This document shows, piece by piece, positions 1-64,000 of a stretch of 64,000 nt of DNA. Under the pieces are notes generated by a model. The model had not been told where the DNA came from. It searched no databases and saw only the letters and a list, made by a program, of their open reading frames with translations. Each line of letters starts with the position of its first letter. The first letter of the stretch is position 1. Source of the stretch: an uncultured Actinomycetes bacterium (GTDB taxonomy: Bacteria > Actinomycetota > Thermoleophilia > RBG-16-64-13); NCBI GenBank assembly GCA_963706025.1, contig CAVPLM010000003.1:800001-864000 (forward strand), read 5' to 3'. Both the position numbers and the translations under genes were made by a program.

Positions 1-357
1 ATGAGTGATTCTGAAGCGCAACTGGTGTTGGTGGGCTCCAGGCGCATGGATGCCTTGCGGAGGGGCGGTGGCTGACGGCCCTCGCTATCTCTGGAAGAGG
101 TAGTCGGTTATCTGAACCAGGATCTGGGAGCCCGGATGGGGAACGACGGGCCCCTGCTATACGTCGATGTCGATGACCCCGACCTCGAAGATTTCCCGGC
201 TCTGGCCGGCGCGGTGGCCGAGGGTGACGGGGCTCCGCTGGTATTGGTGGGAGAAGAGATCAAGACTCCGGCCTCGATCAGTGTGTACTGGATCGAAGAC
301 CAGCTTGCCGGTCTGGGTGTTGCACCCTTCGCCGACGAAGAGGGAGACGGTGGCTGA
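1..357 (+). CDS. Small thioredoxin-like (possibly YuzD/DUF1462-like) protein; probable selenoprotein with in-frame UGA at 73-75
   Basis: ATG at 1 is in frame with ORF 136..357 and a single TGA interrupts it (…RRGGG-U-RPSLSLEEVVGYL…). Hairpin GCTATCTCT-GGA-AGAGGTAGT at 84-104. The true start may lie upstream of the window. Confidence 0.65.
84..104 (+). promoter_or_regulatory. Candidate bacterial SECIS element
   Basis: 9-bp stem (two G-U pairs) with a G-first apical loop about 17 nt after UGA 73-75. Confidence 0.6.
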
Positions 358-587
358 TGGCTTCGTATGATCTGAGGTGCCGCTCGTGCGGCAAGGACTT
401 CGAGGTGTTCGTCCGCGGCTTCCTCAAGGACGATGAGAAGGTATGCCCGGACTGCGGCGGGCGCGAGGTGGAGCAGCGTTTCACGGGGTTCGGCGGCGTG
501 TTGGGTCTGGGTCCGGCGGCTCCGTCGTGCGTCGACACCGGCAGGTGTGAGCCCCAGGGCTGTACACCCAGGTCGGGCTTCAGCTGA
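357..587 (+). CDS. FmdB-family zinc ribbon protein; may extend to 596 if UGA 585-587 is Sec
   Basis: MASYDLRCRSCG…F…CPDCG motif; TGATG overlap with the upstream gene. Confidence 0.85.
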   Translation: MASYDLRCRSCGKDFEVFVRGFLKDDEKVCPDCGGREVEQRFTGFGGVLGLGPAAPSCVDTGRCEPQGCTPRSGFS

Positions 588-736
588 GCGTCGTGACGGG
601 GCCCGTGTGGCCCCAGATCCAGCCGGCCCGGGCCATGGTTCGAATGTGAGGCGGCCTAGGAGTGCGGGCCGGCGTGCGATAATCGGCACGCTGAGGCAGA
701 GACCTGAGAGCTCTGTCGTCTACCCAAGGGAGTTGA

Positions 737-1546
737 ATGTACCCTGAGCTGTTCAATATCGGCGGGTTCACGATGAACTCGTTCGGGGTGATGATGGCGC
801 TTTCGTTCATCTCCGCCGGTTTCGTCGCTCATTGGCAGTTCAAGCAGAGAGGCGTCAAGCCTGATTTCATCTACGGACTACTCATCGCGTGCGTCATCGG
901 GGGTCTTCTCGGCGCCAAGATCCACTATCTGATCCTTCATCCCGCCGAATGGCCGGGAAACCTCCTGAGCGGCGGGGGTCTGGTGTGGTTCGGGGGACTC
1001 TTCGGCGCCATCGTGGCGGTGGTCATTGTCACCCTGCTTTCGAAAGAACGGCTGGCGGCCGTCATGGACTCCGGTGGCCCGGCAGTAGCCGTCGGCTACG
1101 CGGTGGGGCGGATCGGCTGCTTCCTCAGGGGTGACGACTACGGAGTGCCCACCGATCTACCTTGGGGCTTGTCTTTCCCGAAAGGTCTTCCCCCCACCAC
1201 GGTGCAAGTGCATCCTACCCAGCTGTACGAGTCTTTGGCCTCGCTGGTGATCTTCGCCCTCCTCGTGTGGGTCATCAGCCCCCGTTTCAAGCGAGAGGGC
1301 CCCTTGATCTTCGCCTATCTGCTGCTGGCCGGGATCGAGCGGTTCCTGGTGGAGTTCATCCGCACCAACGAGCCGGTGGCGCTGGGGCTCACGCAACAGC
1401 AGTGGATCAGCGTGGCGCTCTTCGCCATCGGCATCGCCGGGATGTGGTACTTCGAGACCTACGGACGGCTCCGTCCGGCGGTGGGCGACCAGGGGAACGT
1501 CGTGCCGGTCGTCGCCCCGGCCTCAAGCGGCCGTAAGGCCAGGTGA
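737..1546 (+). CDS. lgt: Prolipoprotein diacylglyceryl transferase
   Basis: GGLVWFGG, GRIGCFLRGDDYG, HPTQLYE and ERFLVEFIR motifs; RBS AAGGGAG. Confidence 0.93.
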   Translation: MYPELFNIGGFTMNSFGVMMALSFISAGFVAHWQFKQRGVKPDFIYGLLIACVIGGLLGAKIHYLILHPAEWPGNLLSGGGLVWFGGLFGAIVAVVIVTLLSKERLAAVMDSGGPAVAVGYAVGRIGCFLRGDDYGVPTDLPWGLSFPKGLPPTTVQVHPTQLYESLASLVIFALLVWVISPRFKREGPLIFAYLLLAGIERFLVEFIRTNEPVALGLTQQQWISVALFAIGIAGMWYFETYGRLRPAVGDQGNVVPVVAPASSGRKAR

Positions 1547-1550
1547 GGCC

Positions 1551-2084
1551 ATGCGCCGCGCGCCGCGAAGAAACAACGCCCTGATGATCACCGCCGGAAT
1601 GGCGGCGTTCTTTGTGGCCTTGGTCGCGGTCTTGGCCGCCGGGTGCGGTTCCACCGGCACTTCCGCGACCGGCGCCACCGCCCAGGCCGAGGCCGGTTTC
1701 TCTGGCGTCACCCTCGACGGCACGGAGGTCTCTCTGAGCGAGTACCGGGGTAAGCCCCTGGTGTTGGCCTTCATGGCCAGCTGGTGAGGGGCCTGCGGGG
1801 CGGAGGCGCCCGAACTCGATAGGTTCTATCGAGACGAAGCAGAAAGAGCGGGGCTGTTGGTGATAGCCGTGAACGACGGCGAGGACGCCATGCGGGAGTT
1901 CGTTGACCAGGGCGGGTACACGTTCCCGGTGATGCTCGATCCGGACAACCTGGCCGCGGACTACGGGGTACGCGCCATCCCCACCATCGTGGTGCTCGAC
2001 TCCGAAGGCGAGGTCGCCAAGACTGTGGTCGGCGGCGTCACAGCCGAGGAACTGTCGAGCCTGGTGGATGACCTTACCCGCTGA
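1551..2084 (+). CDS. TlpA/ResA-type thiol-disulfide oxidoreductase lipoprotein; selenoprotein with UxxC active site (UGA 1785-1787)
   Basis: ORFs 1551..1787 and 1857..2084 share a frame and are separated by a single TGA, giving FMASW-U-GAC-GAEAP, the canonical WCxxC position. Lipobox LAAGC; cis-Pro AIPT. Confidence 0.85.
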
Positions 2085-2790
2085 CCTCGGTATCACCGCC
2101 TTCCTCGTGGCGTTAGCGGGCGGGGCTGCCAGCTTCCTCAGCCCTTGTGTCCTCCCCCTCCTTCCGGCCTATCTCTCGTTCGTCTCCGGCCTGAGCGTCG
2201 AGGAGTTGCGGGAGGGGGATCGACGAGTGTTCTTGAGCACGCTCGCCTTCGTGCTCGGGTTCTCCGCCGTGTTCACCTTACTGGGGGCGGGTTTCTCCTT
2301 CGCCGGCGTGCTGGTCGCCAACCAACGCTTGCTCCAGATCGTCTCGGGAGCCCTGTTGGTCGTACTCGGGGCTATCATCGCCGGTCTGACAGCGCCCGGC
2401 TTCATGCAGAAGGACGTGCGGCCGCTCCTCGGCAAGGTGCCTCGGGGCCCGACGGGAGCCTTCATCATGGGCGTGGCTTTTGCCTTTGGCTGGACGCCCT
2501 GCGTCGGTCCGGTGCTGGCCTCGATACTGACCATGGCCGCCTCGGGAGGCGACCCGGCGGCTGGAGCAATGCTTCTGTTCGTGTATTCCTTGGGATTGGG
2601 GATACCTTTCTTGTTGGCGGGGTTCTTCGTGGGCCGAGCCTTGCGGGCGTTCTCGCGAGTGCGGAAGCATCTGCGGGTCATCCAGATAATCTGCGGAGTA
2701 ATCCTGGTGCTCTACGGGGCCCTCCTGATCGGAGGGCAGTTCGGCTGGCTGTCGGCGCGGTTGTCCGGCTTGGGTCTTCCCCTTTTCTGA
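2068..2790 (+). CDS. ccdA: Cytochrome c biogenesis protein CcdA (DsbD transmembrane domain)
   Basis: SFLSPCVLPLLPAY and GWTPCVGP motifs. Confidence 0.93.
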   Translation: MTLPADLGITAFLVALAGGAASFLSPCVLPLLPAYLSFVSGLSVEELREGDRRVFLSTLAFVLGFSAVFTLLGAGFSFAGVLVANQRLLQIVSGALLVVLGAIIAGLTAPGFMQKDVRPLLGKVPRGPTGAFIMGVAFAFGWTPCVGPVLASILTMAASGGDPAAGAMLLFVYSLGLGIPFLLAGFFVGRALRAFSRVRKHLRVIQIICGVILVLYGALLIGGQFGWLSARLSGLGLPLF

Positions 2791-3080
2791 CCCATCTCTG
2801 ACCGGGGGGACGATGCCCACCGGCTGCGCCGCGGGCTCCTTCAGGCGGGTCTGACTTGGCGGAAGCTAGGAACTGACTTCCGTTCTTTGGCGTCGTAGGG
2901 GCGACAGGGTAGGGTCACAGCCGACCTGGCCGTGTCACCCTCCTGTCAGTCCGCCGGGGGGGCGTGAGGGCGCTGGTCGCACCTTGGTGCTCCCAGCGCC
3001 CTCGGTGTATACTCCGTTTTTCGCGTTGCCAGCAAGGGGCCGTGGCTTGCAGAAGTCCTGTCCGGCGGCGCGGGTACAAT

Positions 3081-3146
3081 CCCATACTGCACCCCTGCTC
3101 CGGCAGTGAGGCCGGGGCCGCTTGAGACCGTAGGAGGTGATCTAAG
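3081..3146 (+). promoter_or_regulatory. Probable rpsF leader (S6:S18-binding cis-regulatory RNA) downstream of a TACAAT -10 box at 3075-3080
   Basis: CCCCTGCTCCGG…CCGGGGC hairpin, with a CCC stretch complementary to the GGAGG RBS, directly before rpsF. Confidence 0.45.
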
Positions 3147-3491
3147 CTGAACAGCTATGAGCTGGTTCTTATCCTGCGCGCCGACGTGGAGGATCAAGAA
3201 CGAACCGCGGTGCTCGATCGCACCAAAGAGATCATCACGGGCGACCAAGGCGTCGTCGTGAAGATCGACGAGTGGGGCAAGCGACGTCTTGCCTATGAGA
3301 TCAAGGATGTCTTCGATGGCGTCTACTACATCCTCTATTTCGAGGCGACGCCCAAGACTCTTGACGAGGTGACCCGGGTGCTCGGCATCACCGACAGCGT
3401 GCTGCGATTCATGCCGGTCCGCCACGAGAAGCCTTTCAGCCTCCAGCAGCCCGCGGCTGCGGCTGCTGCATCGGCTGCGGAAGAAGCCTAG
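3147..3491 (+). CDS. rpsF: 30S ribosomal protein S6 (CTG start)
   Basis: (M)NSYELVLIL…WGKRRLAYEI…VLRFM. RBS AGGAGGTGA precedes CTG 3147 and there is an in-frame stop at 3138-3140. Confidence 0.93.
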   Translation: MNSYELVLILRADVEDQERTAVLDRTKEIITGDQGVVVKIDEWGKRRLAYEIKDVFDGVYYILYFEATPKTLDEVTRVLGITDSVLRFMPVRHEKPFSLQQPAAAAAASAAEEA

Positions 3492-3506
3492 TCCAAGGAG
3501 AAGAAG

Positions 3507-3950
3507 ATGGCTCGCGGCATCGCACATGTGACCCTGGTGGGCAACCTGACCCGCGACCCAGAGCTCCGTCAGACTCCGAGTGGTACCTCGGTGTGCCAGC
3601 TGGGAGTGGCGGTCAACTCCTCGTACAAAGACTCGTCCGGCCAATGGATCGAGAAACCCAACTACTTCGATGTGGTCGTCTGGGGGGCACAGGGCGACAA
3701 TTGCGCCAAGTACCTCAGCAAGGGCCGCCAGGTAGCGGTCGACGGCCGCTTGGACCAGCGCAGCTGGGAAGCCCAAGACGGCACGAAGCGCAGCAAGGTG
3801 GAGATCATTGCCGATACGGTCATGTTCATAGGCGGTCAGAACGAGACGCGCGAGCCGGCGTTCCGGGGAGGGGCTCAGCCCTCGCCCGACGCGGCGGCGC
3901 AAGACGACTTTCGTGACATCGATTTCGGGGGCGACGACATTCCCTTCTAG
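3507..3950 (+). CDS. ssb: Single-stranded DNA-binding protein
   Basis: LVGNLTRDPELR N-terminus and DDIPF C-terminus. Confidence 0.97.
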   Translation: MARGIAHVTLVGNLTRDPELRQTPSGTSVCQLGVAVNSSYKDSSGQWIEKPNYFDVVVWGAQGDNCAKYLSKGRQVAVDGRLDQRSWEAQDGTKRSKVEIIADTVMFIGGQNETREPAFRGGAQPSPDAAAQDDFRDIDFGGDDIPF

Positions 3951-3973
3951 TCGCTCCAAGGAGGTAGGACAAA

Positions 3974-4231
3974 GTGGCGAATCCCAAGAAGCCGCAGCGG
4001 CGCACGCGGCCCACGACCGGCTCGCGGCGGCGTAAGTACTGCTTCTTCTGCAAAGAGGGTGTGGTGGAAGTCGACTACAAAGACTACGGTACGCTCCGCC
4101 GGTTCATGTCTGAGCGAGGCAAGATCCGGTCCCGCCGCACCACCGGTGCGTGCCGGCGGCATCAGCGGCAGGTCGCCGTGGCGATCAAGCGGGCTCGTGA
4201 GGTCGCACTGCTTCCTTACAGTAGCCGGTAG
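3974..4231 (+). CDS. rpsR: 30S ribosomal protein S18 (Zn-binding C+ type)
   Basis: CFFC…DYKD…SERGKI…RRTTGAC..HQR…AIKRAR. Confidence 0.97.
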
Positions 4232-4246
4232 AGGGATACTTGGGCC

Positions 4247-5218
4247 GTGAAGGCGCCCTCCCTTGCCCCCTTGGCCAAGGCGACGGCTGCGACCGTCGTC
4301 ATTGGTCTTTGCGTGCTACTTCTCCCGTTCGCGTCGGCGGTCCTGGCCCCCTTTCTGGTCCTCCCACTGGCCCATATTGTGGCCCGCCGGGGCGCGCTGA
4401 ACGGCGCGCTCGTCGCGGTGGTCACCGGGGGATTGGTCTACGTGGTCGGCGGCGTGAGCTCGGCGCTGCTGGTCTTCCTGCTCGTGCTCTGCGTGGGAAT
4501 GATCATGGGCCAGGCGGTGCGCCGGGGGTGGAGCTTCGGGCGGAGCCTGGCTTCTACGGCCGGCGCAGCGCTGGTCGCCTTCGTGCTCTGGGGGGCGGCT
4601 ACGTGGTTGGTTCTGGGTCTCAGCTTGACCCAGTTGCGCGAGAGCGCTTACGCATCCGTCGATGAGACGGCAGCGTTTTATGCTCAGATGGGCGTGGGAG
4701 CGGATACCGCCGATTCCGTCTCTGCACTGCTGCGACAGTTCGTGGACGTCATCCCCTATCTGACCCCGGGGCTCCTGGGCATGGGGGTGATCCTGCTGGC
4801 CGGCTCCTCGCTGGGCTTGGCGTACCTGATCTTCCCGCGGGTGAGGGACAAAGTGGCAGTCGATCTCTCGTTGTCCAAGTTCCGGATGCACTGGGCGGCT
4901 GCCTACGCGTCGATCGCGGGACTGGCTATGCTGGTGTTCGCCCGAGGCGACGGTGGCTGGCAGACCCCGGTGCTGTATGTTGGCATCAACGTCCTCTTGG
5001 TGTCGCAGACACTATTTTTCGTGCAGGGTTTGGCCGTGGTGAGGTGGTTCGTCGTCACCCGCCGGTTGAGCCCGGGCTCAGGGGTGGCCCTGTTCGTAGC
5101 GGCGGTCGTAGGGCAGGTGCTCGTCCACCTGACGGCACTGGCAGGCCTGTTCGACACCTGGTTGGACTATCGCAAGCGTTTTGCGCTCAAGAGCCCCGGT
5201 GCGGGTTCCTTGAGATGA
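4247..5218 (+). CDS. YybS/DUF2232-family membrane protein
   Basis: Multiple TM segments, FFVQGLAV and GLFDTWLDYRKR motifs, and the usual position between rpsR and rplI. Confidence 0.8.
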   Translation: MKAPSLAPLAKATAATVVIGLCVLLLPFASAVLAPFLVLPLAHIVARRGALNGALVAVVTGGLVYVVGGVSSALLVFLLVLCVGMIMGQAVRRGWSFGRSLASTAGAALVAFVLWGAATWLVLGLSLTQLRESAYASVDETAAFYAQMGVGADTADSVSALLRQFVDVIPYLTPGLLGMGVILLAGSSLGLAYLIFPRVRDKVAVDLSLSKFRMHWAAAYASIAGLAMLVFARGDGGWQTPVLYVGINVLLVSQTLFFVQGLAVVRWFVVTRRLSPGSGVALFVAAVVGQVLVHLTALAGLFDTWLDYRKRFALKSPGAGSLR

Positions 5219-5237
5219 CATCGACAAGGAGTGAGAT

Positions 5238-5699
5238 ATGGAGATAATCCTTTTGCAGGACGTTGAGAAGCTGGGCCAGAAGGGCGAAGTGGCGCACGTG
5301 TCGGACGGCTACGCCCGCAATTACCTTTTCCCCCGCAAGCTGGCGGAGATGGCGACCCCGGCTCGTATCGCCGTCGTGCGGCAGATCATGGAAGAGAAGG
5401 CAGCCCATGCCCGGCGCGAAGCCGAGAAGGCCGACGAGACGAGGGACCTCCTTTCCAAGACCGTTCTCACCATCCCCGCACCCGTGGGATCGGGCGAGCG
5501 GCTCTTCGGCTCGGTGACCAACCAGGACATCGCCAACGCGATATACACCGCCCGGAAGATCCGGGTGGACAAGCGCAACGTTGCTCTGGAAGAGCCCATC
5601 AAGACCGTGGGGACATTCATGGTGAAGGTAGACGTCCACAGCAGCGTGGAGCCGGCTGAAGTCAAGGTCATCGTGGTACCGGAGGAACACAAGGCCTAG
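5238..5699 (+). CDS. rplI: 50S ribosomal protein L9
   Basis: MEIILLQDVEKLG…GYARNYLFP…RLFGSVT. Confidence 0.97.
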   Translation: MEIILLQDVEKLGQKGEVAHVSDGYARNYLFPRKLAEMATPARIAVVRQIMEEKAAHARREAEKADETRDLLSKTVLTIPAPVGSGERLFGSVTNQDIANAIYTARKIRVDKRNVALEEPIKTVGTFMVKVDVHSSVEPAEVKVIVVPEEHKA

Positions 5700-5734
5700 T
5701 CGGGCATTCGTCCCCCGAAGGAAGAGGGGCACAT

Positions 5735-7510
5735 GTGGAGATGATGGCGGGCAGCGGAGGAGTCGAGGGTCAGAGTGGGGGCGACTATCTGCTCCCACAG
5801 AACCTGGACGCTGAGATATCCGTACTGGGCGCGAGCATGCTCACGCCCAACGTGATCCCCGGTGTCAGCGAGATCGTCCGTCCGCACCACTTCTACCGGC
5901 AGGCACACCAGCGCATCTTCGAGGTCATCGAAGAACTCTTCTCGCGAGGCGAGCCGGTGGACCCCATCACCGTCAGCGAAGAGCTGGCCAATCGCGCGAG
6001 CCTGGATTCGGTAGGGGGACGGGCGTTCATCCACAGTCTGGTCACCGCCGTTCCCGCGGCCACGAACGCCCGGCATTACGCCGAGATCGTCCGTGAGAAC
6101 TACTACCTCCGCTCGCTCATCAAGGTGGGTGGCGAGATCACCGAGATGGGCTACCGGCGGGAACAGCCGCCCATGGATCTCATCGACAAGGCCGAGCAGA
6201 TGGTCTTCGACATCTCGCAGACACGCGTGGCCGGCGAGTTCGAGCCCATCGGGGAGCTGATCAGCGAGAGCTTCGCCGAGCTGGAGCGGACCATGTCGGA
6301 GGGGCACCACACCGTGGGTTGCCAGACCGGCTTCCGCGACCTGGACGCCATCATCAGCGGGTTCCAGCCCTCCAACCTGGTGATCCTGGCCGCCCGTCCC
6401 TCCATGGGCAAGACCGCCCTCGCCCTCAATATCGCCCGCAATGTGGCCGTCGATCAAGGCAAAGGGGTGGCCGTCTTCAGCTTGGAGATGTCCAAGATGG
6501 AAGTGGTCAACCGGATGATGTGCTCGGAAGCCAGGGTGGACAGCTGGCGGGTGCGGCGGGGGATCCTGCAGCCCCAGGAGTGGAGCAAGCTTGCGGCTGC
6601 CTGCACTCCCCTGCATACCGCGCCCATCTTCGTCGACGATAGCGCCTCGCTCAACCTCATGGAGATCCGGGCCAAGGCCCGGCGCCTCAGAGCCAAGGAG
6701 AAGAACCTGGGCCTTGTCATCGTCGACTACCTACAGCTCATGATGGGCGACACCAGCGCCGAGAGCCGGCAACAGGAGATCTCCCGGATCTCGCGAGGGC
6801 TGAAGATACTGGCCCGCGAGCTGGAGGTGCCTGTGCTCGCGTTGTCGCAGTTATCGCGGCAGGTCGAGCAGCGGGCCGGCAACAAGCCGGTGCTATCGGA
6901 CCTGAGGGAGTGCGTAACGGGCGACACCATGGTGTGCTTGGCGGATGGACGTCGGATCCCGGTGCGAGATCTCGTGGGGCAACAGCCGGATGTGATCGCA
7001 GTGGATGCCGATGGGCGGCTCACTGAGGCCAGGAGCGACTGCGTTTGGTCGGTAGGAAAGAGACCGGTCTACGAGCTTCGCACGGCCAGCGGTCGCCGGC
7101 TTCGGGCGACGGGGCAACACCGAGTGCTGGGCGGTGACGGTTGGGTGTCTTTGGAGAGGCTCTCTCTGGGGGACAGGGTCGGTTTTGCTCAAGAAAGCAT
7201 GGACTGGGATAGGGTTGTCGACGTCGTGCCGGCGGGCGAAGAAGAGGTGTTCGATCTGACCGTTCCTGGACCCTCCTCCTGGCTCGCCGATGGGCTGGTC
7301 AGCCACAACTCCGGCGCCATCGAACAGGATGCGGACGTGGTGCTGTTCATCTATCGCGACGAAGTCTACAACCGCGACAGTCCGGACAAGGGCACGGCCG
7401 AGATCATCGTGGGCAAGCAGCGCAACGGTCCCATCGGCGACTGCAAGATGGTGTTCATCCAGAACTACACGCGATTCGCCGATCTGGCGGATAAGCGCCT
7501 GACGCCCTAG
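5735..7510 (+). CDS. dnaB: Replicative DNA helicase with mini-intein
   Basis: PQNLDAE, AARPSMGKT, IVDYLQLM, LSQLSR, SDLRE|SGAIEQDAD. Confidence 0.97.
   Translation: MEMMAGSGGVEGQSGGDYLLPQNLDAEISVLGASMLTPNVIPGVSEIVRPHHFYRQAHQRIFEVIEELFSRGEPVDPITVSEELANRASLDSVGGRAFIHSLVTAVPAATNARHYAEIVRENYYLRSLIKVGGEITEMGYRREQPPMDLIDKAEQMVFDISQTRVAGEFEPIGELISESFAELERTMSEGHHTVGCQTGFRDLDAIISGFQPSNLVILAARPSMGKTALALNIARNVAVDQGKGVAVFSLEMSKMEVVNRMMCSEARVDSWRVRRGILQPQEWSKLAAACTPLHTAPIFVDDSASLNLMEIRAKARRLRAKEKNLGLVIVDYLQLMMGDTSAESRQQEISRISRGLKILARELEVPVLALSQLSRQVEQRAGNKPVLSDLRECVTGDTMVCLADGRRIPVRDLVGQQPDVIAVDADGRLTEARSDCVWSVGKRPVYELRTASGRRLRATGQHRVLGGDGWVSLERLSLGDRVGFAQESMDWDRVVDVVPAGEEEVFDLTVPGPSSWLADGLVSHNSGAIEQDADVVLFIYRDEVYNRDSPDKGTAEIIVGKQRNGPIGDCKMVFIQNYTRFADLADKRLTP
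6911..7309 (+). mobile_element. Mini-intein (133 aa, no homing endonuclease) in DnaB
   Basis: Starts CVTGDT, block B TGQH, block F VFDLTV, ends SHN followed by Ser +1; inserted at LRE/SGAIEQD. Confidence 0.95.
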
Positions 7511-7590
7511 GGCCGGCGCCCCGCAAGTGGCGTCGGACCGGGGCGGCGTCGGTGGGGCCCTGCAAGCGGCGCCGGGGCGATGGGAGATCG

Positions 7591-9006
7591 ATGATGGCAC
7601 GAAGCGACGACCAGTATGACGTGATCATCGTGGGCGGGGGGCCGGCCGGCATCTTCGCCGCCCTCGAATTGGCGCGGCACCCTGAGCTTCGAGTCCTCCT
7701 TCTCGAGAAAGGCGCCGACATCTCCGAGCGGAGCTGCCCGGCGCGCGTGACGGGTTCGTGCGCGCATTGCCCTACCTGCGACATCACCACGGGTTGGGGA
7801 GGGGCCGGGGCCTTCTCCGACGGCAAGCTCACACTGGGATCCGAGGTGGGCGGCTGGCTGGGTGAGTACGTGGACCCCGCCGGGCTGCCGGCGCTCATCG
7901 CGGATGTCGATCGGGTGTACCGGGAGTTCGGGGCTCCGGATCGACTCTACGGGGATGATCCCGAGAAGCTCGACCGCTGGGCCGATCTGGCGGCCCGGCA
8001 GGGGCTTCGCCTCGTGCGCTCGCCGGTGCGGCATCTGGGGACCGAGCGGGCGGCGGAAGTGCTGGCCGCCATGAGGGCCGAGCTTGAAGACAAGGTGCGT
8101 ATCGCCACTCACACCATGGTGACAGAGGTCGTGACCACCAAGTCCTCCGCGGGCTCCGCGACCGGCCGGGTCACCGGCGTAGCGACTGCATCGGGCGAGG
8201 CCTACGAGAGCCCGGTAGTGATCCTGGCTCCAGGGCGCGAGGGGTCCGCTTGGCTCACGGGGGAGGCGGGGCGCCTGGGGATCCCTTTGGCGAACAACGC
8301 GGTGGATATCGGGGTGCGGGTGGAGGTCTCCGCGGTGGTGACCGACGTGATCACCGAGGAATTGTACGAGCCCAAACTGTTGTACACGTCGCGGCACTTC
8401 GAGGATCAGGTGCGGACGTTCTGCATGAACCCGCACGGCGTGGTCTGCACCGAGAGCTGGGGCGATGCGGTGACCGTCAACGGCCACAGCTACGCCAATG
8501 CCGAGCGCAAGACCGAGAACACCAACTTCGCCCTGCTCGTCTCCACCCGCTTCACCGAGCCGTTCAAGGAGCCCATCGCTTACGGCAAGTCCATCGCCCA
8601 GCTTGCGAACATGCTGGGCAAGGACATCCTGGTACAGCGCTTGGGTGATCTGCGGGCCGGGCATCGCACCACTCCGGAGAGGTTGGCGCGCAGCGTGGTG
8701 GAACCGACGCTGCGCGCCGCCACCCCCGGCGATCTCAGCTTCGCCCTGCCCTATCGCCACCTCCGCGACCTGACCGACATGCTGGACGCCCTCGACGCGC
8801 TCCTGCCGGGCGTGGGGGGCCGTGACACGCTGCTGTATGGGGCCGAGGTGAAGTTCTACTCCTCCCGTTTGGCGCTGGGACCCGATCTGCAGACGCCGGT
8901 CTCGGGCCTCTACGCTGTCGGCGACGGAGCTGGAGTCACGCGTGGCTTGGTGCAGGCCTCGGCGTCTGGGATAGTGGCCGCTCGGGCGGTGATGGCCGGT
9001 CGCTGA
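7591..9006 (+). CDS. NAD(P)/FAD-dependent oxidoreductase (uncharacterised FAD dehydrogenase family with Cys cluster)
   Basis: DVIIVGGGPAG, CxxCxxC, GWGGAGAFSDGKL, RTFCMNP, GDGAGVTRG. Confidence 0.85.
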   Translation: MMARSDDQYDVIIVGGGPAGIFAALELARHPELRVLLLEKGADISERSCPARVTGSCAHCPTCDITTGWGGAGAFSDGKLTLGSEVGGWLGEYVDPAGLPALIADVDRVYREFGAPDRLYGDDPEKLDRWADLAARQGLRLVRSPVRHLGTERAAEVLAAMRAELEDKVRIATHTMVTEVVTTKSSAGSATGRVTGVATASGEAYESPVVILAPGREGSAWLTGEAGRLGIPLANNAVDIGVRVEVSAVVTDVITEELYEPKLLYTSRHFEDQVRTFCMNPHGVVCTESWGDAVTVNGHSYANAERKTENTNFALLVSTRFTEPFKEPIAYGKSIAQLANMLGKDILVQRLGDLRAGHRTTPERLARSVVEPTLRAATPGDLSFALPYRHLRDLTDMLDALDALLPGVGGRDTLLYGAEVKFYSSRLALGPDLQTPVSGLYAVGDGAGVTRGLVQASASGIVAARAVMAGR

Positions 9007-9089
9007 GGCAGTCCTGGCGGTGCCCAATCGCTGAGGGCCCGAGCCTGGGACTCCCGCGGTCCCTCGGTTGGCCGGCGGCCCTAGTGTAA

Positions 9090-10505
<1,416 letters not shown>

Positions 10506-10571
10506 TCGCGGGTATCGGCACGATCACGGGTACCAACGCGATCACGGATATCCGGGATAGAGGAGGGGATC

Positions 10572-11882
10572 ATGGCTTCTGACCGGTTGGACGTCCTGGT
10601 GGTCGGTGGAGGCGCTCGAGAGCACGCGCTCGTCCGCAGTCTGGCGAGAAGCCCCCGGATCGGGCGGCTGATCGGCGCCCCCGGCAACCCCGGCATCGAG
10701 GATGACGCCGTGACCGTCGCCGTGGGAGCCGAGGATATCCCTGCCCTCATCGCCTTTGTGGAGCGCGAGAGGATCGACCTCACCGTCGTCGGTCCGGAGG
10801 CCCCGCTGGTAGCCGGACTGGCGGATCAGTTGCGGGACCGTGGCTTCACGGTGTTCGGCCCCGGGGCAGTGGGAGCTCGTCTGGAGGGCTCCAAGGTCTT
10901 CGCCAAGGAAGTGATGGAGACCGCGGGTGTACCCACCGGCCGGGCGGCGACCTTCACTCGGTACGAGCAGGCCCTCGCCTATCTGCGCGAGCACGGAGCC
11001 CCGGTGGTGATCAAGGCCGACGGCTTGGCGGCCGGCAAAGGGGTGATCGTGGCTCAGACCCTCGCGGAAGCGGAGGCGGCCCTGGAGCAGTGCTTCGTGG
11101 AGCGGCGCTTCGGGGAGGCGGCGAGCACCGTCCTGATCGAGGAGTATCTGGAGGGAGAAGAGGTCTCGCTCCTATCGATCGTTAGCGGCCACCAGATCTT
11201 GCCCCTTGCCCCCGCTCAGGACTACAAACGTGCTCTCGATGGAGACAGGGGCCCGAACACGGGGGGGATGGGGTCGTATTCTCCGATCCCGGCGGTGGAC
11301 GATGCGCTCTACGACCGCTTGGTCGAGGAGGTGGTGCGTCCGACGGTAGCCGAGCTTGTCCGGCGGGGGATCGACTTCAGGGGCGTCCTCTACGCTGGGC
11401 TCATGCTGACCGCCGGCGGGCCGAAGGTGCTCGAGTTCAACTGCCGCTTCGGGGATCCCGAGACGCAGGCGCTGTTACCTCGCTTGGAGTCGGATCTGCT
11501 GGAGCTGCTCTGGGCGGCCGCACGGGGAGAGGCCTTGCCTGCGACGGCCCGTTGGCGCAACGGGGCGGCTGTGGGAGTGGTCATGGCCTCGCGGGGCTAC
11601 CCGGCCTCCAGCTCGAAAGGTGATGTGATCAGCGGATTGGACGCGGTCAAGGCTCTGGATGGGGTGGAGGTCTTCCACGCGGCCACGGGTGAGACAGCCG
11701 ACCGCCGGCTGATCACGGCGGGCGGTCGGGTGATCACGGTGACCGGCCTGGGCGACACGTTCGCGGCGGCCCGGGCCCGTGCGTACGCGGGCGTGGCGGC
11801 CATCGGCTTCGAGGGCGCGCAGTATCGCAGCGACATCGCCCTGCGGGCGGAGGAGTGGGAGGCGGGCCGCGGCAGTCGCTGA
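10572..11882 (+). CDS. purD: Phosphoribosylamine-glycine ligase
   Basis: GGGAREHAL, GPEAPL, KADGLAAGKGV, GPNTGGMG, RFGDPETQ. Confidence 0.97.
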   Translation: MASDRLDVLVVGGGAREHALVRSLARSPRIGRLIGAPGNPGIEDDAVTVAVGAEDIPALIAFVERERIDLTVVGPEAPLVAGLADQLRDRGFTVFGPGAVGARLEGSKVFAKEVMETAGVPTGRAATFTRYEQALAYLREHGAPVVIKADGLAAGKGVIVAQTLAEAEAALEQCFVERRFGEAASTVLIEEYLEGEEVSLLSIVSGHQILPLAPAQDYKRALDGDRGPNTGGMGSYSPIPAVDDALYDRLVEEVVRPTVAELVRRGIDFRGVLYAGLMLTAGGPKVLEFNCRFGDPETQALLPRLESDLLELLWAAARGEALPATARWRNGAAVGVVMASRGYPASSSKGDVISGLDAVKALDGVEVFHAATGETADRRLITAGGRVITVTGLGDTFAAARARAYAGVAAIGFEGAQYRSDIALRAEEWEAGRGSR

Positions 11883-11902
11883 CCGGCTCGGCTGAGGGCG
11901 GG

Positions 11903-11980
11903 AGTGGCTGAATTTCAGCCACTCAGTGGTTGATGTTCAACCACGCAACGGTTGAATTTAAGCCCTTGAGCTTGTATTCT
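11903..11980 (+). promoter_or_regulatory. Three palindromic operators (22-bp period) overlapping a sigma70 promoter TTGAAT-N17-TATTCT
   Basis: AGTGGCTGAATTTCAGCCACT (11903), AGTGGTTGATGTTCAACCACG (11925), AACGGTTGAATTTAAGCCCTT (11947). The -10 box lies 6 nt before ATG 11987. Confidence 0.75.
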
Positions 11981-11986
11981 GTCGGT

Positions 11987-13267
11987 ATGATCGCCAGAAA
12001 CCTGATGCCACGTCTTGTCGAGGCGCTTGCCGACACTCCCGTGGTAGTGCTTCACGGGGCACGGCAGGCTGGGAAGAGCACGCTGGCAAGAATGGTCATC
12101 GAAGCCGGCTACCCCGGCCAATACCTCTCTCTGGACGACCCGGGTGTCTTCGCCGCCGCACAGGCTGACCCCGTAGGTTTTGTGCGCGCGTTTGAAGGCC
12201 CGATGGTGCTGGATGAGTGGCAGCGCGTGCCGGAACTGGCGCGGGCGATCAAGCTGGAGGTCGACCACAAACGCCTTCCAGGTCGGTTTTTGCTCACGGG
12301 CTCCGCGAGCGCTCTGATGCTTCCCCAAGCTTCTGACGCGCTGGTCGGCCGGATGGAGATCATGAACTTGTGGCCCCTTTCTCAGGGTGAGATCGAAGGT
12401 GTGCGGGACAACTTGGTGGATGTCCTCTTTCAGCCTGGCGTACCTTCGTTTCCCGCGACGGAGACCACTGGATCGTCTTTGGCGAGCCGATTGACACTGG
12501 GCGGCTATCCGGAGGCGGTCGGCCGGACGAATCCCAGCCGGCGCGGAGCTTGGTTCTCCTCCTATCTCACCTCGATCCTTCAGAGAGACGTGAGAGACCT
12601 TGCGAATATCGAGAGACTCGCCGATATGCCGCGTTTGTTGGGCCTCCTTGCTGCTCGCTCTGCGTCCCTGCTCAACTACGCTGAGCTTGCGAGCGCCCTG
12701 GCTATGCCCCAGAGTACGCTCAAGCGATACATCGGCATCCTGCAGGTCATCTTTCTGCTACGACTGCTGCCGGCATGGTCCCGCAGCCGGGGCAGACGGC
12801 TCGTCAAGGCCCCCAAGATCCTGATGACGGACCTTGGGCTGGCCACTCATTTACTAGGGGTGGACGTTGCGCGGCTCGCGGACGAACGAGTGCTCTTGGG
12901 GTCACTGGTCGAGGATTTCGTGAGCATGGAAATGATCAAACAGTTGGGTTGGAGCCAAACCGATGCCCAACCTCTGCATTTTCGCGATCATCTCGGCAAC
13001 GAGGTCGATCTGGTCTTGGAGGCGCGGGACGGCCGGCTTGTCGGGGTAGAGGTCAAAGCTGGAGTCACGGTGGGCAGCTCTGATTTCAAGGGGCTCAGGA
13101 TGCTTGCCAAGACGGCAGGTAGCGATTTCATCCGGGGAGTACTGCTCTACGGGGGTCGAGAAGTCATCCCCTTTGGAGACGCGATGCACGCCGTTCCCCT
13201 GGGAAGCCTCTGGTCGGATACCGGCCGGTGGAGCAGGCCGGAGGTCGCGGCCGCGCCCTTGTCATGA
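11987..13267 (+). CDS. AAA_14/DUF4143 ATP-binding protein, probably leaderless
   Basis: GARQAGKST Walker A, LDEWQR Walker B, LLTGS, GGYPE, KAPK, EVDLV…GVEVK nuclease-like C-terminus. Confidence 0.9.
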
Positions 13268-13284
13268 CACAGAAAGGACCGGAG

Positions 13285-15081
13285 ATGGCAGGTCATCCTC
13301 TGATAGGCATTCTGATGGGTTCCGAGTCCGACGCCCCCGTGATGGACGAGGCGGTCAAGGAGCTGGAAGCCCGGGGGTTCTCCTACGAAGTCAACGTGCT
13401 CTCGGCCCATCGCGACCCCGAAGCGGTGCGGGAATACGCCTTGAGCGCGGAGTCCCGGGGCCTTAAGGTGATCATCGCCGGGGCCGGCAAGGCCGCGGCA
13501 CTGCCGGGCGTCGTCGCTTCCATGACCGACCTCCCGGTGATCGGGGTGCCGATACGCACGTCCGACCTCGGTGGGCTCGATTCGCTCCTTTCCATGGTGC
13601 AGATGCCGGCCGGCGTGCCGGTGGCCACCGTGGCCATCAACGGGGCGAGGAACGCCGCCATCCTGGCGGCCAAGATCCTGCGCGTGGCCGGGTTGGCGGC
13701 GGAGGGCGCGGCGGGGGCCACGGATGTCGAGGGAGGGGCGGATGTCGAGGGAGGGGCGGACTGGAGGGAGGGCGACGTCATGATCCCGCGCTACTCCACC
13801 CCCGAGATGGCGGCCATCTGGACCGACCAGGCCCGTATGGCCGCTTGGCTCGACGTCGAGCTGGCCGTGTGCGAGGCCTGGGCTCATCTGGGGCAGATCC
13901 CTGAGGACGCCATGAGCGAGATCAGGGAGAAGGCCGCTTTCGACGTCGACCGGGTGGACGAGATCGAAGAAGTCACCCAGCACGACGTCATCGCCTTCGT
14001 GAGCTGCGTGGCCGAGAACGTAGGGGAGTGCTCCAAGTACATCCACTACGGGCTCACGTCGTCCGACGTGCTCGACACCGGGCTGGCTCTGCAGTTGCGG
14101 GCCGCAGGAGCCTTGCTCGAGGAGGAGACCAGAAGGCTGGGCCGGATCCTTCAGGGCCGAGCTCTGGAGCACCGAGACACGGTCATGATCGGGCGCACCC
14201 ACGGGGTGCACGCCGAGCCCATAACGTTCGGGATGGTGCTGGGGCTGTGGGCCTTCGAGGTACAGCGCGGCCTGCACCGGCTCGAGCGCGCGGTGCAGCA
14301 GGTCTCGGTGGGCAAGATATCCGGGGCCGTGGGCAGCTATGCCAATGTCGATCCGCAGGTGGAGCAGATCACGATGTCCATCCTGGACCTGGGCGTAGCC
14401 CCGATCTCTACCCAGATAGTGCAGCGTGACCGCCACGCCGAGTTCATGGCCGCCCTGGCGCTGCTCGCCACCACCATCGAGAAGATCGCCCTGCAGGTGC
14501 GCCACTATCAGCGCACCGAGGTCCTGGAGGCCGAGGAGTACTTCGCTCCCGGGCAGAAGGGCTCTTCGGCCATGCCGCACAAGCGCAACCCCATCATCTC
14601 CGAGCGTCTCTGCGGCCAGGCCCGGATCATCCGGGGGAACATGCTCGCCGCTTTCGAGAACGTCGCCCTGTGGCACGAGCGCGATATCAGTCACTCGAGC
14701 GCGGAGCGGATCATCCTACCCGACAGTACGATCCTCCTGCACTACATGCTCAAGAAGGCCTGCTGGTTGGTGGACAAGCTGAATGTCTACCCCGATAACA
14801 TGGCCGCCAACCTGGAGAAGAGCTTCGGCCTGGTCTACAGCCAGAGGGTGCTCCTCGCGCTGGTGGAAGCCGGCATGCTCCGCGACGACGCCTACAAGAT
14901 GGTGCAGCGGAGCGCAATGAAGGCCTGGGAAGAGAAGAGCTCCTTTCAGAGTCTGCTGAACGCCGATCCCGAGGTCGGCGAGCGGCTGTCGGAGGCCGAG
15001 ATCGAAGCCCTATTCGAGCCCGGCTACCAGCTCCGGAACATCGGCGTGATCTTCGACCGGGTGGCCGCCCTGGAGTGGTAG
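13285..15081 (+). CDS. purE/purB: In-frame PurE (AIR carboxylase/mutase)-PurB (adenylosuccinate lyase) fusion ORF; internal purB ATG at 13780
   Basis: [27 protein letters not shown], then MIPRYS…TSSD…GRTHG…[10 protein letters not shown] with no stop between the two parts. Confidence 0.9.
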
Positions 15082-15250
15082 GGGGGCTGTGTGGGGCGCC
15101 CACGGCAGCGAGACCGACAGGTCAGGTCTCCGTCTCCCTCCAAAGGTGTACCCGCGGTCTATGTTGCTCGGGGTATGTTGTGGTCATGGCTACGCAGGCG
15201 GGTATAATCCCATCGAATCGAACCCTGTCTGTGATCACGGAAGGTGGTAC

Positions 15251-15472
15251 GTGAAACTGGAGTTTACCGCCGTTTTTGAGGAAGTGTCTGAGGGCTTCAT
15301 CGGCTACGTCGAGGAGCTCCCCGGCGCCAACACTCAGGGCGCGACCCTCGACGAGGCGCGGACCAACCTGGCGGAGGCTGTGGAGCTTGTGCTGGAGAGC
15401 AACCGTTCGCTGGTTGAAAAGGGCCTTGGCACCCGGAAGATCATCCGCGAGCCGCTTCGCATCAGCGCGTGA
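15251..15472 (+). CDS. hicB: HicB-family antitoxin (short, no DNA-binding domain)
   Basis: GFIGYVEELPGANTQGATLDEARTNLAEA. Confidence 0.88.
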   Translation: MKLEFTAVFEEVSEGFIGYVEELPGANTQGATLDEARTNLAEAVELVLESNRSLVEKGLGTRKIIREPLRISA

Positions 15473-15654
15473 GGCGGATCGACCTCATTCGACATCTGCG
15501 CACCTATGGCTGTGAACTCCTGCGGGAGGGTGGGAGCCACTCGGTATTCGTCAATCGATCTGTTGGCAAGGTGTCTACAGTGCCTCGGCACCGGCGAATC
15601 AACGATCTTCTCTCCCGGAAGATCTGCCGCGATCTTGAGATTCCGGAGCCGTGA
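15469..15654 (+). CDS. hicA: HicA-family toxin
   Basis: LLREGGSHSVF…TVPRH…ICRDL; GTGA overlap with hicB. Confidence 0.88.
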   Translation: MRRIDLIRHLRTYGCELLREGGSHSVFVNRSVGKVSTVPRHRRINDLLSRKICRDLEIPEP

Positions 15655-15934
15655 CGCCTTCTAGCGAACTCGATTGGCCCCGCGTCTAGAACTGCGCGGG
15701 CTCTGAAGCTGATAGAATCGAACCCGGTTCAGTTCCCCGCCGCGAGGAGCACGATGACGCGTGTCGCAGTGCCCGAGTACGATCAGGAGAGAGCTCGAAG
15801 AGGGCTGTTTCCGTCGCGACCTCGGCGGGGTAGAGAAGGCGTGACCTTCCGGTCGAAGATCGACTATATGCTGGAGGGGCGCTCATGATGAGGCGTTTCC
15901 CGAGATGGGCTCAGAGGTCGAGGAGGGATGACTG

Positions 15935-16249
15935 ATGGCCGGCCAGACCGTATGTCCGCGCTGCGGAGCGCGTGACTCCTTCATGAAGGGCTATCTGCCG
16001 GAGACCTGCGTATGCCAGCGATGCCTGAGTCAACTCGACTGGCGCGAGATCCCCGGCTGTGGGCCGGACTGCAACCCGGTCGAGCCCGAGGCCGCACCGG
16101 AGCCCCCGGCCCCGATCTATGTGGCCGCGGCCGCTGCGCCCAATGGAGGCGCCGGCGAGGGAGACGCGGGGGACGAGGGCGCAAAACCCGCCGGGGAAGC
16201 GCCCGGAGAAGACCCCGCAGCGTGCCGCCCCGAGGATGGGGAGCGGTAG
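15935..16249 (+). CDS. Small Cys-rich (CxxC…CxxC) hypothetical protein
   Basis: RBS GAGGAGG; CPRCG…CQRC…CGPDC followed by a low-complexity tail. Confidence 0.55.
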   Translation: MAGQTVCPRCGARDSFMKGYLPETCVCQRCLSQLDWREIPGCGPDCNPVEPEAAPEPPAPIYVAAAAAPNGGAGEGDAGDEGAKPAGEAPGEDPAACRPEDGER

Positions 16250-16273
16250 CGTTCATGTCCGAACTATGGGGGA

Positions 16274-17722
16274 GTGATGCGGGACTTCCGGCAGGATGAC
16301 TCGCCTCATGACGCCTGCGGGGTGTTCGCGATCTACGCCCCGGAGATGGATGTCGCCCGCCTCACCTTCTTCGCCCTCTTCGCGCTCCAACACCGGGGCC
16401 AGGAATCGGCCGGCATCGCCGTCACCGATGGCGCCCGGCTCATCGTCCACAAGGACATGGGTCTGGTCTCTCAGGTGTTCGAGGAGGAGATCCTCCAGAC
16501 TCTACCCGGGCAGTTGGCCATCGGTCACGTGCGCTACTCCACCACAGGATCGAGCGAGATGCGCAACGCGCAGCCCTTCGCCCGCACTCGCGACGGCTCC
16601 TTCATTGCCCTGGCTCACAACGGCAACCTGGTCAACACCGACGAGCTTCGGGCTCACCTAGTCCAGAACGGCCACATCTTCGAGAGCACCTCCGACACGG
16701 AGGTCATCGCCGCCCTGTTGGCCGAGCACCCCTCGCGCGACATCCGGGAGGCTTTGCGCGACATCATCCCCCAACTGCGGGGCGCCTTCAGCGCGGTGCT
16801 GCTCACCAAGGACGAGGTGATCGGCTTCCGCGATCCCTACGGTGTCCGCCCGCTGGTGCTGGGCAGATTGGAGAATCGCTACTGCCTGGCCAGCGAGTCG
16901 GCCGGCCTCGACATCGTGGGCGCTCGGCTGGTGCGCGAGATCGAGCCGGGGGAGATCTGCCTGATCGATAAGGACGGTTACCATATCGAGCAGGTGGTTG
17001 ACCGCAGGCGGGAAGCGCTGTGCGTCTTCGAGTTCATCTACTTCGCCCGCCCCGACTCGGTGATGAAGGGCCAGACCCTCTACAACGCCCGCAGCCGCAT
17101 GGGGGAGGAATTAGCCGCGGAGTCTCCGGCCGACGTCGATCTGGTCATCCCCGTGCCCGACACCGGCAACTCGGCCGCCATCGGTTACGCGGCCCGGAGT
17201 GGCATCACTTACGGCGAGGCGCTCATCAAGAACCGCTACATCGGCCGCACCTTCATCAATCCCGAAGACCGGGTACGCAAGCTCGGCATCAGGATGAAGT
17301 TCAACCCTCTGAGCTCGGCGATCCGGGGCAAACGGCTGGTGGTGGTGGACGACTCCATCGTGCGGGGCAACACCACCCGGGCTCTGGTGCGGGTATTGTT
17401 CGAGGCGGGGGCCTTGGAAGTGCACCTGCGCATCAGCTCTCCCCCGATCGTGTTCCCCTGCTTCTATGGCATCGACATGGCCGATCAGGACGAGTTCATC
17501 GCCTTCGGCAAGAGCATCGACGAGATCAGCCGGGAGCTAGGGGCGACCTCGGTCGCCTACCTGTCGCTTGAAGGTCTCATGCGGGCGACGAGAGTGAGGG
17601 ACGGGGAGAGCTGCTTCTGTACGGCCTGCTTCACCGGCGACTATCCCTGTGAGGTGCCGGAGCACCTGCGTTGCTCCAAGTTCCGCTACGAAGCGGAAGC
17701 CTGCGCGGCGCTACAGCGGTAG
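16274..17722 (+). CDS. purF: Amidophosphoribosyltransferase
   Basis: Propeptide then CGVF, LQHRGQESAG, HNGNL, VDDSIVRGNT and Fe-S CxxC. Confidence 0.97.
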   Translation: MMRDFRQDDSPHDACGVFAIYAPEMDVARLTFFALFALQHRGQESAGIAVTDGARLIVHKDMGLVSQVFEEEILQTLPGQLAIGHVRYSTTGSSEMRNAQPFARTRDGSFIALAHNGNLVNTDELRAHLVQNGHIFESTSDTEVIAALLAEHPSRDIREALRDIIPQLRGAFSAVLLTKDEVIGFRDPYGVRPLVLGRLENRYCLASESAGLDIVGARLVREIEPGEICLIDKDGYHIEQVVDRRREALCVFEFIYFARPDSVMKGQTLYNARSRMGEELAAESPADVDLVIPVPDTGNSAAIGYAARSGITYGEALIKNRYIGRTFINPEDRVRKLGIRMKFNPLSSAIRGKRLVVVDDSIVRGNTTRALVRVLFEAGALEVHLRISSPPIVFPCFYGIDMADQDEFIAFGKSIDEISRELGATSVAYLSLEGLMRATRVRDGESCFCTACFTGDYPCEVPEHLRCSKFRYEAEACAALQR

Positions 17723-17723
17723 A

Positions 17724-17785
17724 TGCGCGGCGCCAGGCCCGCGGCGCCAGGCCCGCGGGTGCGCGGCGCCAGGCCCGCGACGCCG
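17724..17785. repeat. Short GC-rich tandem repeat (GCGGCGCCAGGCCC, 3 copies) between convergent genes
   Basis: Directly visible in the sequence. Confidence 0.7.
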
Positions 17786-17810
17786 GATACGCCGGCGGTG
17801 GATCCGCGCG

Positions 17811-19164
17811 CTAGACCTTCTCCACGGCCTCGGTGCTGCCGGCGACCTCCACCGCTCCCGCGGCCAGCAACTCCCCGACCAGCGCAGTCGCCTCCCCGCC
17901 GCTGAGATCTCGTTCTTCGATGGGCGGCCGCCCCACGATCACCACTTTCTTGCCGCCCTGGGCCGCCCGGAGGGCCACCCGCAAAGGCTCCAGGTTACCC
18001 TGCCCGAAGAAGACCGGGGCCACCACCAGCACGTCCGTCTCCGCGACCAGGGACTCCATCTCGGCCACCGCCTCGGCCGGGAAGGGCTGGAACGGGGGCG
18101 CCGACACCACCTCCAGCTCGTAGCGCTGGGCCGTGGCGTAGTCGGTGTCGAAGACGCTCACGATGCCGATCGTGGGCGCGTATCCGCGCAGGACGAGCTC
18201 TTCCATCAGTTCCGAGGCCGCGCCTCCGCCTGCGATCACGTGCACCTTCGTGCCCTCGCCTTCGAGCCCGGCCTCGTGGGATCTGGACCATAGCGGGGTG
18301 AGATAGGGTCGCTGTCCCTGCCTGTGGACGGTCACCCGGACTTTGAACACTTCCAGGATCAATGTCGGGTCAAGGATGTCCGTTGCTGTCCCCCGGGCCG
18401 CTACCCGGCCTCTGTCGAGCAAGATCAGTTCCTCACAGTACTGGGCGGCGATGTTGAGGTCGTGCAGCACCACGGCGATGGTCCGGCCGGCGGCATGGAG
18501 GGAACCGAGGAGCTGCATGATCTCGAGCTGGTGGTTGAGGTCGAGGTTGTTGAGCGGCTCATCGAGGAGCAGGACCGGTGTCTCCTGCGCCAGTGTCTGG
18601 GCGATGAGGGCCCGCTGGCGCTCGCCCCCGGAAAGCTCGGTGACCGACCGCCCGGCAAGGGCGATCATACCGGTGGCTTCGAGCGCGGCGGCGACGGCTG
18701 CGCCGTCGGCCGCCGCGCCTGCGGTCGCGCGGCCTCGACCACCGTGGGCGTAGCGGCCCATGGCCACCATCTCCTCAACAGTAAAGTTAAAGTCGAGGTT
18801 GAACTGCTGGGGCACCACTCCTACCATGCGCGCGAGCTGCGCCGCCTGATACTGGTGGACCGGCCGGCCTTCGAAAAGGACCTCACCGGCCGAAGGACGT
18901 ACGCCCCCCGTGAGCGCGCGGAGCAGGGTGGTCTTGCCCGAGCCGTTCGGGCCGAGGATGCCCAGCGAAGGAGCCGCGCGCGACCTGGAGGTCGAGAGGA
19001 CCGAGTACCGGCTGCCCTCCTAGAGTCACCTCGAGCCCGCGGATGTCGTAGACCGGTGCGGTGCCGGCGGCTACAGGGCTGACGGTGCTGGGGGTGTCGG
19101 CGGGGCGGGTGCGGGCGCTCTCCTCCCGCTCAGGGGGCTGATCCATCGTCATGTCCCGCGTCAT
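17811..19164 (-). CDS. btuD: Cobalamin/Fe-siderophore ABC transporter ATPase; 1-nt frameshift near 18961
   Basis: Walker A ILGPNGSGKTT is restored by removing one base; LSGGERQR and LLLDEP motifs; extra C-terminal domain. Confidence 0.85.
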
Positions 19165-19165
19165 G

Positions 19166-20206
19166 TCACGCCCCCTTCCGTACGCGCAGCAGATACAGGA
19201 AGAAGGGTCCGCCGACGGCTGCTGTGATGACCCCCACCGGGATCTCAGCCGGCGCGAGGGCGGTGCGGGCCACGGTGTCGGCGACGAGCAGCAGTAGAGC
19301 CCCGAAGAGAGCCGAGGCCGGAAGGAGGCGGCGGTGGTCCGGTCCTACCAAGAGCCGCATGATGTGCGGGACCATGAGTCCCACGAAGCCGATGAGGCCG
19401 GAGAACGCCACGGCGGCGGCGGTGGTGAGCGCGGCGACGATCATGAGGTTCCGTCGAGTGCGTTGGCTGTCCACTCCCAGCTCCTGGGCCCGTTCTTCGC
19501 CCATGAGGAGAAGGTTCATCCTCCGCGACATGAGCATCATGAAGACGAAGCCGGCCCCCACGACCGGCAGGGTGATGTAGACCTTGGTCCAGGTGGCGGT
19601 GGTGAGGCCGCCCATCAGCCAGACGACCACCGTGTGCAGGTCGCTCTCGGTGGCGACCATGAGGAACGACATCATCGCCGTGAGCGTGGAGCCGACGGCC
19701 ACCCCGGACAGCAGCAGTGAGGCGATCCCGGTACGCCCACCGAAGGTAGCGACTCGGTAGACGAGGAAGGCTGCCAGGGTTGCTCCGACGAAGGCGAGAA
19801 GGGGCACCGTATAGATCCCGAGGGAGGTGAGAGGCTTCGAGACGATGGCGATAGTCGCCCCCAGGCCGGCTCCCGCGGACACGCCCAGCAGGTAGGGCTC
19901 GGCCAAAGGATTGCGGAATATGCCTTGGAAGGAGGCGCCTGCGGTCGACAGCGCGGCGCCCGTGATAAGGGCCAGCATGATACGAGGCAAGCGCAGATCG
20001 AGGAGGAGGCGCGGCGCCCACTCGGGGAAATCACCCACGGCGTCGGTCCCATGACGGACGATACCGCCAAGGGCTCTGAGGGCCTCAGCGACGGAGAGAC
20101 CCGCCGCGCCGATCACTCCGGCCGCGAGCACGCCTGCCACCAGGGCGGCCACCAGTACCGCCATGACCAAGCGGTAGTTCCTGCGGCGATCGCTACTCGC
20201 AGCCAT
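19166..20206 (-). CDS. btuC: Cobalamin ABC transporter permease (FecCD family)
   Basis: LRLPR, FRNPLAEP, GLIGFVGLMVPH. Confidence 0.92.
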   Translation of the reverse strand: MAASSDRRRNYRLVMAVLVAALVAGVLAAGVIGAAGLSVAEALRALGGIVRHGTDAVGDFPEWAPRLLLDLRLPRIMLALITGAALSTAGASFQGIFRNPLAEPYLLGVSAGAGLGATIAIVSKPLTSLGIYTVPLLAFVGATLAAFLVYRVATFGGRTGIASLLLSGVAVGSTLTAMMSFLMVATESDLHTVVVWLMGGLTTATWTKVYITLPVVGAGFVFMMLMSRRMNLLLMGEERAQELGVDSQRTRRNLMIVAALTTAAAVAFSGLIGFVGLMVPHIMRLLVGPDHRRLLPASALFGALLLLVADTVARTALAPAEIPVGVITAAVGGPFFLYLLRVRKGA

Positions 20207-20327
20207 AGTCGCGACTCCTGTCTCGACCGTCTCGACCGGGGCGCGGGCCCTTCGCGGCCCGCGCCCACCCGGCGCCGGCTCCCCGAGCGCGGGGAGCCGG
20301 CGCCGAGACCGGTCGTGATCCCAGGGG

Positions 20328-21386
20328 CTAGAAGACCCCGGGATGAATGGCTTCCGCCAATACCTTGAGGCCTTCCCCGACGCGCGGTCCCGGCCGCGTG
20401 ATCAGCACGTCATCGACCACGAGGACGCGCCCTTCCTTGACCGCGGTGAGTCCGGCGAAACGTGGGTCGGCCGTGAACTCATCCGCCGTGGCATAGATGC
20501 TCCCGGGGAGGAGGATCACGTCCGGATCGGCCGCCACCAGCTGCTCGGGGGCGAACTGGTAGTAGGCCTGCGCGGCAGCGCTGTCGGCGCCGGGCATCGA
20601 AGCCACGTTGGTGGCGTTCACCAGGGTCAGCAACTCGTCCACGAAAGAACCGGGACCTGCGGTCCACAAGGTGTTGTCTAGGGCGTAGAAGACCGCGGGC
20701 GATTCTCCTGTCGCCGCCGCGGCTTCGGTGACCTCTTTGATCTGTGCTTTCATCGACTCCACCAGTTCCGCGGCTCTCCCTGTAGCCCCGGTGGCTGCGC
20801 CCACCATGGCGATATTGGCGTAGATCTGTTCCAGCGTCATGGGGTTGAGTATGAGCACAGGCGCCCCGGCAGCTTGGACCGGCGCGAGGGCTTCCTCATT
20901 GCCGGAGTAGCCCACTACCAGGTCGGGGCTGAGGGCCATCACCGCCTCGGTGTTGGCCTGGAAGTCACCGATCTTGGCGATAGCGGCCGCTTCGGGCGGG
21001 TAGTCGTCCAGCGAGCTGACGCCGACCACCCGGTCTCCCACCCCGAGGGCGAACAATATCTCGGTGTTCGCGGGAGCGGTGGACACGATGCGCATGGGCT
21101 TCGCCTCGATGGTCGCACCGGTTCCATTGTCGTCGGTCAGCGCCACCGGGAAGGTTCCCTCAGCCGGTTCGGCCGCGGTCGACGCGGCCGCGGTTGTCGC
21201 GGTCTGGTCGGCCGCTTCGGTGTCGTCTGACCCACAGCCGGAGATCAGCAGCGAGCCCGCGACCAGCATGAGGGCGGCGCACGTCAAGGCGGCCAGATAG
21301 AAGAGGATCACTGACGATGAGCGCTGCCAGGATGGCAGCAGGTGGGGCCCCGCCGATGCGCGGCGCGGCGTCCGGTGTCCGTTCAT
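20328..21386 (-). CDS. btuF: Cobalamin ABC transporter substrate-binding lipoprotein
   Basis: ISGC lipobox, RIVSTAPANTEIL, TRPGPR; lies downstream of the B12 riboswitch. Confidence 0.9.
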   Translation of the reverse strand: MNGHRTPRRASAGPHLLPSWQRSSSVILFYLAALTCAALMLVAGSLLISGCGSDDTEAADQTATTAAASTAAEPAEGTFPVALTDDNGTGATIEAKPMRIVSTAPANTEILFALGVGDRVVGVSSLDDYPPEAAAIAKIGDFQANTEAVMALSPDLVVGYSGNEEALAPVQAAGAPVLILNPMTLEQIYANIAMVGAATGATGRAAELVESMKAQIKEVTEAAAATGESPAVFYALDNTLWTAGPGSFVDELLTLVNATNVASMPGADSAAAQAYYQFAPEQLVAADPDVILLPGSIYATADEFTADPRFAGLTAVKEGRVLVVDDVLITRPGPRVGEGLKVLAEAIHPGVF

Positions 21387-21550
21387 GCGGACTCCTTTCG
21401 GTTCAACCTATATGGTCACTGGTCCGCAAGATGGTGGAGAGCAGGTTGGCTACTCCCCGGCCGGACCATGACGTGGTCGAACCGAGTCGGCGCCCCGCGA
21501 CATCAGGGCGGAGTGCGCTCTCTCCGCGGAAAGCGTCTGCTCCTCCTCTA

Positions 21551-21735
21551 CAGCAGGTATCTGACTCCCGAAGTCCGCCGCCCGAAGGCGCGACCAGGCG
21601 ACCGTCGGTCGGTCGCGTCGCTCGCTCGAGCGGAGCCTCGGTTACAGTGGCGGGACCGTGCCGGCATCTCACCGGCTTCCCTTTCGGCCTCGGGATGACC
21701 CGGGGCCTGACTGCGGAGGCACCATGCTTGCTGGA
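21551..21735 (-). ncRNA. Cobalamin riboswitch
   Basis: Minus strand: GGTGC…AAAGGGAAGCCGGTGAGATGCCGGCACGGTCCCGCCACTGTAA…GAGTCAGATACCTGC (B12 box). Confidence 0.93.
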
Positions 21736-21889
21736 GAGACTCTATCACCCGACGGCCCGAGGGGTCTACCGCGCCGGCCGGTGGGCTCCGCGGGCGGGTC
21801 CCCGGTGCGGGGTGCCGGCGGGCGCGTATCGGCCGCCGGATCTGGGCCGGCGGCTGTCGGCAACAGGCTCGTTTTGGTACGCTGGTCGG

Positions 21890-22252
21890 GTGAAGAGCTC
21901 CGTCAGCATAGTCCTCTTTTTTCTGCTCAGCGGCTTCTTCCTGAGCGCCCTGCTGGGTGCGGTCGAGCACAGCCGCAAGCTGCTGGCCGTGGCGGGGGGC
22001 TGTCTCGTGGCGGTGGTCTGCGTGATCGTCTTCCTTACCCCGGTACAACTACCGCCGTCCCTGCGCCTCAGATTCGGCGACGAGGAATCCGGTCCGACGT
22101 CCGTTTCGGGGACCACGGTTGCTACCGTCTCCCCGGTCACGACCTCAGTCACAGCCACCGTCCTCTCTCCGGACAGCATCTTCCCGGCCACTTCCACTTC
22201 CATCTCTCCGGTCACTTCAGTGTTCACGACGGAGACGTTTGATGTCCAATAA
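21890..22252 (+). CDS. Small membrane protein with Ser/Thr-rich tail, probably leaderless
   Basis: Two hydrophobic segments; TACGCT -10-like box 6 nt before GTG; overlaps the purM start. Confidence 0.5.
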   Translation: MKSSVSIVLFFLLSGFFLSALLGAVEHSRKLLAVAGGCLVAVVCVIVFLTPVQLPPSLRLRFGDEESGPTSVSGTTVATVSPVTTSVTATVLSPDSIFPATSTSISPVTSVFTTETFDVQ

Positions 22253-23294
22253 CCCTGAGGACGATCTCAGCTACCGCTCCGCGGGTGTGGACATCGAGGC
22301 CGGGGAGGAGGCGGTCCGGCGCATCAAGAAGGACGCCGAGAGCACCTACATCCCGGGAGTGCTGGGGTCGCTGGGGAGTTTCGCCGGCCTTTTCGAGTTG
22401 CCCAAGGACCTGGTGGATCCCGTGCTCGTCACCGCCACGGACGGTGTGGGCACCAAGGTGCTTCTGGCCCAAGAGACCGGCAGGCTCGACACCGTCGGCG
22501 TCGACCTGGTGGCCATGTCGGTCAACGACGTGCTCACCATCGGGGCTCGCCCCATCTTGTTCCTCGACTACGTGGCCATAGGCCGGTTGGTGCCGGCGGA
22601 GATGGCCCAGATCGTCGCCGGCGTGGCCGAGGGCTGCCGCCAGGCCGGATGCGCCTTGGTGGGAGGAGAGATGGCCGAGATGCCCGGCCTCTACGACCCG
22701 GGCGAGTTCGACCTGGCCGGCTTCTGTGTGGGCCTTGGCGAGCGGGAGAAGCTGATCGACGGGTCGAGCGTGAAAGAAGGCGACGTGGTCCTAGGGCTTG
22801 CTTCCAGCGGTTTCCACTCCAACGGCTACTCCCTGATCCGCAAAGTCCTCGAAATGAACGGCCGCGGGTTGGGCGATAGGTTCCCGGGTTTCGACGAGAC
22901 CATCGCCGACTCCCTGCTCAAGCCCACCCGCATCTACGTGCGGAGCGTGCTCGGACTGCTCGAGCGGGGGGTAGCGGTTGCGGCCATGGCCCATATAACC
23001 GGAGGGGGCATTATCGGCAACTTGTCCCGCGTGATCCCCGACGGGCTGTCGGCTCGATTGGACTTCACCGAGTGGAAGATACCGTCTATGTTCCGGGCCC
23101 TGCAGCGTCTGGGCGGCATTTCGGACCAAGAGATGTTCGGCACCTTCAACATGGGCATAGGGTACGTGCTTGTGGTGCCGGCGCCGATGGCGGAGCGCGC
23201 CGCCGGTCTATTGAGGGAGGCCGGGGAAGAGGCCGTCATCCTGGGCGGGATCGTTCGCGGGACGGAGAGGGTCGTATTGGACGGGCTGCCGTGA
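22242..23294 (+). CDS. purM: Phosphoribosylformylglycinamidine cyclo-ligase
   Basis: YRSAGVDI, TDGVGTK, GGEMAEMPG, HSNGYSL, HITGGG, FNMGIG. Confidence 0.97.
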   Translation: MSNNPEDDLSYRSAGVDIEAGEEAVRRIKKDAESTYIPGVLGSLGSFAGLFELPKDLVDPVLVTATDGVGTKVLLAQETGRLDTVGVDLVAMSVNDVLTIGARPILFLDYVAIGRLVPAEMAQIVAGVAEGCRQAGCALVGGEMAEMPGLYDPGEFDLAGFCVGLGEREKLIDGSSVKEGDVVLGLASSGFHSNGYSLIRKVLEMNGRGLGDRFPGFDETIADSLLKPTRIYVRSVLGLLERGVAVAAMAHITGGGIIGNLSRVIPDGLSARLDFTEWKIPSMFRALQRLGGISDQEMFGTFNMGIGYVLVVPAPMAERAAGLLREAGEEAVILGGIVRGTERVVLDGLP

Positions 23295-24157
23295 GCGTGG
23301 TGGGCGCGGAGCTCCCCGCGGGCGGCGGTCCCTCGGGCGGCGATGCCGGCCGAGCCGGGGATCCGCCGGTCTTCCGTTTGGCCGTCCTGGCTTCGGGGAG
23401 CGGCTCCAACCTGCAGGCCATCATCGATCAGCTGCACCGCCGCCCGGCGGCGGGCGCGCCCGCGGGGGCGCCGCCGGCCTCGACGGAAGCCGTCGCGACG
23501 TCCGCAGCGACGCCGGCTGCCGCGGCGCCGCCGGCCATCGAGGTCGCGTTGGTGATCAGCGACGTGCCCGGGGCGCGCGCCCTGGAACGGGCGCGCGCCG
23601 CCGGCATCCCCACAGTCGTCTTCCCGGCCGATCGCTATGCCACCCGCGAGGAGCACGACCTGGCCATGGCCGGCGCCATCCGCGACGCCCAGGCCGACCT
23701 GGTCGTCCTCGCCGGTTACATGCGCCTGGTTGCGCCCGCGTTCGTGCGGGCGTTCCCGTGGCGGGTCATCAACCTGCATCCGGCCCTGCTGCCGGCCTTT
23801 CCCGGGACCACCTCCATCGGCGACGCCGTGCGCTACGGCGTTAAGACGACCGGGGTCACCGTGCACTTCGTGGACGAGGGGCTGGACACCGGTCCCGTCA
23901 TTGCCCAGGAACCGGTGCGGGTGGAGGACGGCGATACGGCGGAGAGTCTGGCGACCCGCATCCATGCCGTGGAGCATCAGCTGCTGCCGGCCACGATCCG
24001 GCTCATCGCGGCGGCCAGGGTCAAGCCGCCTCTTCCGGGATCGCGGGTCGTCCAGGTAGACTTGGGCGACGTAGTGACGGCAGACGGCGGGACGGCGCCG
24101 AGCTGGGCGGCCGCGTCGAGCGACGGCATGACGCGAAGCGGCGACGCAGGGCCGTAA
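23291..24157 (+). CDS. purN: Phosphoribosylglycinamide formyltransferase with Ala/Pro-rich insertion
   Basis: ASGSGSNLQA, LAGYMR, NLHPALLP, TGVTVHFVD..LDTGP. Confidence 0.95.
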   Translation: MSVVGAELPAGGGPSGGDAGRAGDPPVFRLAVLASGSGSNLQAIIDQLHRRPAAGAPAGAPPASTEAVATSAATPAAAAPPAIEVALVISDVPGARALERARAAGIPTVVFPADRYATREEHDLAMAGAIRDAQADLVVLAGYMRLVAPAFVRAFPWRVINLHPALLPAFPGTTSIGDAVRYGVKTTGVTVHFVDEGLDTGPVIAQEPVRVEDGDTAESLATRIHAVEHQLLPATIRLIAAARVKPPLPGSRVVQVDLGDVVTADGGTAPSWAAASSDGMTRSGDAGP

Positions 24158-24263
24158 GCGACCAAGTGGCGTCGAGCGACGTGATAGCGTGACCGAGGGA
24201 GACGCGAGCAGATGGGACCAACGCCCGGCCACACGGGACCGGGGAGCCGACGAGGAGGAGAGA

Positions 24264-25802
24264 GTGAAGGTCAAGCGAGCGCTGGTGTCGGTATCGGACA
24301 AGCAGGATCTCGAGCCCTTCGTCAGAGGGCTGGTGGATTTGGGTATCGAGATCATCTCCACAGGGGGGACCGCGCGTCACCTACGGGAGGCGGGGCTGCC
24401 CATCACCGGCATCTCAGAGGTCACCGGTTTCCCCGAGATCATGGACGGAAGGGTCAAGACGCTGCATCCGGCCATCCACGGCGGCATCCTGGCCGACCGC
24501 GACCGGCCCAGTCACCTGAAGGCCATCGCCGAGCTCGGCATCAAACCCATCGATCTGGTGGTCGTGAATCTCTATCCCTTCGAGGCGACCGTCGCCCAGC
24601 GGGGGGTCAGCGAAGCCGACGCGGTGGAGAACATCGACATCGGCGGACCCTGCATGGTGCGCGCCGCGGCCAAGAACTTCGAGGGGGTGGGCATCGTCAC
24701 CGATCCCGCCGACTACGATGCGGTACTGACGGAGCTGAATGAGAACGAAGGGGAGCTGTCGCGGGAGACACGGCGCCATCTGGCCACGAAGGCCTTCCAT
24801 CACACGGCTCACTACGACTCGGCCATCGCCACCTGGTTCGGGGAACAGGAACAAGATTTTCCCACGTACCTGATGCTCGACATGGTCAAGATCAAGGACC
24901 TTCGCTACGGGGAGAACCCGCACCAGCGGGCCGCCTGGTATTCCGAGGTGCGCCTTGCCGGGGAATTGGCGGCCGCTCTCGAGCAGCACCACGGGCAGCA
25001 ACTATCGTTCAACAACCTGCTGGACCTGGATTCCTGCCGCCGGGTCCTCGATGAGTTCGCCCTCCCCTGCTGTGTGATCGTCAAGCACAACAACCCCTGT
25101 GGGGTGGCGGTGGCGGAGACGGTGGCTGCCGCCTACGAGAAGGCCGTCTCCTGCGACCCGGTCTCGGCCTTCGGCGGCGTGATCGCGGTCAACCGGGTGG
25201 TCGACGACGCTCTGGCTCGGCTCCTCTCCACCAACTTCGTGGAGGTGCTGTGGGCTCCCGGCTATGCGGACGAGGCGATGGAGATCCTGACCCTCAAGAA
25301 GGACATCCGCATCCTCACCGGCCAGCAGAATCGCGACACCTGCGACGGCTTCGACATGAAGCGCATCGTCGGGGGCATGCTGGTACAGGATTGGGACTGT
25401 GAGGTCGACCAGCGGGAGAACATGGAGGTGATCAGCGATCGTGTCCCCACCGAGGCGGAGTGGGGCGACCTGTTGTTCGCCTGGCGGGTTGCGAAGCACA
25501 CGAAGTCGAACGCCATCATCCTGGTGAAGGACCTCATGACCGTGGGTGTGGGCGCGGGGCAGATGAGCCGGGTGGATTCGGCCAACCTGGCGGTGTCGCG
25601 GGCCCGGTTCCCGTTGGCGGGCTGCGCGGTGGCTTCCGACGCCTTCTTCCCGTTCCCGGACGCCCTCGAGGTGGCGGCCAACGCCGGCGCCACCTGCGTC
25701 ATCCATCCGGGTGGCTCGAAGCGGGACGACGAGTCTCTGGCCCTGGCGAACGCTCGCGGGATGGCCATGGTGGTGACGGGGCGGAGGCACTTCAGACACT
25801 AA
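24264..25802 (+). CDS. purH: Bifunctional AICAR transformylase/IMP cyclohydrolase
   Basis: RALVSVSDK, GRVKTLHP, RYGENPHQ, KHNNPCG, SDAFFPF, RHFRH. Confidence 0.97.
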   Translation: MKVKRALVSVSDKQDLEPFVRGLVDLGIEIISTGGTARHLREAGLPITGISEVTGFPEIMDGRVKTLHPAIHGGILADRDRPSHLKAIAELGIKPIDLVVVNLYPFEATVAQRGVSEADAVENIDIGGPCMVRAAAKNFEGVGIVTDPADYDAVLTELNENEGELSRETRRHLATKAFHHTAHYDSAIATWFGEQEQDFPTYLMLDMVKIKDLRYGENPHQRAAWYSEVRLAGELAAALEQHHGQQLSFNNLLDLDSCRRVLDEFALPCCVIVKHNNPCGVAVAETVAAAYEKAVSCDPVSAFGGVIAVNRVVDDALARLLSTNFVEVLWAPGYADEAMEILTLKKDIRILTGQQNRDTCDGFDMKRIVGGMLVQDWDCEVDQRENMEVISDRVPTEAEWGDLLFAWRVAKHTKSNAIILVKDLMTVGVGAGQMSRVDSANLAVSRARFPLAGCAVASDAFFPFPDALEVAANAGATCVIHPGGSKRDDESLALANARGMAMVVTGRRHFRH

Positions 25803-25813
25803 GCCAGGGCCAA

Positions 25814-26224
25814 GGGGTCAGACGGGTCCCCTTCCAGCTGCGCGCAAAAGCCTGTGCGACTCTTCCAGGGAACCCATCCGACCCCTCGGACCCAGCCACA
25901 GATGGCCCAAGCGCCGTCCGCCACGCTCTTGTTAGTTAAGGGTCGGGCTTCGTCGGCTGCGCGGGCGGCGACGGGGTCAGACGAGTCCCCCTCCAGCTGC
26001 GCGCAAAAGCCTGCGCGACTCTTCCAGGGAACCCGCCTGACCCCTTGGGACCGGCCACAGATGGCCCAAGCGCCGTCCGCTGGCGGCTGAGTATGGGCGG
26101 GGCTTCCTTCCAGCTGCGCGGGCGGCCAAGGGAGCATAAGGGCTTCCTTCCAGCTGCGCGGGCGGCCAAGGGGGCATAAGGGCTTCCTTCCAGCTGCGCG
26201 GGTGCGACTCTTCCAGGAAGCCCC
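25814..26224. repeat. REP-like structured repeat cluster: two ~108-bp copies (period 159) plus a 40-bp tandem x3
   Basis: Core CCAGCTGCGCG occurs 5 times and GCGACTCTTCCAGG 3 times; each full copy folds into a hairpin. Confidence 0.85.
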
Positions 26225-26297
26225 TACGCCCCCTTAGGGCCTGTGACAGAAGGGTCGATGGGCCGCCACCCGCACGCTGAGCGCTGGTGCGACTCTT

Positions 26298-27951
26298 CTA
26301 TAGGCTGATCATCCTCCCCGGCAGGTTGCCGTTCTGGACGCCTTGTTCGACGATGGGCGTTCCTGCGACGAAGACCCACTCCACTCCCGTGGCCGGCGCG
26401 CTCAGGTTTTCGTATGTGGCCTGCGGAGAGAACTGCGCTTCGTCGAATACCACGACGTCGCCCTTCAGCCCCTCTCTGAGGATCCCCCGGTCGAACAGGT
26501 TCATGGTCGACGCAGGCAGGCTGGTCATGTGGCGGACCGCCTCTTCCAGCCCCACCCCCCGACGGCGGCTTTCGCGGAAGAACTTGGGCATGGTGTTGTA
26601 GCCGACGGGCCAAGGGGTCATATCCGCCAGCCCTGGAGCCGATTCGTTGGGGGAGACATCTGTGGAGGGCATGCCGGCATCGTGGAGGGTCGCCTCGCCT
26701 ATGTAGTCATCGTTGCCGGCGAAGGACAGGCTCAGGATGGGACTCCGCCCGATCGGAATCAGCCCCGATTGACCGCAAATGAGAGCATAGGTGAGCTCCT
26801 CGGGATCGACCTCGTTCTCCCTGGCCAGGTCGCTGATGGTCCGTCCCTCGAGCTCGGGTGTCCCCGTGCGGGCCAGCTTCGCGCGTGGGGAGCAGCTCGA
26901 GATACTCGGGCAGAATGTCGGCCACCTTGCCGATATGCCGCTTCATGAGCCTCGCCAAACCTCTACGGAACTCGGGATCCATTACGTCTCGAGCAAAGCC
27001 TTCCGCGGTCCACGAACGGCCCCCGTACGTGTTCGCGACCCAGAGGAAGATCTGTTTCCATCCGTCCGCGTCGTAGACGAGGTGGGGATCTTGCATGACG
27101 TTGAAGGTGATGTCCAGACCCTCCTCGCGCGCCTGGCTTACAATTGACAGCATCTCCTCCGCTTCATGCCAGTAGCTCGGCAGAGCCTGGTAATGGGCGA
27201 TACTCAGCCTCACCTTTGCATCTCGAGCGAGGCGTACCGAGTATCTGGCCGCGGCGCTGTTGGCACAGTAGGGCGCGTGGAACTGGTAAGCGCGGCCGTG
27301 CTCACCGCATATCTTGGCGAGGGCAAGCACCTCTTCGTAACTGGCATATATGTTGGGGTCATAGCTGAGCCCGGCGGTGGCTCCGACCGCCCCATCCTCC
27401 AACGCGCCCCGGAGAAGGGTCTTCATCTCTTCGAGTTGTGCCTCGCCGGCCGGCTGCGGACCCCGCGCCCCCACCTGCCAGCGAAGCGTGCCGTGGCCGA
27501 TGTAGGGCGCGATATCGATCGCAGTACCCCCACGATTGACGGCAGCGGCGTACTCGCGCTGGGATTCCCAGCTTTCCTCCAACGGAAGCACGTTGCTCCA
27601 GAAGAGGCTCGTTCCGTAGGCACATATGGTGGTGATGTAGTCGAAGAAGGTGTGCGAATCTGGGCCGGCCGACATGCCGCATTGGCCGGACGTCGCGGTG
27701 GTCGTCCCCTGGGTGGCGAAGTTTCGCTCGTGCGGCCAGACGAGAGCTGTCATGTCGCAGTGGGTGTGTGGGTCCACGAAGCCAGGACTAACGACGAGCC
27801 CGGTGGCATCGATCACCCGGGCTGCATCCGCCTGGATGCGGGGTGCCACGGCAGCGATCTTGCCTGCGGCCAAGGCAAGGTCGCCCAAGAAGCAGGGATT
27901 GCCGGTGCCGTCGACGATTCTTCCGTTGCGGATGATCGTATCGAAGTCCAA
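26298..27951 (-). CDS. N-acyl-D-amino-acid deacylase-like amidohydrolase; frameshift near 26885
   Basis: IIRNGRIVDGTG, PGFVDPHTH; C-terminal DRGILREGLKGDVVVFD…GVEWVFVAG in ORF 26298..26672; the intervening frame is open. Confidence 0.8.
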
Positions 27952-28076
27952 ATCGCCCTCCAGTCTGGTCGTCTTCGAGTTGCGCGCGCGCCCGTGCTCA
28001 GCTACGCGCCCTGGCCGGGGCCATGCCGGGTCAGGCGCCGGGCCGGCAGCTTGCCGCTGCACGCGGCCGTCCCCAG

Positions 28077-29096
28077 CTACGAGCCCATCCCCAGCGAGGC
28101 GGCCGTCTCCCAGTAGAGGCGGTTCTTCTCGGCGTCGTCCATCGGCTGACGGGCAAGGAAGTCCATGCAGACGGGCATATCCTCGAACGGATAGTCGGTG
28201 CCCAGAACCATCCTCTCCGTGCCCAGGGCGTCGCGCGTACAGGCGAAGGCCTGGGGAGAGTAGTTGCCGCTGGTGGACGAGACGACGTTGTCTCGGAGGT
28301 AATCGCTCGGCATCCGCTTCAGCTTGGGCGCCACAGCCGGTTCGACCGGCACGTGCCCCTGGACGTAGGGGCGGTCCACTCGGTCCAGCATGAACGGGAA
28401 CCCCTCGCCGAGATGGCCGAGGATGATCTTGAGCCTTGGGAAGGTGTCGAAGACCCCGGCGACGATCATCCGCATCACCACCATGGACGTCTCCATCCCG
28501 AACCCGAAGCTGGGCCCGGCCACTCCCAATCCATAGGTGGCCAACTGGGCCACGATGGGATAGCTGGGGTGGATGTAGATGGGAATGTTCAGCTCTTCCG
28601 CCTTGGCCAAGAGGGGCCAGTACCGTTTCTCGTCCAGGAAGGAATCCCCGAAGTTGGAGTGCGTGTTCCAGCCCTTGAACCCCAGCTCCTTGACGCTGCG
28701 CTCCAGCTCTTTGGTCGCCGAGTCCACGTCTTTGGGGGCGAGCGTAGCGTATCCCTGGAAACGATCGGGAAAGCGGTCGACGGCTTCGGCCAGAGTGTCG
28801 TTGGTCTCCTGGGCCACCCGGGTGCCCACGGCCGGGGGAAAGGGCTCGGTCCCCGGAGCGGCGAGCGAGAGCACGGCCACGTCGATGCCGGCTTCATCGA
28901 GCAGCTTGATGCGTCCTTCGCCCAGATCCAGGAGCCGGTCCAGCGGGCGGTAGGGCATGTTGACTCCTGGGACTGGATACAGCCGGTATTTCGTGTCCGG
29001 ATCGTCCGTGAGCCGGGGGTAGTAGTCGTTGACCTGGAGCGCGCGTACCCAGGATTCGGACGCGAAATGGTTCTCGAGGTCGATCTTGCGGATCAC
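28077..29096 (-). CDS. Amidohydrolase_2 family protein (LigW/ACMSD-like decarboxylase or hydratase)
   Basis: IDLENH, IYIHP, ILGHLGE, GTDYPF. Confidence 0.88.
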   Translation of the reverse strand: MIRKIDLENHFASESWVRALQVNDYYPRLTDDPDTKYRLYPVPGVNMPYRPLDRLLDLGEGRIKLLDEAGIDVAVLSLAAPGTEPFPPAVGTRVAQETNDTLAEAVDRFPDRFQGYATLAPKDVDSATKELERSVKELGFKGWNTHSNFGDSFLDEKRYWPLLAKAEELNIPIYIHPSYPIVAQLATYGLGVAGPSFGFGMETSMVVMRMIVAGVFDTFPRLKIILGHLGEGFPFMLDRVDRPYVQGHVPVEPAVAPKLKRMPSDYLRDNVVSSTSGNYSPQAFACTRDALGTERMVLGTDYPFEDMPVCMDFLARQPMDDAEKNRLYWETAASLGMGS

Positions 29097-29342
29097 GTCG
29101 GCTCCTTTCGGTGAGGGGCTACCTCATCGGGTGGACTCGCTATTGTCGGGTTACCACCATAGATTCACGCGGCCTGAACCGCAAGTCGGGGCGGGCGTTG
29201 GTCGGCAGCGGGGTGACGATGCGCGGCGGGGCGGCGGCGGGCCCGCCGCGGGCCCATTTTCCCGTAGCGTTGGAACCTTGGAACGACGTGCGCTCCGGGT
29301 GCGGACCCGCACGTCCGTTGCGGCCGCTACGTTTCGATCCGC

Positions 29343-30434
29343 CTAGTCCGTCTCCGGCTCCAGCCGGCCCGTGGGGGGCAGGTACGGGCGCGGGGTCTGA
29401 CTCTGACGCCAAGTCGGGTCGGGGCGCGGCACCGGATCGGGGCGCGGTACCGGATGACGTCGGGTGTCCCGTTCGGCGCGGCGCTGCGCACGTGCCTCCC
29501 AAACCAATTGCTGACCGCCGAGGGGCTGGGCCTGTTCCGCCGCGCGAGCGGCGCGCACCTTCTTCCGGCTACGCCTGAGCAGATTGCGGTAGTAGTTGAA
29601 GTGCCAGCTCACATGGAAGATGGAGATGAGCGTCATCGCTACCCCTGCCTCCACATGCCAGAACAGGAGGTCGAAGGGGATGGTGAAGGGCAATTCGTAA
29701 TCGAGCTGGATCGTAAGGATCAACCCGAAGATGCCCGTGATCAAGAAAGTGGCCAGAAGAAGCACGTTCCAGATCTTGCGGTGGGTGGTGACCTTGATCC
29801 TCTTGGTCTTGTGAAGGACGAAGCTGGCCGCGTAGATCAGGAAGAATCCGATGGCGATGGGGCTCACGTTGTAGCCGGTGAAGAGCGAGACCCCACCGGA
29901 GTCTTCGGCGCCGGTGGCGGAGACCGTGGCGACCGAGTCGCCTGACGCGCCCGTAGCTGTCGCGGAGCTGTCGCTCGGACCGCCGGATGACGGAGTGGTG
30001 GTCGAGGTGGTCGCGGAGCCGCTGGCGGCAGCCAGGGCGACGGCTCCGGCTGCGGTCTCGACCGAGACGAGCGAGCCGATGCTGAGGCAGGCGCCGCAGC
30101 CGGCGCAAGGGCCCAGAGGACAGTCACCGGTCGGCGGTTCTCCAGAGGTGGTGGTTGTCACCGCCAGGGTCGTGGTAGTCGTTTCGGACTTGGGTGCCGT
30201 GGTGGTGGTCGTGGTCGACTCGACCGGCTCGGACTGGGAGAGATCGCAGATGTCGTCGCCGTCGGTGTCGACGTACCGGCTGCATGCTCCCGGGTAGGGA
30301 TCGTTTACCAGCCCTTTGGGGCAGTTATCCCAGGCTAGAGCTTGGGAGGGAAAGGCCAATCCGAACGATATGCCAAAAGTCGCCAGGGAGGCGACCAGAG
30401 CGAATGTTGCCACTCTCTTCTTGACAGTTGCCAT
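29343..30434 (-). CDS. Membrane protein with secreted Cys-rich N-terminus and DUF4405-like TM domain
   Basis: Signal peptide; CPKGLVNDPYPGAC.RYVD…ICD; CPLGPCxxCxxC; HRKIWN…FWHVEAG…HVSWH. Confidence 0.75.
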   Translation of the reverse strand: MATVKKRVATFALVASLATFGISFGLAFPSQALAWDNCPKGLVNDPYPGACSRYVDTDGDDICDLSQSEPVESTTTTTTAPKSETTTTTLAVTTTTSGEPPTGDCPLGPCAGCGACLSIGSLVSVETAAGAVALAAASGSATTSTTTPSSGGPSDSSATATGASGDSVATVSATGAEDSGGVSLFTGYNVSPIAIGFFLIYAASFVLHKTKRIKVTTHRKIWNVLLLATFLITGIFGLILTIQLDYELPFTIPFDLLFWHVEAGVAMTLISIFHVSWHFNYYRNLLRRSRKKVRAARAAEQAQPLGGQQLVWEARAQRRAERDTRRHPVPRPDPVPRPDPTWRQSQTPRPYLPPTGRLEPETD

Positions 30435-30631
30435 CGCACCATACCTTTGTTGGGGGCTGACCGCCGGCCGGCTCGGTGCTGCGGGGTCGTGCGTCCGACG
30501 ATGCACCCTGGTTCGACCTGACTGCAGTGTACCCACGGGGGTATAAAGCATTCATAAATCCTGGATTACAGTTTCGTAGTCCGGCTTGCCGGCCTGTCGG
30601 ACACGGCGCCCGGGAAGCCGTGCCCCGCGCG

Positions 30632-30660
30632 TTGACACCCACCGGGGCTGGGGCTACAAT
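30632..30660 (+). promoter_or_regulatory. sigma70 promoter of tRNA-Lys
   Basis: TTGACA-N17-TACAAT. Confidence 0.85.
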
Positions 30661-30673
30661 CGTCCCTCCATAC

Positions 30674-30746
30674 GGGCCGTTAGCTCAGTTGGTAGAGCAC
30701 CGGACTTTTAATCCGAGGGTCGCTGGTTCGAGTCCAGCACGGCTCA
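30674..30746 (+). tRNA. tRNA-Lys(UUU); CCA not encoded
   Basis: GGGCCGT acceptor stem, TAGCTCAGTTGGTAGAGC D-arm, CTTTTAA anticodon loop, GGTTCGAGTCC T-arm. Confidence 0.96.
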
Positions 30747-30754
30747 TTCTCTAT

Positions 30755-30779
30755 GGCCCCGTTTTGCGGGGCTTTCTTG
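30755..30779 (+). terminator. Intrinsic terminator after the tRNA
   Basis: GCCCCG-TTTTG-CGGGGC followed by TTTCTT. Confidence 0.65.
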
Positions 30780-30909
30780 TGTGGCTGAGTGGGCCCAGGG
30801 ATGCTCTGAAGCCGGAGCCGGCCCGGAAGTTCACGGAATGTACACGCCGCAGATGGTCGCGGCTTGTCTAGGCTGGTCCCAACTGGTCGTTGATGGAGGT
30901 TTGGCGCAA

Positions 30910-31179
30910 GTGAGCACCCTGATCTACATCATCTACGCCGTAGCTGTGGTCTACAGCTTGCTCATCTTCGCCCGGGTGGTGCTGTCCTGGTTTCCGGCAC
31001 GCCCAGGCAGCCAGGTCTTCCTGATCAAAGGCGCGCTCTTCACGCTCACGGAACCATACCTCGGCTTGTTCCGCCGGTTGCTTCCTGTGGCACGCATCGG
31101 TTCCGTCGGCCTCGACCTGAGCGTCCTGGTGGGCCTGGTCATTCTCTTCATTGTCATTCAGGTGCTGGCCCGACTCTAG
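30910..31179 (+). CDS. YggT-family membrane protein
   Basis: ARVVLSWFP…LTEPYL..FRRLLP…GLDLS. Confidence 0.85.
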   Translation: MSTLIYIIYAVAVVYSLLIFARVVLSWFPARPGSQVFLIKGALFTLTEPYLGLFRRLLPVARIGSVGLDLSVLVGLVILFIVIQVLARL

Positions 31180-32053
31180 ATCTACAGTACTAGAGCTTGG
31201 CGTGGTAGAAGAGGTGAGCTGGTGGCGTGAACCCCCCACGATGTTTGCGTAGCGAGCGTCACTGGTTCAAATCCACTGTGGAGCATATGGAGGCCTGGGA
31301 GTCCTCAACCGAGGACTCCTTTGGCGTCTTTCCTCGGCAGAACAGCCGTTCACCATCACGGCTGCACTAGAATGGGCCCGCGAGCGCTTTCCCAGCAGAC
31401 ATCTACGGGCGCGCTGACGTCCAGCTTGCCGGCGTCTCCTTCCCTTCTAGTTTCACGACCTCGACCACTAGCAGCCCCGTTCCGCGGACTGTTTGCAGGC
31501 AACTGTGACCTGTCAAGCCATGGGTGCTCGCGTGACCGTCGGAGGAGAGATCCTCATGCGCGATCAACTGGAGGATATTTCTGGTGGGTGTAACAAAACG
31601 GCGAACGCCGGGCTCGGGCTTGGTTGCTACTTGGTGGTTTGGCTGACCCGTGCAAAGATGAGGGGTCGGCGTATCAGTGACTGAGTCGTTACGGCGTTAG
31701 GCGTGCGTGTCGCAAGACTGCACGAGTCTGTGATACGCACGCGTCTGTTCGGTTGTCCTCTACATAAGTCAATGGTCCACGGATCTGCTGGGAGGTGGTC
31801 CGGTCCATGTGTAGCCGTTCTCGGCGCGTTAGCTGCGAAGCTTGGTTGGCGGCATGTTTCTGATTGACGGAGAGGAAAACCGAACTATACTCAAGAAGCC
31901 GGGAGCGTAGCACCGTGAGATTGAGCAGTGAGGAGAGGAGGCTATAGCCTCACCGCTCTGCGGCCCTACCTGGTGATGACACTCCTCCCGGATCGCAAGC
32001 CGATCGTCGTGCTCGAAGCTCTCGCCCTTTACGCTGGAAAAGGAGTGTAGACG

Positions 32054-32932
32054 ATGAAGGAGTCCACGACTCTGCCGAACTGGAACGACGGGCCTGTGAA
32101 GACCGCCATCCTCGAGTTCGTGCGCTCGGTGACCACGCGGGGGACCACGTTCGTCTCTCCGGCCGAGCGCATCGCCGTCTTCGACAACGACGGCACGCTC
32201 TGGTGCGAGCAGCCCATGTACATCCAGGCGGACTTTGTCTTTCGTCGCTTCAAAGAGATGGTCCGGCAGGATCCCGAGCGGGCCAGGGAGCAGCCCTACA
32301 AGGCGGTCGTGGAGGGCGACACCGAGTGGCTCAGGGACATCTACGCACACGTCCCGGAAGTGCTCAAAGGGGTGACCGAAGCGTTCGCGGGGATTACTAC
32401 CGAAGCTTTTGATGCAGCCGTACGGGAGTTCTTCGCGTCGGCCACTCACCCGACGCTCGGTGTGCCTTATACGCAGGTCGCTTACCGGCCCATGCGTGAA
32501 CTGATCGAGCTTCTGAAGGCGAACGACTTTCAGGTCTATATCTGCTCGGCAGGGGGCCGCGACTTCGTGCGCGCCGTCTGCGAGGAGGTCTACGGGCTGC
32601 CTCGAGACCACGTGATCGGATCAGCCACCACCCTGGAGTACCGGGACGGCGATCTCTACCGCACGGTCGGCGTGGAACAGCCCATCGACGATGGACCGGG
32701 GAAGGTCATCCACATCTGGGCCCGTACCGGCCGTAAGCCGCTGCTTGCCGGAGGCAACGCCGATGGCGACGCGGAGATGCTCGAGTCTGCCCGCTTCGCG
32801 CTCCTCGTGCATCACGACGACGCCAGGCGGGAGTTCGCCTACGACGCGGGCGCCGAGAGGGTGCTGGCGGAGGCCAAGGAGCGCGGTTGGACGGTGATCA
32901 GCGTGAAAGAGGACTTCGCGACGGTCTTCTGA
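32054..32932 (+). CDS. HAD-superfamily hydrolase (sulfatase-cluster acid phosphatase type)
   Basis: LPNWNDG, AVFDNDGTLWCEQP, GNADGD, HDDARREFAY. Confidence 0.88.
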   Translation: MKESTTLPNWNDGPVKTAILEFVRSVTTRGTTFVSPAERIAVFDNDGTLWCEQPMYIQADFVFRRFKEMVRQDPERAREQPYKAVVEGDTEWLRDIYAHVPEVLKGVTEAFAGITTEAFDAAVREFFASATHPTLGVPYTQVAYRPMRELIELLKANDFQVYICSAGGRDFVRAVCEEVYGLPRDHVIGSATTLEYRDGDLYRTVGVEQPIDDGPGKVIHIWARTGRKPLLAGGNADGDAEMLESARFALLVHHDDARREFAYDAGAERVLAEAKERGWTVISVKEDFATVF

Positions 32933-32975
32933 GTAATACGGGGCTCGGACACGCGACCGAAAGAGGTGATCAGGT

Positions 32976-35333
32976 ATGGCCAAACCATTCAAGGGTGTCA
33001 TCAACATCGACGTGCGCGATTCGATACCGGACTGGGCGCCGTTCGAAACGTCAAGGGCTCCCGACGGCGCCCCCAACGTCGTTTGCATCGTACTCGACGA
33101 CGTCGGCTTCTCGGCGATGAGCTGTTATGGAGGGGCGATTGAGACGCCCAACATCGACAGGATCGCGGCCGAGGGCCTTCGGTACACGCAGTGGCACACC
33201 ACGGCGCTCTGCTCGCCCACCCGCTCGTGCCTACTCACCGGCCGCAACCACAGCCGCAACAGTATGGCCTGCATCACCGAGGGCGCCATCGGCTTCCCGA
33301 ACGCCAGTGGCACTATTCCCCCCGAGAACGGCATGCTCTCCGAGATCCTCGGCGAGATGGGCTGGAACACCTACATGGTCGGCAAGTGGCACCTGTGCCC
33401 GACGCATGAGATGAACCTGGCCGCGTCGCGGCGCAACTGGCCGAGCGGCCGCGGCTTCGAACGCTGGTATGGGTTCCTGGGGGCAGAGACCAACCAGTGG
33501 TATCCCGACCTCGTCTACGACAACCACCCGGTGGACCAGCCGAAGTCGCCGGAGGAGGGCTATCACCTCACCGAAGACATCACGGACAAGGCGCTCGAGT
33601 TCATCAGGGACGCCAAGTGTATAGCGCCCGAGAAGCCGTTCTTCCTCTACTATGCGCCGGGTGCCTGCCACGCGCCGCACCACGCGCCGAACGAGTGGAT
33701 CGAGAAGTTCAAGGGGCGCTTTGACGCGGGTTACGAGGCGATGCGCCACGAGACGCTGGCCCGGCAGAAGCAGATGGGCCTGGTCCCGCCCGACACCGGG
33801 CTGCCACCGGTGAACCCTATCGGCACCCCGGCCACGCTGAAGGGGCCGAAGGGGCAGCCCCTCGTGCCCTACGACGAGACCAAGCCGTGGGACACGCTGT
33901 CGGATGGCGAAAAGCGGCTCTTCTCGCGGATGGCTGAGGTCTACGCCGGCTTCCTGGCCCACACCGACTACCACATCGGGAGACTACTCGACTACTTGGA
34001 AGAGACCGAGCTACGCGAGAACACGATCGTGATCGTGGTCTCCGACAACGGTGCCAGCGGCGAGGGCGGTCCCGTCGGATCGGTGAACGAGTGCCTGCTC
34101 TTCAATGGCATGCCCGACAATCTCGAGGTCAACCTGGCGATGCTGGACGAGTTGGGCGGCACCAGGACCTACGGCCACTACCCCAACGGCTGGGCGATGG
34201 CCTTCAACACGCCGTTCAAGTTGTGGAAGCGCTACAACTTCAATGGAGGCACGGCCGACCCTTGCATCATCTCGTGGCCGGCCGGGATGAGGGCGAGGGG
34301 CGAGATTAGGGACCAGTACCATCACGCGATCGACATCGTGCCGACGGTGCTCGACTGCCTCGGCATCGAAGCTCCGGAGACCATCAAGGGCCACGTACAA
34401 AGCCACTTCGACGGCGTCAGCATGCGGCATAGCTTCGACGATGCCGCTGCCGAGGGGGCGCGCAAGACCCAGTTCTACTCGATGCTGGGTCAGCGGGCTA
34501 TCTGGCACGAGGGCTGGAAGGCAGTTACGACCCATCCGCCGCTTAGTGGCTGGAGTGAGTTCAACGCGGACAACTGGGAGCTCTACCACACTGACGTCGA
34601 CCGCGCCGAACTGAACAACCTCGCTGCCGAGATGCCCGACAAGGTGCGCGAGCTCGTAAACCTTTGGTTCGCCGAGGCCGGCCGGAACGGCGCATTCCCG
34701 CTCGACGACCGCGTCTTGCTCGAGGTCGCGCTCACGGAGCGGCCGCAGCTCTCGGCACCCCGCGAGAAGTACGTGTACTATCCGGACACCGCCGAGGTCC
34801 CCGAGAAGCAGTCCGTCAACATCCGTAACCGATCCTACTCTCTCGGCGCGCTTGTCGACATCCCGGCGCCAGGTGCGCAAGGAGTGCTGTTCGCCCACGG
34901 CGCGCGTTTTGGCGGACACTCCCTTTACGTCAAGGACAACCGCCTGCACTACGTCTACAGCTTCGTCGGGGTGATGGAACAGAAGATCGACGCTACCGAG
35001 GACATCCCCACTGGCGAGAACCTTGTCCTGGCGGCCTCTTTCGAGAAGGACGGCGAGGATCCGCCCGGCGTCGCTACCGGCATCCTGTCGCTGTACCACG
35101 GCGACAAGAAGGTGGGTGAGGGGCGGATCAAGACCCAGCCCGGGGAGTTCTCGATCGCGGGCGAAGGGCTCTGCGTCGGGCGGGACAGCGGCTGCCCCGT
35201 CACCGGCGACTACCCCGGCGAGCACCCATACCGGTTTACCGGCGGAGTGATCAAGCAAGTGAGAGTCAACGTTAGCGGCAAGCCCTACCTCAACCTGGAG
35301 CGCGAGGCCGTGGCCATGATGATGCGCGAGTGA
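32976..35333 (+). CDS. Arylsulfatase (Cys-type, long form)
   Basis: LDDVGF, CSPTR formylglycine motif, GKWH, SDNGASGEG. Confidence 0.93.
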   Translation: MAKPFKGVINIDVRDSIPDWAPFETSRAPDGAPNVVCIVLDDVGFSAMSCYGGAIETPNIDRIAAEGLRYTQWHTTALCSPTRSCLLTGRNHSRNSMACITEGAIGFPNASGTIPPENGMLSEILGEMGWNTYMVGKWHLCPTHEMNLAASRRNWPSGRGFERWYGFLGAETNQWYPDLVYDNHPVDQPKSPEEGYHLTEDITDKALEFIRDAKCIAPEKPFFLYYAPGACHAPHHAPNEWIEKFKGRFDAGYEAMRHETLARQKQMGLVPPDTGLPPVNPIGTPATLKGPKGQPLVPYDETKPWDTLSDGEKRLFSRMAEVYAGFLAHTDYHIGRLLDYLEETELRENTIVIVVSDNGASGEGGPVGSVNECLLFNGMPDNLEVNLAMLDELGGTRTYGHYPNGWAMAFNTPFKLWKRYNFNGGTADPCIISWPAGMRARGEIRDQYHHAIDIVPTVLDCLGIEAPETIKGHVQSHFDGVSMRHSFDDAAAEGARKTQFYSMLGQRAIWHEGWKAVTTHPPLSGWSEFNADNWELYHTDVDRAELNNLAAEMPDKVRELVNLWFAEAGRNGAFPLDDRVLLEVALTERPQLSAPREKYVYYPDTAEVPEKQSVNIRNRSYSLGALVDIPAPGAQGVLFAHGARFGGHSLYVKDNRLHYVYSFVGVMEQKIDATEDIPTGENLVLAASFEKDGEDPPGVATGILSLYHGDKKVGEGRIKTQPGEFSIAGEGLCVGRDSGCPVTGDYPGEHPYRFTGGVIKQVRVNVSGKPYLNLEREAVAMMMRE

Positions 35334-35447
35334 ACCCCCGCGAGAAACTGCATTGCCTCGTTGGTTTCCTCGTAGGAATGCCAAAGCGACAAAACGCGAG
35401 GGCGCCATGAGGCTGCAGCGACTGCCGCACTGTGCCGTGGGTGAGGC

Positions 35448-35636
35448 TATGCGCACATAGGCGTGTCGGAGCTCACGAAAGAATACCCTTACTGGGCACA
35501 CATCACGGGTGACACCCGGACGGCTATTTTCGAGGTGGGCGACGCGGTTATCCACGACCGGGGCCGTTTGAGCGTTCTGGACCACTTCGCGGTGAGAGCG
35601 CTCGCGGACGAGTATCCCGGACGGCCGCGGGTGTGA
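35448..35636 (+). pseudogene. C-terminal remnant of the aminopeptidase-T/NicX-like family found at 42870-44046
   Basis: YAHIGVSELTKEYPYWAHITGDTRTAIFEVGD…HDRGRL..LD…YPGRP aligns by eye with HVHIGAPDWTPSYKYWMHCTGDLRTASLRVGD…DKGHL..LD…YPDRP. Confidence 0.75.
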
Positions 35637-35649
35637 GCAGCGAGCGGAG

Positions 35650-37446
35650 ATGCTTGGAGCGATGGACGACGGGGCGAAGACCAGCGTTGGGCAGACGGGG
35701 CGGACGGATGGCCGCAGATCGCAGCGCGCACCAACCGGCCGCATAGCCCGCTACATCCCCATCGTCTCCTGGTTGACGGGCTACGATCGCTCGTGGCTGG
35801 GTGCGGACGTCGTCGCCGGGCTGACGCTCTGGGGCCTGCTGGCGCCCGAAACCATGGCGTATGCGGGCATCGCTGGGCTGCCGCCGCAGGCAGGGCTGTA
35901 CACGCTGCTCGGATCTCTCTTCGTCTACGCGCTATTCGGCACCTCACGCCACCTGTCGGTCGGTCCCACTTCGGCCACGGCCGCGCTCATCGCGTCGACC
36001 GTGGCCGCCTTCGGTGTTCTGGCGAGCGACACCGGAGTCTACCAGTCGTACGCGGTGATGCTCGTGCTGCTGGTGGGGGTGGGTTTCGGCATCGCCGGTC
36101 TCGCGCGCCTGGGGTTCATCACGCAGTTCCTCTCCAAACCGGTGATGGACGGCTTCGTGACCGGCCTGGCCCTCTTTGTCGCCATCGGGCAGCTGAACAA
36201 GGTCTTCGGCGTGGAGAAGGGCACCGGTAACAGCTTTCAGAAGCTCTTCCACGTACTCGGGAGTCTGCCCGAGGCCAACTGGACCACCTTTCTGGTGGGG
36301 GCTTCCGCCTTGGCTCTGCTCTTTCTATTGCCCCGTCTGAGCCGGCGTATCCCGGCCGGTCTTGTCGTGCTCTTCCTTTACATCCTCGTGAGCTACGTGC
36401 TCGATCTGAGTGGGCGCTACGACGTCGAGGTGATAGGCGAATTGCCGCAGGGATTCCCCTCCTTCGTCCTGCCCGACGTGCCGGCCACCACCATCTTGGC
36501 GATGGTGCTCCCGGCTTTCGGCATTGTCCTCGTGGCCTACAGCGAGGCGATCGGGGTCGCCCGGGAGTTCTCCGAGAAGCACGGCTACAAGATCGACCCC
36601 GACCAGGAGCTGCGTGCTCACGGTGTCACCAATATCGTGAGCGGCTTCCTCGGTGGAATGATCGCCGCAGGCGGGATGTCCGGATCAGCGGTCAAGGAGG
36701 GGGCCGGCGGCCGCAGCCAGGTGTCCAACCTGGTGGCCTGGGTCGCCATCATCGTCACCGTTCTCGTGCTGACTCCTCTCTTCAAAACCCTGCCCGAGGC
36801 CGTGCTCGCAGCTCTCATCATCCACGCGCTGTGGCACATCATCGTGGCCCGCAAGCTGAAGCGCATACGGCTGGAGTCGCGCATCGAGTTCCTGCTCGGC
36901 GTCCTCACCTTGTTCGGCGTGCTGCTCACAGACGTCCTCGAGGGCATGATGATGGGCCTGCTGGCCTCGCTCGTCTGGTTCATCTATCGTTCGACCCGGC
37001 CGCATCTGGCTTCCCTGGGCCGGGCTCCCGGCCAGAAGGATGTGTTCACCGACATCACCCGGCACCCTGGCAGCATCCCCGTCCCGGGCCTGTTGATAGT
37101 GCGCTTCAACAGCCCGCTGTTCTATGCCAACGTCGAGACCATGCGCGACCGCGTCATGCTCCTGCTGGACGAGACGGACCCCCCGCCTCGGGCTGTGCTC
37201 TTCGACGCCGTAGCGCAGGACGCGCTCGATGTGACCAGCGCCGACGTCCTCAGGAAGCTCTTTGAGGAGCTTCGGCGGCGCGGCCTGGAGATCTACGTGG
37301 CAGAAGTCCACGCCCCGGTGCTCGACTTCGCCCGCCGGGCCGGTCTCATGGACGTGATTGCCGAGGATCACATGTTCCGCACTCTGCCTGCTGCTGTTGA
37401 GGCCTTCGAGGAGGCCTCGAGCGCTTCGGGCGGGGCCTCCTCGTAG
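35650..37446 (+). CDS. SulP/SLC26 anion permease with STAS domain
   Basis: DVVAGLT…PETMAYA.IAGLPP..GLY, GTSRHL.VGP, FYAN STAS. Confidence 0.92.
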   Translation: MLGAMDDGAKTSVGQTGRTDGRRSQRAPTGRIARYIPIVSWLTGYDRSWLGADVVAGLTLWGLLAPETMAYAGIAGLPPQAGLYTLLGSLFVYALFGTSRHLSVGPTSATAALIASTVAAFGVLASDTGVYQSYAVMLVLLVGVGFGIAGLARLGFITQFLSKPVMDGFVTGLALFVAIGQLNKVFGVEKGTGNSFQKLFHVLGSLPEANWTTFLVGASALALLFLLPRLSRRIPAGLVVLFLYILVSYVLDLSGRYDVEVIGELPQGFPSFVLPDVPATTILAMVLPAFGIVLVAYSEAIGVAREFSEKHGYKIDPDQELRAHGVTNIVSGFLGGMIAAGGMSGSAVKEGAGGRSQVSNLVAWVAIIVTVLVLTPLFKTLPEAVLAALIIHALWHIIVARKLKRIRLESRIEFLLGVLTLFGVLLTDVLEGMMMGLLASLVWFIYRSTRPHLASLGRAPGQKDVFTDITRHPGSIPVPGLLIVRFNSPLFYANVETMRDRVMLLLDETDPPPRAVLFDAVAQDALDVTSADVLRKLFEELRRRGLEIYVAEVHAPVLDFARRAGLMDVIAEDHMFRTLPAAVEAFEEASSASGGASS

Positions 37447-37465
37447 GATCGCGGCAAAGGGCGCT

Positions 37466-37534
37466 CCACTGCCGCATCATCGCGACCCTGAGGCGCTCCT
37501 CCGGGTTGATCAGGTGATCATGATCGTTGGCGCC
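37466..37534 (-). pseudogene. Tiny C-terminal remnant of a second arylsulfatase
   Basis: Reads GANDHDHLINPEERLRVAMMRQ, a C-terminus typical of long arylsulfatases; the expected stop position reads TGG. Confidence 0.5.
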
Positions 37535-37689
37535 TCACCTCGATTGTACCTGCCTCGCTCTCGTTGCATACTATGCGAAGCTGTCGGCGCGCGCCTGTGC
37601 CTCCACGCCTCGTGCCCGCAGATCGCGCCGGCGTTCGTGCCAAGCTGCGCGGAGCGCAGAGGAGCCGGTAGAGGGCCATTCAGAGCGAA

Positions 37690-39760
37690 ATGGAGCGACT
37701 CGTGAAGATACTGGAGCCGATCAGCATCGGCACACTGCAGCTCAAGAACAGGATCATGGTGCCGCCGCACGCGGTGGTCTACGCTGGGCCGGCTGGAGAG
37801 GTGACGCAGCGGCAGATCGACTACGTGGTCGAACGAGCCAAAGCCGGCGCCGCGATCGTCTCCACCGAGGACACCTCCGTCGCTCCCGGCTACGGCATGT
37901 GGGGCACGCAGGCCCAACGCATCGACAGCGACGACCGTATACCCATGTATCGGGAACTCACCGATGCCGTGCGGGCCGCCGGTGCAAAGTCGACCATTCA
38001 GCTCAACGTGGCGCTCTGGGGCGCCATACGAGACACACTCGGCGGCAAACAGCCGGTCTCTGCCTCGGAGATCCCGTGGCAGGAGCCCGGGGTTGTGACC
38101 CGGGCCCTGGAGGTCGAGGAGATCGAGGGACTGGTGGAGGCGTTTGCCGAGGGGGCGCGACGCGCGCGCGAGGCCGGGTTTGACGCCATCCACATCCTCG
38201 GCGCCGAGGGCTACGGGATAAACCAATTCCTCTCGCCTCACTACAATCATCGTACAGACGCCTACGGGGGCACGCCTGAGAAGCGCGCTCGCTTCGCCCT
38301 GGAGATCGTCCGGGCCATCAAGGCCAAGCTAGGCGCCGACTTCCCCATCATCTGGGATCTCAACTGCAACGAGTTCCTCGAGGACGGTCTTACCTTTGCC
38401 GAGGCCCAGATGCAGGCGCAGATGCTGGAGGAGGCGGGCGTCGATGCGTTCCGCATCCAGCGGGGCAACTTCAACCGCTACGACGCCATCATCCCCCCGT
38501 GGAACTTCGCACCCGGAGAGTTCGTGCCGCTGGCGGCAGGTATCAAGAAGGTCGTGAAGCACGCCAAGGTGGAAACCGAGGGCAGGATCACCGATCCCGC
38601 CATGGCTGAGGAGATCCTCGAGCGGGGCGACGCCGACATCATCGGCCTGGTGCGGGCCTTCATGGCCGATCCCGAATGGCTACACAAGGCCGTCGCGGGT
38701 CGCACCAAGGAGATCCGCCAGTGCATCGCCTGTGTGCGCTGCATCGACAACTGCATGTTGGAGAAGCCTGTCGAGTGTGCCGTCAACCCGCGCGTCGGCC
38801 ATGAGGGCGAAGAGGAGTACGACATCCGCCCAGCAGCCAGGCGTAGGAAGGTCATGGTGATCGGCGGCGGGCCGGGCGGCATGGAGGCTGCCAAGACGGC
38901 TGCGCTCCGCGGACACGAGGTGTCGCTCTACGAGAAGGGCCCTTCGCTGGGCGGACTGATGTCGATCGGTGCCGTCATCTCCGAGGAGTTCGACAAGTAC
39001 CTGCAGTACGCGCAAGACGACCTTAGGCGGGCGGGCGTCAGCATCAAGACAAAACGGGAGGTGACCCCGGCCCTGCTTGAGAGCATCAAACCCGACGTCA
39101 TCATCCTCGCCTCAGGTGCGGAGGTACGGCCTCTGAAGGTCGAGGGGATCGACGGACCGAACGTCCTCAGCTCGGCACTCATGCAGCCACACGGTGACGG
39201 CGAAGCGAAGAAGAAGACAGTCAACGTGCGTTCCGTTATTTGGGCCGCCGGCGCCAAGATCGCCAAATCCCTCGACGCCGGTACTGTGCGGCGTGCCCTG
39301 GCGATGGACGCGACCACGGGCAAGAACATCGTCGTCCTGGGCGACGAACTGGCCGGCTATGAGATGGCTCACTTCTTCCACAAGGCCGGCAAGAAGGTGA
39401 CACTGGTCAAGGTTCCCGAGGCGCTCGTGGATGGGGTTATGCTCCCACTCCTCTTCTTCCTACGTTGGGATGGCGGGAACCTCCCCCTCGACTTCGCGAG
39501 CAAGGGCATCGAGATCGTGACCGACGTCGCCGACCTGGTGGTCGAGGCCAAGGGTGTGCGTGATCAAGGCCGAAGACGGGAGCGAGCGTTTCCTCGAGGC
39601 CGACACCGTGGTCATGACCTCCGGCTCGGTGCCGCGCACCGAGCTCAGGGAGCGGCTGAGCGGCCTCGGGGGAGAGGTGCATGTCGTGGGTGACGCCAAT
39701 GCTCCGCGCGGCGTTCTCGAAGCCGTACATGAAGCAAACGCCGTTGCTCGTGCTATCTAG
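37690..39760 (+). CDS. NADH:flavin oxidoreductase (OYE barrel + 4Fe-4S + FAD; 2,4-dienoyl-CoA reductase/BaiH-like); frameshift near 39555
   Basis: LKNRI, AGFDAI, NHRTDAYGG, CIACVRC…C, IGGGPGG; C-terminal ADTVV…VVGDA in the shifted frame. Confidence 0.88.
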
Positions 39761-39859
39761 GTCATGTGTCTCAGATCCAGGCACGGCCCTGGTCTGCGCT
39801 GGGAGTCATGGGTCCGCGTCTGATCTACCTCTCAGCCAACTGGGTCGACTACCAGCCTT

Positions 39860-40708
39860 CTAGTGTTTGAGTTGATAGGTGATGGTCACGTTGACGTAGA
39901 TGTCCAAGTTCTGAGGGCTAATCGGCGGGGCAGCTACCGGGGCGCCGGCCGTGGTCGTAGTCTCTGTGGTTCCTCTCCCGTAGTAGTAGACGGGGGACGA
40001 GTAGCCCTCGGTAAGGACGAGCACGTCGCCCAGGGCTACGCCATTGGCGGCGGCAAACGCCTCGGCTTTGGCGTGGGCTTGGGCGGAGGCTTGGGCGAGC
40101 GCCTGGGTCTGGGCTTCGGTGTTATCGGAGAGCTGCCAGGTAGGGCCGTAGAGGTTGTTGGCCCCTGCCTCGGTCGCGGCCGCGAATACGCTTCCGATGG
40201 CGCTGAAGTCAGTCAGGGTGACCTCCACCGAGTTGGAGGCCTGGAAGCCGACGACGGTCGGCTGGCCGGTCTTCTGGTCATAGACGGTGTTGGGGTAGAC
40301 ACTGACGTTGGTGGTCTCGATGGCCGAGTCCGGTATCCCCTCTGCCTTGAGGCGAGCAAGGACGTCCTGCATCTTCTTGGAGTTGGCATCGAGAGCCGCT
40401 GCTGCCGTAGCCGCGCTTTCTTGAACACCTATGGTGATGACGGCCTGGTCGGGAAGAGCGCTCATGTGACCGGTTCCGGAAACGGTGATGGTGTGAAGAA
40501 GAGGACTCTGCGCCTCTGCTGCGGCGACGGTCGTCGCGGTCGAGATCGGCGTTTGCGTTGACCCGGTCGTCGTGGTGGTCGAGCTTCCCGGCGTTGTTGA
40601 CTCGGTTGAATCCGAGGTGCAGGCGGCGGCGCCGAGGATCAACAGCGCAAGCGCCAACACGACACCGCCCGCGAGCGCCGACCTTTTCCTCACCCTAGTG
40701 AATGGCAC
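39860..40708 (-). CDS. SIMPL (DUF541) domain lipoprotein
   Basis: AAAC lipobox, Thr-rich linker, TITVSGTG…PDQA, A..KAEAFA. Confidence 0.88.
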   Translation of the reverse strand: MPFTRVRKRSALAGGVVLALALLILGAAACTSDSTESTTPGSSTTTTTGSTQTPISTATTVAAAEAQSPLLHTITVSGTGHMSALPDQAVITIGVQESAATAAAALDANSKKMQDVLARLKAEGIPDSAIETTNVSVYPNTVYDQKTGQPTVVGFQASNSVEVTLTDFSAIGSVFAAATEAGANNLYGPTWQLSDNTEAQTQALAQASAQAHAKAEAFAAANGVALGDVLVLTEGYSSPVYYYGRGTTETTTTAGAPVAAPPISPQNLDIYVNVTITYQLKH

Positions 40709-40900
40709 GGTGCCCCCCTTTCCCGCGAAGCCGCAGCCGCTTCCCGCGGTCTGCCGGCAAATCTGCGTGCCCCCAGAGAGCTCTCACTCAGGTTCGACCG
40801 CTGTCATCCCGAGGTCGTTCCCAACAGCACCAGACCATGTTACTCCTCGCCCGGAGGTCACCATGTGTGCGTAGTGTCTGCTCCGGCCGCCCGGGGTGCC

Positions 40901-40973
40901 CGAGGAGTCCCCGGCGAGGTACGATTGGGTCTAGGTCTGGATGTAGCTCCAACCGCGAGTGACTCGACTCTCC
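40901..40973 (+). repeat. 73-bp direct repeat, copy 1 (IS-end or att-like)
   Basis: 72/73 identical to 62577-62649. Confidence 0.9.
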
Positions 40974-40984
40974 CGGCCCACCCG

Positions 40985-41060
40985 TGCGCCTGAGCTCCCG
41001 GTTCTCGCGCTCCAACTCTTTCGGCCGCTCCCGCTCACTGGTCGCGAGACCGGGACGGTG
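40985..41060 (-). mobile_element. IS3-family transposase OrfA fragment
   Basis: RPGLATSERERPKELERENRELRR, the characteristic IS3 OrfA coiled coil. Confidence 0.75.
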
Positions 41061-41252
41061 GGCCACCCGAGAGGCGATGCCGGATTGGATCCAGCCGATA
41101 GCGTCCTGGTCAACCATGTTGTCTCCTCCGTAGCGGCCGTCAACATGGGCAAGAAGCAGGATCTCTTGCCCCGCTTCAACGCGTACGCAATTGTCCAAGA
41201 AATCGCTGATGGTTATTGCCGCCACCCTAGGAATACCAGGTGCCGCGCCCGT
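41061..41252 (-). pseudogene. Truncated 5' paralogue of the gene at 42870-44046
   Basis: DFLDNCVRVEAGQEIL…HVDG.YGGDN.VDQDA.GWIQS near-identical; start codon reads ACG; joined to the IS3 fragment. Confidence 0.8.
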
Positions 41253-41383
41253 ATTCGGTGTCCTTCCTGCACTCGCGTAACCCGTGGGTACACCTAGCCG
41301 ACCAGAGAGTCCAAGGCTTTGGTCTGCTCGCTATGGAAATCGGCCACAGCGCCCCCCTGTTCGCCCCTCCTGCGAAGGCTCCT

Positions 41384-42604
41384 CTAGGAGAGCATGTGGT
41401 CTACGACGATCGAACCCTCTCTGAGAACCATACGGATATCCTGGAGATTCTCGATCTTCTCCACGGGATCGCCGCCGACGATGAGGATGTCGGCGAGCAA
41501 CCCCTCTTTGACGGTGCCTACCTTGTGGTCGATGCCGAAGATGATCGCGTTGTTCTGGGTAGCGCATTTGATGGCCTCGAGCGGCGACATCCCCAAGCCG
41601 TACACATACTCTCTCAGTTCTGCGTGCAGGGAAGGCCCCCACGGAATGCCCGGGGCGCCGGAATCGCATCCGCAGCCCATCCGTACGCCTGCCTCGTAGG
41701 CCTTTCTATAGTGAGGGATGAAGTACCCGTCGGCGGTCGTGGGAACCCCCTTCTCCGCCATACGGTGGTCGTTCGTGCGCGCGAGGATGATGGTGGGCGC
41801 GAACCAGGTACCCCTGTCCACCATTAGACTGAACAACCGGTCGTAGGTCGCTTCGTCGGGTAGCTTTGCGAGACCTACGGCGATCAAGTGATTGATCTCG
41901 TCCGCCCCGTAGTTGACTAGTTTGATCGCATCGGACGCGTTGTCTATGTGACACATGACCCATAGACCGTGTTTGTGGGCCTCGTCCACGATGGCTTCCA
42001 TGACGTGGTCGGCCAGGGGCTCCATGGTCCCGGGATAAACGGAGAGCCCGGACATGGCCACGGTGACCTTGAGGTAGTTGACTCCGGCCGCCGCCAACTC
42101 ACGAACGCATTGCCTGGCCTCTTCTGCCGTTTCCGGATAGCAGCCCGCATTCTCCACGGTATCTGGGTCGTTTCCCCAGACGGTCCTGGTAGGGTGGGCA
42201 TCTCTTTTCCCGAATTGCTTTCCGCAGCAGATCATGCGGGGGCCACGAAGCAGTCCTTGCTCAATCATGTCGCGGGTCTCTAGCGCGTCCTTAAGCCAGT
42301 CGCCGCAACTCCTGATCGTGGTAACGCCGGAGGCCAGCGTGGCGTCGCGCACCGCTGCGTAGTTGAAGGACTCCCTCGCGTTGTTGAGGCCGGGAGGATC
42401 CTCGCGATCGCCGAAGTGCGCATGGCAGTCCATCAGCCCCGGAAGGAGGGCCATACCCTTCAGGTCGATGACCGTCGCCCCATCAGGCACCGGTACGTTT
42501 CTTCCCGCCGCCGCGATCCTCTTTCCGTCGACCAGCACCGTGGCGCCTACCATGGGTGCTGAACCGGTTCCATCGATGAGATGCGCATTGGTGAAAGCTA
42601 GCAT
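41384..42604 (-). CDS. Metal-dependent amidohydrolase (Xaa-Pro dipeptidase-like)
   Basis: LIDGTG, PGLMDCHAH, SGVTTIR, GCDSG, GLLADI. Confidence 0.88.
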   Translation of the reverse strand: MLAFTNAHLIDGTGSAPMVGATVLVDGKRIAAAGRNVPVPDGATVIDLKGMALLPGLMDCHAHFGDREDPPGLNNARESFNYAAVRDATLASGVTTIRSCGDWLKDALETRDMIEQGLLRGPRMICCGKQFGKRDAHPTRTVWGNDPDTVENAGCYPETAEEARQCVRELAAAGVNYLKVTVAMSGLSVYPGTMEPLADHVMEAIVDEAHKHGLWVMCHIDNASDAIKLVNYGADEINHLIAVGLAKLPDEATYDRLFSLMVDRGTWFAPTIILARTNDHRMAEKGVPTTADGYFIPHYRKAYEAGVRMGCGCDSGAPGIPWGPSLHAELREYVYGLGMSPLEAIKCATQNNAIIFGIDHKVGTVKEGLLADILIVGGDPVEKIENLQDIRMVLREGSIVVDHMLS

Positions 42605-42678
42605 TGCTTCTCCTTGCTTGGTGTTCGTCCATCAAGGGTTGCGGACCTCCAAACAGGCATCGAACGATGCGCCTCCTT

Positions 42679-42840
42679 TCAGGACCGAACGTCCACACCT
42701 TCGACCCTAATCTCGACGGTATCTCCGGCACCTACCGCGCCGATGCCTTCAGGTGTGCCATCAGCAATTATGTCACCGGGCAGTAGAGTCATAGCGTTAG
42801 TAACGAAGGCACTGAGTTCAGCTGTGCCAAAGATAAGGTG
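42679..42840 (-). pseudogene. Fumarylacetoacetate-hydrolase family C-terminal fragment
   Basis: LIF…MTLLPGDIIADGTPEGIG…GDTVEIRVEGV. Confidence 0.7.
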
Positions 42841-42869
42841 ACTGGGCCACCCGCTTCCCCTCTCCACCC

Positions 42870-44046
42870 CTACCAGGACCTGGGCTCAGGCTCCAGTCCG
42901 GGGCGGTCCGGGTATTTGGCGGCGACTGCTTTGACAGCCGGACTATCCAGCGCGGTCAGGTGGCCCTTGTCCCATACGAGCTTGTCACCTACCCGAAGAG
43001 AGGCCGTCCTCAGATCTCCGGTGCAGTGCATCCAGTACTTGTAGGAAGGCGTCCAATCGGGTGCTCCTATGTGCACATGGATGTTGCAGGTATGAGCATG
43101 CTCGATCATACGGCGATGAAGGACGTTCGGGCACTGGTAAGGAGATACGCTCGCTTGGGGGTGGACGCCACCGTGCAGGTGGTCGAAACGGTAGACCCCG
43201 TCTCCCAAGGTTCACTCATCTTCGCAAGGAACCGCTTGAGAGCCTCAGCCTCTTCTCCGCCTTCAATGTCGACTATCCGGCTGTGCTCTACGGTCAGCTT
43301 TATAGGAGAACCGAAGTAGGGGGAAATGCCTATGAAGCGCGACCAGTAGCTGAGCATGCAGTCAAATACGCAGGTGCCATTCACCTCGGCCATGGTTTAT
43401 GGGCGGGAAGACCCATTCCGGCCAGGGCCGGTAGATGCCTCCATGCTCGTGGCGCCAAACGTCGTAGGTGGGGAAGACGTTCGAGGCTTTAGCGGCGACA
43501 CTGTCGGCTGCGGCGGCAGGACCACCCCCGTCAGCTGGGTGCCCTTGTCGTCCCACATCTCCAACGATTGTCCGGGTACGAAAGCAAGTGAGGCTTCATG
43601 ACGGATCTCGCTCACAAGCTCGTAGGGAGTCCGAGCCCAGGCGGTGCAGAGCAAGGGGGCCGTCGTGGCGAAATTGTGAATGTGCGGTATGCGATCCAGA
43701 TTGGCCATGTCCTTCATCTCGACGTTCTCTTCGATCTCAAGATCCAAGGAATTGAGAATAAGGATATCAGTGGCTCGATCGCGGCCTTCACTGCGGGCGG
43801 TATACGCCAGGCGTGAGCCTTCATCGGCTCGTCTATCCAGAGAACGGTAGGGTTGGCTCCCCGAGCGGCTATGCGGGATTGGATCCAGCCGACAGCGTCC
43901 TGGTCGACCACGTTGTCTCCCCCATAGAGGCCGTCAACATGTGAGACAATCAGGATCTCTTGCCCCGCTTCGACGCGAACGCAATTGTCCAAGAAATCAT
44001 TGATAGCTATTGTCGCTACCTTGGGAATGCCGGGTGCCGTGCTCAT
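42870..44046 (-). pseudogene. Aminopeptidase-T/2,5-dihydroxypyridine dioxygenase (NicX)-like protein split by about 4 frameshifts
   Basis: Contiguous pieces in ORFs 43714..44046, 43397..43747, 43362..43556, 43106..43393 and 42870..43208; VNGTCVFD, PIKLTVE..RIVDIEGG.EA, H.HIG motifs. Confidence 0.6.
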
Positions 44047-44133
44047 GTTCGGTGTCCTCCATTCACTCGTGTGGTGTTTGGGTCGACCGGCAGTCCGCCC
44101 GGTATGTCAACCTCCATTAGGGCCATGAGTGAC

Positions 44134-45171
44134 CTATACGACGGTGAATCGCGACGTATGCATTTCCCCGTCCACCTTCAGTTGCTCCGCTAGCCCGAGG
44201 ACCGATCCAACCGCATCGGCGATGTCCTGAGGTTTTGGCAGAACCGACGTCTCCAGATGGCCGGCGGGTATAGGAATGTTGGCCGCAGCCACCCTCTTGA
44301 CCGGGCTGAGCAGCGAATTAAACACGCCCTCCGTTATCTGCATAGCGATCTCGGCGGTTACGCCGCACCGTGAGAGGTCCTCGTCAACGATGACCACCCG
44401 CCCGGTCTTTCTGACAGAACCAAGAATGGTGCTCAGATCGAGGGGCTCGAGACATCTTGGATCCACCACTTCGAGGCTGATGCCTCTCTTCTCCAAGTCA
44501 TTTGCAGCTTGGACTGCCATGGTGACCATGTAGGACGTTGCGACGATGGTGACATCTGAGCCTATTCTCTTGACGTCCGCTACGCCGAGCGGGACCACGT
44601 ATTCCTCGTCCGGGACTTCGCCCTTCACGTCCAGCAACAGCTTGTGGAACAGATAGACAACCGGATTGTTGTCCCGTATCGCGCTCTTCAGCAGGCCTTT
44701 GGCATCGTATGGAGTCGAGGGAAGGGCGATCTTCAGTCCGGGTCGGTGCCACAAGAAGCCTTCGGGGCACTGCGAATGCATCGGCCCACCGCCGCTGTAG
44801 CCGCCGATAGCCGTCTTGATGACCATCGGCACACATGTCTTGCCGCCATTGGAGAAGCGGTGGGTCGCGGCCTGGTTCAATGTCTCGTCCGCCGCGCAGA
44901 GAAGGAAGTCTGCGAACATGATGTCGGCGATAGGCCGATAGCCTGCCAAAGCGGCCCCGACCGCGGCCCCGACGATGGCCGTCTCGCTGATGGCCGTATC
45001 CCTGACCCTCCGCATGCCGAATCTCTGAACCAGACCCGTGTGAGTGTCCCACTGATCCTGGCAGATGTCTTCGCCGAGGATGAAGACGCTCTGGTCCCTC
45101 GCCATCTCCTCGTGCAGCGCTTCGTTTATGGCTTGTCTGTAGGTGATCTCTCTCACTCTGGTTACCTTCAC
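44134..45171 (-). CDS. ThDP-dependent 2-oxoacid/acetoin dehydrogenase E1 beta subunit
   Basis: ITYRQAINEAL, DTAISE, DIMFADF, HSQC, PYDAKGLL. Confidence 0.92.
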   Translation of the reverse strand: MKVTRVREITYRQAINEALHEEMARDQSVFILGEDICQDQWDTHTGLVQRFGMRRVRDTAISETAIVGAAVGAALAGYRPIADIMFADFLLCAADETLNQAATHRFSNGGKTCVPMVIKTAIGGYSGGGPMHSQCPEGFLWHRPGLKIALPSTPYDAKGLLKSAIRDNNPVVYLFHKLLLDVKGEVPDEEYVVPLGVADVKRIGSDVTIVATSYMVTMAVQAANDLEKRGISLEVVDPRCLEPLDLSTILGSVRKTGRVVIVDEDLSRCGVTAEIAMQITEGVFNSLLSPVKRVAAANIPIPAGHLETSVLPKPQDIADAVGSVLGLAEQLKVDGEMHTSRFTVV

Positions 45172-46152
45172 CTAATCCGCATAGAGGGCGGTGGTCAGAA
45201 TCTCGGGCTCGGGCAGCGGGCTGTCGAGAGCGAACTTCTCCGCGTCTTCTACCTCTTCGGCCACCCTGCTGCGGATCTGTCGTATCTCGGTGTCCGATAT
45301 CAACCCCGTTTGTAGCAACCTCTGTTCACATAGTTGGATCGGATCTCTCGCCTTCCAGCACTCGAGCATTGCCTCGTCACGCAAGCCGTCCTGACAATAA
45401 TCCGGTATCCCCTCCACCTGCGGACGGTAGCGGCACGTTTTGAACTCGATGAAGCTCGGGCCTTCCCCAGATCTGGCCCTTTCAACAGCGACTCGGGCGG
45501 CCTCGTACACCTTCATCACGTCCTGGCCATCCTCAATGGCAGCCGGTATGTCATAGCCAAAGGCCAGATCGGCGATGTTCTCCCTGGGATAGGACGCAGA
45601 CACAGGGACCCACATACCCATGCCGTTGTTCGAGCAGATCCATACGATCGGTAGCTTCCAGTTGGCACTCATAAGCAGCGCCGTATGAAGGCTGCCCTCG
45701 CCGACGGCACCGTCTCCAAAGAAGCAGACGACAACCTGCTGCTTTCCGCGGAGTTCGGCTGCAAGCGCCGTACCGGCGGCGAGGGTGGACTCGCCTCCTA
45801 CCGTACCGCCCATGCCGAATATGCCCACCTCGGGATAACACGTGTTGATGAAGCCGATTCCTTGGCAGGAGCCCGTCGCCCGGCCGTAGTGCTCGGCAAT
45901 CAGCATCCTTGCCGGCAGCCCCTTGGAGATCACTTCACATACGCCGTGGCCTCGATGGGTGTACCAGAGGTAGTCGTCCTGTCTGAGGAACGTGCAAACC
46001 CCTACTCCGATCGCTTCCTGACCTTGCTGGCTGTGGAAGAAGGGACCCGACAGTCTCCTGCTGTAGTAGGCCTGGACAAGCAACTCATCCAGTTTTCGTA
46101 CGCGGAGCAGGTTGGTGTATAGCTTGACGTGCTGTTCCTTAGTCAACTCCAT
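45172..46152 (-). CDS. ThDP-dependent dehydrogenase E1 alpha subunit
   Basis: GQEA, THRGHG, FFGDGA…NN ThDP motif. Confidence 0.92.
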   Translation of the reverse strand: MELTKEQHVKLYTNLLRVRKLDELLVQAYYSRRLSGPFFHSQQGQEAIGVGVCTFLRQDDYLWYTHRGHGVCEVISKGLPARMLIAEHYGRATGSCQGIGFINTCYPEVGIFGMGGTVGGESTLAAGTALAAELRGKQQVVVCFFGDGAVGEGSLHTALLMSANWKLPIVWICSNNGMGMWVPVSASYPRENIADLAFGYDIPAAIEDGQDVMKVYEAARVAVERARSGEGPSFIEFKTCRYRPQVEGIPDYCQDGLRDEAMLECWKARDPIQLCEQRLLQTGLISDTEIRQIRSRVAEEVEDAEKFALDSPLPEPEILTTALYAD

Positions 46153-46162
46153 GCCGGTCTTC

Positions 46163-46279
46163 TCACACGAGCCGGTTGACTGCGTCGAGAATCCGGTCCT
46201 TCTCGACGAGAACAGTGGCACCGTCAATCGGTTCTCGCCCGGTGCCGTCAATCAATTGGGCATTCGTGAGCGCCAACAT
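46163..46279 (-). pseudogene. N-terminal remnant of an amidohydrolase
   Basis: RBS GGAGGTG then MLALTNAQLIDGTGREPIDGATVLVEKDRI, a paralogue of the 42604 N-terminus. Confidence 0.75.
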
Positions 46280-46389
46280 CGTGTCTCACCTCCAGCTGCT
46301 GGATCATGACCACGAGACCAGACTAACACACGTTAGGTTACCGGTCTATAGGATCTTCCGCCCGTCCTTCGCGGGCTACCGCGTGTCGG

Positions 46390-46642
46390 CAACAAGGACG
46401 TCTCGTGGTGCGGGGTCACTGCTGAGATCGCCATGCGGATCATGGAGCAGGCCTACGGCTTGCTGGTCACGCCCATCAAGCGCGTGGCGGCCGCGAACAT
46501 ACCCGTCCCCCCCGGTCATCTGGAACGGTGGGTTCTGCCCAAACCGCAGGCCATCGCCAATGCAGTTGGGTCCGTCATGGGGATCGATGAGCAGCTTGCG
46601 GTGACTGCGAGGGCACCAGGCCCCGGGTCCACTGTGGTCTAA
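46390..46642 (+). pseudogene. C-terminal remnant of a second E1 beta subunit (inverted orientation)
   Basis: CGVTAEIAM…PIKRVAAANIPVPPGHLE..VLPKPQ matches the C-terminus of 44134..45171. Confidence 0.8.
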
Positions 46643-46731
46643 TGTGGGTGCCCGGCCCGGCCGCTGGGCCTGTTCTCCCACCAACTCCAAGAGCGGCTTC
46701 GCGCGAACAGTAAGGGTCCGCAGCCGTGTTC

Positions 46732-46790
46732 TTGACAAGACCGTCCGTAGAACCTAGTATCTATCCAAGGCCTCCTAATGCGCATTAGGA
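46732..46790 (+). promoter_or_regulatory. sigma70 promoter plus palindromic operator of the transporter/catabolic operon
   Basis: TTGACA-N17-TAGTAT; perfect 18-bp palindrome TCCTAATGCGCATTAGGA at 46773-46790. Confidence 0.8.
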
Positions 46791-46833
46791 AACCGGCCTC
46801 CGTTTGGGCACTCTATCAGGGGAGAGGTATGAG

Positions 46834-48126
46834 ATGAAGAGGTCTGTTCCATTAGTCTTGCTGGCACTCGCGACTGTCATATTACTTCTTGTCGTACCCA
46901 TGGCCGGCTGTGGCGAAGATGAGGAGACCACCACGACGGCGGCGAACACCGCCACGACAGCAGCACCGGCTACGACGACCACGGCGGCGCCGACCACGAC
47001 GACTTCGGCAGCGCCGGCTGAGCCCATCAAGATCGGCTGCCTCCTCGACCTGACTGGATTCCTCGCCTGGACGGGGACCGACAACCAGAAGGGGATGGAA
47101 CTGTGCCTTGAGTTGGCCGGTAACCAGGTGGCCGGTCATCCCATCGAGTTCATAGTCGAGGATGCCGCCACCGACGGTGCCGTCGCCATGGACAAGGCAA
47201 GAAAACTGGTCGAGACCGACAACGTAAGCATGGTCCTGGGTCCCGTCAACGGCATGGGCGACCAGGCGATCACAGGATACATGGAGGAGCAGGGGAGACC
47301 CCGCATAGAGCTGGCGCCTACGGAAGAGATAGTGGCAGGGTCCGGAGCTGCGTGGAACTTCATGCCCCACGGTTCCGGCATGATGTTCGGGTACGCCGTG
47401 GCGGACTATGCATACAATGACAAGGGATACAGGTCGGTTGTCGGCTTGGGCGCCGATATGGATGCCGGCCATACCTTCCTGGGCGGTTTCCTCTCGGCCT
47501 TCACGGACCTGGGCGGGACGATAGCCCAGGAAACCTACTATGCCCCTGGCACGACCGACTTCCTGCCGTTCTACGCCAGCTTCCCGCAGGCCGACTGCGT
47601 CGCCACCTGGTGGCCGGGCACAGACGGGCTCTCCGGGTTCCCACAGTACGCGGAGTCCGGGTTGACCATGCCCATGATTCAGCCCGAGGACGGTGGCCTT
47701 ACGGCCGACCCGAAAGCCCTGGCCGAGCTCCCGTCCGCTGTGGGTTGCGAAGCAGGTACGTTGTACACGTATCTCATGGAGACGGAGGGCAACGAGGAGT
47801 TTGTTGCCGCGTATGAAGCCAAGTACGGTGTGAAGCCGGGTGTCTTCGCCGGCACAGGCTACGCGACGATGCAGTACGTCCTCTCGGTCCTGGAGGCTAC
47901 GAACGGCGACACTACGCCGCAGGCGCTGCAGGAGGCCTTGAAGGCGGCCAACATCGAGACAGTGTGCGGGCCGGTCTACTTCCCGAGCGAGGCGAACAAT
48001 ATTGGCATAGGCCGCATTCTCATAATGAAAGTGAGCGAGGACTTGCTGCCGGAGGCGATCAAGACCATCCAGGTCAAGGAAGAACACGACGCGTCAGGTG
48101 CACCAGTACTCTCGGTAGTCCAGTAG
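46834..48126 (+). CDS. LIV-type ABC transporter substrate-binding lipoprotein
   Basis: MAGC lipobox, Thr-rich linker, PIKIG..DLTG, ARKLVE.D.V. Confidence 0.9.
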   Translation: MKRSVPLVLLALATVILLLVVPMAGCGEDEETTTTAANTATTAAPATTTTAAPTTTTSAAPAEPIKIGCLLDLTGFLAWTGTDNQKGMELCLELAGNQVAGHPIEFIVEDAATDGAVAMDKARKLVETDNVSMVLGPVNGMGDQAITGYMEEQGRPRIELAPTEEIVAGSGAAWNFMPHGSGMMFGYAVADYAYNDKGYRSVVGLGADMDAGHTFLGGFLSAFTDLGGTIAQETYYAPGTTDFLPFYASFPQADCVATWWPGTDGLSGFPQYAESGLTMPMIQPEDGGLTADPKALAELPSAVGCEAGTLYTYLMETEGNEEFVAAYEAKYGVKPGVFAGTGYATMQYVLSVLEATNGDTTPQALQEALKAANIETVCGPVYFPSEANNIGIGRILIMKVSEDLLPEAIKTIQVKEEHDASGAPVLSVVQ

Positions 48127-48328
48127 CCTAGCTCTGGTCATAAGACCCAGCAATTGACCGACTGCCTATCTATCGGAGATAGCGTGCCACGGGTCTTCAC
48201 CCATCGGCCGGCTCTGCGGCCTCGCAAAGGCGACCCATGGGGGGCCCGTGGCATGTCTCCTCCGATTCGGATCCTCGGCGGGTTCCCTCCACCAGGGGCC
48301 TTGATGTTCGAGAAGGCCTGACCCCACA

Positions 48329-49183
48329 ATGAGCGCACTCTATTCGATCCTGTCCGGCATCTCCTACGGGATGGTCCTGTTCCTGCTGTCTGCCGGCGTC
48401 TCTATAGTGTTCGGACTCATGAACATCGTGAACCTGGCTCATGGCATGCTCTTCATGCTGGCCGCGTATGCGGGAATAGAGGTCGTGCAGTCCACCGGCA
48501 GCTTCTGGCTCGCCCTGGTGGTCGGCATCTTCGCAGCCGGTCTTGCGGGATTGATCATAGAGCGGGGCTTTCTCCGCACGCTCTATGCCAAACAACTGTC
48601 TCAGATACTCGTCTGTTTCGGCTTTATCTACGTAATCACCAATCTGCACCTCTGGCTCTATGGGCCGATTCCGAAGACAATGCCCGTTCCCGAAGTATTG
48701 CAGAACTCGGTCCCTATCGGCGCGTATCAGTTCAGCTACTACCGCATCATGATCATCCTTGTCGGCCTGCTCCTGTGCGGGCTTCTCTATTTTGCCCAGG
48801 AGCGCACCAGAGTGGGAGCGATCGTGCGGGCGGGGATGGAAAAGCCCGAGATGGTGAACACCATGGGCATCAACCTGATGGCCGTGAACATCGGAGCCTT
48901 CTTTGTGGCCTCTTGCCTGTCGGGTCTGGCGGGCGTTCTGGGCGCCGGGGTCATCGGAGGGGTGTCTTACTTCACCGGGGGAAATTATGTCTTCGTGGCG
49001 ATCGCGGTGTGCATCATCGGCGGTGTAGGCTCGGTGCAAGGAGCTTTGGCAGGCGCCCTCATCATTGGTGTGTGCGAAGCCCTCGCCAAGACGTTCTATC
49101 CTCCGCTGGCCTTGTACATCATGTACCTCTTGATGGCGCTGGTGATCATATTCCGGCCCAGCGGGTTGTTGGGCAAGAAATGA
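48329..49183 (+). CDS. LIV-type ABC permease (LivH-like)
   Basis: FGLMNIVNLAHG, IIGGVGS. Confidence 0.9.
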   Translation: MSALYSILSGISYGMVLFLLSAGVSIVFGLMNIVNLAHGMLFMLAAYAGIEVVQSTGSFWLALVVGIFAAGLAGLIIERGFLRTLYAKQLSQILVCFGFIYVITNLHLWLYGPIPKTMPVPEVLQNSVPIGAYQFSYYRIMIILVGLLLCGLLYFAQERTRVGAIVRAGMEKPEMVNTMGINLMAVNIGAFFVASCLSGLAGVLGAGVIGGVSYFTGGNYVFVAIAVCIIGGVGSVQGALAGALIIGVCEALAKTFYPPLALYIMYLLMALVIIFRPSGLLGKK

Positions 49184-50256
49184 GAGCGAAGCGTTCCGCA
49201 GACGGCTCCGTTCCTGCCGGTCGAGCGCTCCCGCCGCATCTCGGCAGACGGCTCGCATACTTCAGTCCGCTGGCCGCCGCCCTGCTCGTTCTGCTGAGCG
49301 GCCCCGCCTTCCTGGCTCCGGATATGGTCAGCCTCCTGATCAAGATCGTCATCTACGCCCTGCTGGCGATGAGCCTGGACCTGATCTTCGGGTACACGGG
49401 CTTGTGGTCTTTCGGGCACGCGGCCATTTTCGGCGTTGCCGCCTACACCGTTGCCATCCTTGTCATCAAGGTAGGTCTCACGACCTTCTGGGTGGTGGCT
49501 CCCATAGGCGTGGGGGCGGCGGTCATCATGGCTGCGCTGTACGGTGTGTTAGGACTGCGCTCCAGAGAGATCTACTTCATGCTGGTCACGTTCGCCTTCG
49601 GGCAATTGATCTACGTCGCCGCGCGAACCTCCACCGCGTACACGGGAGGGTCCAACGGCATCTGGGGCGTCCCTTACCCGGATCTGGGTTTTGGCCCGCA
49701 ATTGACCAAGACGAGCTACTACTACTTCGTGCTGATAGTGGTAGCCATCGGGGCTGTGTTGCTGTACCGGATCACGAAGTCCCCGTTCGGCTACAGCCTC
49801 AGGGGCATCCAGGACAACGAGGTCAGAACCAAGGCCCTTGGCTACAACACTTGGATGCGGCGTTTCTTGGCCCTCATCCTGAGCGGCTTCTTCGCCGGCG
49901 TGGCTGGGGTGCTCTACATCTACTACAATGGCGGCATCGGGCCCGAACAGGTGGGTTTGGACTACTCCGGTCTGCTCATCATGATGCTGATCATCGGCGG
50001 CATGGGCACGCTTTGGGGGGGCGTGATCGGCAGCGTGGTGATCCTGCTCCTCTCGTACGTCATCAGCCTGTATACGCCGGCCAGATGGCCGTTGATCCTT
50101 GGTTCCCTGTTCATCGCGGCCGTGTTCTTTGCCGGGGACGGCATCTTGCCCCGTTTCACAAAGTTGTGGAAGCGGGTCTGCCGGTACCAGGTGAACGGGG
50201 GCAGCCGCTCGGAGAGGGCGCCGGAAGACGTGTCTTTGGGCGACAAGGGCTCCTGA
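49180..50256 (+). CDS. LIV-type ABC permease (LivM-like)
   Basis: GYTGLWSFGHA, YFMLVTFAF, TGGSNG, SPFG. Confidence 0.9.
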   Translation: MRAKRSADGSVPAGRALPPHLGRRLAYFSPLAAALLVLLSGPAFLAPDMVSLLIKIVIYALLAMSLDLIFGYTGLWSFGHAAIFGVAAYTVAILVIKVGLTTFWVVAPIGVGAAVIMAALYGVLGLRSREIYFMLVTFAFGQLIYVAARTSTAYTGGSNGIWGVPYPDLGFGPQLTKTSYYYFVLIVVAIGAVLLYRITKSPFGYSLRGIQDNEVRTKALGYNTWMRRFLALILSGFFAGVAGVLYIYYNGGIGPEQVGLDYSGLLIMMLIIGGMGTLWGGVIGSVVILLLSYVISLYTPARWPLILGSLFIAAVFFAGDGILPRFTKLWKRVCRYQVNGGSRSERAPEDVSLGDKGS

Positions 50257-50257
50257 G

Positions 50258-51016
50258 ATGGCGGACATGCTCAAGATCGACAACGTGACCCAGGCCTACG
50301 GCGGCCTCACGGTACTCCAGGGTATCAGCTTCGTGGTCGCCCCCGGGGAGAAGGTGGCCCTGATCGGGCCCAACGGGGCCGGCAAGACTACCGTGCTCAA
50401 CGTGCTTACCGGCCTGCTTGCCCCCGCGTCGGGCAGCGTCTACCTGTCCGGGCAAGACATAACGGGACTCCCGGTGCAGAGGAGGATCGCCCTTGGCATG
50501 GGTCGGAGCTTCCAGATCACCAGCCTCTTCCCCCAGCTCAGCATCCTGCACAACGTCCTGCTGGCCCTGTTGGGGGTTCAAAGAGCGAGCTACCACATGC
50601 TGCGGAGCATCACCTCCTTCAAGGCGGCGAACGCCGCGGCGAAGCAGTTGCTCGACTCGGTCGACCTATGGGATGCGCGTGACCTTCTCCCCACAGAGAT
50701 CTCCTACGGGCAGCAGAGACGCCTGGAGCTCACCTTGGCCCTGGCCTCTCAACCCAAAGTCCTCCTGTTGGACGAGCCGAGCGCGGGCCTCTCGAACGAA
50801 GAATCTGCCGCCCTTGGCAGAATGCTGCGGCTGCCGGCCTATGAGGACGTGGCGATCCTGCTGGTGGCTCACGACATGGACCTGGTCTTCGGGGTGGCGG
50901 ATCGGATCCTGGTGCTCTACTACGGCGCCATCGTTTCCGAGGGCAAAGCCGAGGAGATTCAAAGAGACGAGAAGGTAAGGGAGATCTACTTCGGCTCGGG
51001 GGCGGACCGTGCTTGA
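50258..51016 (+). CDS. LIV-type ABC ATPase (LivG-like)
   Basis: GPNGAGKTT, ISYGQQR, LLDEP. Confidence 0.92.
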   Translation: MADMLKIDNVTQAYGGLTVLQGISFVVAPGEKVALIGPNGAGKTTVLNVLTGLLAPASGSVYLSGQDITGLPVQRRIALGMGRSFQITSLFPQLSILHNVLLALLGVQRASYHMLRSITSFKAANAAAKQLLDSVDLWDARDLLPTEISYGQQRRLELTLALASQPKVLLLDEPSAGLSNEESAALGRMLRLPAYEDVAILLVAHDMDLVFGVADRILVLYYGAIVSEGKAEEIQRDEKVREIYFGSGADRA

Positions 51017-51719
51017 GATCGCCGGCATCGATACGTACTACGGCCAGACCCAGATCTTGAGGAACGTCTCGTTGGCCGTGGAAGAGGGCAAGATAGTCAC
51101 CCTGCTTGGACGCAACGGCATGGGGAAGACCACCACCGCACGCTCGATCATGGGGCTCACGCCGCCTCGCGCTGGATCCATCACGTTCGAGGGCAAGGAC
51201 ATCACGCACCTGAAGCACTTCCGCATCGCCCGCCTGGGGCTGGCTCTGGTGCCGCAAGGTCGCCTGATCTTCGCCTCGCTGAGCGTGAAGGAGAACCTGA
51301 CCATGGGGATGCGGGGGGAAGGGTTCTCGCTTGACAACATATACGAGTACTTCCCGGTCCTCAAAGAAAGATCGAAACACAAGGGGAACCAGCTCAGCGG
51401 CGGCGAGCAGCAGATGCTGGCCATAGCCCGGGCCCTGCTTGCCAATCCCAAGCTACTGCTGTTGGACGAGCCCTCCGAGGGCCTTGCTCCAAGGATCGTG
51501 GAAGAAGTGGGCCAGATCGTCCTGAAGCTCAAGGAGATGGGATTGTCGGTCCTTCTGGTGGAGCAGAACCTGTCATTGGCTCTCGGCGTGAGCGACTATG
51601 CCTACGTGATGCACAGGGGAGAGATCGTCTACCGGGGAGCCACCGCGGAGCTGGCACAGAATGATGCCGTGCAGGCGGAGTACATTGGCGTTTCCGGGTC
51701 GGGACGAAGCGCGGGTTGA
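51009..51719 (+). CDS. LIV-type ABC ATPase (LivF-like)
   Basis: GRNGMGKTT, LSGGEQQML, LLDEPSEGLAP, VEQN. Confidence 0.92.
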   Translation: MLEIAGIDTYYGQTQILRNVSLAVEEGKIVTLLGRNGMGKTTTARSIMGLTPPRAGSITFEGKDITHLKHFRIARLGLALVPQGRLIFASLSVKENLTMGMRGEGFSLDNIYEYFPVLKERSKHKGNQLSGGEQQMLAIARALLANPKLLLLDEPSEGLAPRIVEEVGQIVLKLKEMGLSVLLVEQNLSLALGVSDYAYVMHRGEIVYRGATAELAQNDAVQAEYIGVSGSGRSAG

Positions 51720-51743
51720 CCTAACCGAAAGGAGAAGGGGTCG

Positions 51744-52732
51744 ATGCACGAGATTGACTTTTCCAAGTATAAAGATGTGCCGCCCTACATGTTCATCCCC
51801 TTCGCCAAAGACACCATCATGGACATGTCCTACCACGACAGGTGGAACATCCCGGACAAGGTGGGCATAACCGTCGCGCCGGTGGGAGCCTTCGTGAAGC
51901 GTGACCAGAACCCCTATCAGCCGTATACGCCCGAGGAGATCATCAAGGAGTGCATCGAGGCCGTCGAGGCAGGGGCCTGCGGAGTGCACATCCACGTGCG
52001 CGACGAAGAAGGTAACCCATCGTCCGACCGGACGATGACGCTGCAGGTGGTCAACGCTCTGCGGGAGCGGTTCAGGGACACCGTCTACATCGAGGGAGAG
52101 GCCAACACCGGCCCCGACTTCGAGACCATGATGCAGCCGCTAGTCGAGGACTACCTGGAGAACGCCGCCGTCAACTGTATGGCGGATTTCATCGGGGACG
52201 CCCTGTTCTGTCTGCCGCCGCAGACCTGCCGGGCGACCGCCGAGGTGATCCAGGCCTGCGGCAAGAAGGTCACGCTGGCGGTATACAACGCGGGGGATAT
52301 CGATAACACCTACCGGTGGATCATCAAGCCAGGCGTCGTCAAGCCCCCTTCTGCTGGGGGGTGTGCATCGGCACGCCGGGCGGAGCCCCGATGTGGGACC
52401 CGCTCGGCATGGCGGAGACGCTGCTGGGCGTTATCCGGCGCATCAGGGACGTCGACCCCTCGGACAGCCCCTTCATCACCGTGTGCCAGGCGGGGCGGGC
52501 CTCCTCGTACCTGTCGACCTTGGCGATCCTGCTCGGCTGTAACGTGCGTGTGGGCAAAGAGGACGCCATCCACGTGGTGCCGCACAAGGACGACAAGATC
52601 GTCTCCTGCAAAGACGCTGTGGAACAGCACGTCGTGCTGGCCAGGCTGCTCGGCCGGGAGCCCATGACCGCGGCCGAGTACCGGGTGGCCAACGCCATGG
52701 CTCCCTACGAGTACAGAGGGGCGTACACATGA
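51744..52732 (+). CDS. Beta-keto acid cleavage enzyme (BKACE/DUF849); frameshift in the C-run near 52345
   Basis: ITVAPVGA, P.TPEEI, AGA..VHIHVRD; shifted frame gives VRVGKED…GREPMT. Confidence 0.85.
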
Positions 52733-53493
52733 AACGCGTGAAGGACAAGGTGGCGATCGTCACCGGGGCGGCCAGCGGCATGGGCGAGGCCTCGGCGCGG
52801 CTGCTGGCCCGCGAGGGGGCTAAAGTCGTGATGTCCGACATCAACGAGGTAGCTGGAGACAGGATAGCCATGGAGATAGCAGGTCAGGGCGACACCTGTG
52901 TCTTCATGAAGCACGATGTGGCCAGCGAGTCCGACTGGCAGCGGGTGATCGCGGGCACTCTCGAGCGTTTCGCCAGGCTTGACGTACTCGTGAACAACGC
53001 CGGCGTCACCGTGAACAAGGATATCGAGGAGACCACGCTGGAAGAGTGGCGCTGGGTCATGAGTGTCAACCTGGACGGTGTGTTCCTCGGGGTCAAATAC
53101 GCCATGGGGGCTATGAAGAAGACCGGGGGCGGTTCGATCATCAATATCTCTTCGGCCGGGGGGATCGTCGGTCAGTTGTGGGCTGCTGCCTACAACGCCA
53201 GTAAGGGCGGCGTCAGGCTGCTGACGAAAGCGGCCGCCCTCGAATGTTCAAAGGCGGGGCGCGACTACAACATCCGAGTCAACTCGATCCATCCCGGATG
53301 CGTGCGCACGGCTCTCCTGGAGCCTCTGCTCAAGAAGAAGGAGATGGCGGACATCATCAACAGTCTGCATCCAATAGGGCACCTGGGAGATCCGGAGGAC
53401 GTGGCCTACGCAGTCCTCTACCTGGCGTCTGATGAGTCCAAGTTCGCCACCGGCTCGGAACTGGTGATCGACGGAGGCTACACGGCCCAGTAG
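52729..53493 (+). CDS. Short-chain dehydrogenase/reductase
   Basis: TGAASGMG, NNAG, YNASK, DGG. Confidence 0.93.
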   Translation: MKRVKDKVAIVTGAASGMGEASARLLAREGAKVVMSDINEVAGDRIAMEIAGQGDTCVFMKHDVASESDWQRVIAGTLERFARLDVLVNNAGVTVNKDIEETTLEEWRWVMSVNLDGVFLGVKYAMGAMKKTGGGSIINISSAGGIVGQLWAAAYNASKGGVRLLTKAAALECSKAGRDYNIRVNSIHPGCVRTALLEPLLKKKEMADIINSLHPIGHLGDPEDVAYAVLYLASDESKFATGSELVIDGGYTAQ

Positions 53494-53540
53494 CAGTCGA
53501 TCGGGGAGAAGACGGTCGTCACAGAGCGAAAGGTGGAGAG

Positions 53541-54551
53541 ATGAAGAAGTTGATCAACAACCCATACGAGGTCGTCGACGATACGCTCGCCGGTATTCTC
53601 AAAGCCTATCCATTCCATCTGCGGGCCTGTCGGGAAAGCCAGCGGGCCTTGGTGCGCGCGGATGCGCCGGTGAAAGGTAAGGTAGGCATCTGCACGGGAG
53701 GAGGGTCGGGTCATATTCCTGTGTTTCTCGGCTATGTCGGCCCGGGCCTGCTTGACGGAGTGGCCGTAGGCAACGTCTTTTCGTCTCCAAGCGCGGAGGA
53801 CATGCTGGCTGCCGCCAAAGAGGTCGACGGCGGTGCCGGCGTGCTCTATCTCTACGGGAATTACCAGGGCGACATTATGAACTTCGACATGGCCGCGGAG
53901 ATGGCGGAAGTCGACGGAATCGCCGTAAAGACGTGCATCGCCATGGACGACGTCGCCTCAGCCCCGCGTTCCGAAATGGAGCACCGTCGAGGCGTGGCCG
54001 GCATCTTCTTTGCCTACAAGATCGCCGGAGCCAAGGCCGACACCATGGCCAGTCTCGACGAGGTCAAAGCTGTGACCGACCGAGCGATCGAGAGCACGTG
54101 CACCATGGGGTTCTCTCTCAGCCCCTGCACGATCCCAGCGGTCGGGAAACCCACCTTCTCCATCGCTGAGGATGAGATGGAGCTCGGCATGGGCATCCAC
54201 GGAGAGCCCGGTATCGAGCGCACCAAGCTGAAGCCGGCCAACGAAGTGGCCACTATCGTCACGGAGAAGCTCATCGCCGATCTGCCCTTCAGGGCCGGCG
54301 ACAAGGTGGCTGTGCTGGTCAACGGTCTGGGGGCCACTCCGCCGGAAGAGCTCTTCATCCTGTACAGCAAGGTCCACGACATTCTGAGGGAGCACAGCAT
54401 CGGGATATATCGGTCCTTCATTGGCGAATATGCGACGTCCATGGAAATGGCCGGCGCGTCGGTCACGTTATTCAGGCTGGACGAGGAATTCATGAGTCTG
54501 CTGGATGCGCCTGCGTACTCACCGTTCTTGCTGCAGTGGCCTAGGCCGTGA
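53541..54551 (+). CDS. dhaK: Dihydroxyacetone kinase subunit K-like
   Basis: MKKLINNP, GGGSGH.P, NYQGD..NF, GMGIHGEPG. Confidence 0.9.
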   Translation: MKKLINNPYEVVDDTLAGILKAYPFHLRACRESQRALVRADAPVKGKVGICTGGGSGHIPVFLGYVGPGLLDGVAVGNVFSSPSAEDMLAAAKEVDGGAGVLYLYGNYQGDIMNFDMAAEMAEVDGIAVKTCIAMDDVASAPRSEMEHRRGVAGIFFAYKIAGAKADTMASLDEVKAVTDRAIESTCTMGFSLSPCTIPAVGKPTFSIAEDEMELGMGIHGEPGIERTKLKPANEVATIVTEKLIADLPFRAGDKVAVLVNGLGATPPEELFILYSKVHDILREHSIGIYRSFIGEYATSMEMAGASVTLFRLDEEFMSLLDAPAYSPFLLQWPRP

Positions 54552-55207
54552 GCGCGTTTGCCTTCGACAGTGCTGACCTCTGTCGCATGCTAAGTCAGGT
54601 AGCGGCCGGTCTTGCGGCGCACAGCGAAGAAATGCGAGAATTAGACGCAAAAGTAGGTGATGGAGACCTGGGGATCACGGTTGGCCTGATCGCCAAAGCC
54701 TTGACCGACTTCGCAGAAACAACGAGCGAAGCAGATGTAGGGAAGCTGCTCATGCAGTGCGGCTTGGCGGTCAACAGATCCAATCCCTCCACTTTCGCCA
54801 CTATTCTTGCATCTGGATTCATGGGTGGTGGCAAAGCTGTCGTCGGCAAGACGTCTATCGGGCTCAGTGACTGGGTCGCCATGGGCGAAAGCGCGGTCGA
54901 CAGCATGCAGTGCCGTGGCAAGGCGTCGGTAGGAGACAAGACCCTGCTGGACACGCTGGTGCCGGCTATCGCGTCGCTGGCAGCCGAGGCGCGCAAGGGG
55001 AGCGATGAACGGACCGCGGTGCTGGCAGCGTCGCGGGCCGGTGAGCAGGGGATGAGGGCCACCACAGATATGGTCGCCAGGTGCGGCAGGGCCAGGGCTT
55101 TTCAGGAGCGGAGCATTGGCGTGCAGGACGGCGGCGCCACGGCGATGTTCTACATGATCAACGCCTTTGCGGAGTTTGTGGACGCCTCGCTCCCGAATGT
55201 GGGTTGA
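54548..55207 (+). CDS. dhaL: Dihydroxyacetone kinase subunit L-like (DAK2)
   Basis: LDAKVGDGD, GKA..GDKTLLD, GRA. Confidence 0.88.
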   Translation: MSAFAFDSADLCRMLSQVAAGLAAHSEEMRELDAKVGDGDLGITVGLIAKALTDFAETTSEADVGKLLMQCGLAVNRSNPSTFATILASGFMGGGKAVVGKTSIGLSDWVAMGESAVDSMQCRGKASVGDKTLLDTLVPAIASLAAEARKGSDERTAVLAASRAGEQGMRATTDMVARCGRARAFQERSIGVQDGGATAMFYMINAFAEFVDASLPNVG

Positions 55208-55267
55208 TGCGATGAACAACGCGACAGATGGAGCCCAGGTCATGCTAAGGCCGGCAAGGAGGAGTGG

Positions 55268-55633
55268 ATGCTAGAGCGCGTAACAAGGGACGATGCCCCC
55301 GTATACCACCTGCCGGGCCGCGATTGGCGCTTGTGCATGGGTCCCGGCATCAGTGAGGTCAAGAACCTGACGGTGGGTGTCTCGATCTTTCCCCCGGGGT
55401 CCGCTCCGCCCGGCCATGTCCACGACCGCGAGGAGGAAGTCATCTACGTCGTGTCGGGACGAGGGGAGCTGCACACACCCGAGTGCTCTGTGTCGTTGGA
55501 GCCAGGGACCTGCGTCTATGTCCCCATCGGGCTGCATCACGCTACTGCTTCACACGGCCCGGAACCTCTCGAACTGGTCACGGCATTCTCACCCCCGGTC
55601 ATGCCCGGATCGTATGAGGTGCAGGAGAGATGA
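55268..55633 (+). CDS. Cupin domain protein
   Basis: HVH..EEVIYV.SG.G…VP.G.HH. Confidence 0.85.
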   Translation: MLERVTRDDAPVYHLPGRDWRLCMGPGISEVKNLTVGVSIFPPGSAPPGHVHDREEEVIYVVSGRGELHTPECSVSLEPGTCVYVPIGLHHATASHGPEPLELVTAFSPPVMPGSYEVQER

Positions 55634-56517
55634 CCCAGGCCTCGCCCAGCATCGACGAGATGCGGGCGATCGCCCGGCGCGGAAGGCGCGAGATCGTCAA
55701 GGCAGTGGCTCGCGCAAAGGGAGGTCATCTGGGTGGGCCCCTCTCTGCCTTCGACATTCTCACCGCCCTCTACTTCAGAGTGTTGAACGTGCGGCCTGAC
55801 GAGCCCTCCTGGCCCGACCGGGATCGATTCATCCTTTCGAAGGGTCACGCCTCCATCGCTCTGTACACGATCCTCGCCCTCCGCGGCTACTTCCCGCTTG
55901 AGGAGCTATCGACCTTCGACGCGATCGATTCCCGGCTGCAGGGACATCCGGACATGACCATCACTCCGGGCGTCGACATGTCGTCCGGCTCCCTTGGTCT
56001 TGGGTTCTCTGCCGGTATAGGGATGGCGCTGGCGGCCAGACTGGCCGGGAAGACCTTCACGACCTGCGTGATGGTCGGCGATGGCGAGTGCAACGAGGGT
56101 ATCGTCTGGGAGGGGGCCCACGTCGCCCAACGTCACGCGCTCGGCAATCTCGTTGTCATAGTCGACCACAATCAGCTCCAGCAGTTTGGATGGCGCGGTA
56201 AGGATGGAGCTGATCGTCTTCCTCCCTACACGGGGACCCAGCTAAAAGACCGGTGGACCTCCTTCGGATGGGAGACGCTCGAGGTCGACGGGCACGACAT
56301 GGCGGCCGTGGTCGATGTCCTTGAGAGGGCCTGGCATGTCAGCGACAAGCCCGCTTTGGTCATCGCCCGCACCGTGAAAGGCAAGGGCGTTTCGTTCATG
56401 GAGGGGGACTTCCTCTGGCATAGCCGGGTGCCCACCGACGAAGAGCTGGCGGCTGCGCTCGAGGAGTTGAAAGAGCCTCCGACTGAAGGGCAGGGGGGCG
56501 TGCGTGGCTCTTCCTAG
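55630..56517 (+). CDS. Split transketolase, N-terminal ThDP subunit
   Basis: GHLGG, DRFILSKGH, LQGHP, GDGE..EG..WE, KGKG. Confidence 0.92.
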   Translation: MTQASPSIDEMRAIARRGRREIVKAVARAKGGHLGGPLSAFDILTALYFRVLNVRPDEPSWPDRDRFILSKGHASIALYTILALRGYFPLEELSTFDAIDSRLQGHPDMTITPGVDMSSGSLGLGFSAGIGMALAARLAGKTFTTCVMVGDGECNEGIVWEGAHVAQRHALGNLVVIVDHNQLQQFGWRGKDGADRLPPYTGTQLKDRWTSFGWETLEVDGHDMAAVVDVLERAWHVSDKPALVIARTVKGKGVSFMEGDFLWHSRVPTDEELAAALEELKEPPTEGQGGVRGSS

Positions 56518-57454
56518 CGGGAAAGCCTTGCGGGTAGCCTTCGGAGAGAGCGTCACGGAGATCGCGAAGCGTGATCCCCGGATCGTCATGTTGGACGGTG
56601 ACGTCGGCATTTCCACTCGTGCCGACATCTTTGAGGCAGCCTACCCCGATAGGTTCTTCCAAATGGGGATCGCGGAGCAGAACATGCTAGGCGTTGCCGC
56701 GGGCTTCGCAAGCGTTGGATTCGTTCCGTTTGTCAGTGTGTTCGCCTGTTTTGCCGTCGCCCGCGCGCTCGACTCGATCCGTGTCCTGATTGCTCAACCA
56801 AGACTAAGTGTCAAGATCGCCGGTGGGTATGCCGGGCTTCTAGCCGGCAAGACGGGGAAGACGCACCTGATGTTGGACGATGTCTCAATCATGCGCGCCA
56901 TGGCGAACATGTCGGTGATCGCCCCGGCCGACGAGATCGAGACCCGACAGGCGATCGAGGCCGCTGTCGAGATCGAGGGCCCCATGTACTTGCGGATCAC
57001 CCGGGAGATCTCTCCACTGCTCTTTGACTCAACCTACAAGTTCCAGTTTGGGAAAGCGGTCGTGGTTCGGGACGGCAGTGACGTGGCGCTCATCAGCACC
57101 GGCGTGCAGACTTGCCGGGTCTTGGAAGCAGCGGAGCTCCTAGCTGCACAAGGGGTCGAGGCGCTCGTCCTGCACGTGCCTACGATCAAGCCGCTCGACT
57201 GTGACGCGATCGTCCGGGTCGCGAGAGAAACAGGCTTTGTCGTCACGATAGAAGACGGCACGGTCATCGGGGGACTCGGCGGAGCGGTGGCCGAAACGCT
57301 CGGGGATCGGTATCCAGTCACCGTGAAGCGCCTTGGCATTCTCGACGTCTTCGGTGAAAGCGGGCCGGACGACGCCCTGCTCGAGAAGTACCGCCTCTCG
57401 CCATCCAAGGTCGCCGAAGACGTAGCAACGCTGCTCGGATCGAGCCGGGGATGA
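56504..57454 (+). CDS. Split transketolase, C-terminal subunit
   Basis: GIAEQN, G.TH, P.YLR, TIKPLD, GGLG, FGESG. Confidence 0.92.
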   Translation: MALPSGKALRVAFGESVTEIAKRDPRIVMLDGDVGISTRADIFEAAYPDRFFQMGIAEQNMLGVAAGFASVGFVPFVSVFACFAVARALDSIRVLIAQPRLSVKIAGGYAGLLAGKTGKTHLMLDDVSIMRAMANMSVIAPADEIETRQAIEAAVEIEGPMYLRITREISPLLFDSTYKFQFGKAVVVRDGSDVALISTGVQTCRVLEAAELLAAQGVEALVLHVPTIKPLDCDAIVRVARETGFVVTIEDGTVIGGLGGAVAETLGDRYPVTVKRLGILDVFGESGPDDALLEKYRLSPSKVAEDVATLLGSSRG

Positions 57455-57530
57455 GCAGCAACAGCGGCGCGGGATGTGCACACGCCCAGTTGACCCCGGC
57501 TACCCCAGTTCGGCGGCGGCTCTACACCGG

Positions 57531-58301
57531 TTAGGTGCCCCGGCGCGCGGTCGCGAATTCGGCGAGTGATTCGTCTTCGTTCGATGCTTTCGCAGCAACG
57601 AGCTCCGGTGACGCCGCCATATCGCGCAGAAAGAGCTCCAGGATTCTTCTGGAGATGCCGTCGGTCACGAACTCTTCGATTCCCATCAGCTTTGTAACGT
57701 CCTCAGCCCAGAAGAGAAGCATCATCTCGTAGGCCGCTACCCGCGGGTCCATGTCTGGACGGATGGTGCCCTGTCGTTTTCCTTCTTCCACGAAACCGGC
57801 GAGTGTCTTCAGGGTCTCGCGCTGCCTCTCACTCGAGACTTCGCAGAGGCCGGAGTCTGGGGGAGCCGTGAGGACCTCGAAGGTAGGGAGGACAAAACCG
57901 TCGAACTCTCCCGAGATAAAGGTGGAGTGGGTTTCGGCGAGGGTTCGGAGGCGGTCGAGCACGTTGGGCTCGGACGGCACGGTCAGGTGCATGACTACCC
58001 TCTCGCACATGACTTCCACAGCGGCAAGCAGCATATCTTGCCTACTGGGGAAGTGGGCATACAGCGATGGTGCCTCCATCCCGACTTCCTCGGCGATCCG
58101 GGATACCGTTGTGCCGTGGAGTCCGTGGCGAGCTATCAGCCGAAGCGTCGCGTCGGCGATCTGGGCCTTTCTCTCGAGACCGCTAAGTCGAGCTCGGGGC
58201 ATCTTGTTCCCGGTCTTGCGGGGGCTGCTACCTTGCGGAGCTTTCCGGTCGTTTCTTCCTCTCTCTGGCGTTCCGTCCAACGGGATTACCTTCTCTCGCA
58301 A
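57531..58301 (-). CDS. TetR-family regulator (alternative start ATG 58202)
   Basis: RKAQIADA…GTTVSRIAEEVG…SLYAHF HTH. Confidence 0.9.
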   Translation of the reverse strand: MREKVIPLDGTPERGRNDRKAPQGSSPRKTGNKMPRARLSGLERKAQIADATLRLIARHGLHGTTVSRIAEEVGMEAPSLYAHFPSRQDMLLAAVEVMCERVVMHLTVPSEPNVLDRLRTLAETHSTFISGEFDGFVLPTFEVLTAPPDSGLCEVSSERQRETLKTLAGFVEEGKRQGTIRPDMDPRVAAYEMMLLFWAEDVTKLMGIEEFVTDGISRRILELFLRDMAASPELVAAKASNEDESLAEFATARRGT

Positions 58302-58471
58302 GAGCCTTCTTGACGACTATGACGACTGTCGATCTTCTCGCCGAGACTGAGTGACTGATTCCTCAGAATAGTGCTCCGGCCGCGGTTCGGTCTAGCGCCG
58401 ATCGGGACCCGCAACTCGTTTTCCGATTCTTCCTTGACGTGCCGACCGTGCGCATGGCACGGATACTATTC

Positions 58472-58635
58472 TACCTAACAAGCAAAGTTAGGTAATGCGC
58501 GAAAGCGAAGACCGTTCGTGGCGATTGCCGGCGCGACCTTTCCCGGCGACACCGGTTGCCTGTGAGACTCGCACTTGATGTGCAAGCCGTCACGTGGTAT
58601 AGGCACTGCTATACCTAACAAACGCAAGTTAGGTA
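58472..58635. promoter_or_regulatory. Two TACCTAAC-N7/8-GTTAGGTA inverted repeats (probable operators)
   Basis: At 58472-58494 and 58612-58635, in the tetR/lactonase divergent region. Confidence 0.7.
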
Positions 58636-58654
58636 ACCCGAAGGAGGGATCAGG

Positions 58655-59485
58655 ATGAAGAAGACGAGGCTTAGCCTCCTGGATAGCGGCACCTTGGCTC
58701 TAGAAGGATACAAGCTGTTCTGGGGGCGTGGCTCGGCCGAGCTTGTCCGCTTCGCCAGTTACAGCGTGCTGATCGATCACAAGGACGGCCTGTTCCTCTT
58801 CGACAGCGGATACGACGGCGACTTCATGGACAAGTGGACCCCGCAAGACCATGCGATCCACAGCCCGGAGCAGACCATACCGGCTCAGTTCGCCAAGCTT
58901 GGGATCGACATGAGCGAGGTGCGGTACATCCTGAACTCGCACCTTCACATCGATCATGTGGGTGGCTTCAAGTTCCTCCCCGACGCGACTATCGTCGTGC
59001 ATGAGAAGGAATACCAAGCTGCCAAGGACCCCATGCCGTTCGAATACCAGAGCTATTCGGACCTGTCCTTCGATCCTGAACTCCACCGGCTGAACTTCAT
59101 GGGGGCGCGAGACATCCTGGGCCGGGCCGGCACGGAGGAGACCAAGCCGGCCAACCCGCGGTCGCCGAGGTACGAGTTCGTCGACAAGGACATCGAAGTC
59201 GCCGAAGGCATCTGGCTTTACGAGACTCCTGGCCACTCCCTGGGTCACATGAGCCTCGTGGTTGAGGGTCTACAGCGCGCGCCCATGATGTTCCCGGCCG
59301 ACGCCTGTCACCTCCCGCGGCACTTGGAGGAGATGATCGTGCCGGGATTCCATGTAGACCCGGTTGCTGCGTACCGGTCGATTGAGAAGGTGAAAGCGAC
59401 CGCCGCTAAGCACGGCGCCGAGGTCTTCTTCGGGCATCCTCCGGGAGATTCGCTCTGCTACCGCAAGGCTCCGGCTTGGTACTGA
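58655..59485 (+). CDS. Metallo-beta-lactamase-fold lactonase, 4-pyridoxolactonase-like
   Basis: NSHLHIDH, TPGH; LLDSGTL..GY..FW.RG…VRF, PFEY..YSDLSF and FHVDPVA match my recollection of Mesorhizobium 4-pyridoxolactonase. Confidence 0.8.
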   Translation: MKKTRLSLLDSGTLALEGYKLFWGRGSAELVRFASYSVLIDHKDGLFLFDSGYDGDFMDKWTPQDHAIHSPEQTIPAQFAKLGIDMSEVRYILNSHLHIDHVGGFKFLPDATIVVHEKEYQAAKDPMPFEYQSYSDLSFDPELHRLNFMGARDILGRAGTEETKPANPRSPRYEFVDKDIEVAEGIWLYETPGHSLGHMSLVVEGLQRAPMMFPADACHLPRHLEEMIVPGFHVDPVAAYRSIEKVKATAAKHGAEVFFGHPPGDSLCYRKAPAWY

Positions 59486-60945
59486 TGAACGCTACCGACA
59501 TCACCGACCTGCGCACGGCGCTCGAGTTTCTCGAGGCGATACCCGGCCAACTGGTGTCGACGAGAGTGGAGGTCGACCCGTACCTCGAGTTGGCCGGTAT
59601 CTACAGACGGGTGGGATCCGGCACGCCGACGGCTCCACCCACTCAGATCGGCCCGGCCATGCTGTTCCAGAACGTCAAGGGCCACGACGTGTCGGTGGTC
59701 GCCGGAGTGCTGGCCAGCCGGGAGCGTACTGCCCTTCTCCTGGGAAGCAAAAAGGAACGGCTGGCCTTCGATCTGCTCGCGGCCTTGGAGCACCCCGTGC
59801 CGGCGGTGGACATCCCAGAGGGGACCGGGGCCCCGTGCCAGGAAGTGGTCATCGAGCCGCCATTCGACATCCGGAGATTCATTCCGGCGATGATCAGTAC
59901 CAAGAAGGACGCCGGAGTCTTTCTGAACATGGCAATAGTCCGCGCTGAGGATCCTGAGAACGGCCAATCGGACGTCACGTTCCATCGCATGTGCATCCAT
60001 GGACCCGAAACCATGACGGTGGAGTTCACGCCCGGCCGCCACATCGACTGCTTCCGACTGAAGGCTGAGGCGAAGGGCAGGCCTTTCCCTGCTTCGATCA
60101 ATATCGGCTTGGACCCGGCCGTGCACGTGGCCACGTCCTTCGAACCCCCCACAACGCCTCTCGGATTCGACGAATTGACGGTCGCCGGCGCCTTGCGGCA
60201 ACGGCCCGTTGAGCTGGCGGGTTGCGTCACGCAGCCCACACGAGCCCTTGCTCGGGCCGAGATCGTTCTGGAAGGGGAGTTCAGACCGGGCGAGTATGTG
60301 GACGAAGACGCGGTCAGCCGGACTGGGTGGGCCATGCCTGAGTTCCCGGGCTACGTGGGCAAGGCCCATCTTCATCAGCCTGTCTTCCATGTGACCGCAA
60401 TCACTCACAGGACCGATCCTATCTTTCAGGTACTGATTGGACCGGGAGAGGAGCACGTGACCCTCACGGGTCTACCCACTGAAGCCAGCATCTACAGGCT
60501 CATCCATAATGCCATGCCCGGCTTCCTCCAGAATGTGTACTGCCATTCATCGGGGGGTGGCAAATACCTGGCCGTGCTACAGGTGAAGAAGAGACATTCG
60601 ATGGACGAGGGCCGGCAGCGTCAAGCAGCGCTGACCGCGCTCGCCGCTTTCGCGGAGTTGAAGCACGTCATTATCGTCGACGACGATGTGGATCTTTATG
60701 ACACAAATGATGTCATGTGGGCCATGACCACCCGCTATCAGGGAGACGTGGACACCATCTGCATCCCGGGCGTGCGCTGCCACCCCTTGGACCCGACCGC
60801 CAACCCTGAATACAACCCGATGTTGCGCGACAGGGGCCTTTCCTGCAAGACCATCTTCGACTGTACGGCTCCCTTCGGCATGAAGGAGCACTTTGAGCGT
60901 TCCCAGTTCGTAGATGTGGACCTGAGGAAGTTCCTGGCTGAGTGA
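59485..60945 (+). CDS. UbiD-family prFMN decarboxylase (AroY/LpdC clade)
   Basis: DLR.A, ELAG.Y..G…PT.IGPAM, SDVTFHR, AMPEFPGY, GPGEEH, HPLDP. Confidence 0.9.
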   Translation: MNATDITDLRTALEFLEAIPGQLVSTRVEVDPYLELAGIYRRVGSGTPTAPPTQIGPAMLFQNVKGHDVSVVAGVLASRERTALLLGSKKERLAFDLLAALEHPVPAVDIPEGTGAPCQEVVIEPPFDIRRFIPAMISTKKDAGVFLNMAIVRAEDPENGQSDVTFHRMCIHGPETMTVEFTPGRHIDCFRLKAEAKGRPFPASINIGLDPAVHVATSFEPPTTPLGFDELTVAGALRQRPVELAGCVTQPTRALARAEIVLEGEFRPGEYVDEDAVSRTGWAMPEFPGYVGKAHLHQPVFHVTAITHRTDPIFQVLIGPGEEHVTLTGLPTEASIYRLIHNAMPGFLQNVYCHSSGGGKYLAVLQVKKRHSMDEGRQRQAALTALAAFAELKHVIIVDDDVDLYDTNDVMWAMTTRYQGDVDTICIPGVRCHPLDPTANPEYNPMLRDRGLSCKTIFDCTAPFGMKEHFERSQFVDVDLRKFLAE

Positions 60946-61051
60946 AGATCAGACGTGGAGAAAGACCACCGTACATTGTGTCGGGGCTCCAGAGAGGTCC
61001 GACTATGATGAGATTCTGGGCCGTGTCATGCCGACCTTAAGGAGACTACAG

Positions 61052-62362
61052 ATGACATCTGATACCAGAACCAACGAGTTGCATAGACGGGCAATGAAGG
61101 TGATGCCCGGGCCACAGAGCAATCTTCGCATGCCCATCAACATCAGACCCACGTTCATCGAGCGGGGACAGGGGTGCCATTTGTGGGATGTGGATGGGAA
61201 CGAGTACATAGACTACATGATCGCGGCAGGGCCAGGGGTGCTTGGACAGAGTAACCCGGAATTCACCGACGCCATGAAGAACCAGCTGGACAAACTGCTC
61301 TACTCAGTTTCAGGAGCTTCGCAGACGCCCATGGAAGTTGATCTTGCCGAGAAGCTCGTACAGATTATTCCATGCGCAGAGAAGGTCAGGTTCCTTCTAT
61401 CGGGAACAGAAGCGGTACAGTTGGCCATAAGACTGGCCAGGGGCTATACGGGGCGTCGCTACTTCGTACGTTTTGAGGGAAGCTACCATGGCTGGTTGGA
61501 CAATGTCCTCGGCGGACTGGTTCATGACGACCCATTGGAGAACCCTTTTCCGTACGAAGGAGAGAGCGATTCCCTGGGGACCGCTGGGCGAGATCCTTCT
61601 GCCTTCGAGCAATGCTTCTGCCTACCATACAATGATATTGAAGTATTCGAGAAAGTGCTTGATCGCTGGGGTGATCAGGTTGCCATGGTCCTTGTTGAGA
61701 CGATCCAGGCGAGCGGGGTCATATCCCCGAGACCCGGCTATCTGGAACGCGTACAGGCGCTGTGTCGCAAATACGGTATCGTCCTTTGCTTCGATGAGGT
61801 AGTCACCGGTTTTCGAGTGGCGTTGGGGGGTGCCCAGGAGCTTTTGGGGATCACCCCGGATCTGGCCATCTACGGCAAGGCACTCTCAGCCGGCTTACCC
61901 TTAGCGGCATTGGCTGGTCGAAGCGATATCATGGATCTCCTGCTGGGACCCAAGGTAGTGGGCGCCGGTACATTTAACGGCTACCCTCTGGGGATATCTG
62001 CGGCATTGACCACCGTGAAAATCCTGGAAAGAAATAATGGGGCTATATACGGGCAAGTAGATCATGTGCAAACCAAGCTCATTGAAGGATTGAGAGCAAT
62101 TCTGAAGCGTCATAAAGTCACGGCGGTGATCCAGAGCGTTAGGGGCATTTTCATCGTCCATTTCACAGACAAAGCTGTTGTCTGGAGTGTAAGAGACCTC
62201 ACGACAGCGGACTCCGCCATGGCTCACCAGTTCCGCCTACGTCTGGCCGATGAGGGTGTACTGATTCTATTTGGCGGCCGCTGGCTAATCACCAGTGCTC
62301 ACACTGAGGAGGACGTAAATAGAACGCTGGAGTGTGCGGATAGGGCTGTGGGCCGGTTATGA
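61052..62362 (+). CDS. Class III PLP aminotransferase (GSA-aminomutase-like)
   Basis: WDVDGNEYID, SGTEA, FEGSYHG, FDEVVTGFR, YGKAL, AGTFNG. Confidence 0.9.
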   Translation: MTSDTRTNELHRRAMKVMPGPQSNLRMPINIRPTFIERGQGCHLWDVDGNEYIDYMIAAGPGVLGQSNPEFTDAMKNQLDKLLYSVSGASQTPMEVDLAEKLVQIIPCAEKVRFLLSGTEAVQLAIRLARGYTGRRYFVRFEGSYHGWLDNVLGGLVHDDPLENPFPYEGESDSLGTAGRDPSAFEQCFCLPYNDIEVFEKVLDRWGDQVAMVLVETIQASGVISPRPGYLERVQALCRKYGIVLCFDEVVTGFRVALGGAQELLGITPDLAIYGKALSAGLPLAALAGRSDIMDLLLGPKVVGAGTFNGYPLGISAALTTVKILERNNGAIYGQVDHVQTKLIEGLRAILKRHKVTAVIQSVRGIFIVHFTDKAVVWSVRDLTTADSAMAHQFRLRLADEGVLILFGGRWLITSAHTEEDVNRTLECADRAVGRL

Positions 62363-62576
62363 TTTGTGGATAGGAAAAGCTCGAACAATACATGTTCACC
62401 TTTGAAACCAATAAAACTGCCAGCTTATCCAACATCTAAAGATATTCACAGAACTTCGCACGGCAAAAACCATATCTTCACCATACTCACGAAACATCCA
62501 AGAGGAAACTAGACCAACCAATGAACCATAGATGTTACAAGGCGTGGCCCACGTGGGTACCAAAGACTATTGGGAG

Positions 62577-62649
62577 CGAGGAGTCCCCGGCGGGGTACGA
62601 TTGGGTCTAGGTCTGGATGTAGCTCCAACCGCGAGTGACTCGACTCTCC
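62577..62649 (+). repeat. 73-bp direct repeat, copy 2
   Basis: 72/73 identical to 40901-40973. Confidence 0.9.
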
Positions 62650-62698
62650 ACCCGCACTACAGTAGCTACGGTGCTCACTCCAACGAGGTGCTCCCTAG

Positions 62699-63898
62699 AT
62701 GACAACATGGCGAGTTGATCGTCTTCTTGTCGTTGATGTGGAGACGACCGGCCTGTACAACTCGGACCGGGTCGTCGAAGTAGCCGCGGTGACGCTGTCG
62801 GCGGGCGGACAGATCGTCGACGAGTGGGACACCCTCGTCAATCCGGGCCGTGACGTCGGCCCGACACACATCCATGGAGTCACTGCCTCGATGGTGTCGG
62901 CCGCCCCCTGCTTCGAAGAGGTGGCCGAGGCGTTGGCCGGCCGCGTCGATGGCGCCGTTCTTGTCGCCCACAACCTAGCCTTTGATTCGCGGATGCTGAC
63001 CAACGAGTATGCTCGACTCGGCACCACGCTGGATCCCGGCAGAGGAGTCTGTACCTTGGCCCAGTGTGGGCAGCGCCTTGAAGATGCCTGCGCCACGCAC
63101 GGGGTCGAACTCCACCATCATCATCGGGCCCTGGCGGACGCACGTGCGACTGCGCAACTTCTGATTGCTGCCCGATGCGCGGTGGACGAGTCTTCGCCCG
63201 CGAGAGTCGGGAGTCTTAGCAGCCCGGCCTGCCCCCGCACTCTCCGACGGGACGCCGTTCTCGCCGATTCCAGCGCAGAGATGCCCTATCTCGCGCGGCT
63301 GGCCGCCTATTCTCATCACCGAGCCGAGCGAGGGGCGAGCCTTGTGTACCTCGACATGCTTGATTGGGCGCTTGACGACCTAGCCGTTTCTCCCGAGGAA
63401 TGGTCCGAGCTATCGAGGTTGGCCTCGAGCCTCGGCATGACAGACGCGGGCATAGAATCTGCTCATCAACGCTATCTTCGCGAGTTGGTGGTCGCGGCGG
63501 GTCGTGACGGCAGGATTACCGACCAGGAGTATGCGCTTCTCAGGAGGGCGGTTGACGCGCTGCATCTCGAACCCACACTGCTGGACGAGGCAGTGAAGCC
63601 CTTCATGGAGGTAGCCCATCTGCTTCGAATCCAACCCGATATGAGCGTCTGCTTCACGGGCAGCGCAACATACTCCGACGGCACAGAGATACCGCGAGAT
63701 AGACTCATCCGCATTGCCCAGAGCCTGGGTCTCCGGGTGGTGGACTCCGTGACCAAGAAAGGGTGCGACTTCTTGGTGGCGGCAGACCCGAGTTCGCTCT
63801 CGGGCAAGGCGAGCAAGGCCCGTGGGTATCACGTTCCGATTGTTGATGTACGGGACTTCGCATGTGCGGACACCGGGGCCGGGATTCCAGCTTTCTGA
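62699..63898 (+). CDS. DEDDh 3'-5' exonuclease with central helical (TerB-like) region and C-terminal BRCT domain
   Basis: VDVETTG, HIHG, AHNLAFD, HRALADA; VCFTG…SVTKK…LV..DP.S.SGK..KA. Confidence 0.85.
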   Translation: MTTWRVDRLLVVDVETTGLYNSDRVVEVAAVTLSAGGQIVDEWDTLVNPGRDVGPTHIHGVTASMVSAAPCFEEVAEALAGRVDGAVLVAHNLAFDSRMLTNEYARLGTTLDPGRGVCTLAQCGQRLEDACATHGVELHHHHRALADARATAQLLIAARCAVDESSPARVGSLSSPACPRTLRRDAVLADSSAEMPYLARLAAYSHHRAERGASLVYLDMLDWALDDLAVSPEEWSELSRLASSLGMTDAGIESAHQRYLRELVVAAGRDGRITDQEYALLRRAVDALHLEPTLLDEAVKPFMEVAHLLRIQPDMSVCFTGSATYSDGTEIPRDRLIRIAQSLGLRVVDSVTKKGCDFLVAADPSSLSGKASKARGYHVPIVDVRDFACADTGAGIPAF

Positions 63899-64000
63899 TT
63901 CTGAGCGAAGGCACCGGGTCAGCAATGGGCTCTTGCTTCGGAGCGACCTTCATCGACTCCTCGTGTCTGGCCTTGATGGTAAGCTTGGCTTGCGCGGTTC

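What the first reader, a model, noticed from the sequence alone, without database searches (positions are those of the whole stretch)
46834..62362. Candidate undescribed oxygen-independent vitamin B6/hydroxypyridine catabolic pathway
Seen: a 4-pyridoxolactonase-like gene translationally coupled (TGATG) to a UbiD decarboxylase, followed by an aminotransferase and divergent from TetR. Nearby are a LIV-type importer, BKACE, SDR, DhaKL, cupin and transketolase. Known: aerobic B6 degradation uses an aminotransferase, an SDR pyridoxal dehydrogenase, the lactonase, a non-UbiD decarboxylase and a flavin oxygenase; no such oxygenase is present here. Inference: pyridoxamine to pyridoxal to lactone to 4-pyridoxate, then prFMN-dependent decarboxylation, non-oxygenolytic ring opening and C3/C4 sugar-like processing. 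The substrate is not proven, and no ubiX is in the window.
Basis: partly seen in the sequence, partly recalled or inferred. Interest (0 to 1): 0.75.

Follow-up and report, generated by a model that had tools for sequence, protein, structure and literature searches.

The report
Anaerobic polyphenol lactonase–decarboxylase gene island
The genes are real and appear to be co-regulated, but they look like part of an oxygen-free plant-polyphenol breakdown system in an uncultured soil actinobacterium, not a vitamin B6 pathway.

Summary
That includes the TGA/ATG overlap between the lactonase-like gene and the UbiD gene.

The B6 reading does not hold:
- The UbiD is an AroY-type protocatechuate/gallate decarboxylase (568 bits to PDB 5o3m). 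It keeps all five AroY residues I mapped: the catechol binders and Glu289.
- The lactonase scores below NCBI's 4-pyridoxolactonase cut-off (276 against 325). It sits in a separate clade.
- The aminotransferase is in 2 of the 4 loci that carry the pair.

The host MAG:
- has 25 matches to a pyrogallol-hydroxytransferase domain;
- has no terminal oxidase that I could find;
- has a ubiX elsewhere.

Related palindromes mark both divergent promoter regions, which suggests one TetR regulon covering about 42.9-62.4 kb.

In more distant relatives the lactonase is followed by a rare NicX-fold protein instead of UbiD. A broken copy of that gene lies in this window.

My best reading is that an aromatic polyphenol lactone is opened and the freed carboxyl is then removed by the prFMN enzyme. 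The substrate is unknown.

The parts
42870..44046 (-). NicX-fold ('X390') gene, broken into three ORFs (42870-43208, 43397-43747, 43714-44046). It lies directly downstream of E1beta.
   Evidence: tblastn with X390 proteins hits in shifted frames. Family fold: profile against PDB NicX 7cn3 gives E 7.7e-14; Foldseek's top hit is 7cn3 at E 3.9e-20.
44134..45171 (-). TPP-dependent E1 beta-like subunit
   Evidence: Pfam Transket_pyr + Transketolase_C. NCBIfam PDH E1 beta 304 bits, below the 321 cut-off. Adjacent to the lactonase gene in L013 and present in L009.
45172..46251 (-). TPP-dependent E1 alpha-like subunit
   Evidence: Pfam E1_dh 203 bits. NCBIfam PDH E1 alpha 245 bits, below the 394 cut-off.
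46323..46336 (.). Operator-like palindrome CTAAC-N4-GTTAG near the E1alpha start
   Evidence: 4 matches of the relaxed pattern in 64 kb against 0.22 expected. All four lie in the island's two divergent promoter regions.
46774..46789 (.). 16-bp perfect palindrome CCTAATGCGCATTAGG in the SBP promoter, downstream of a TTGACAAGACC box
   Evidence: In L009 the same TTGACAAGACC box is followed by the full CCTAAC-N8-GTTAGG operator in front of the SBP gene.
46804..48126 (+). LIV-type (Peripla_BP_6) substrate-binding protein
   Evidence: Pfam 169.5 bits. PDB: 4zpj 148 bits, then 4ey3/4eyg/4eyk, 4evq, 4evs, 4f06. That those entries bind benzoate derivatives is my recall.
48329..51719 (+). Two permeases (48329-49183, 49180-50256) and two ABC ATPases (50258-51016, 51009-51719)
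   Evidence: Pfam BPD_transp_2 117 and 132 bits; ABC_tran 110 and 112 bits. ATGA overlap at 49180-49183.
51744..52732 (+). Divergent BKACE (beta-keto acid cleavage enzyme), frameshifted at about 52348 in this assembly
   Evidence: Two Pfam pieces in different frames. 1-nt deletion relative to L008 after a C5 run. The intact 329-aa form in L008 scores 160 bits. NCBIfam Kce 130 against 382; triacetate-type model 76.5 against 430.
52729..53493 (+). Classical SDR oxidoreductase
   Evidence: Pfam adh_short_C2 220 bits. Best NCBIfam and PDB matches are (R)-specific alcohol dehydrogenases. A 48%-identical SDR lies convergent to the lactonase or X390 gene in L018, L019, L022 (fragment) and L023.
53541..55207 (+). 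DhaK (53541-54551) and DhaL (54548-55207) two-subunit kinase
   Evidence: Pfam Dak1 396 bits, Dak2 124 bits. NCBIfam dhaK1 381 against 406; DhaL 102 against 138.
55268..55633 (+). Small cupin; possible isomerase, function unknown
   Evidence: Pfam Cupin_2 56 bits. No NCBIfam match.
55630..57454 (+). Split transketolase (N half 55630-56517, C half 56504-57454)
   Evidence: Pfam. NCBIfam transketolase halves 268 and 266 bits.
57531..58301 (-). TetR-family regulator, divergent from the lactonase gene
   Evidence: Pfam TetR_N 55 bits. Conserved at this position in L008, L009 and L014.
58474..58492 (.). Operator palindrome CCTAAC-N7-GTTAGG
   Evidence: 2 matches, 0.00 expected.
58614..58633 (.). 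Operator palindrome CCTAAC-N8-GTTAGG, ending 21 nt before the lactonase start codon
   Evidence: The same site is present in L008 and L009.
58655..59485 (+). MBL-fold lactonase of a clade sister to 4-pyridoxolactonases
59485..60945 (+). AroY-type prFMN (UbiD family) decarboxylase, start overlapping the lactonase stop
61028..62362 (+). HemL-like class-III aminotransferase; accessory, not a conserved part of the unit
   Evidence: Present in the window and L008, absent beside the pair in L009 and L013. GC3 is 0.61 against 0.71-0.85 for the other called genes of the island, 44134-60945.

Best explanation
This is a TetR-controlled catabolic island of about 42.9-62.4 kb, made of three operons. It sits in an anaerobic, polyphenol-specialised, uncultured actinobacterial MAG.

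Proposed mechanism:
1. A LIV-type ABC importer takes up a hydroxylated aromatic compound.
2. The MBL lactonase opens a lactone ring fused to, or attached to, an aromatic ring.
3. The translationally coupled AroY-type prFMN decarboxylase removes the carboxyl group that hydrolysis frees. The ring carrying it has hydroxyls meta and para to the carboxyl, that is, it is catechol- or galloyl-type.
4. Candidate substrates are ellagic-acid/urolithin-like or hydroxyphthalide-like lactones.
5. The co-regulated SDR, BKACE, DhaKL kinase, cupin, split transketolase, E1alpha/beta and NicX-fold protein would process reduced or opened ring products into acyl-CoA and phosphorylated C3/C4 units.

Shown here: gene identities, translational coupling, shared operator-like palindromes, the catechol-type pocket of the UbiD, the polyphenol context and the anaerobic genome.

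Inferred: the substrate, the order of steps, and the roles of every downstream enzyme.
For: UbiD:
- 568 bits, full length, to protocatechuate decarboxylase 5o3m.
- Arg188, His327, Lys363, His436 and Glu289 of AroY are all conserved. I mapped them by hand on the alignment. Residue roles, and AroY's activity on gallate, come from passages of PMC5656893.

Lactonase:
- Its nearest characterised relative hydrolyses an aromatic gamma-lactone (3aj3).
- It forms a separate clade of 41 sequences with SH-aLRT 99.

Coupling and synteny:
- TGA/ATG overlap in the window. Coordinates in L008, L009 and L013 imply the same junction.

Regulon:
- The strict palindrome gives 2 matches against 0.00 expected. The relaxed pattern gives 4 against 0.22 expected. 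All lie in the two divergent promoter regions.
- In L009 the operator precedes both the lactonase and the SBP genes, and the gene order differs while the gene set is the same.

Polyphenol context:
- In L023 the lactonase orthologue follows a 1018-aa AhtL-like Mo enzyme and its Fe-S subunit.
- O-demethylase-type methyltransferase genes lie nearby in L017, L018, L022 and L023.
- The own genome has 25 AhtL-domain matches against 0 of 14 control genomes, plus 6 cyclase-family and 6 BKACE genes.

Recurrence of the lactonase + decarboxylase theme in the same genome:
- On C5: TRAP transporter, a LigW/gamma-resorcylate-decarboxylase-like Amidohydro_2, MarR, an intact NicX-fold gene, a beta-propeller lactonase and two AhtL-like genes.
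- The other two MBL-lactonase paralogues each lie next to an Amidohydro_2 gene.

Cofactor and lifestyle:
- UbiX is present on the same contig.
- No COX1 and no cytochrome bd were found.
Against: - No substrate was tested.
- AroY does not tolerate ortho substituents (passages of PMC5656893). An acid made by opening a ring-fused lactone would carry one, so the pocket would have to differ. I did not model it.
- Lact-UbiD adjacency is limited to 4 of 15 distinct orthologous loci, and all four are close kin (83-100% lactonase identity).
- 0 of 400 other sampled genomes of the phylum carry the lactonase at E<=1e-40.
- The known ellagic-acid-opening enzymes are of other families: an Amidohydro_2-type Eah (passages of bioRxiv 10.1101/2025.01.17.632430) and EAL (abstract of 10.64898/2025.12.05.692447).
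- Amidohydro_2 also includes hydratases (4-oxalomesaconate hydratase hits). 'Decarboxylase' at the paralogous loci is therefore an inference.
- The BKACE and NicX-fold genes are interrupted in this assembly.
- The two closest characterised relatives of the lactonase and of its commonest partner both act on hydroxypyridines. That keeps an N-heterocycle substrate open.
Confidence: 0.45

Rival explanations
1. There are two separate jobs within one regulon. The UbiD is an ordinary gallate/protocatechuate decarboxylase acting on the imported acid. It feeds pyrogallol or catechol to the genome's many transhydroxylase-like enzymes. The lactonase acts later, on an aliphatic or alicyclic lactone formed after ring reduction or cleavage (for example a triacetate-lactone-type compound), together with the SDR and BKACE.
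For: - The UbiD pocket is identical to AroY at the five mapped residues.
- The SBP's solved relatives after 4zpj are 4ey3, 4evq and 4evs. That they bind benzoate derivatives is recalled.
- The lactonase co-occurs with an SDR in 4 loci and with a BKACE in L014, where no UbiD is present.
- BKACE and SDR enzymes are the known tail of anaerobic phloroglucinol breakdown (Results section of PMC10470551).
Against: - A one-base stop/start overlap of the lactonase and UbiD genes suggests consecutive steps.
- The BKACE scores only 76.5 of 430 bits on the triacetate-type model.
- No cyclase-family DPGC gene lies in the island; the genome's six copies are elsewhere.
- The lactonase's nearest characterised relative acts on an aromatic-fused lactone.
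Confidence: 0.3
2. This is the first reader's model, or a variant on another hydroxypyridine: pyridoxal to 4-pyridoxolactone to 4-pyridoxate, followed by prFMN decarboxylation and non-oxygenolytic ring opening.
For: - The lactonase's best characterised relative is 4-pyridoxolactonase (219 bits; NF047925 is the top model).
- The lactonase clade's commonest neighbour, in 8 of 11 distinct distant loci, has the fold of 2,5-dihydroxypyridine dioxygenase NicX. A copy lies in the island.
- An SDR and an aminotransferase are present.
Against: - NF047925 scores 276, below the 325 cut-off. All 7 tested members outside the clade and the own genome pass at 342-392. The clade is separate.
- The UbiD keeps AroY's catechol-binding residues, and AroY rejects ortho-substituted acids.
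- The SDR scores 180 against 325 on the pyridoxal 4-dehydrogenase model.
- The aminotransferase is class III and absent from 2 of 4 loci.
- The neighbours elsewhere are polyphenol enzymes.
- A search for '4-pyridoxolactonase' together with 'UbiD' found 0 papers.
- From general knowledge: a trace vitamin is an unlikely target for a three-operon island of some 20 genes with its own ABC importer.
Confidence: 0.08
3. The UbiD runs in the carboxylating direction (catechol to protocatechuate). CoA activation follows, as in anaerobic phenol and catechol metabolism.
For: - AroY carboxylates catechols in vitro (abstract of PMC5656893).
- In L013 the gene after UbiD is an AMP-binding ligase.
- In L014 a split PEP-synthase-like pair lies in the lactonase operon.
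Against: - No CoA ligase or phenol-phosphorylating enzyme lies in this island.
- An importer whose relatives I recall as binding aromatic acids, and a lactonase that frees a carboxylate just upstream, both fit decarboxylation better.
Confidence: 0.07
4. The lactonase is a quorum-quenching N-acyl-homoserine lactonase that has no functional link to its neighbours.
For: AHL lactonase models are the next-best hits: AttM 107 bits and AiiA 104 bits.
Against: - Those scores are far below their cut-offs of 375-390 and far below the 4-pyridoxolactonase model.
- The gene is translationally coupled to UbiD.
- It has conserved catabolic neighbours.
Confidence: 0.02

Closest known systems
AroY protocatechuate (3,4-dihydroxybenzoate) decarboxylase of Klebsiella/Enterobacter (PDB 5o3m, 5ny5)
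   Same: Full-length similarity of 568 and 551 bits. The three UbiD domains are present. Arg188, His327, Lys363, His436 and Glu289 are conserved. It needs prFMN, and the genome has a UbiX.
   Different: It is translationally coupled to a lactonase, sits under a TetR, and is in an anaerobic actinobacterial MAG. Its substrate is untested. It falls below NCBIfam's VdcC cut-off (398 against 650).
4-Pyridoxolactonase of Mesorhizobium loti (PDB 3aj3; NCBIfam NF047925)
   Same: MBL fold. The HxHxDH motif is invariant in the clade. The alignment is end to end at 219 bits.
   Different: It scores 276 against a cut-off of 325, and its clade-mates score 286 and 303. The 7 tested members outside the clade and the own genome score 342-392. 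The clade is separate with SH-aLRT 99. Its neighbours are UbiD, a NicX-fold protein, an SDR and Mo-transhydroxylase-like genes, not B6 genes.
Anaerobic phloroglucinol pathway of Clostridium scatologenes (PGR, DPGC, TfD, TAL; PMC10470551)
   Same: It uses an SDR reductase and a BKACE-family lyase to take a reduced trihydroxybenzene ring to acetoacetate and acetyl-CoA (Results section read). The host genome carries canonical-looking copies elsewhere.
   Different: The island has no cyclase-family DPGC and no 3-hydroxyacyl-CoA-dehydrogenase-like TfD. Its BKACE is divergent (76.5 against 430). It adds a lactonase, UbiD, DhaKL, a cupin, a split transketolase, E1alpha/beta and a NicX-fold protein.
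Gut Coriobacteriia ellagic-acid cluster (Eah decarboxylase + Mo catechol dehydroxylases; bioRxiv 10.1101/2025.01.17.632430) and EAL (bioRxiv 10.64898/2025.12.05.692447)
   Same: The chemistry matches: lactone opening plus decarboxylation of a galloyl-type ring, encoded beside DMSO-reductase-family Mo enzymes. The host's C5 locus has the same kinds of parts.
   Different: There a single Amidohydro_2-type enzyme does both steps (passages). Here there would be two enzymes of unrelated families (MBL and UbiD). No activity data exist for this island.
NicX 2,5-dihydroxypyridine 5,6-dioxygenase (PDB 7cn3)
   Same: The X390 partner family shares its fold: Foldseek E 3.9e-20, TM 0.63-0.68. It also aligns over the full length at E 7.7e-14 by profile.
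   Different: Identity is about 15%. The family's nearly invariant His-x-His aligns with non-His residues of NicX. It occurs in a genome in which no terminal oxidase was found, so a dioxygenase role is doubtful.

Membership tests
4-pyridoxolactonase (NCBIfam NF047925 equivalog) | Whole-protein score at or above the curated cut-off of 325 bits | tested here: not met
   276.1 bits. Clade-mates P0010 and P0023 score 303 and 286. P0041, P0044, P0049, P0053, P0065, P0069 and P0091 score 342-392. The own-genome C20 paralogue scores 319.
4-pyridoxolactonase (NCBIfam NF047925 equivalog) | Groups with proteins that pass the model in a tree | tested here: not met
   In an IQ-TREE quick tree of 81 sequences, the window clade (41 rows, plus P0043, which the midpoint-rooted clade also holds) is separated from the 6 tested passing proteins included in the tree. 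SH-aLRT is 99. I thinned hits P0041-P0120 to every second one and kept only lengths of 240-310 aa.
4-pyridoxolactonase (NCBIfam NF047925 equivalog) | MBL metal motif HxHxDH | tested here: met
   H96, H98, D100 and H101 are invariant in 19 clade sequences. They align with the same motif of 3aj3.
4-pyridoxolactonase (NCBIfam NF047925 equivalog) | Hydrolysis of 4-pyridoxolactone | not testable with these tools
   This needs an enzyme assay.
AroY-type UbiD decarboxylase | Full-length homology with the three UbiD domains | tested here: met
   Pfam UbiD_N, UbiD and UbiD_C. 5o3m 567.9 bits, query 5-485.
AroY-type UbiD decarboxylase | Catechol-binding residues Arg188, His327, Lys363 and His436, and catalytic Glu289 | tested here: met
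   All five are identical in the alignment. I mapped them by hand, taking chain numbering minus 20. Residue roles come from passages of PMC5656893.
AroY-type UbiD decarboxylase | prFMN supply (a UbiX flavin prenyltransferase in the genome) | tested here: met
   G000:C3:46416-47057 on the minus strand, 262 bits against a cut-off of 188. It lies about 754 kb before the window's first base, some 0.81 Mb from the UbiD gene, on the same contig.
AroY-type UbiD decarboxylase | Decarboxylation of protocatechuate or gallate | not testable with these tools
   This needs an enzyme assay with a reconstituted cofactor.
Vitamin B6 degradation pathway I (recalled: PPAT, SDR pyridoxal 4-dehydrogenase, lactonase, dehydrogenases, decarboxylase, flavin oxygenase, amidohydrolase) | SDR-type pyridoxal 4-dehydrogenase | tested here: not met
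   NF047923 scores 179.6 bits against a cut-off of 325. It is listed 25th of 223 matching SDR models.
Vitamin B6 degradation pathway I (recalled: PPAT, SDR pyridoxal 4-dehydrogenase, lactonase, dehydrogenases, decarboxylase, flavin oxygenase, amidohydrolase) | Pyridoxamine-pyruvate aminotransferase | tested here: inconclusive
   The gene here is Aminotran_3 and HemL-like. That PPAT belongs to another aminotransferase class is my recall. No PPAT model was available to score.
Anaerobic phloroglucinol pathway (PMC10470551) | Cyclase-family dihydrophloroglucinol cyclohydrolase next to an SDR reductase and a BKACE lyase | tested here: not met
   The genome's 6 Cyclase (PF04199) matches are all outside the window. 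The island's BKACE scores 76.5 against 430 on NF053538.
NicX / peptidase-M29 fold (for the X390 partner) | Fold and profile similarity to NicX | tested here: met
   Profile of 29 sequences against 7cn3: E 7.7e-14. AF2 model pLDDT 91.6. Foldseek rank 1 is 7cn3 at E 3.9e-20, followed by the M29 aminopeptidases. ESM Atlas score 0.96. Pfam in this tool gave no hit.
NicX / peptidase-M29 fold (for the X390 partner) | NicX iron ligands (recalled: two His and one Asp) | tested here: inconclusive
   One His aligns and is nearly invariant. The family's HxH aligns with non-His residues of NicX. The position aligned with the Asp of NicX's 'HLD' stretch is not acidic. The ligand identities are recalled, not read.

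The most novel reading that the evidence does not exclude
Anaerobic soil actinobacteria carry an undescribed way of dismantling lactone-bearing polyphenols such as ellagic acid or urolithins. An MBL lactonase and a prFMN UbiD decarboxylase, made from overlapping genes, open and decarboxylate the lactone. A rare NicX-fold metalloenzyme then works without oxygen, together with TPP enzymes (E1alpha/beta and a split transketolase), a divergent BKACE and a DhaKL kinase. Together they cleave the reduced ring into acyl-CoA and phosphorylated C3/C4 units, all under one TetR.
Probability: 0.15. Interest if true: 0.8.

Novelty: new variant of a known kind. Interest (0 to 1): 0.55.

Why it matters
How plant polyphenols are broken down without oxygen affects carbon storage in peat and wet soils. 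This is the 'enzyme latch' question raised in PMC10470551. Only a few of the enzymes are known.

What this locus offers:
- A testable enzyme pair: a lactonase and a prFMN decarboxylase.
- A rare, uncharacterised NicX-fold family that travels with lactonases in anaerobe metagenomes. It has 280 representatives at E<=0.001 among 1.84 billion proteins.
- A candidate regulator with a defined operator.
- An uncultured host with an unusually large set of pyrogallol-transhydroxylase-like enzymes.

If the substrate proved to be ellagic acid or urolithins, this would be a second, non-homologous route to a reaction of interest in gut and soil chemistry.

Tried and rejected
- B6 pathway membership: rejected on the model scores, the tree, the UbiD pocket and the synteny.
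- The island as the canonical phloroglucinol pathway: rejected. It has no cyclase-family gene and its BKACE is divergent.
- Apiose or tetritol-type sugar pathway for SDR-DhaKL-cupin-transketolase: a paper search for 'apulose', 'transketolase' and 'dihydroxyacetone kinase' returned nothing usable. I left this open.
- Lactonase paralogue at C3:411.8 kb as a second Lact-UbiD pair: rejected. The nearby UbiD belongs to a menaquinone (futalosine) cluster. The paralogue does sit next to an Amidohydro_2 gene.
- BKACE orthologues (54% identity) in 2 of 400 sampled genomes of the phylum: none of the island's other genes lay nearby, so they were uninformative.
- First structure model of X390, from 5 sequences: too poor to use (pLDDT 56.9). 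I replaced it with a model from a 29-sequence alignment.
- Terminator and promoter scan of 57.4-62.8 kb: no more sites than in shuffles.
- Searches for PDB codes of the SBP's relatives and for a described hydroxyhydroquinone/BKACE/lactonase pathway: nothing relevant found.
- The 4-pyridoxolactonase structure paper is not in the library, so I did not compare substrate-binding residues of the lactonase.
- Supplementary files were not consulted. Those of PMC5656893 and PMC10470551 could refine the residue and family comparisons.
- Gene calls in loci come from my own GC3-based ORF picker, not from a trained gene finder.

Full report
**What is there.**
- On the plus strand a tightly packed run extends from a Peripla_BP_6 binding protein (46804) to a split transketolase (end 57454). 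It contains two permeases, two ATPases, a BKACE, an SDR, DhaK, DhaL and a cupin.
- Several junctions in that run overlap by 4-14 nt.
- A TetR gene (57531-58301, minus strand) is divergent from an MBL lactonase-like gene (58655-59485).
- The lactonase stop codon overlaps the start of a UbiD gene (TGA 59483-59485, ATG 59485-59487).
- A class-III aminotransferase follows 83 nt later.
- The BKACE gene is split between two frames. The cause is a single-base deletion relative to a relative's intact gene, next to a C5 run. I cannot tell a real frameshift from an assembly error.

**The host.**
- The window is G000:C3:800001-864000 of a 3.66-Mb MAG in 30 contigs, 92% complete with 7.3% contamination.
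- Its nearest public relatives are labelled uncultured Actinomycetes MAGs.
- The genome has 25 matches to the pyrogallol-hydroxytransferase large-subunit domain PF21423, some of them pieces of one gene. None of 14 control genomes has any.
- It also has six cyclase-family and six BKACE genes and five UbiD paralogues.
- It has one UbiX, at 262 bits against a cut-off of 188, about 754 kb before the start of the window on the same contig.
- I found no haem-copper oxidase and no cytochrome bd, and no hemL above its cut-off. For a 92%-complete genome this fits an anaerobe but does not prove one.

**The decarboxylase.**
- The UbiD aligns end to end with protocatechuate decarboxylase AroY: 568 bits to 5o3m and 551 bits to 5ny5.
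- Passages of the AroY paper (PMC5656893) name Arg188, His327, Lys363 and His436 as the catechol-binding motif and Glu289 as the likely catalytic acid.
- The same passages report activity on protocatechuate and gallate, and intolerance of ortho substituents.
- I mapped these residues by hand onto the alignment. All five are identical in the window protein.
- By sequence, then, it expects hydroxyls meta and para to the carboxylate. 4-Pyridoxate does not offer that pattern and is substituted at both ortho positions (my knowledge of the structure).

**The lactonase.**
- Its best characterised relative is indeed 4-pyridoxolactonase: 3aj3 at 219 bits over the full length.
- NF047925 is the top model at 276 bits and the next family scores 107 bits.
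- It falls below the curated cut-off of 325. So do two clade-mates, at 303 and 286.
- Seven more distant homologues score 342-392.
- In a tree of 81 sequences the window clade is separated from the passing proteins with SH-aLRT 99.
- The clade is rare. 0 of 400 other sampled genomes of the phylum had a match at E<=1e-40.

**Conservation of the neighbourhood.** I compared 15 distinct orthologous loci: the window, L008, L009 and L013-L025, with L014 and L016 counted as one.
- UbiD follows the lactonase, with coordinates implying the same junction, only in the window, L008, L009 and L013. Their lactonases are 83-98% identical to the window's.
- L009 has a different gene order: TetR, Lact, UbiD, SBP, transporter, BKACE, SDR, DhaK, DhaL. 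It has no aminotransferase.
- L013 reads E1alpha, E1beta, Lact, UbiD, AMP-ligase.
- The aminotransferase is therefore accessory. It is present in 2 of 4 loci, has lower GC3, and is one of several HemL-like paralogues.
- In 8 of the 11 distinct, more distant loci (64-71% identity) the gene after the lactonase is a conserved protein of about 380-420 aa with no Pfam hit.
- Other neighbours in those loci:
  - an SDR 48% identical to the window's (L018, L019, L022, L023);
  - IclR or TetR regulators;
  - a BKACE and a split PEP-synthase-like pair (L014);
  - O-demethylase-type methyltransferases;
  - in L023, a 1018-aa pyrogallol-hydroxytransferase-like Mo enzyme with its Fe-S subunit, directly upstream.

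**The unknown partner is NicX-fold.**
- The ESM Atlas placed it beside NicX/peptidase-M29 clusters at 0.96.
- A whole-library HMM search found only 280 representatives at E<=0.001.
- A 29-sequence profile hits 2,5-dihydroxypyridine dioxygenase 7cn3 at E 7.7e-14 over the full length.
- An AlphaFold model with pLDDT 91.6 has 7cn3 as its top Foldseek match (E 3.9e-20). The M29 aminopeptidases and CgnE/CgnB follow.
- Identity is about 15%. The family's nearly invariant His-x-His aligns with non-His residues of NicX.
- The window carries a copy broken into three ORFs (42870-44046, minus strand), directly after E1alpha/E1beta.

**One regulon.**
- The palindrome CCTAAC-N7/8-GTTAGG occurs twice between the TetR and lactonase genes and nowhere else in the window (0.00 expected).
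- In L009 it occurs before the lactonase gene and again in the 138-nt gap before the SBP gene.
- In the window the SBP promoter carries CCTAATGCGCATTAGG downstream of the same TTGACAAGACC box that precedes L009's operator.
- A fourth related palindrome lies by the E1alpha start.
- The relaxed pattern gives 4 matches against 0.22 expected. All four lie in the two divergent promoter regions.
- This links the three operons, although binding has not been shown.

**A recurring theme in the same genome.**
- The intact NicX-fold gene on contig C5 sits in an operon with the following genes:
  - a TRAP transporter;
  - an Amidohydro_2 protein whose best solved relatives are LigW and gamma-resorcylate decarboxylases;
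  - a MarR;
  - a beta-propeller lactonase;
  - two pyrogallol-hydroxytransferase-like genes with an Fe-S subunit.
- The two other MBL-lactonase paralogues each lie beside an Amidohydro_2 gene.
- Lactonase plus a decarboxylase-family enzyme therefore recurs with non-homologous parts.
- In the known gut pathway, ellagic acid is opened and decarboxylated by an Amidohydro_2-type enzyme encoded beside Mo dehydroxylases (passages; abstract).

**Reading.**
- Most likely (0.45): the island handles a catechol- or galloyl-type aromatic lactone. The lactonase frees a carboxylate, the AroY-type enzyme removes it, and the co-regulated enzymes process later products.
- Close rival (0.30): the UbiD simply decarboxylates imported gallate or protocatechuate, and the lactonase acts later on a non-aromatic lactone.
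- B6 or another hydroxypyridine keeps about 0.08. The reason is that both the lactonase and its usual partner have hydroxypyridine enzymes as nearest characterised relatives.
- The roles I give to DhaKL, the cupin, the transketolase, E1alpha/beta, the BKACE and the NicX-fold protein are inference only.

**Limits.**
- Residue mapping was done by hand.
- The ligands of the SBP's PDB relatives, the class of PPAT and the NicX iron ligands are recalled, not read.
- Gene calls in loci come from a simple GC3-based picker.
- Supplements were not read.

Noticed in passing
whole genome G000 (for example C17:25-41 kb, C19:60-87 kb, C5:1089-1094 kb): There are 25 matches to the pyrogallol-hydroxytransferase large-subunit domain PF21423, against 0 of 14 control genomes. 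Several sit in tandem arrays. A canonical-looking BKACE, cyclase and AhtL-like cluster lies at C17:21-26 kb. This is an unusually large expansion for a 3.7-Mb genome.
   Followed up: partly
window 46440-46600 (+): My own reading of the plus-strand sequence between E1alpha and the SBP gene suggests a remnant of an E1beta C-terminus. That would point to a past inversion or duplication, since E1alpha/beta lie on the lactonase strand in L009 and L013. I did not score it with any tool.
   Followed up: no
window 35364-35633 (+) and 41013-41243 (-): Short fragments similar to the NicX-fold X390 family (35-67% identity over 60-90 aa). They look like further remnants of that gene family in the window.
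   Followed up: no
window 32976-39693: A sulfatase (785 aa), a SulP/STAS sulfate permease and an OYE/2,4-dienoyl-reductase-type Fe-S flavoenzyme (667 aa; 370 bits to both BaiCD and mycofactocin-OYE models, below their cut-offs) lie upstream of the island. A similar OYE-type gene sits directly beside the TetR gene in L009. This could relate to sulfated or unsaturated phenolics.
   Followed up: partly
window 26707-29096 (-) and 41384-42604 (-): Three amidohydrolase-superfamily genes lie here. One is an Amidohydro_2 (28077-29096) that is 24% identical to the C5 LigW-like protein.
   Followed up: no
G000:C5:1086001-1106000 (L114): This locus carries a TRAP transporter, a LigW-like Amidohydro_2, a MarR, an intact NicX-fold gene, a beta-propeller lactonase, two AhtL-like Mo enzymes with an Fe-S subunit, and a thiolase-like/ChsH2-OB gene. 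It looks like a functional analogue of the window's island built from different families.
   Followed up: partly
L009:2317-6840: In the 87%-identical relative, the stretch between E1beta and the OYE-type gene next to TetR holds a UPF0261 + PEP-hydrolase-like pair, an NAD-epimerase-family gene and a second, distant UbiD (26% identity). None of these is in the window.
   Followed up: no
window 62699-63898 (+): A DnaQ-type exonuclease fused to a BRCT domain follows the aminotransferase gene and marks the right edge of the island. GC content falls to 0.58 over the last 4 kb.
   Followed up: no
L026-L092 (metagenome loci): Many soil-metagenome proteins 37-44% identical to the window lactonase carry JGI's automatic name '4-pyridoxolactonase'. 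Seven homologues from the protein list (40-49% identical to the window protein) pass NF047925. I did not check whether all of these really act on B6 lactones.
   Followed up: no
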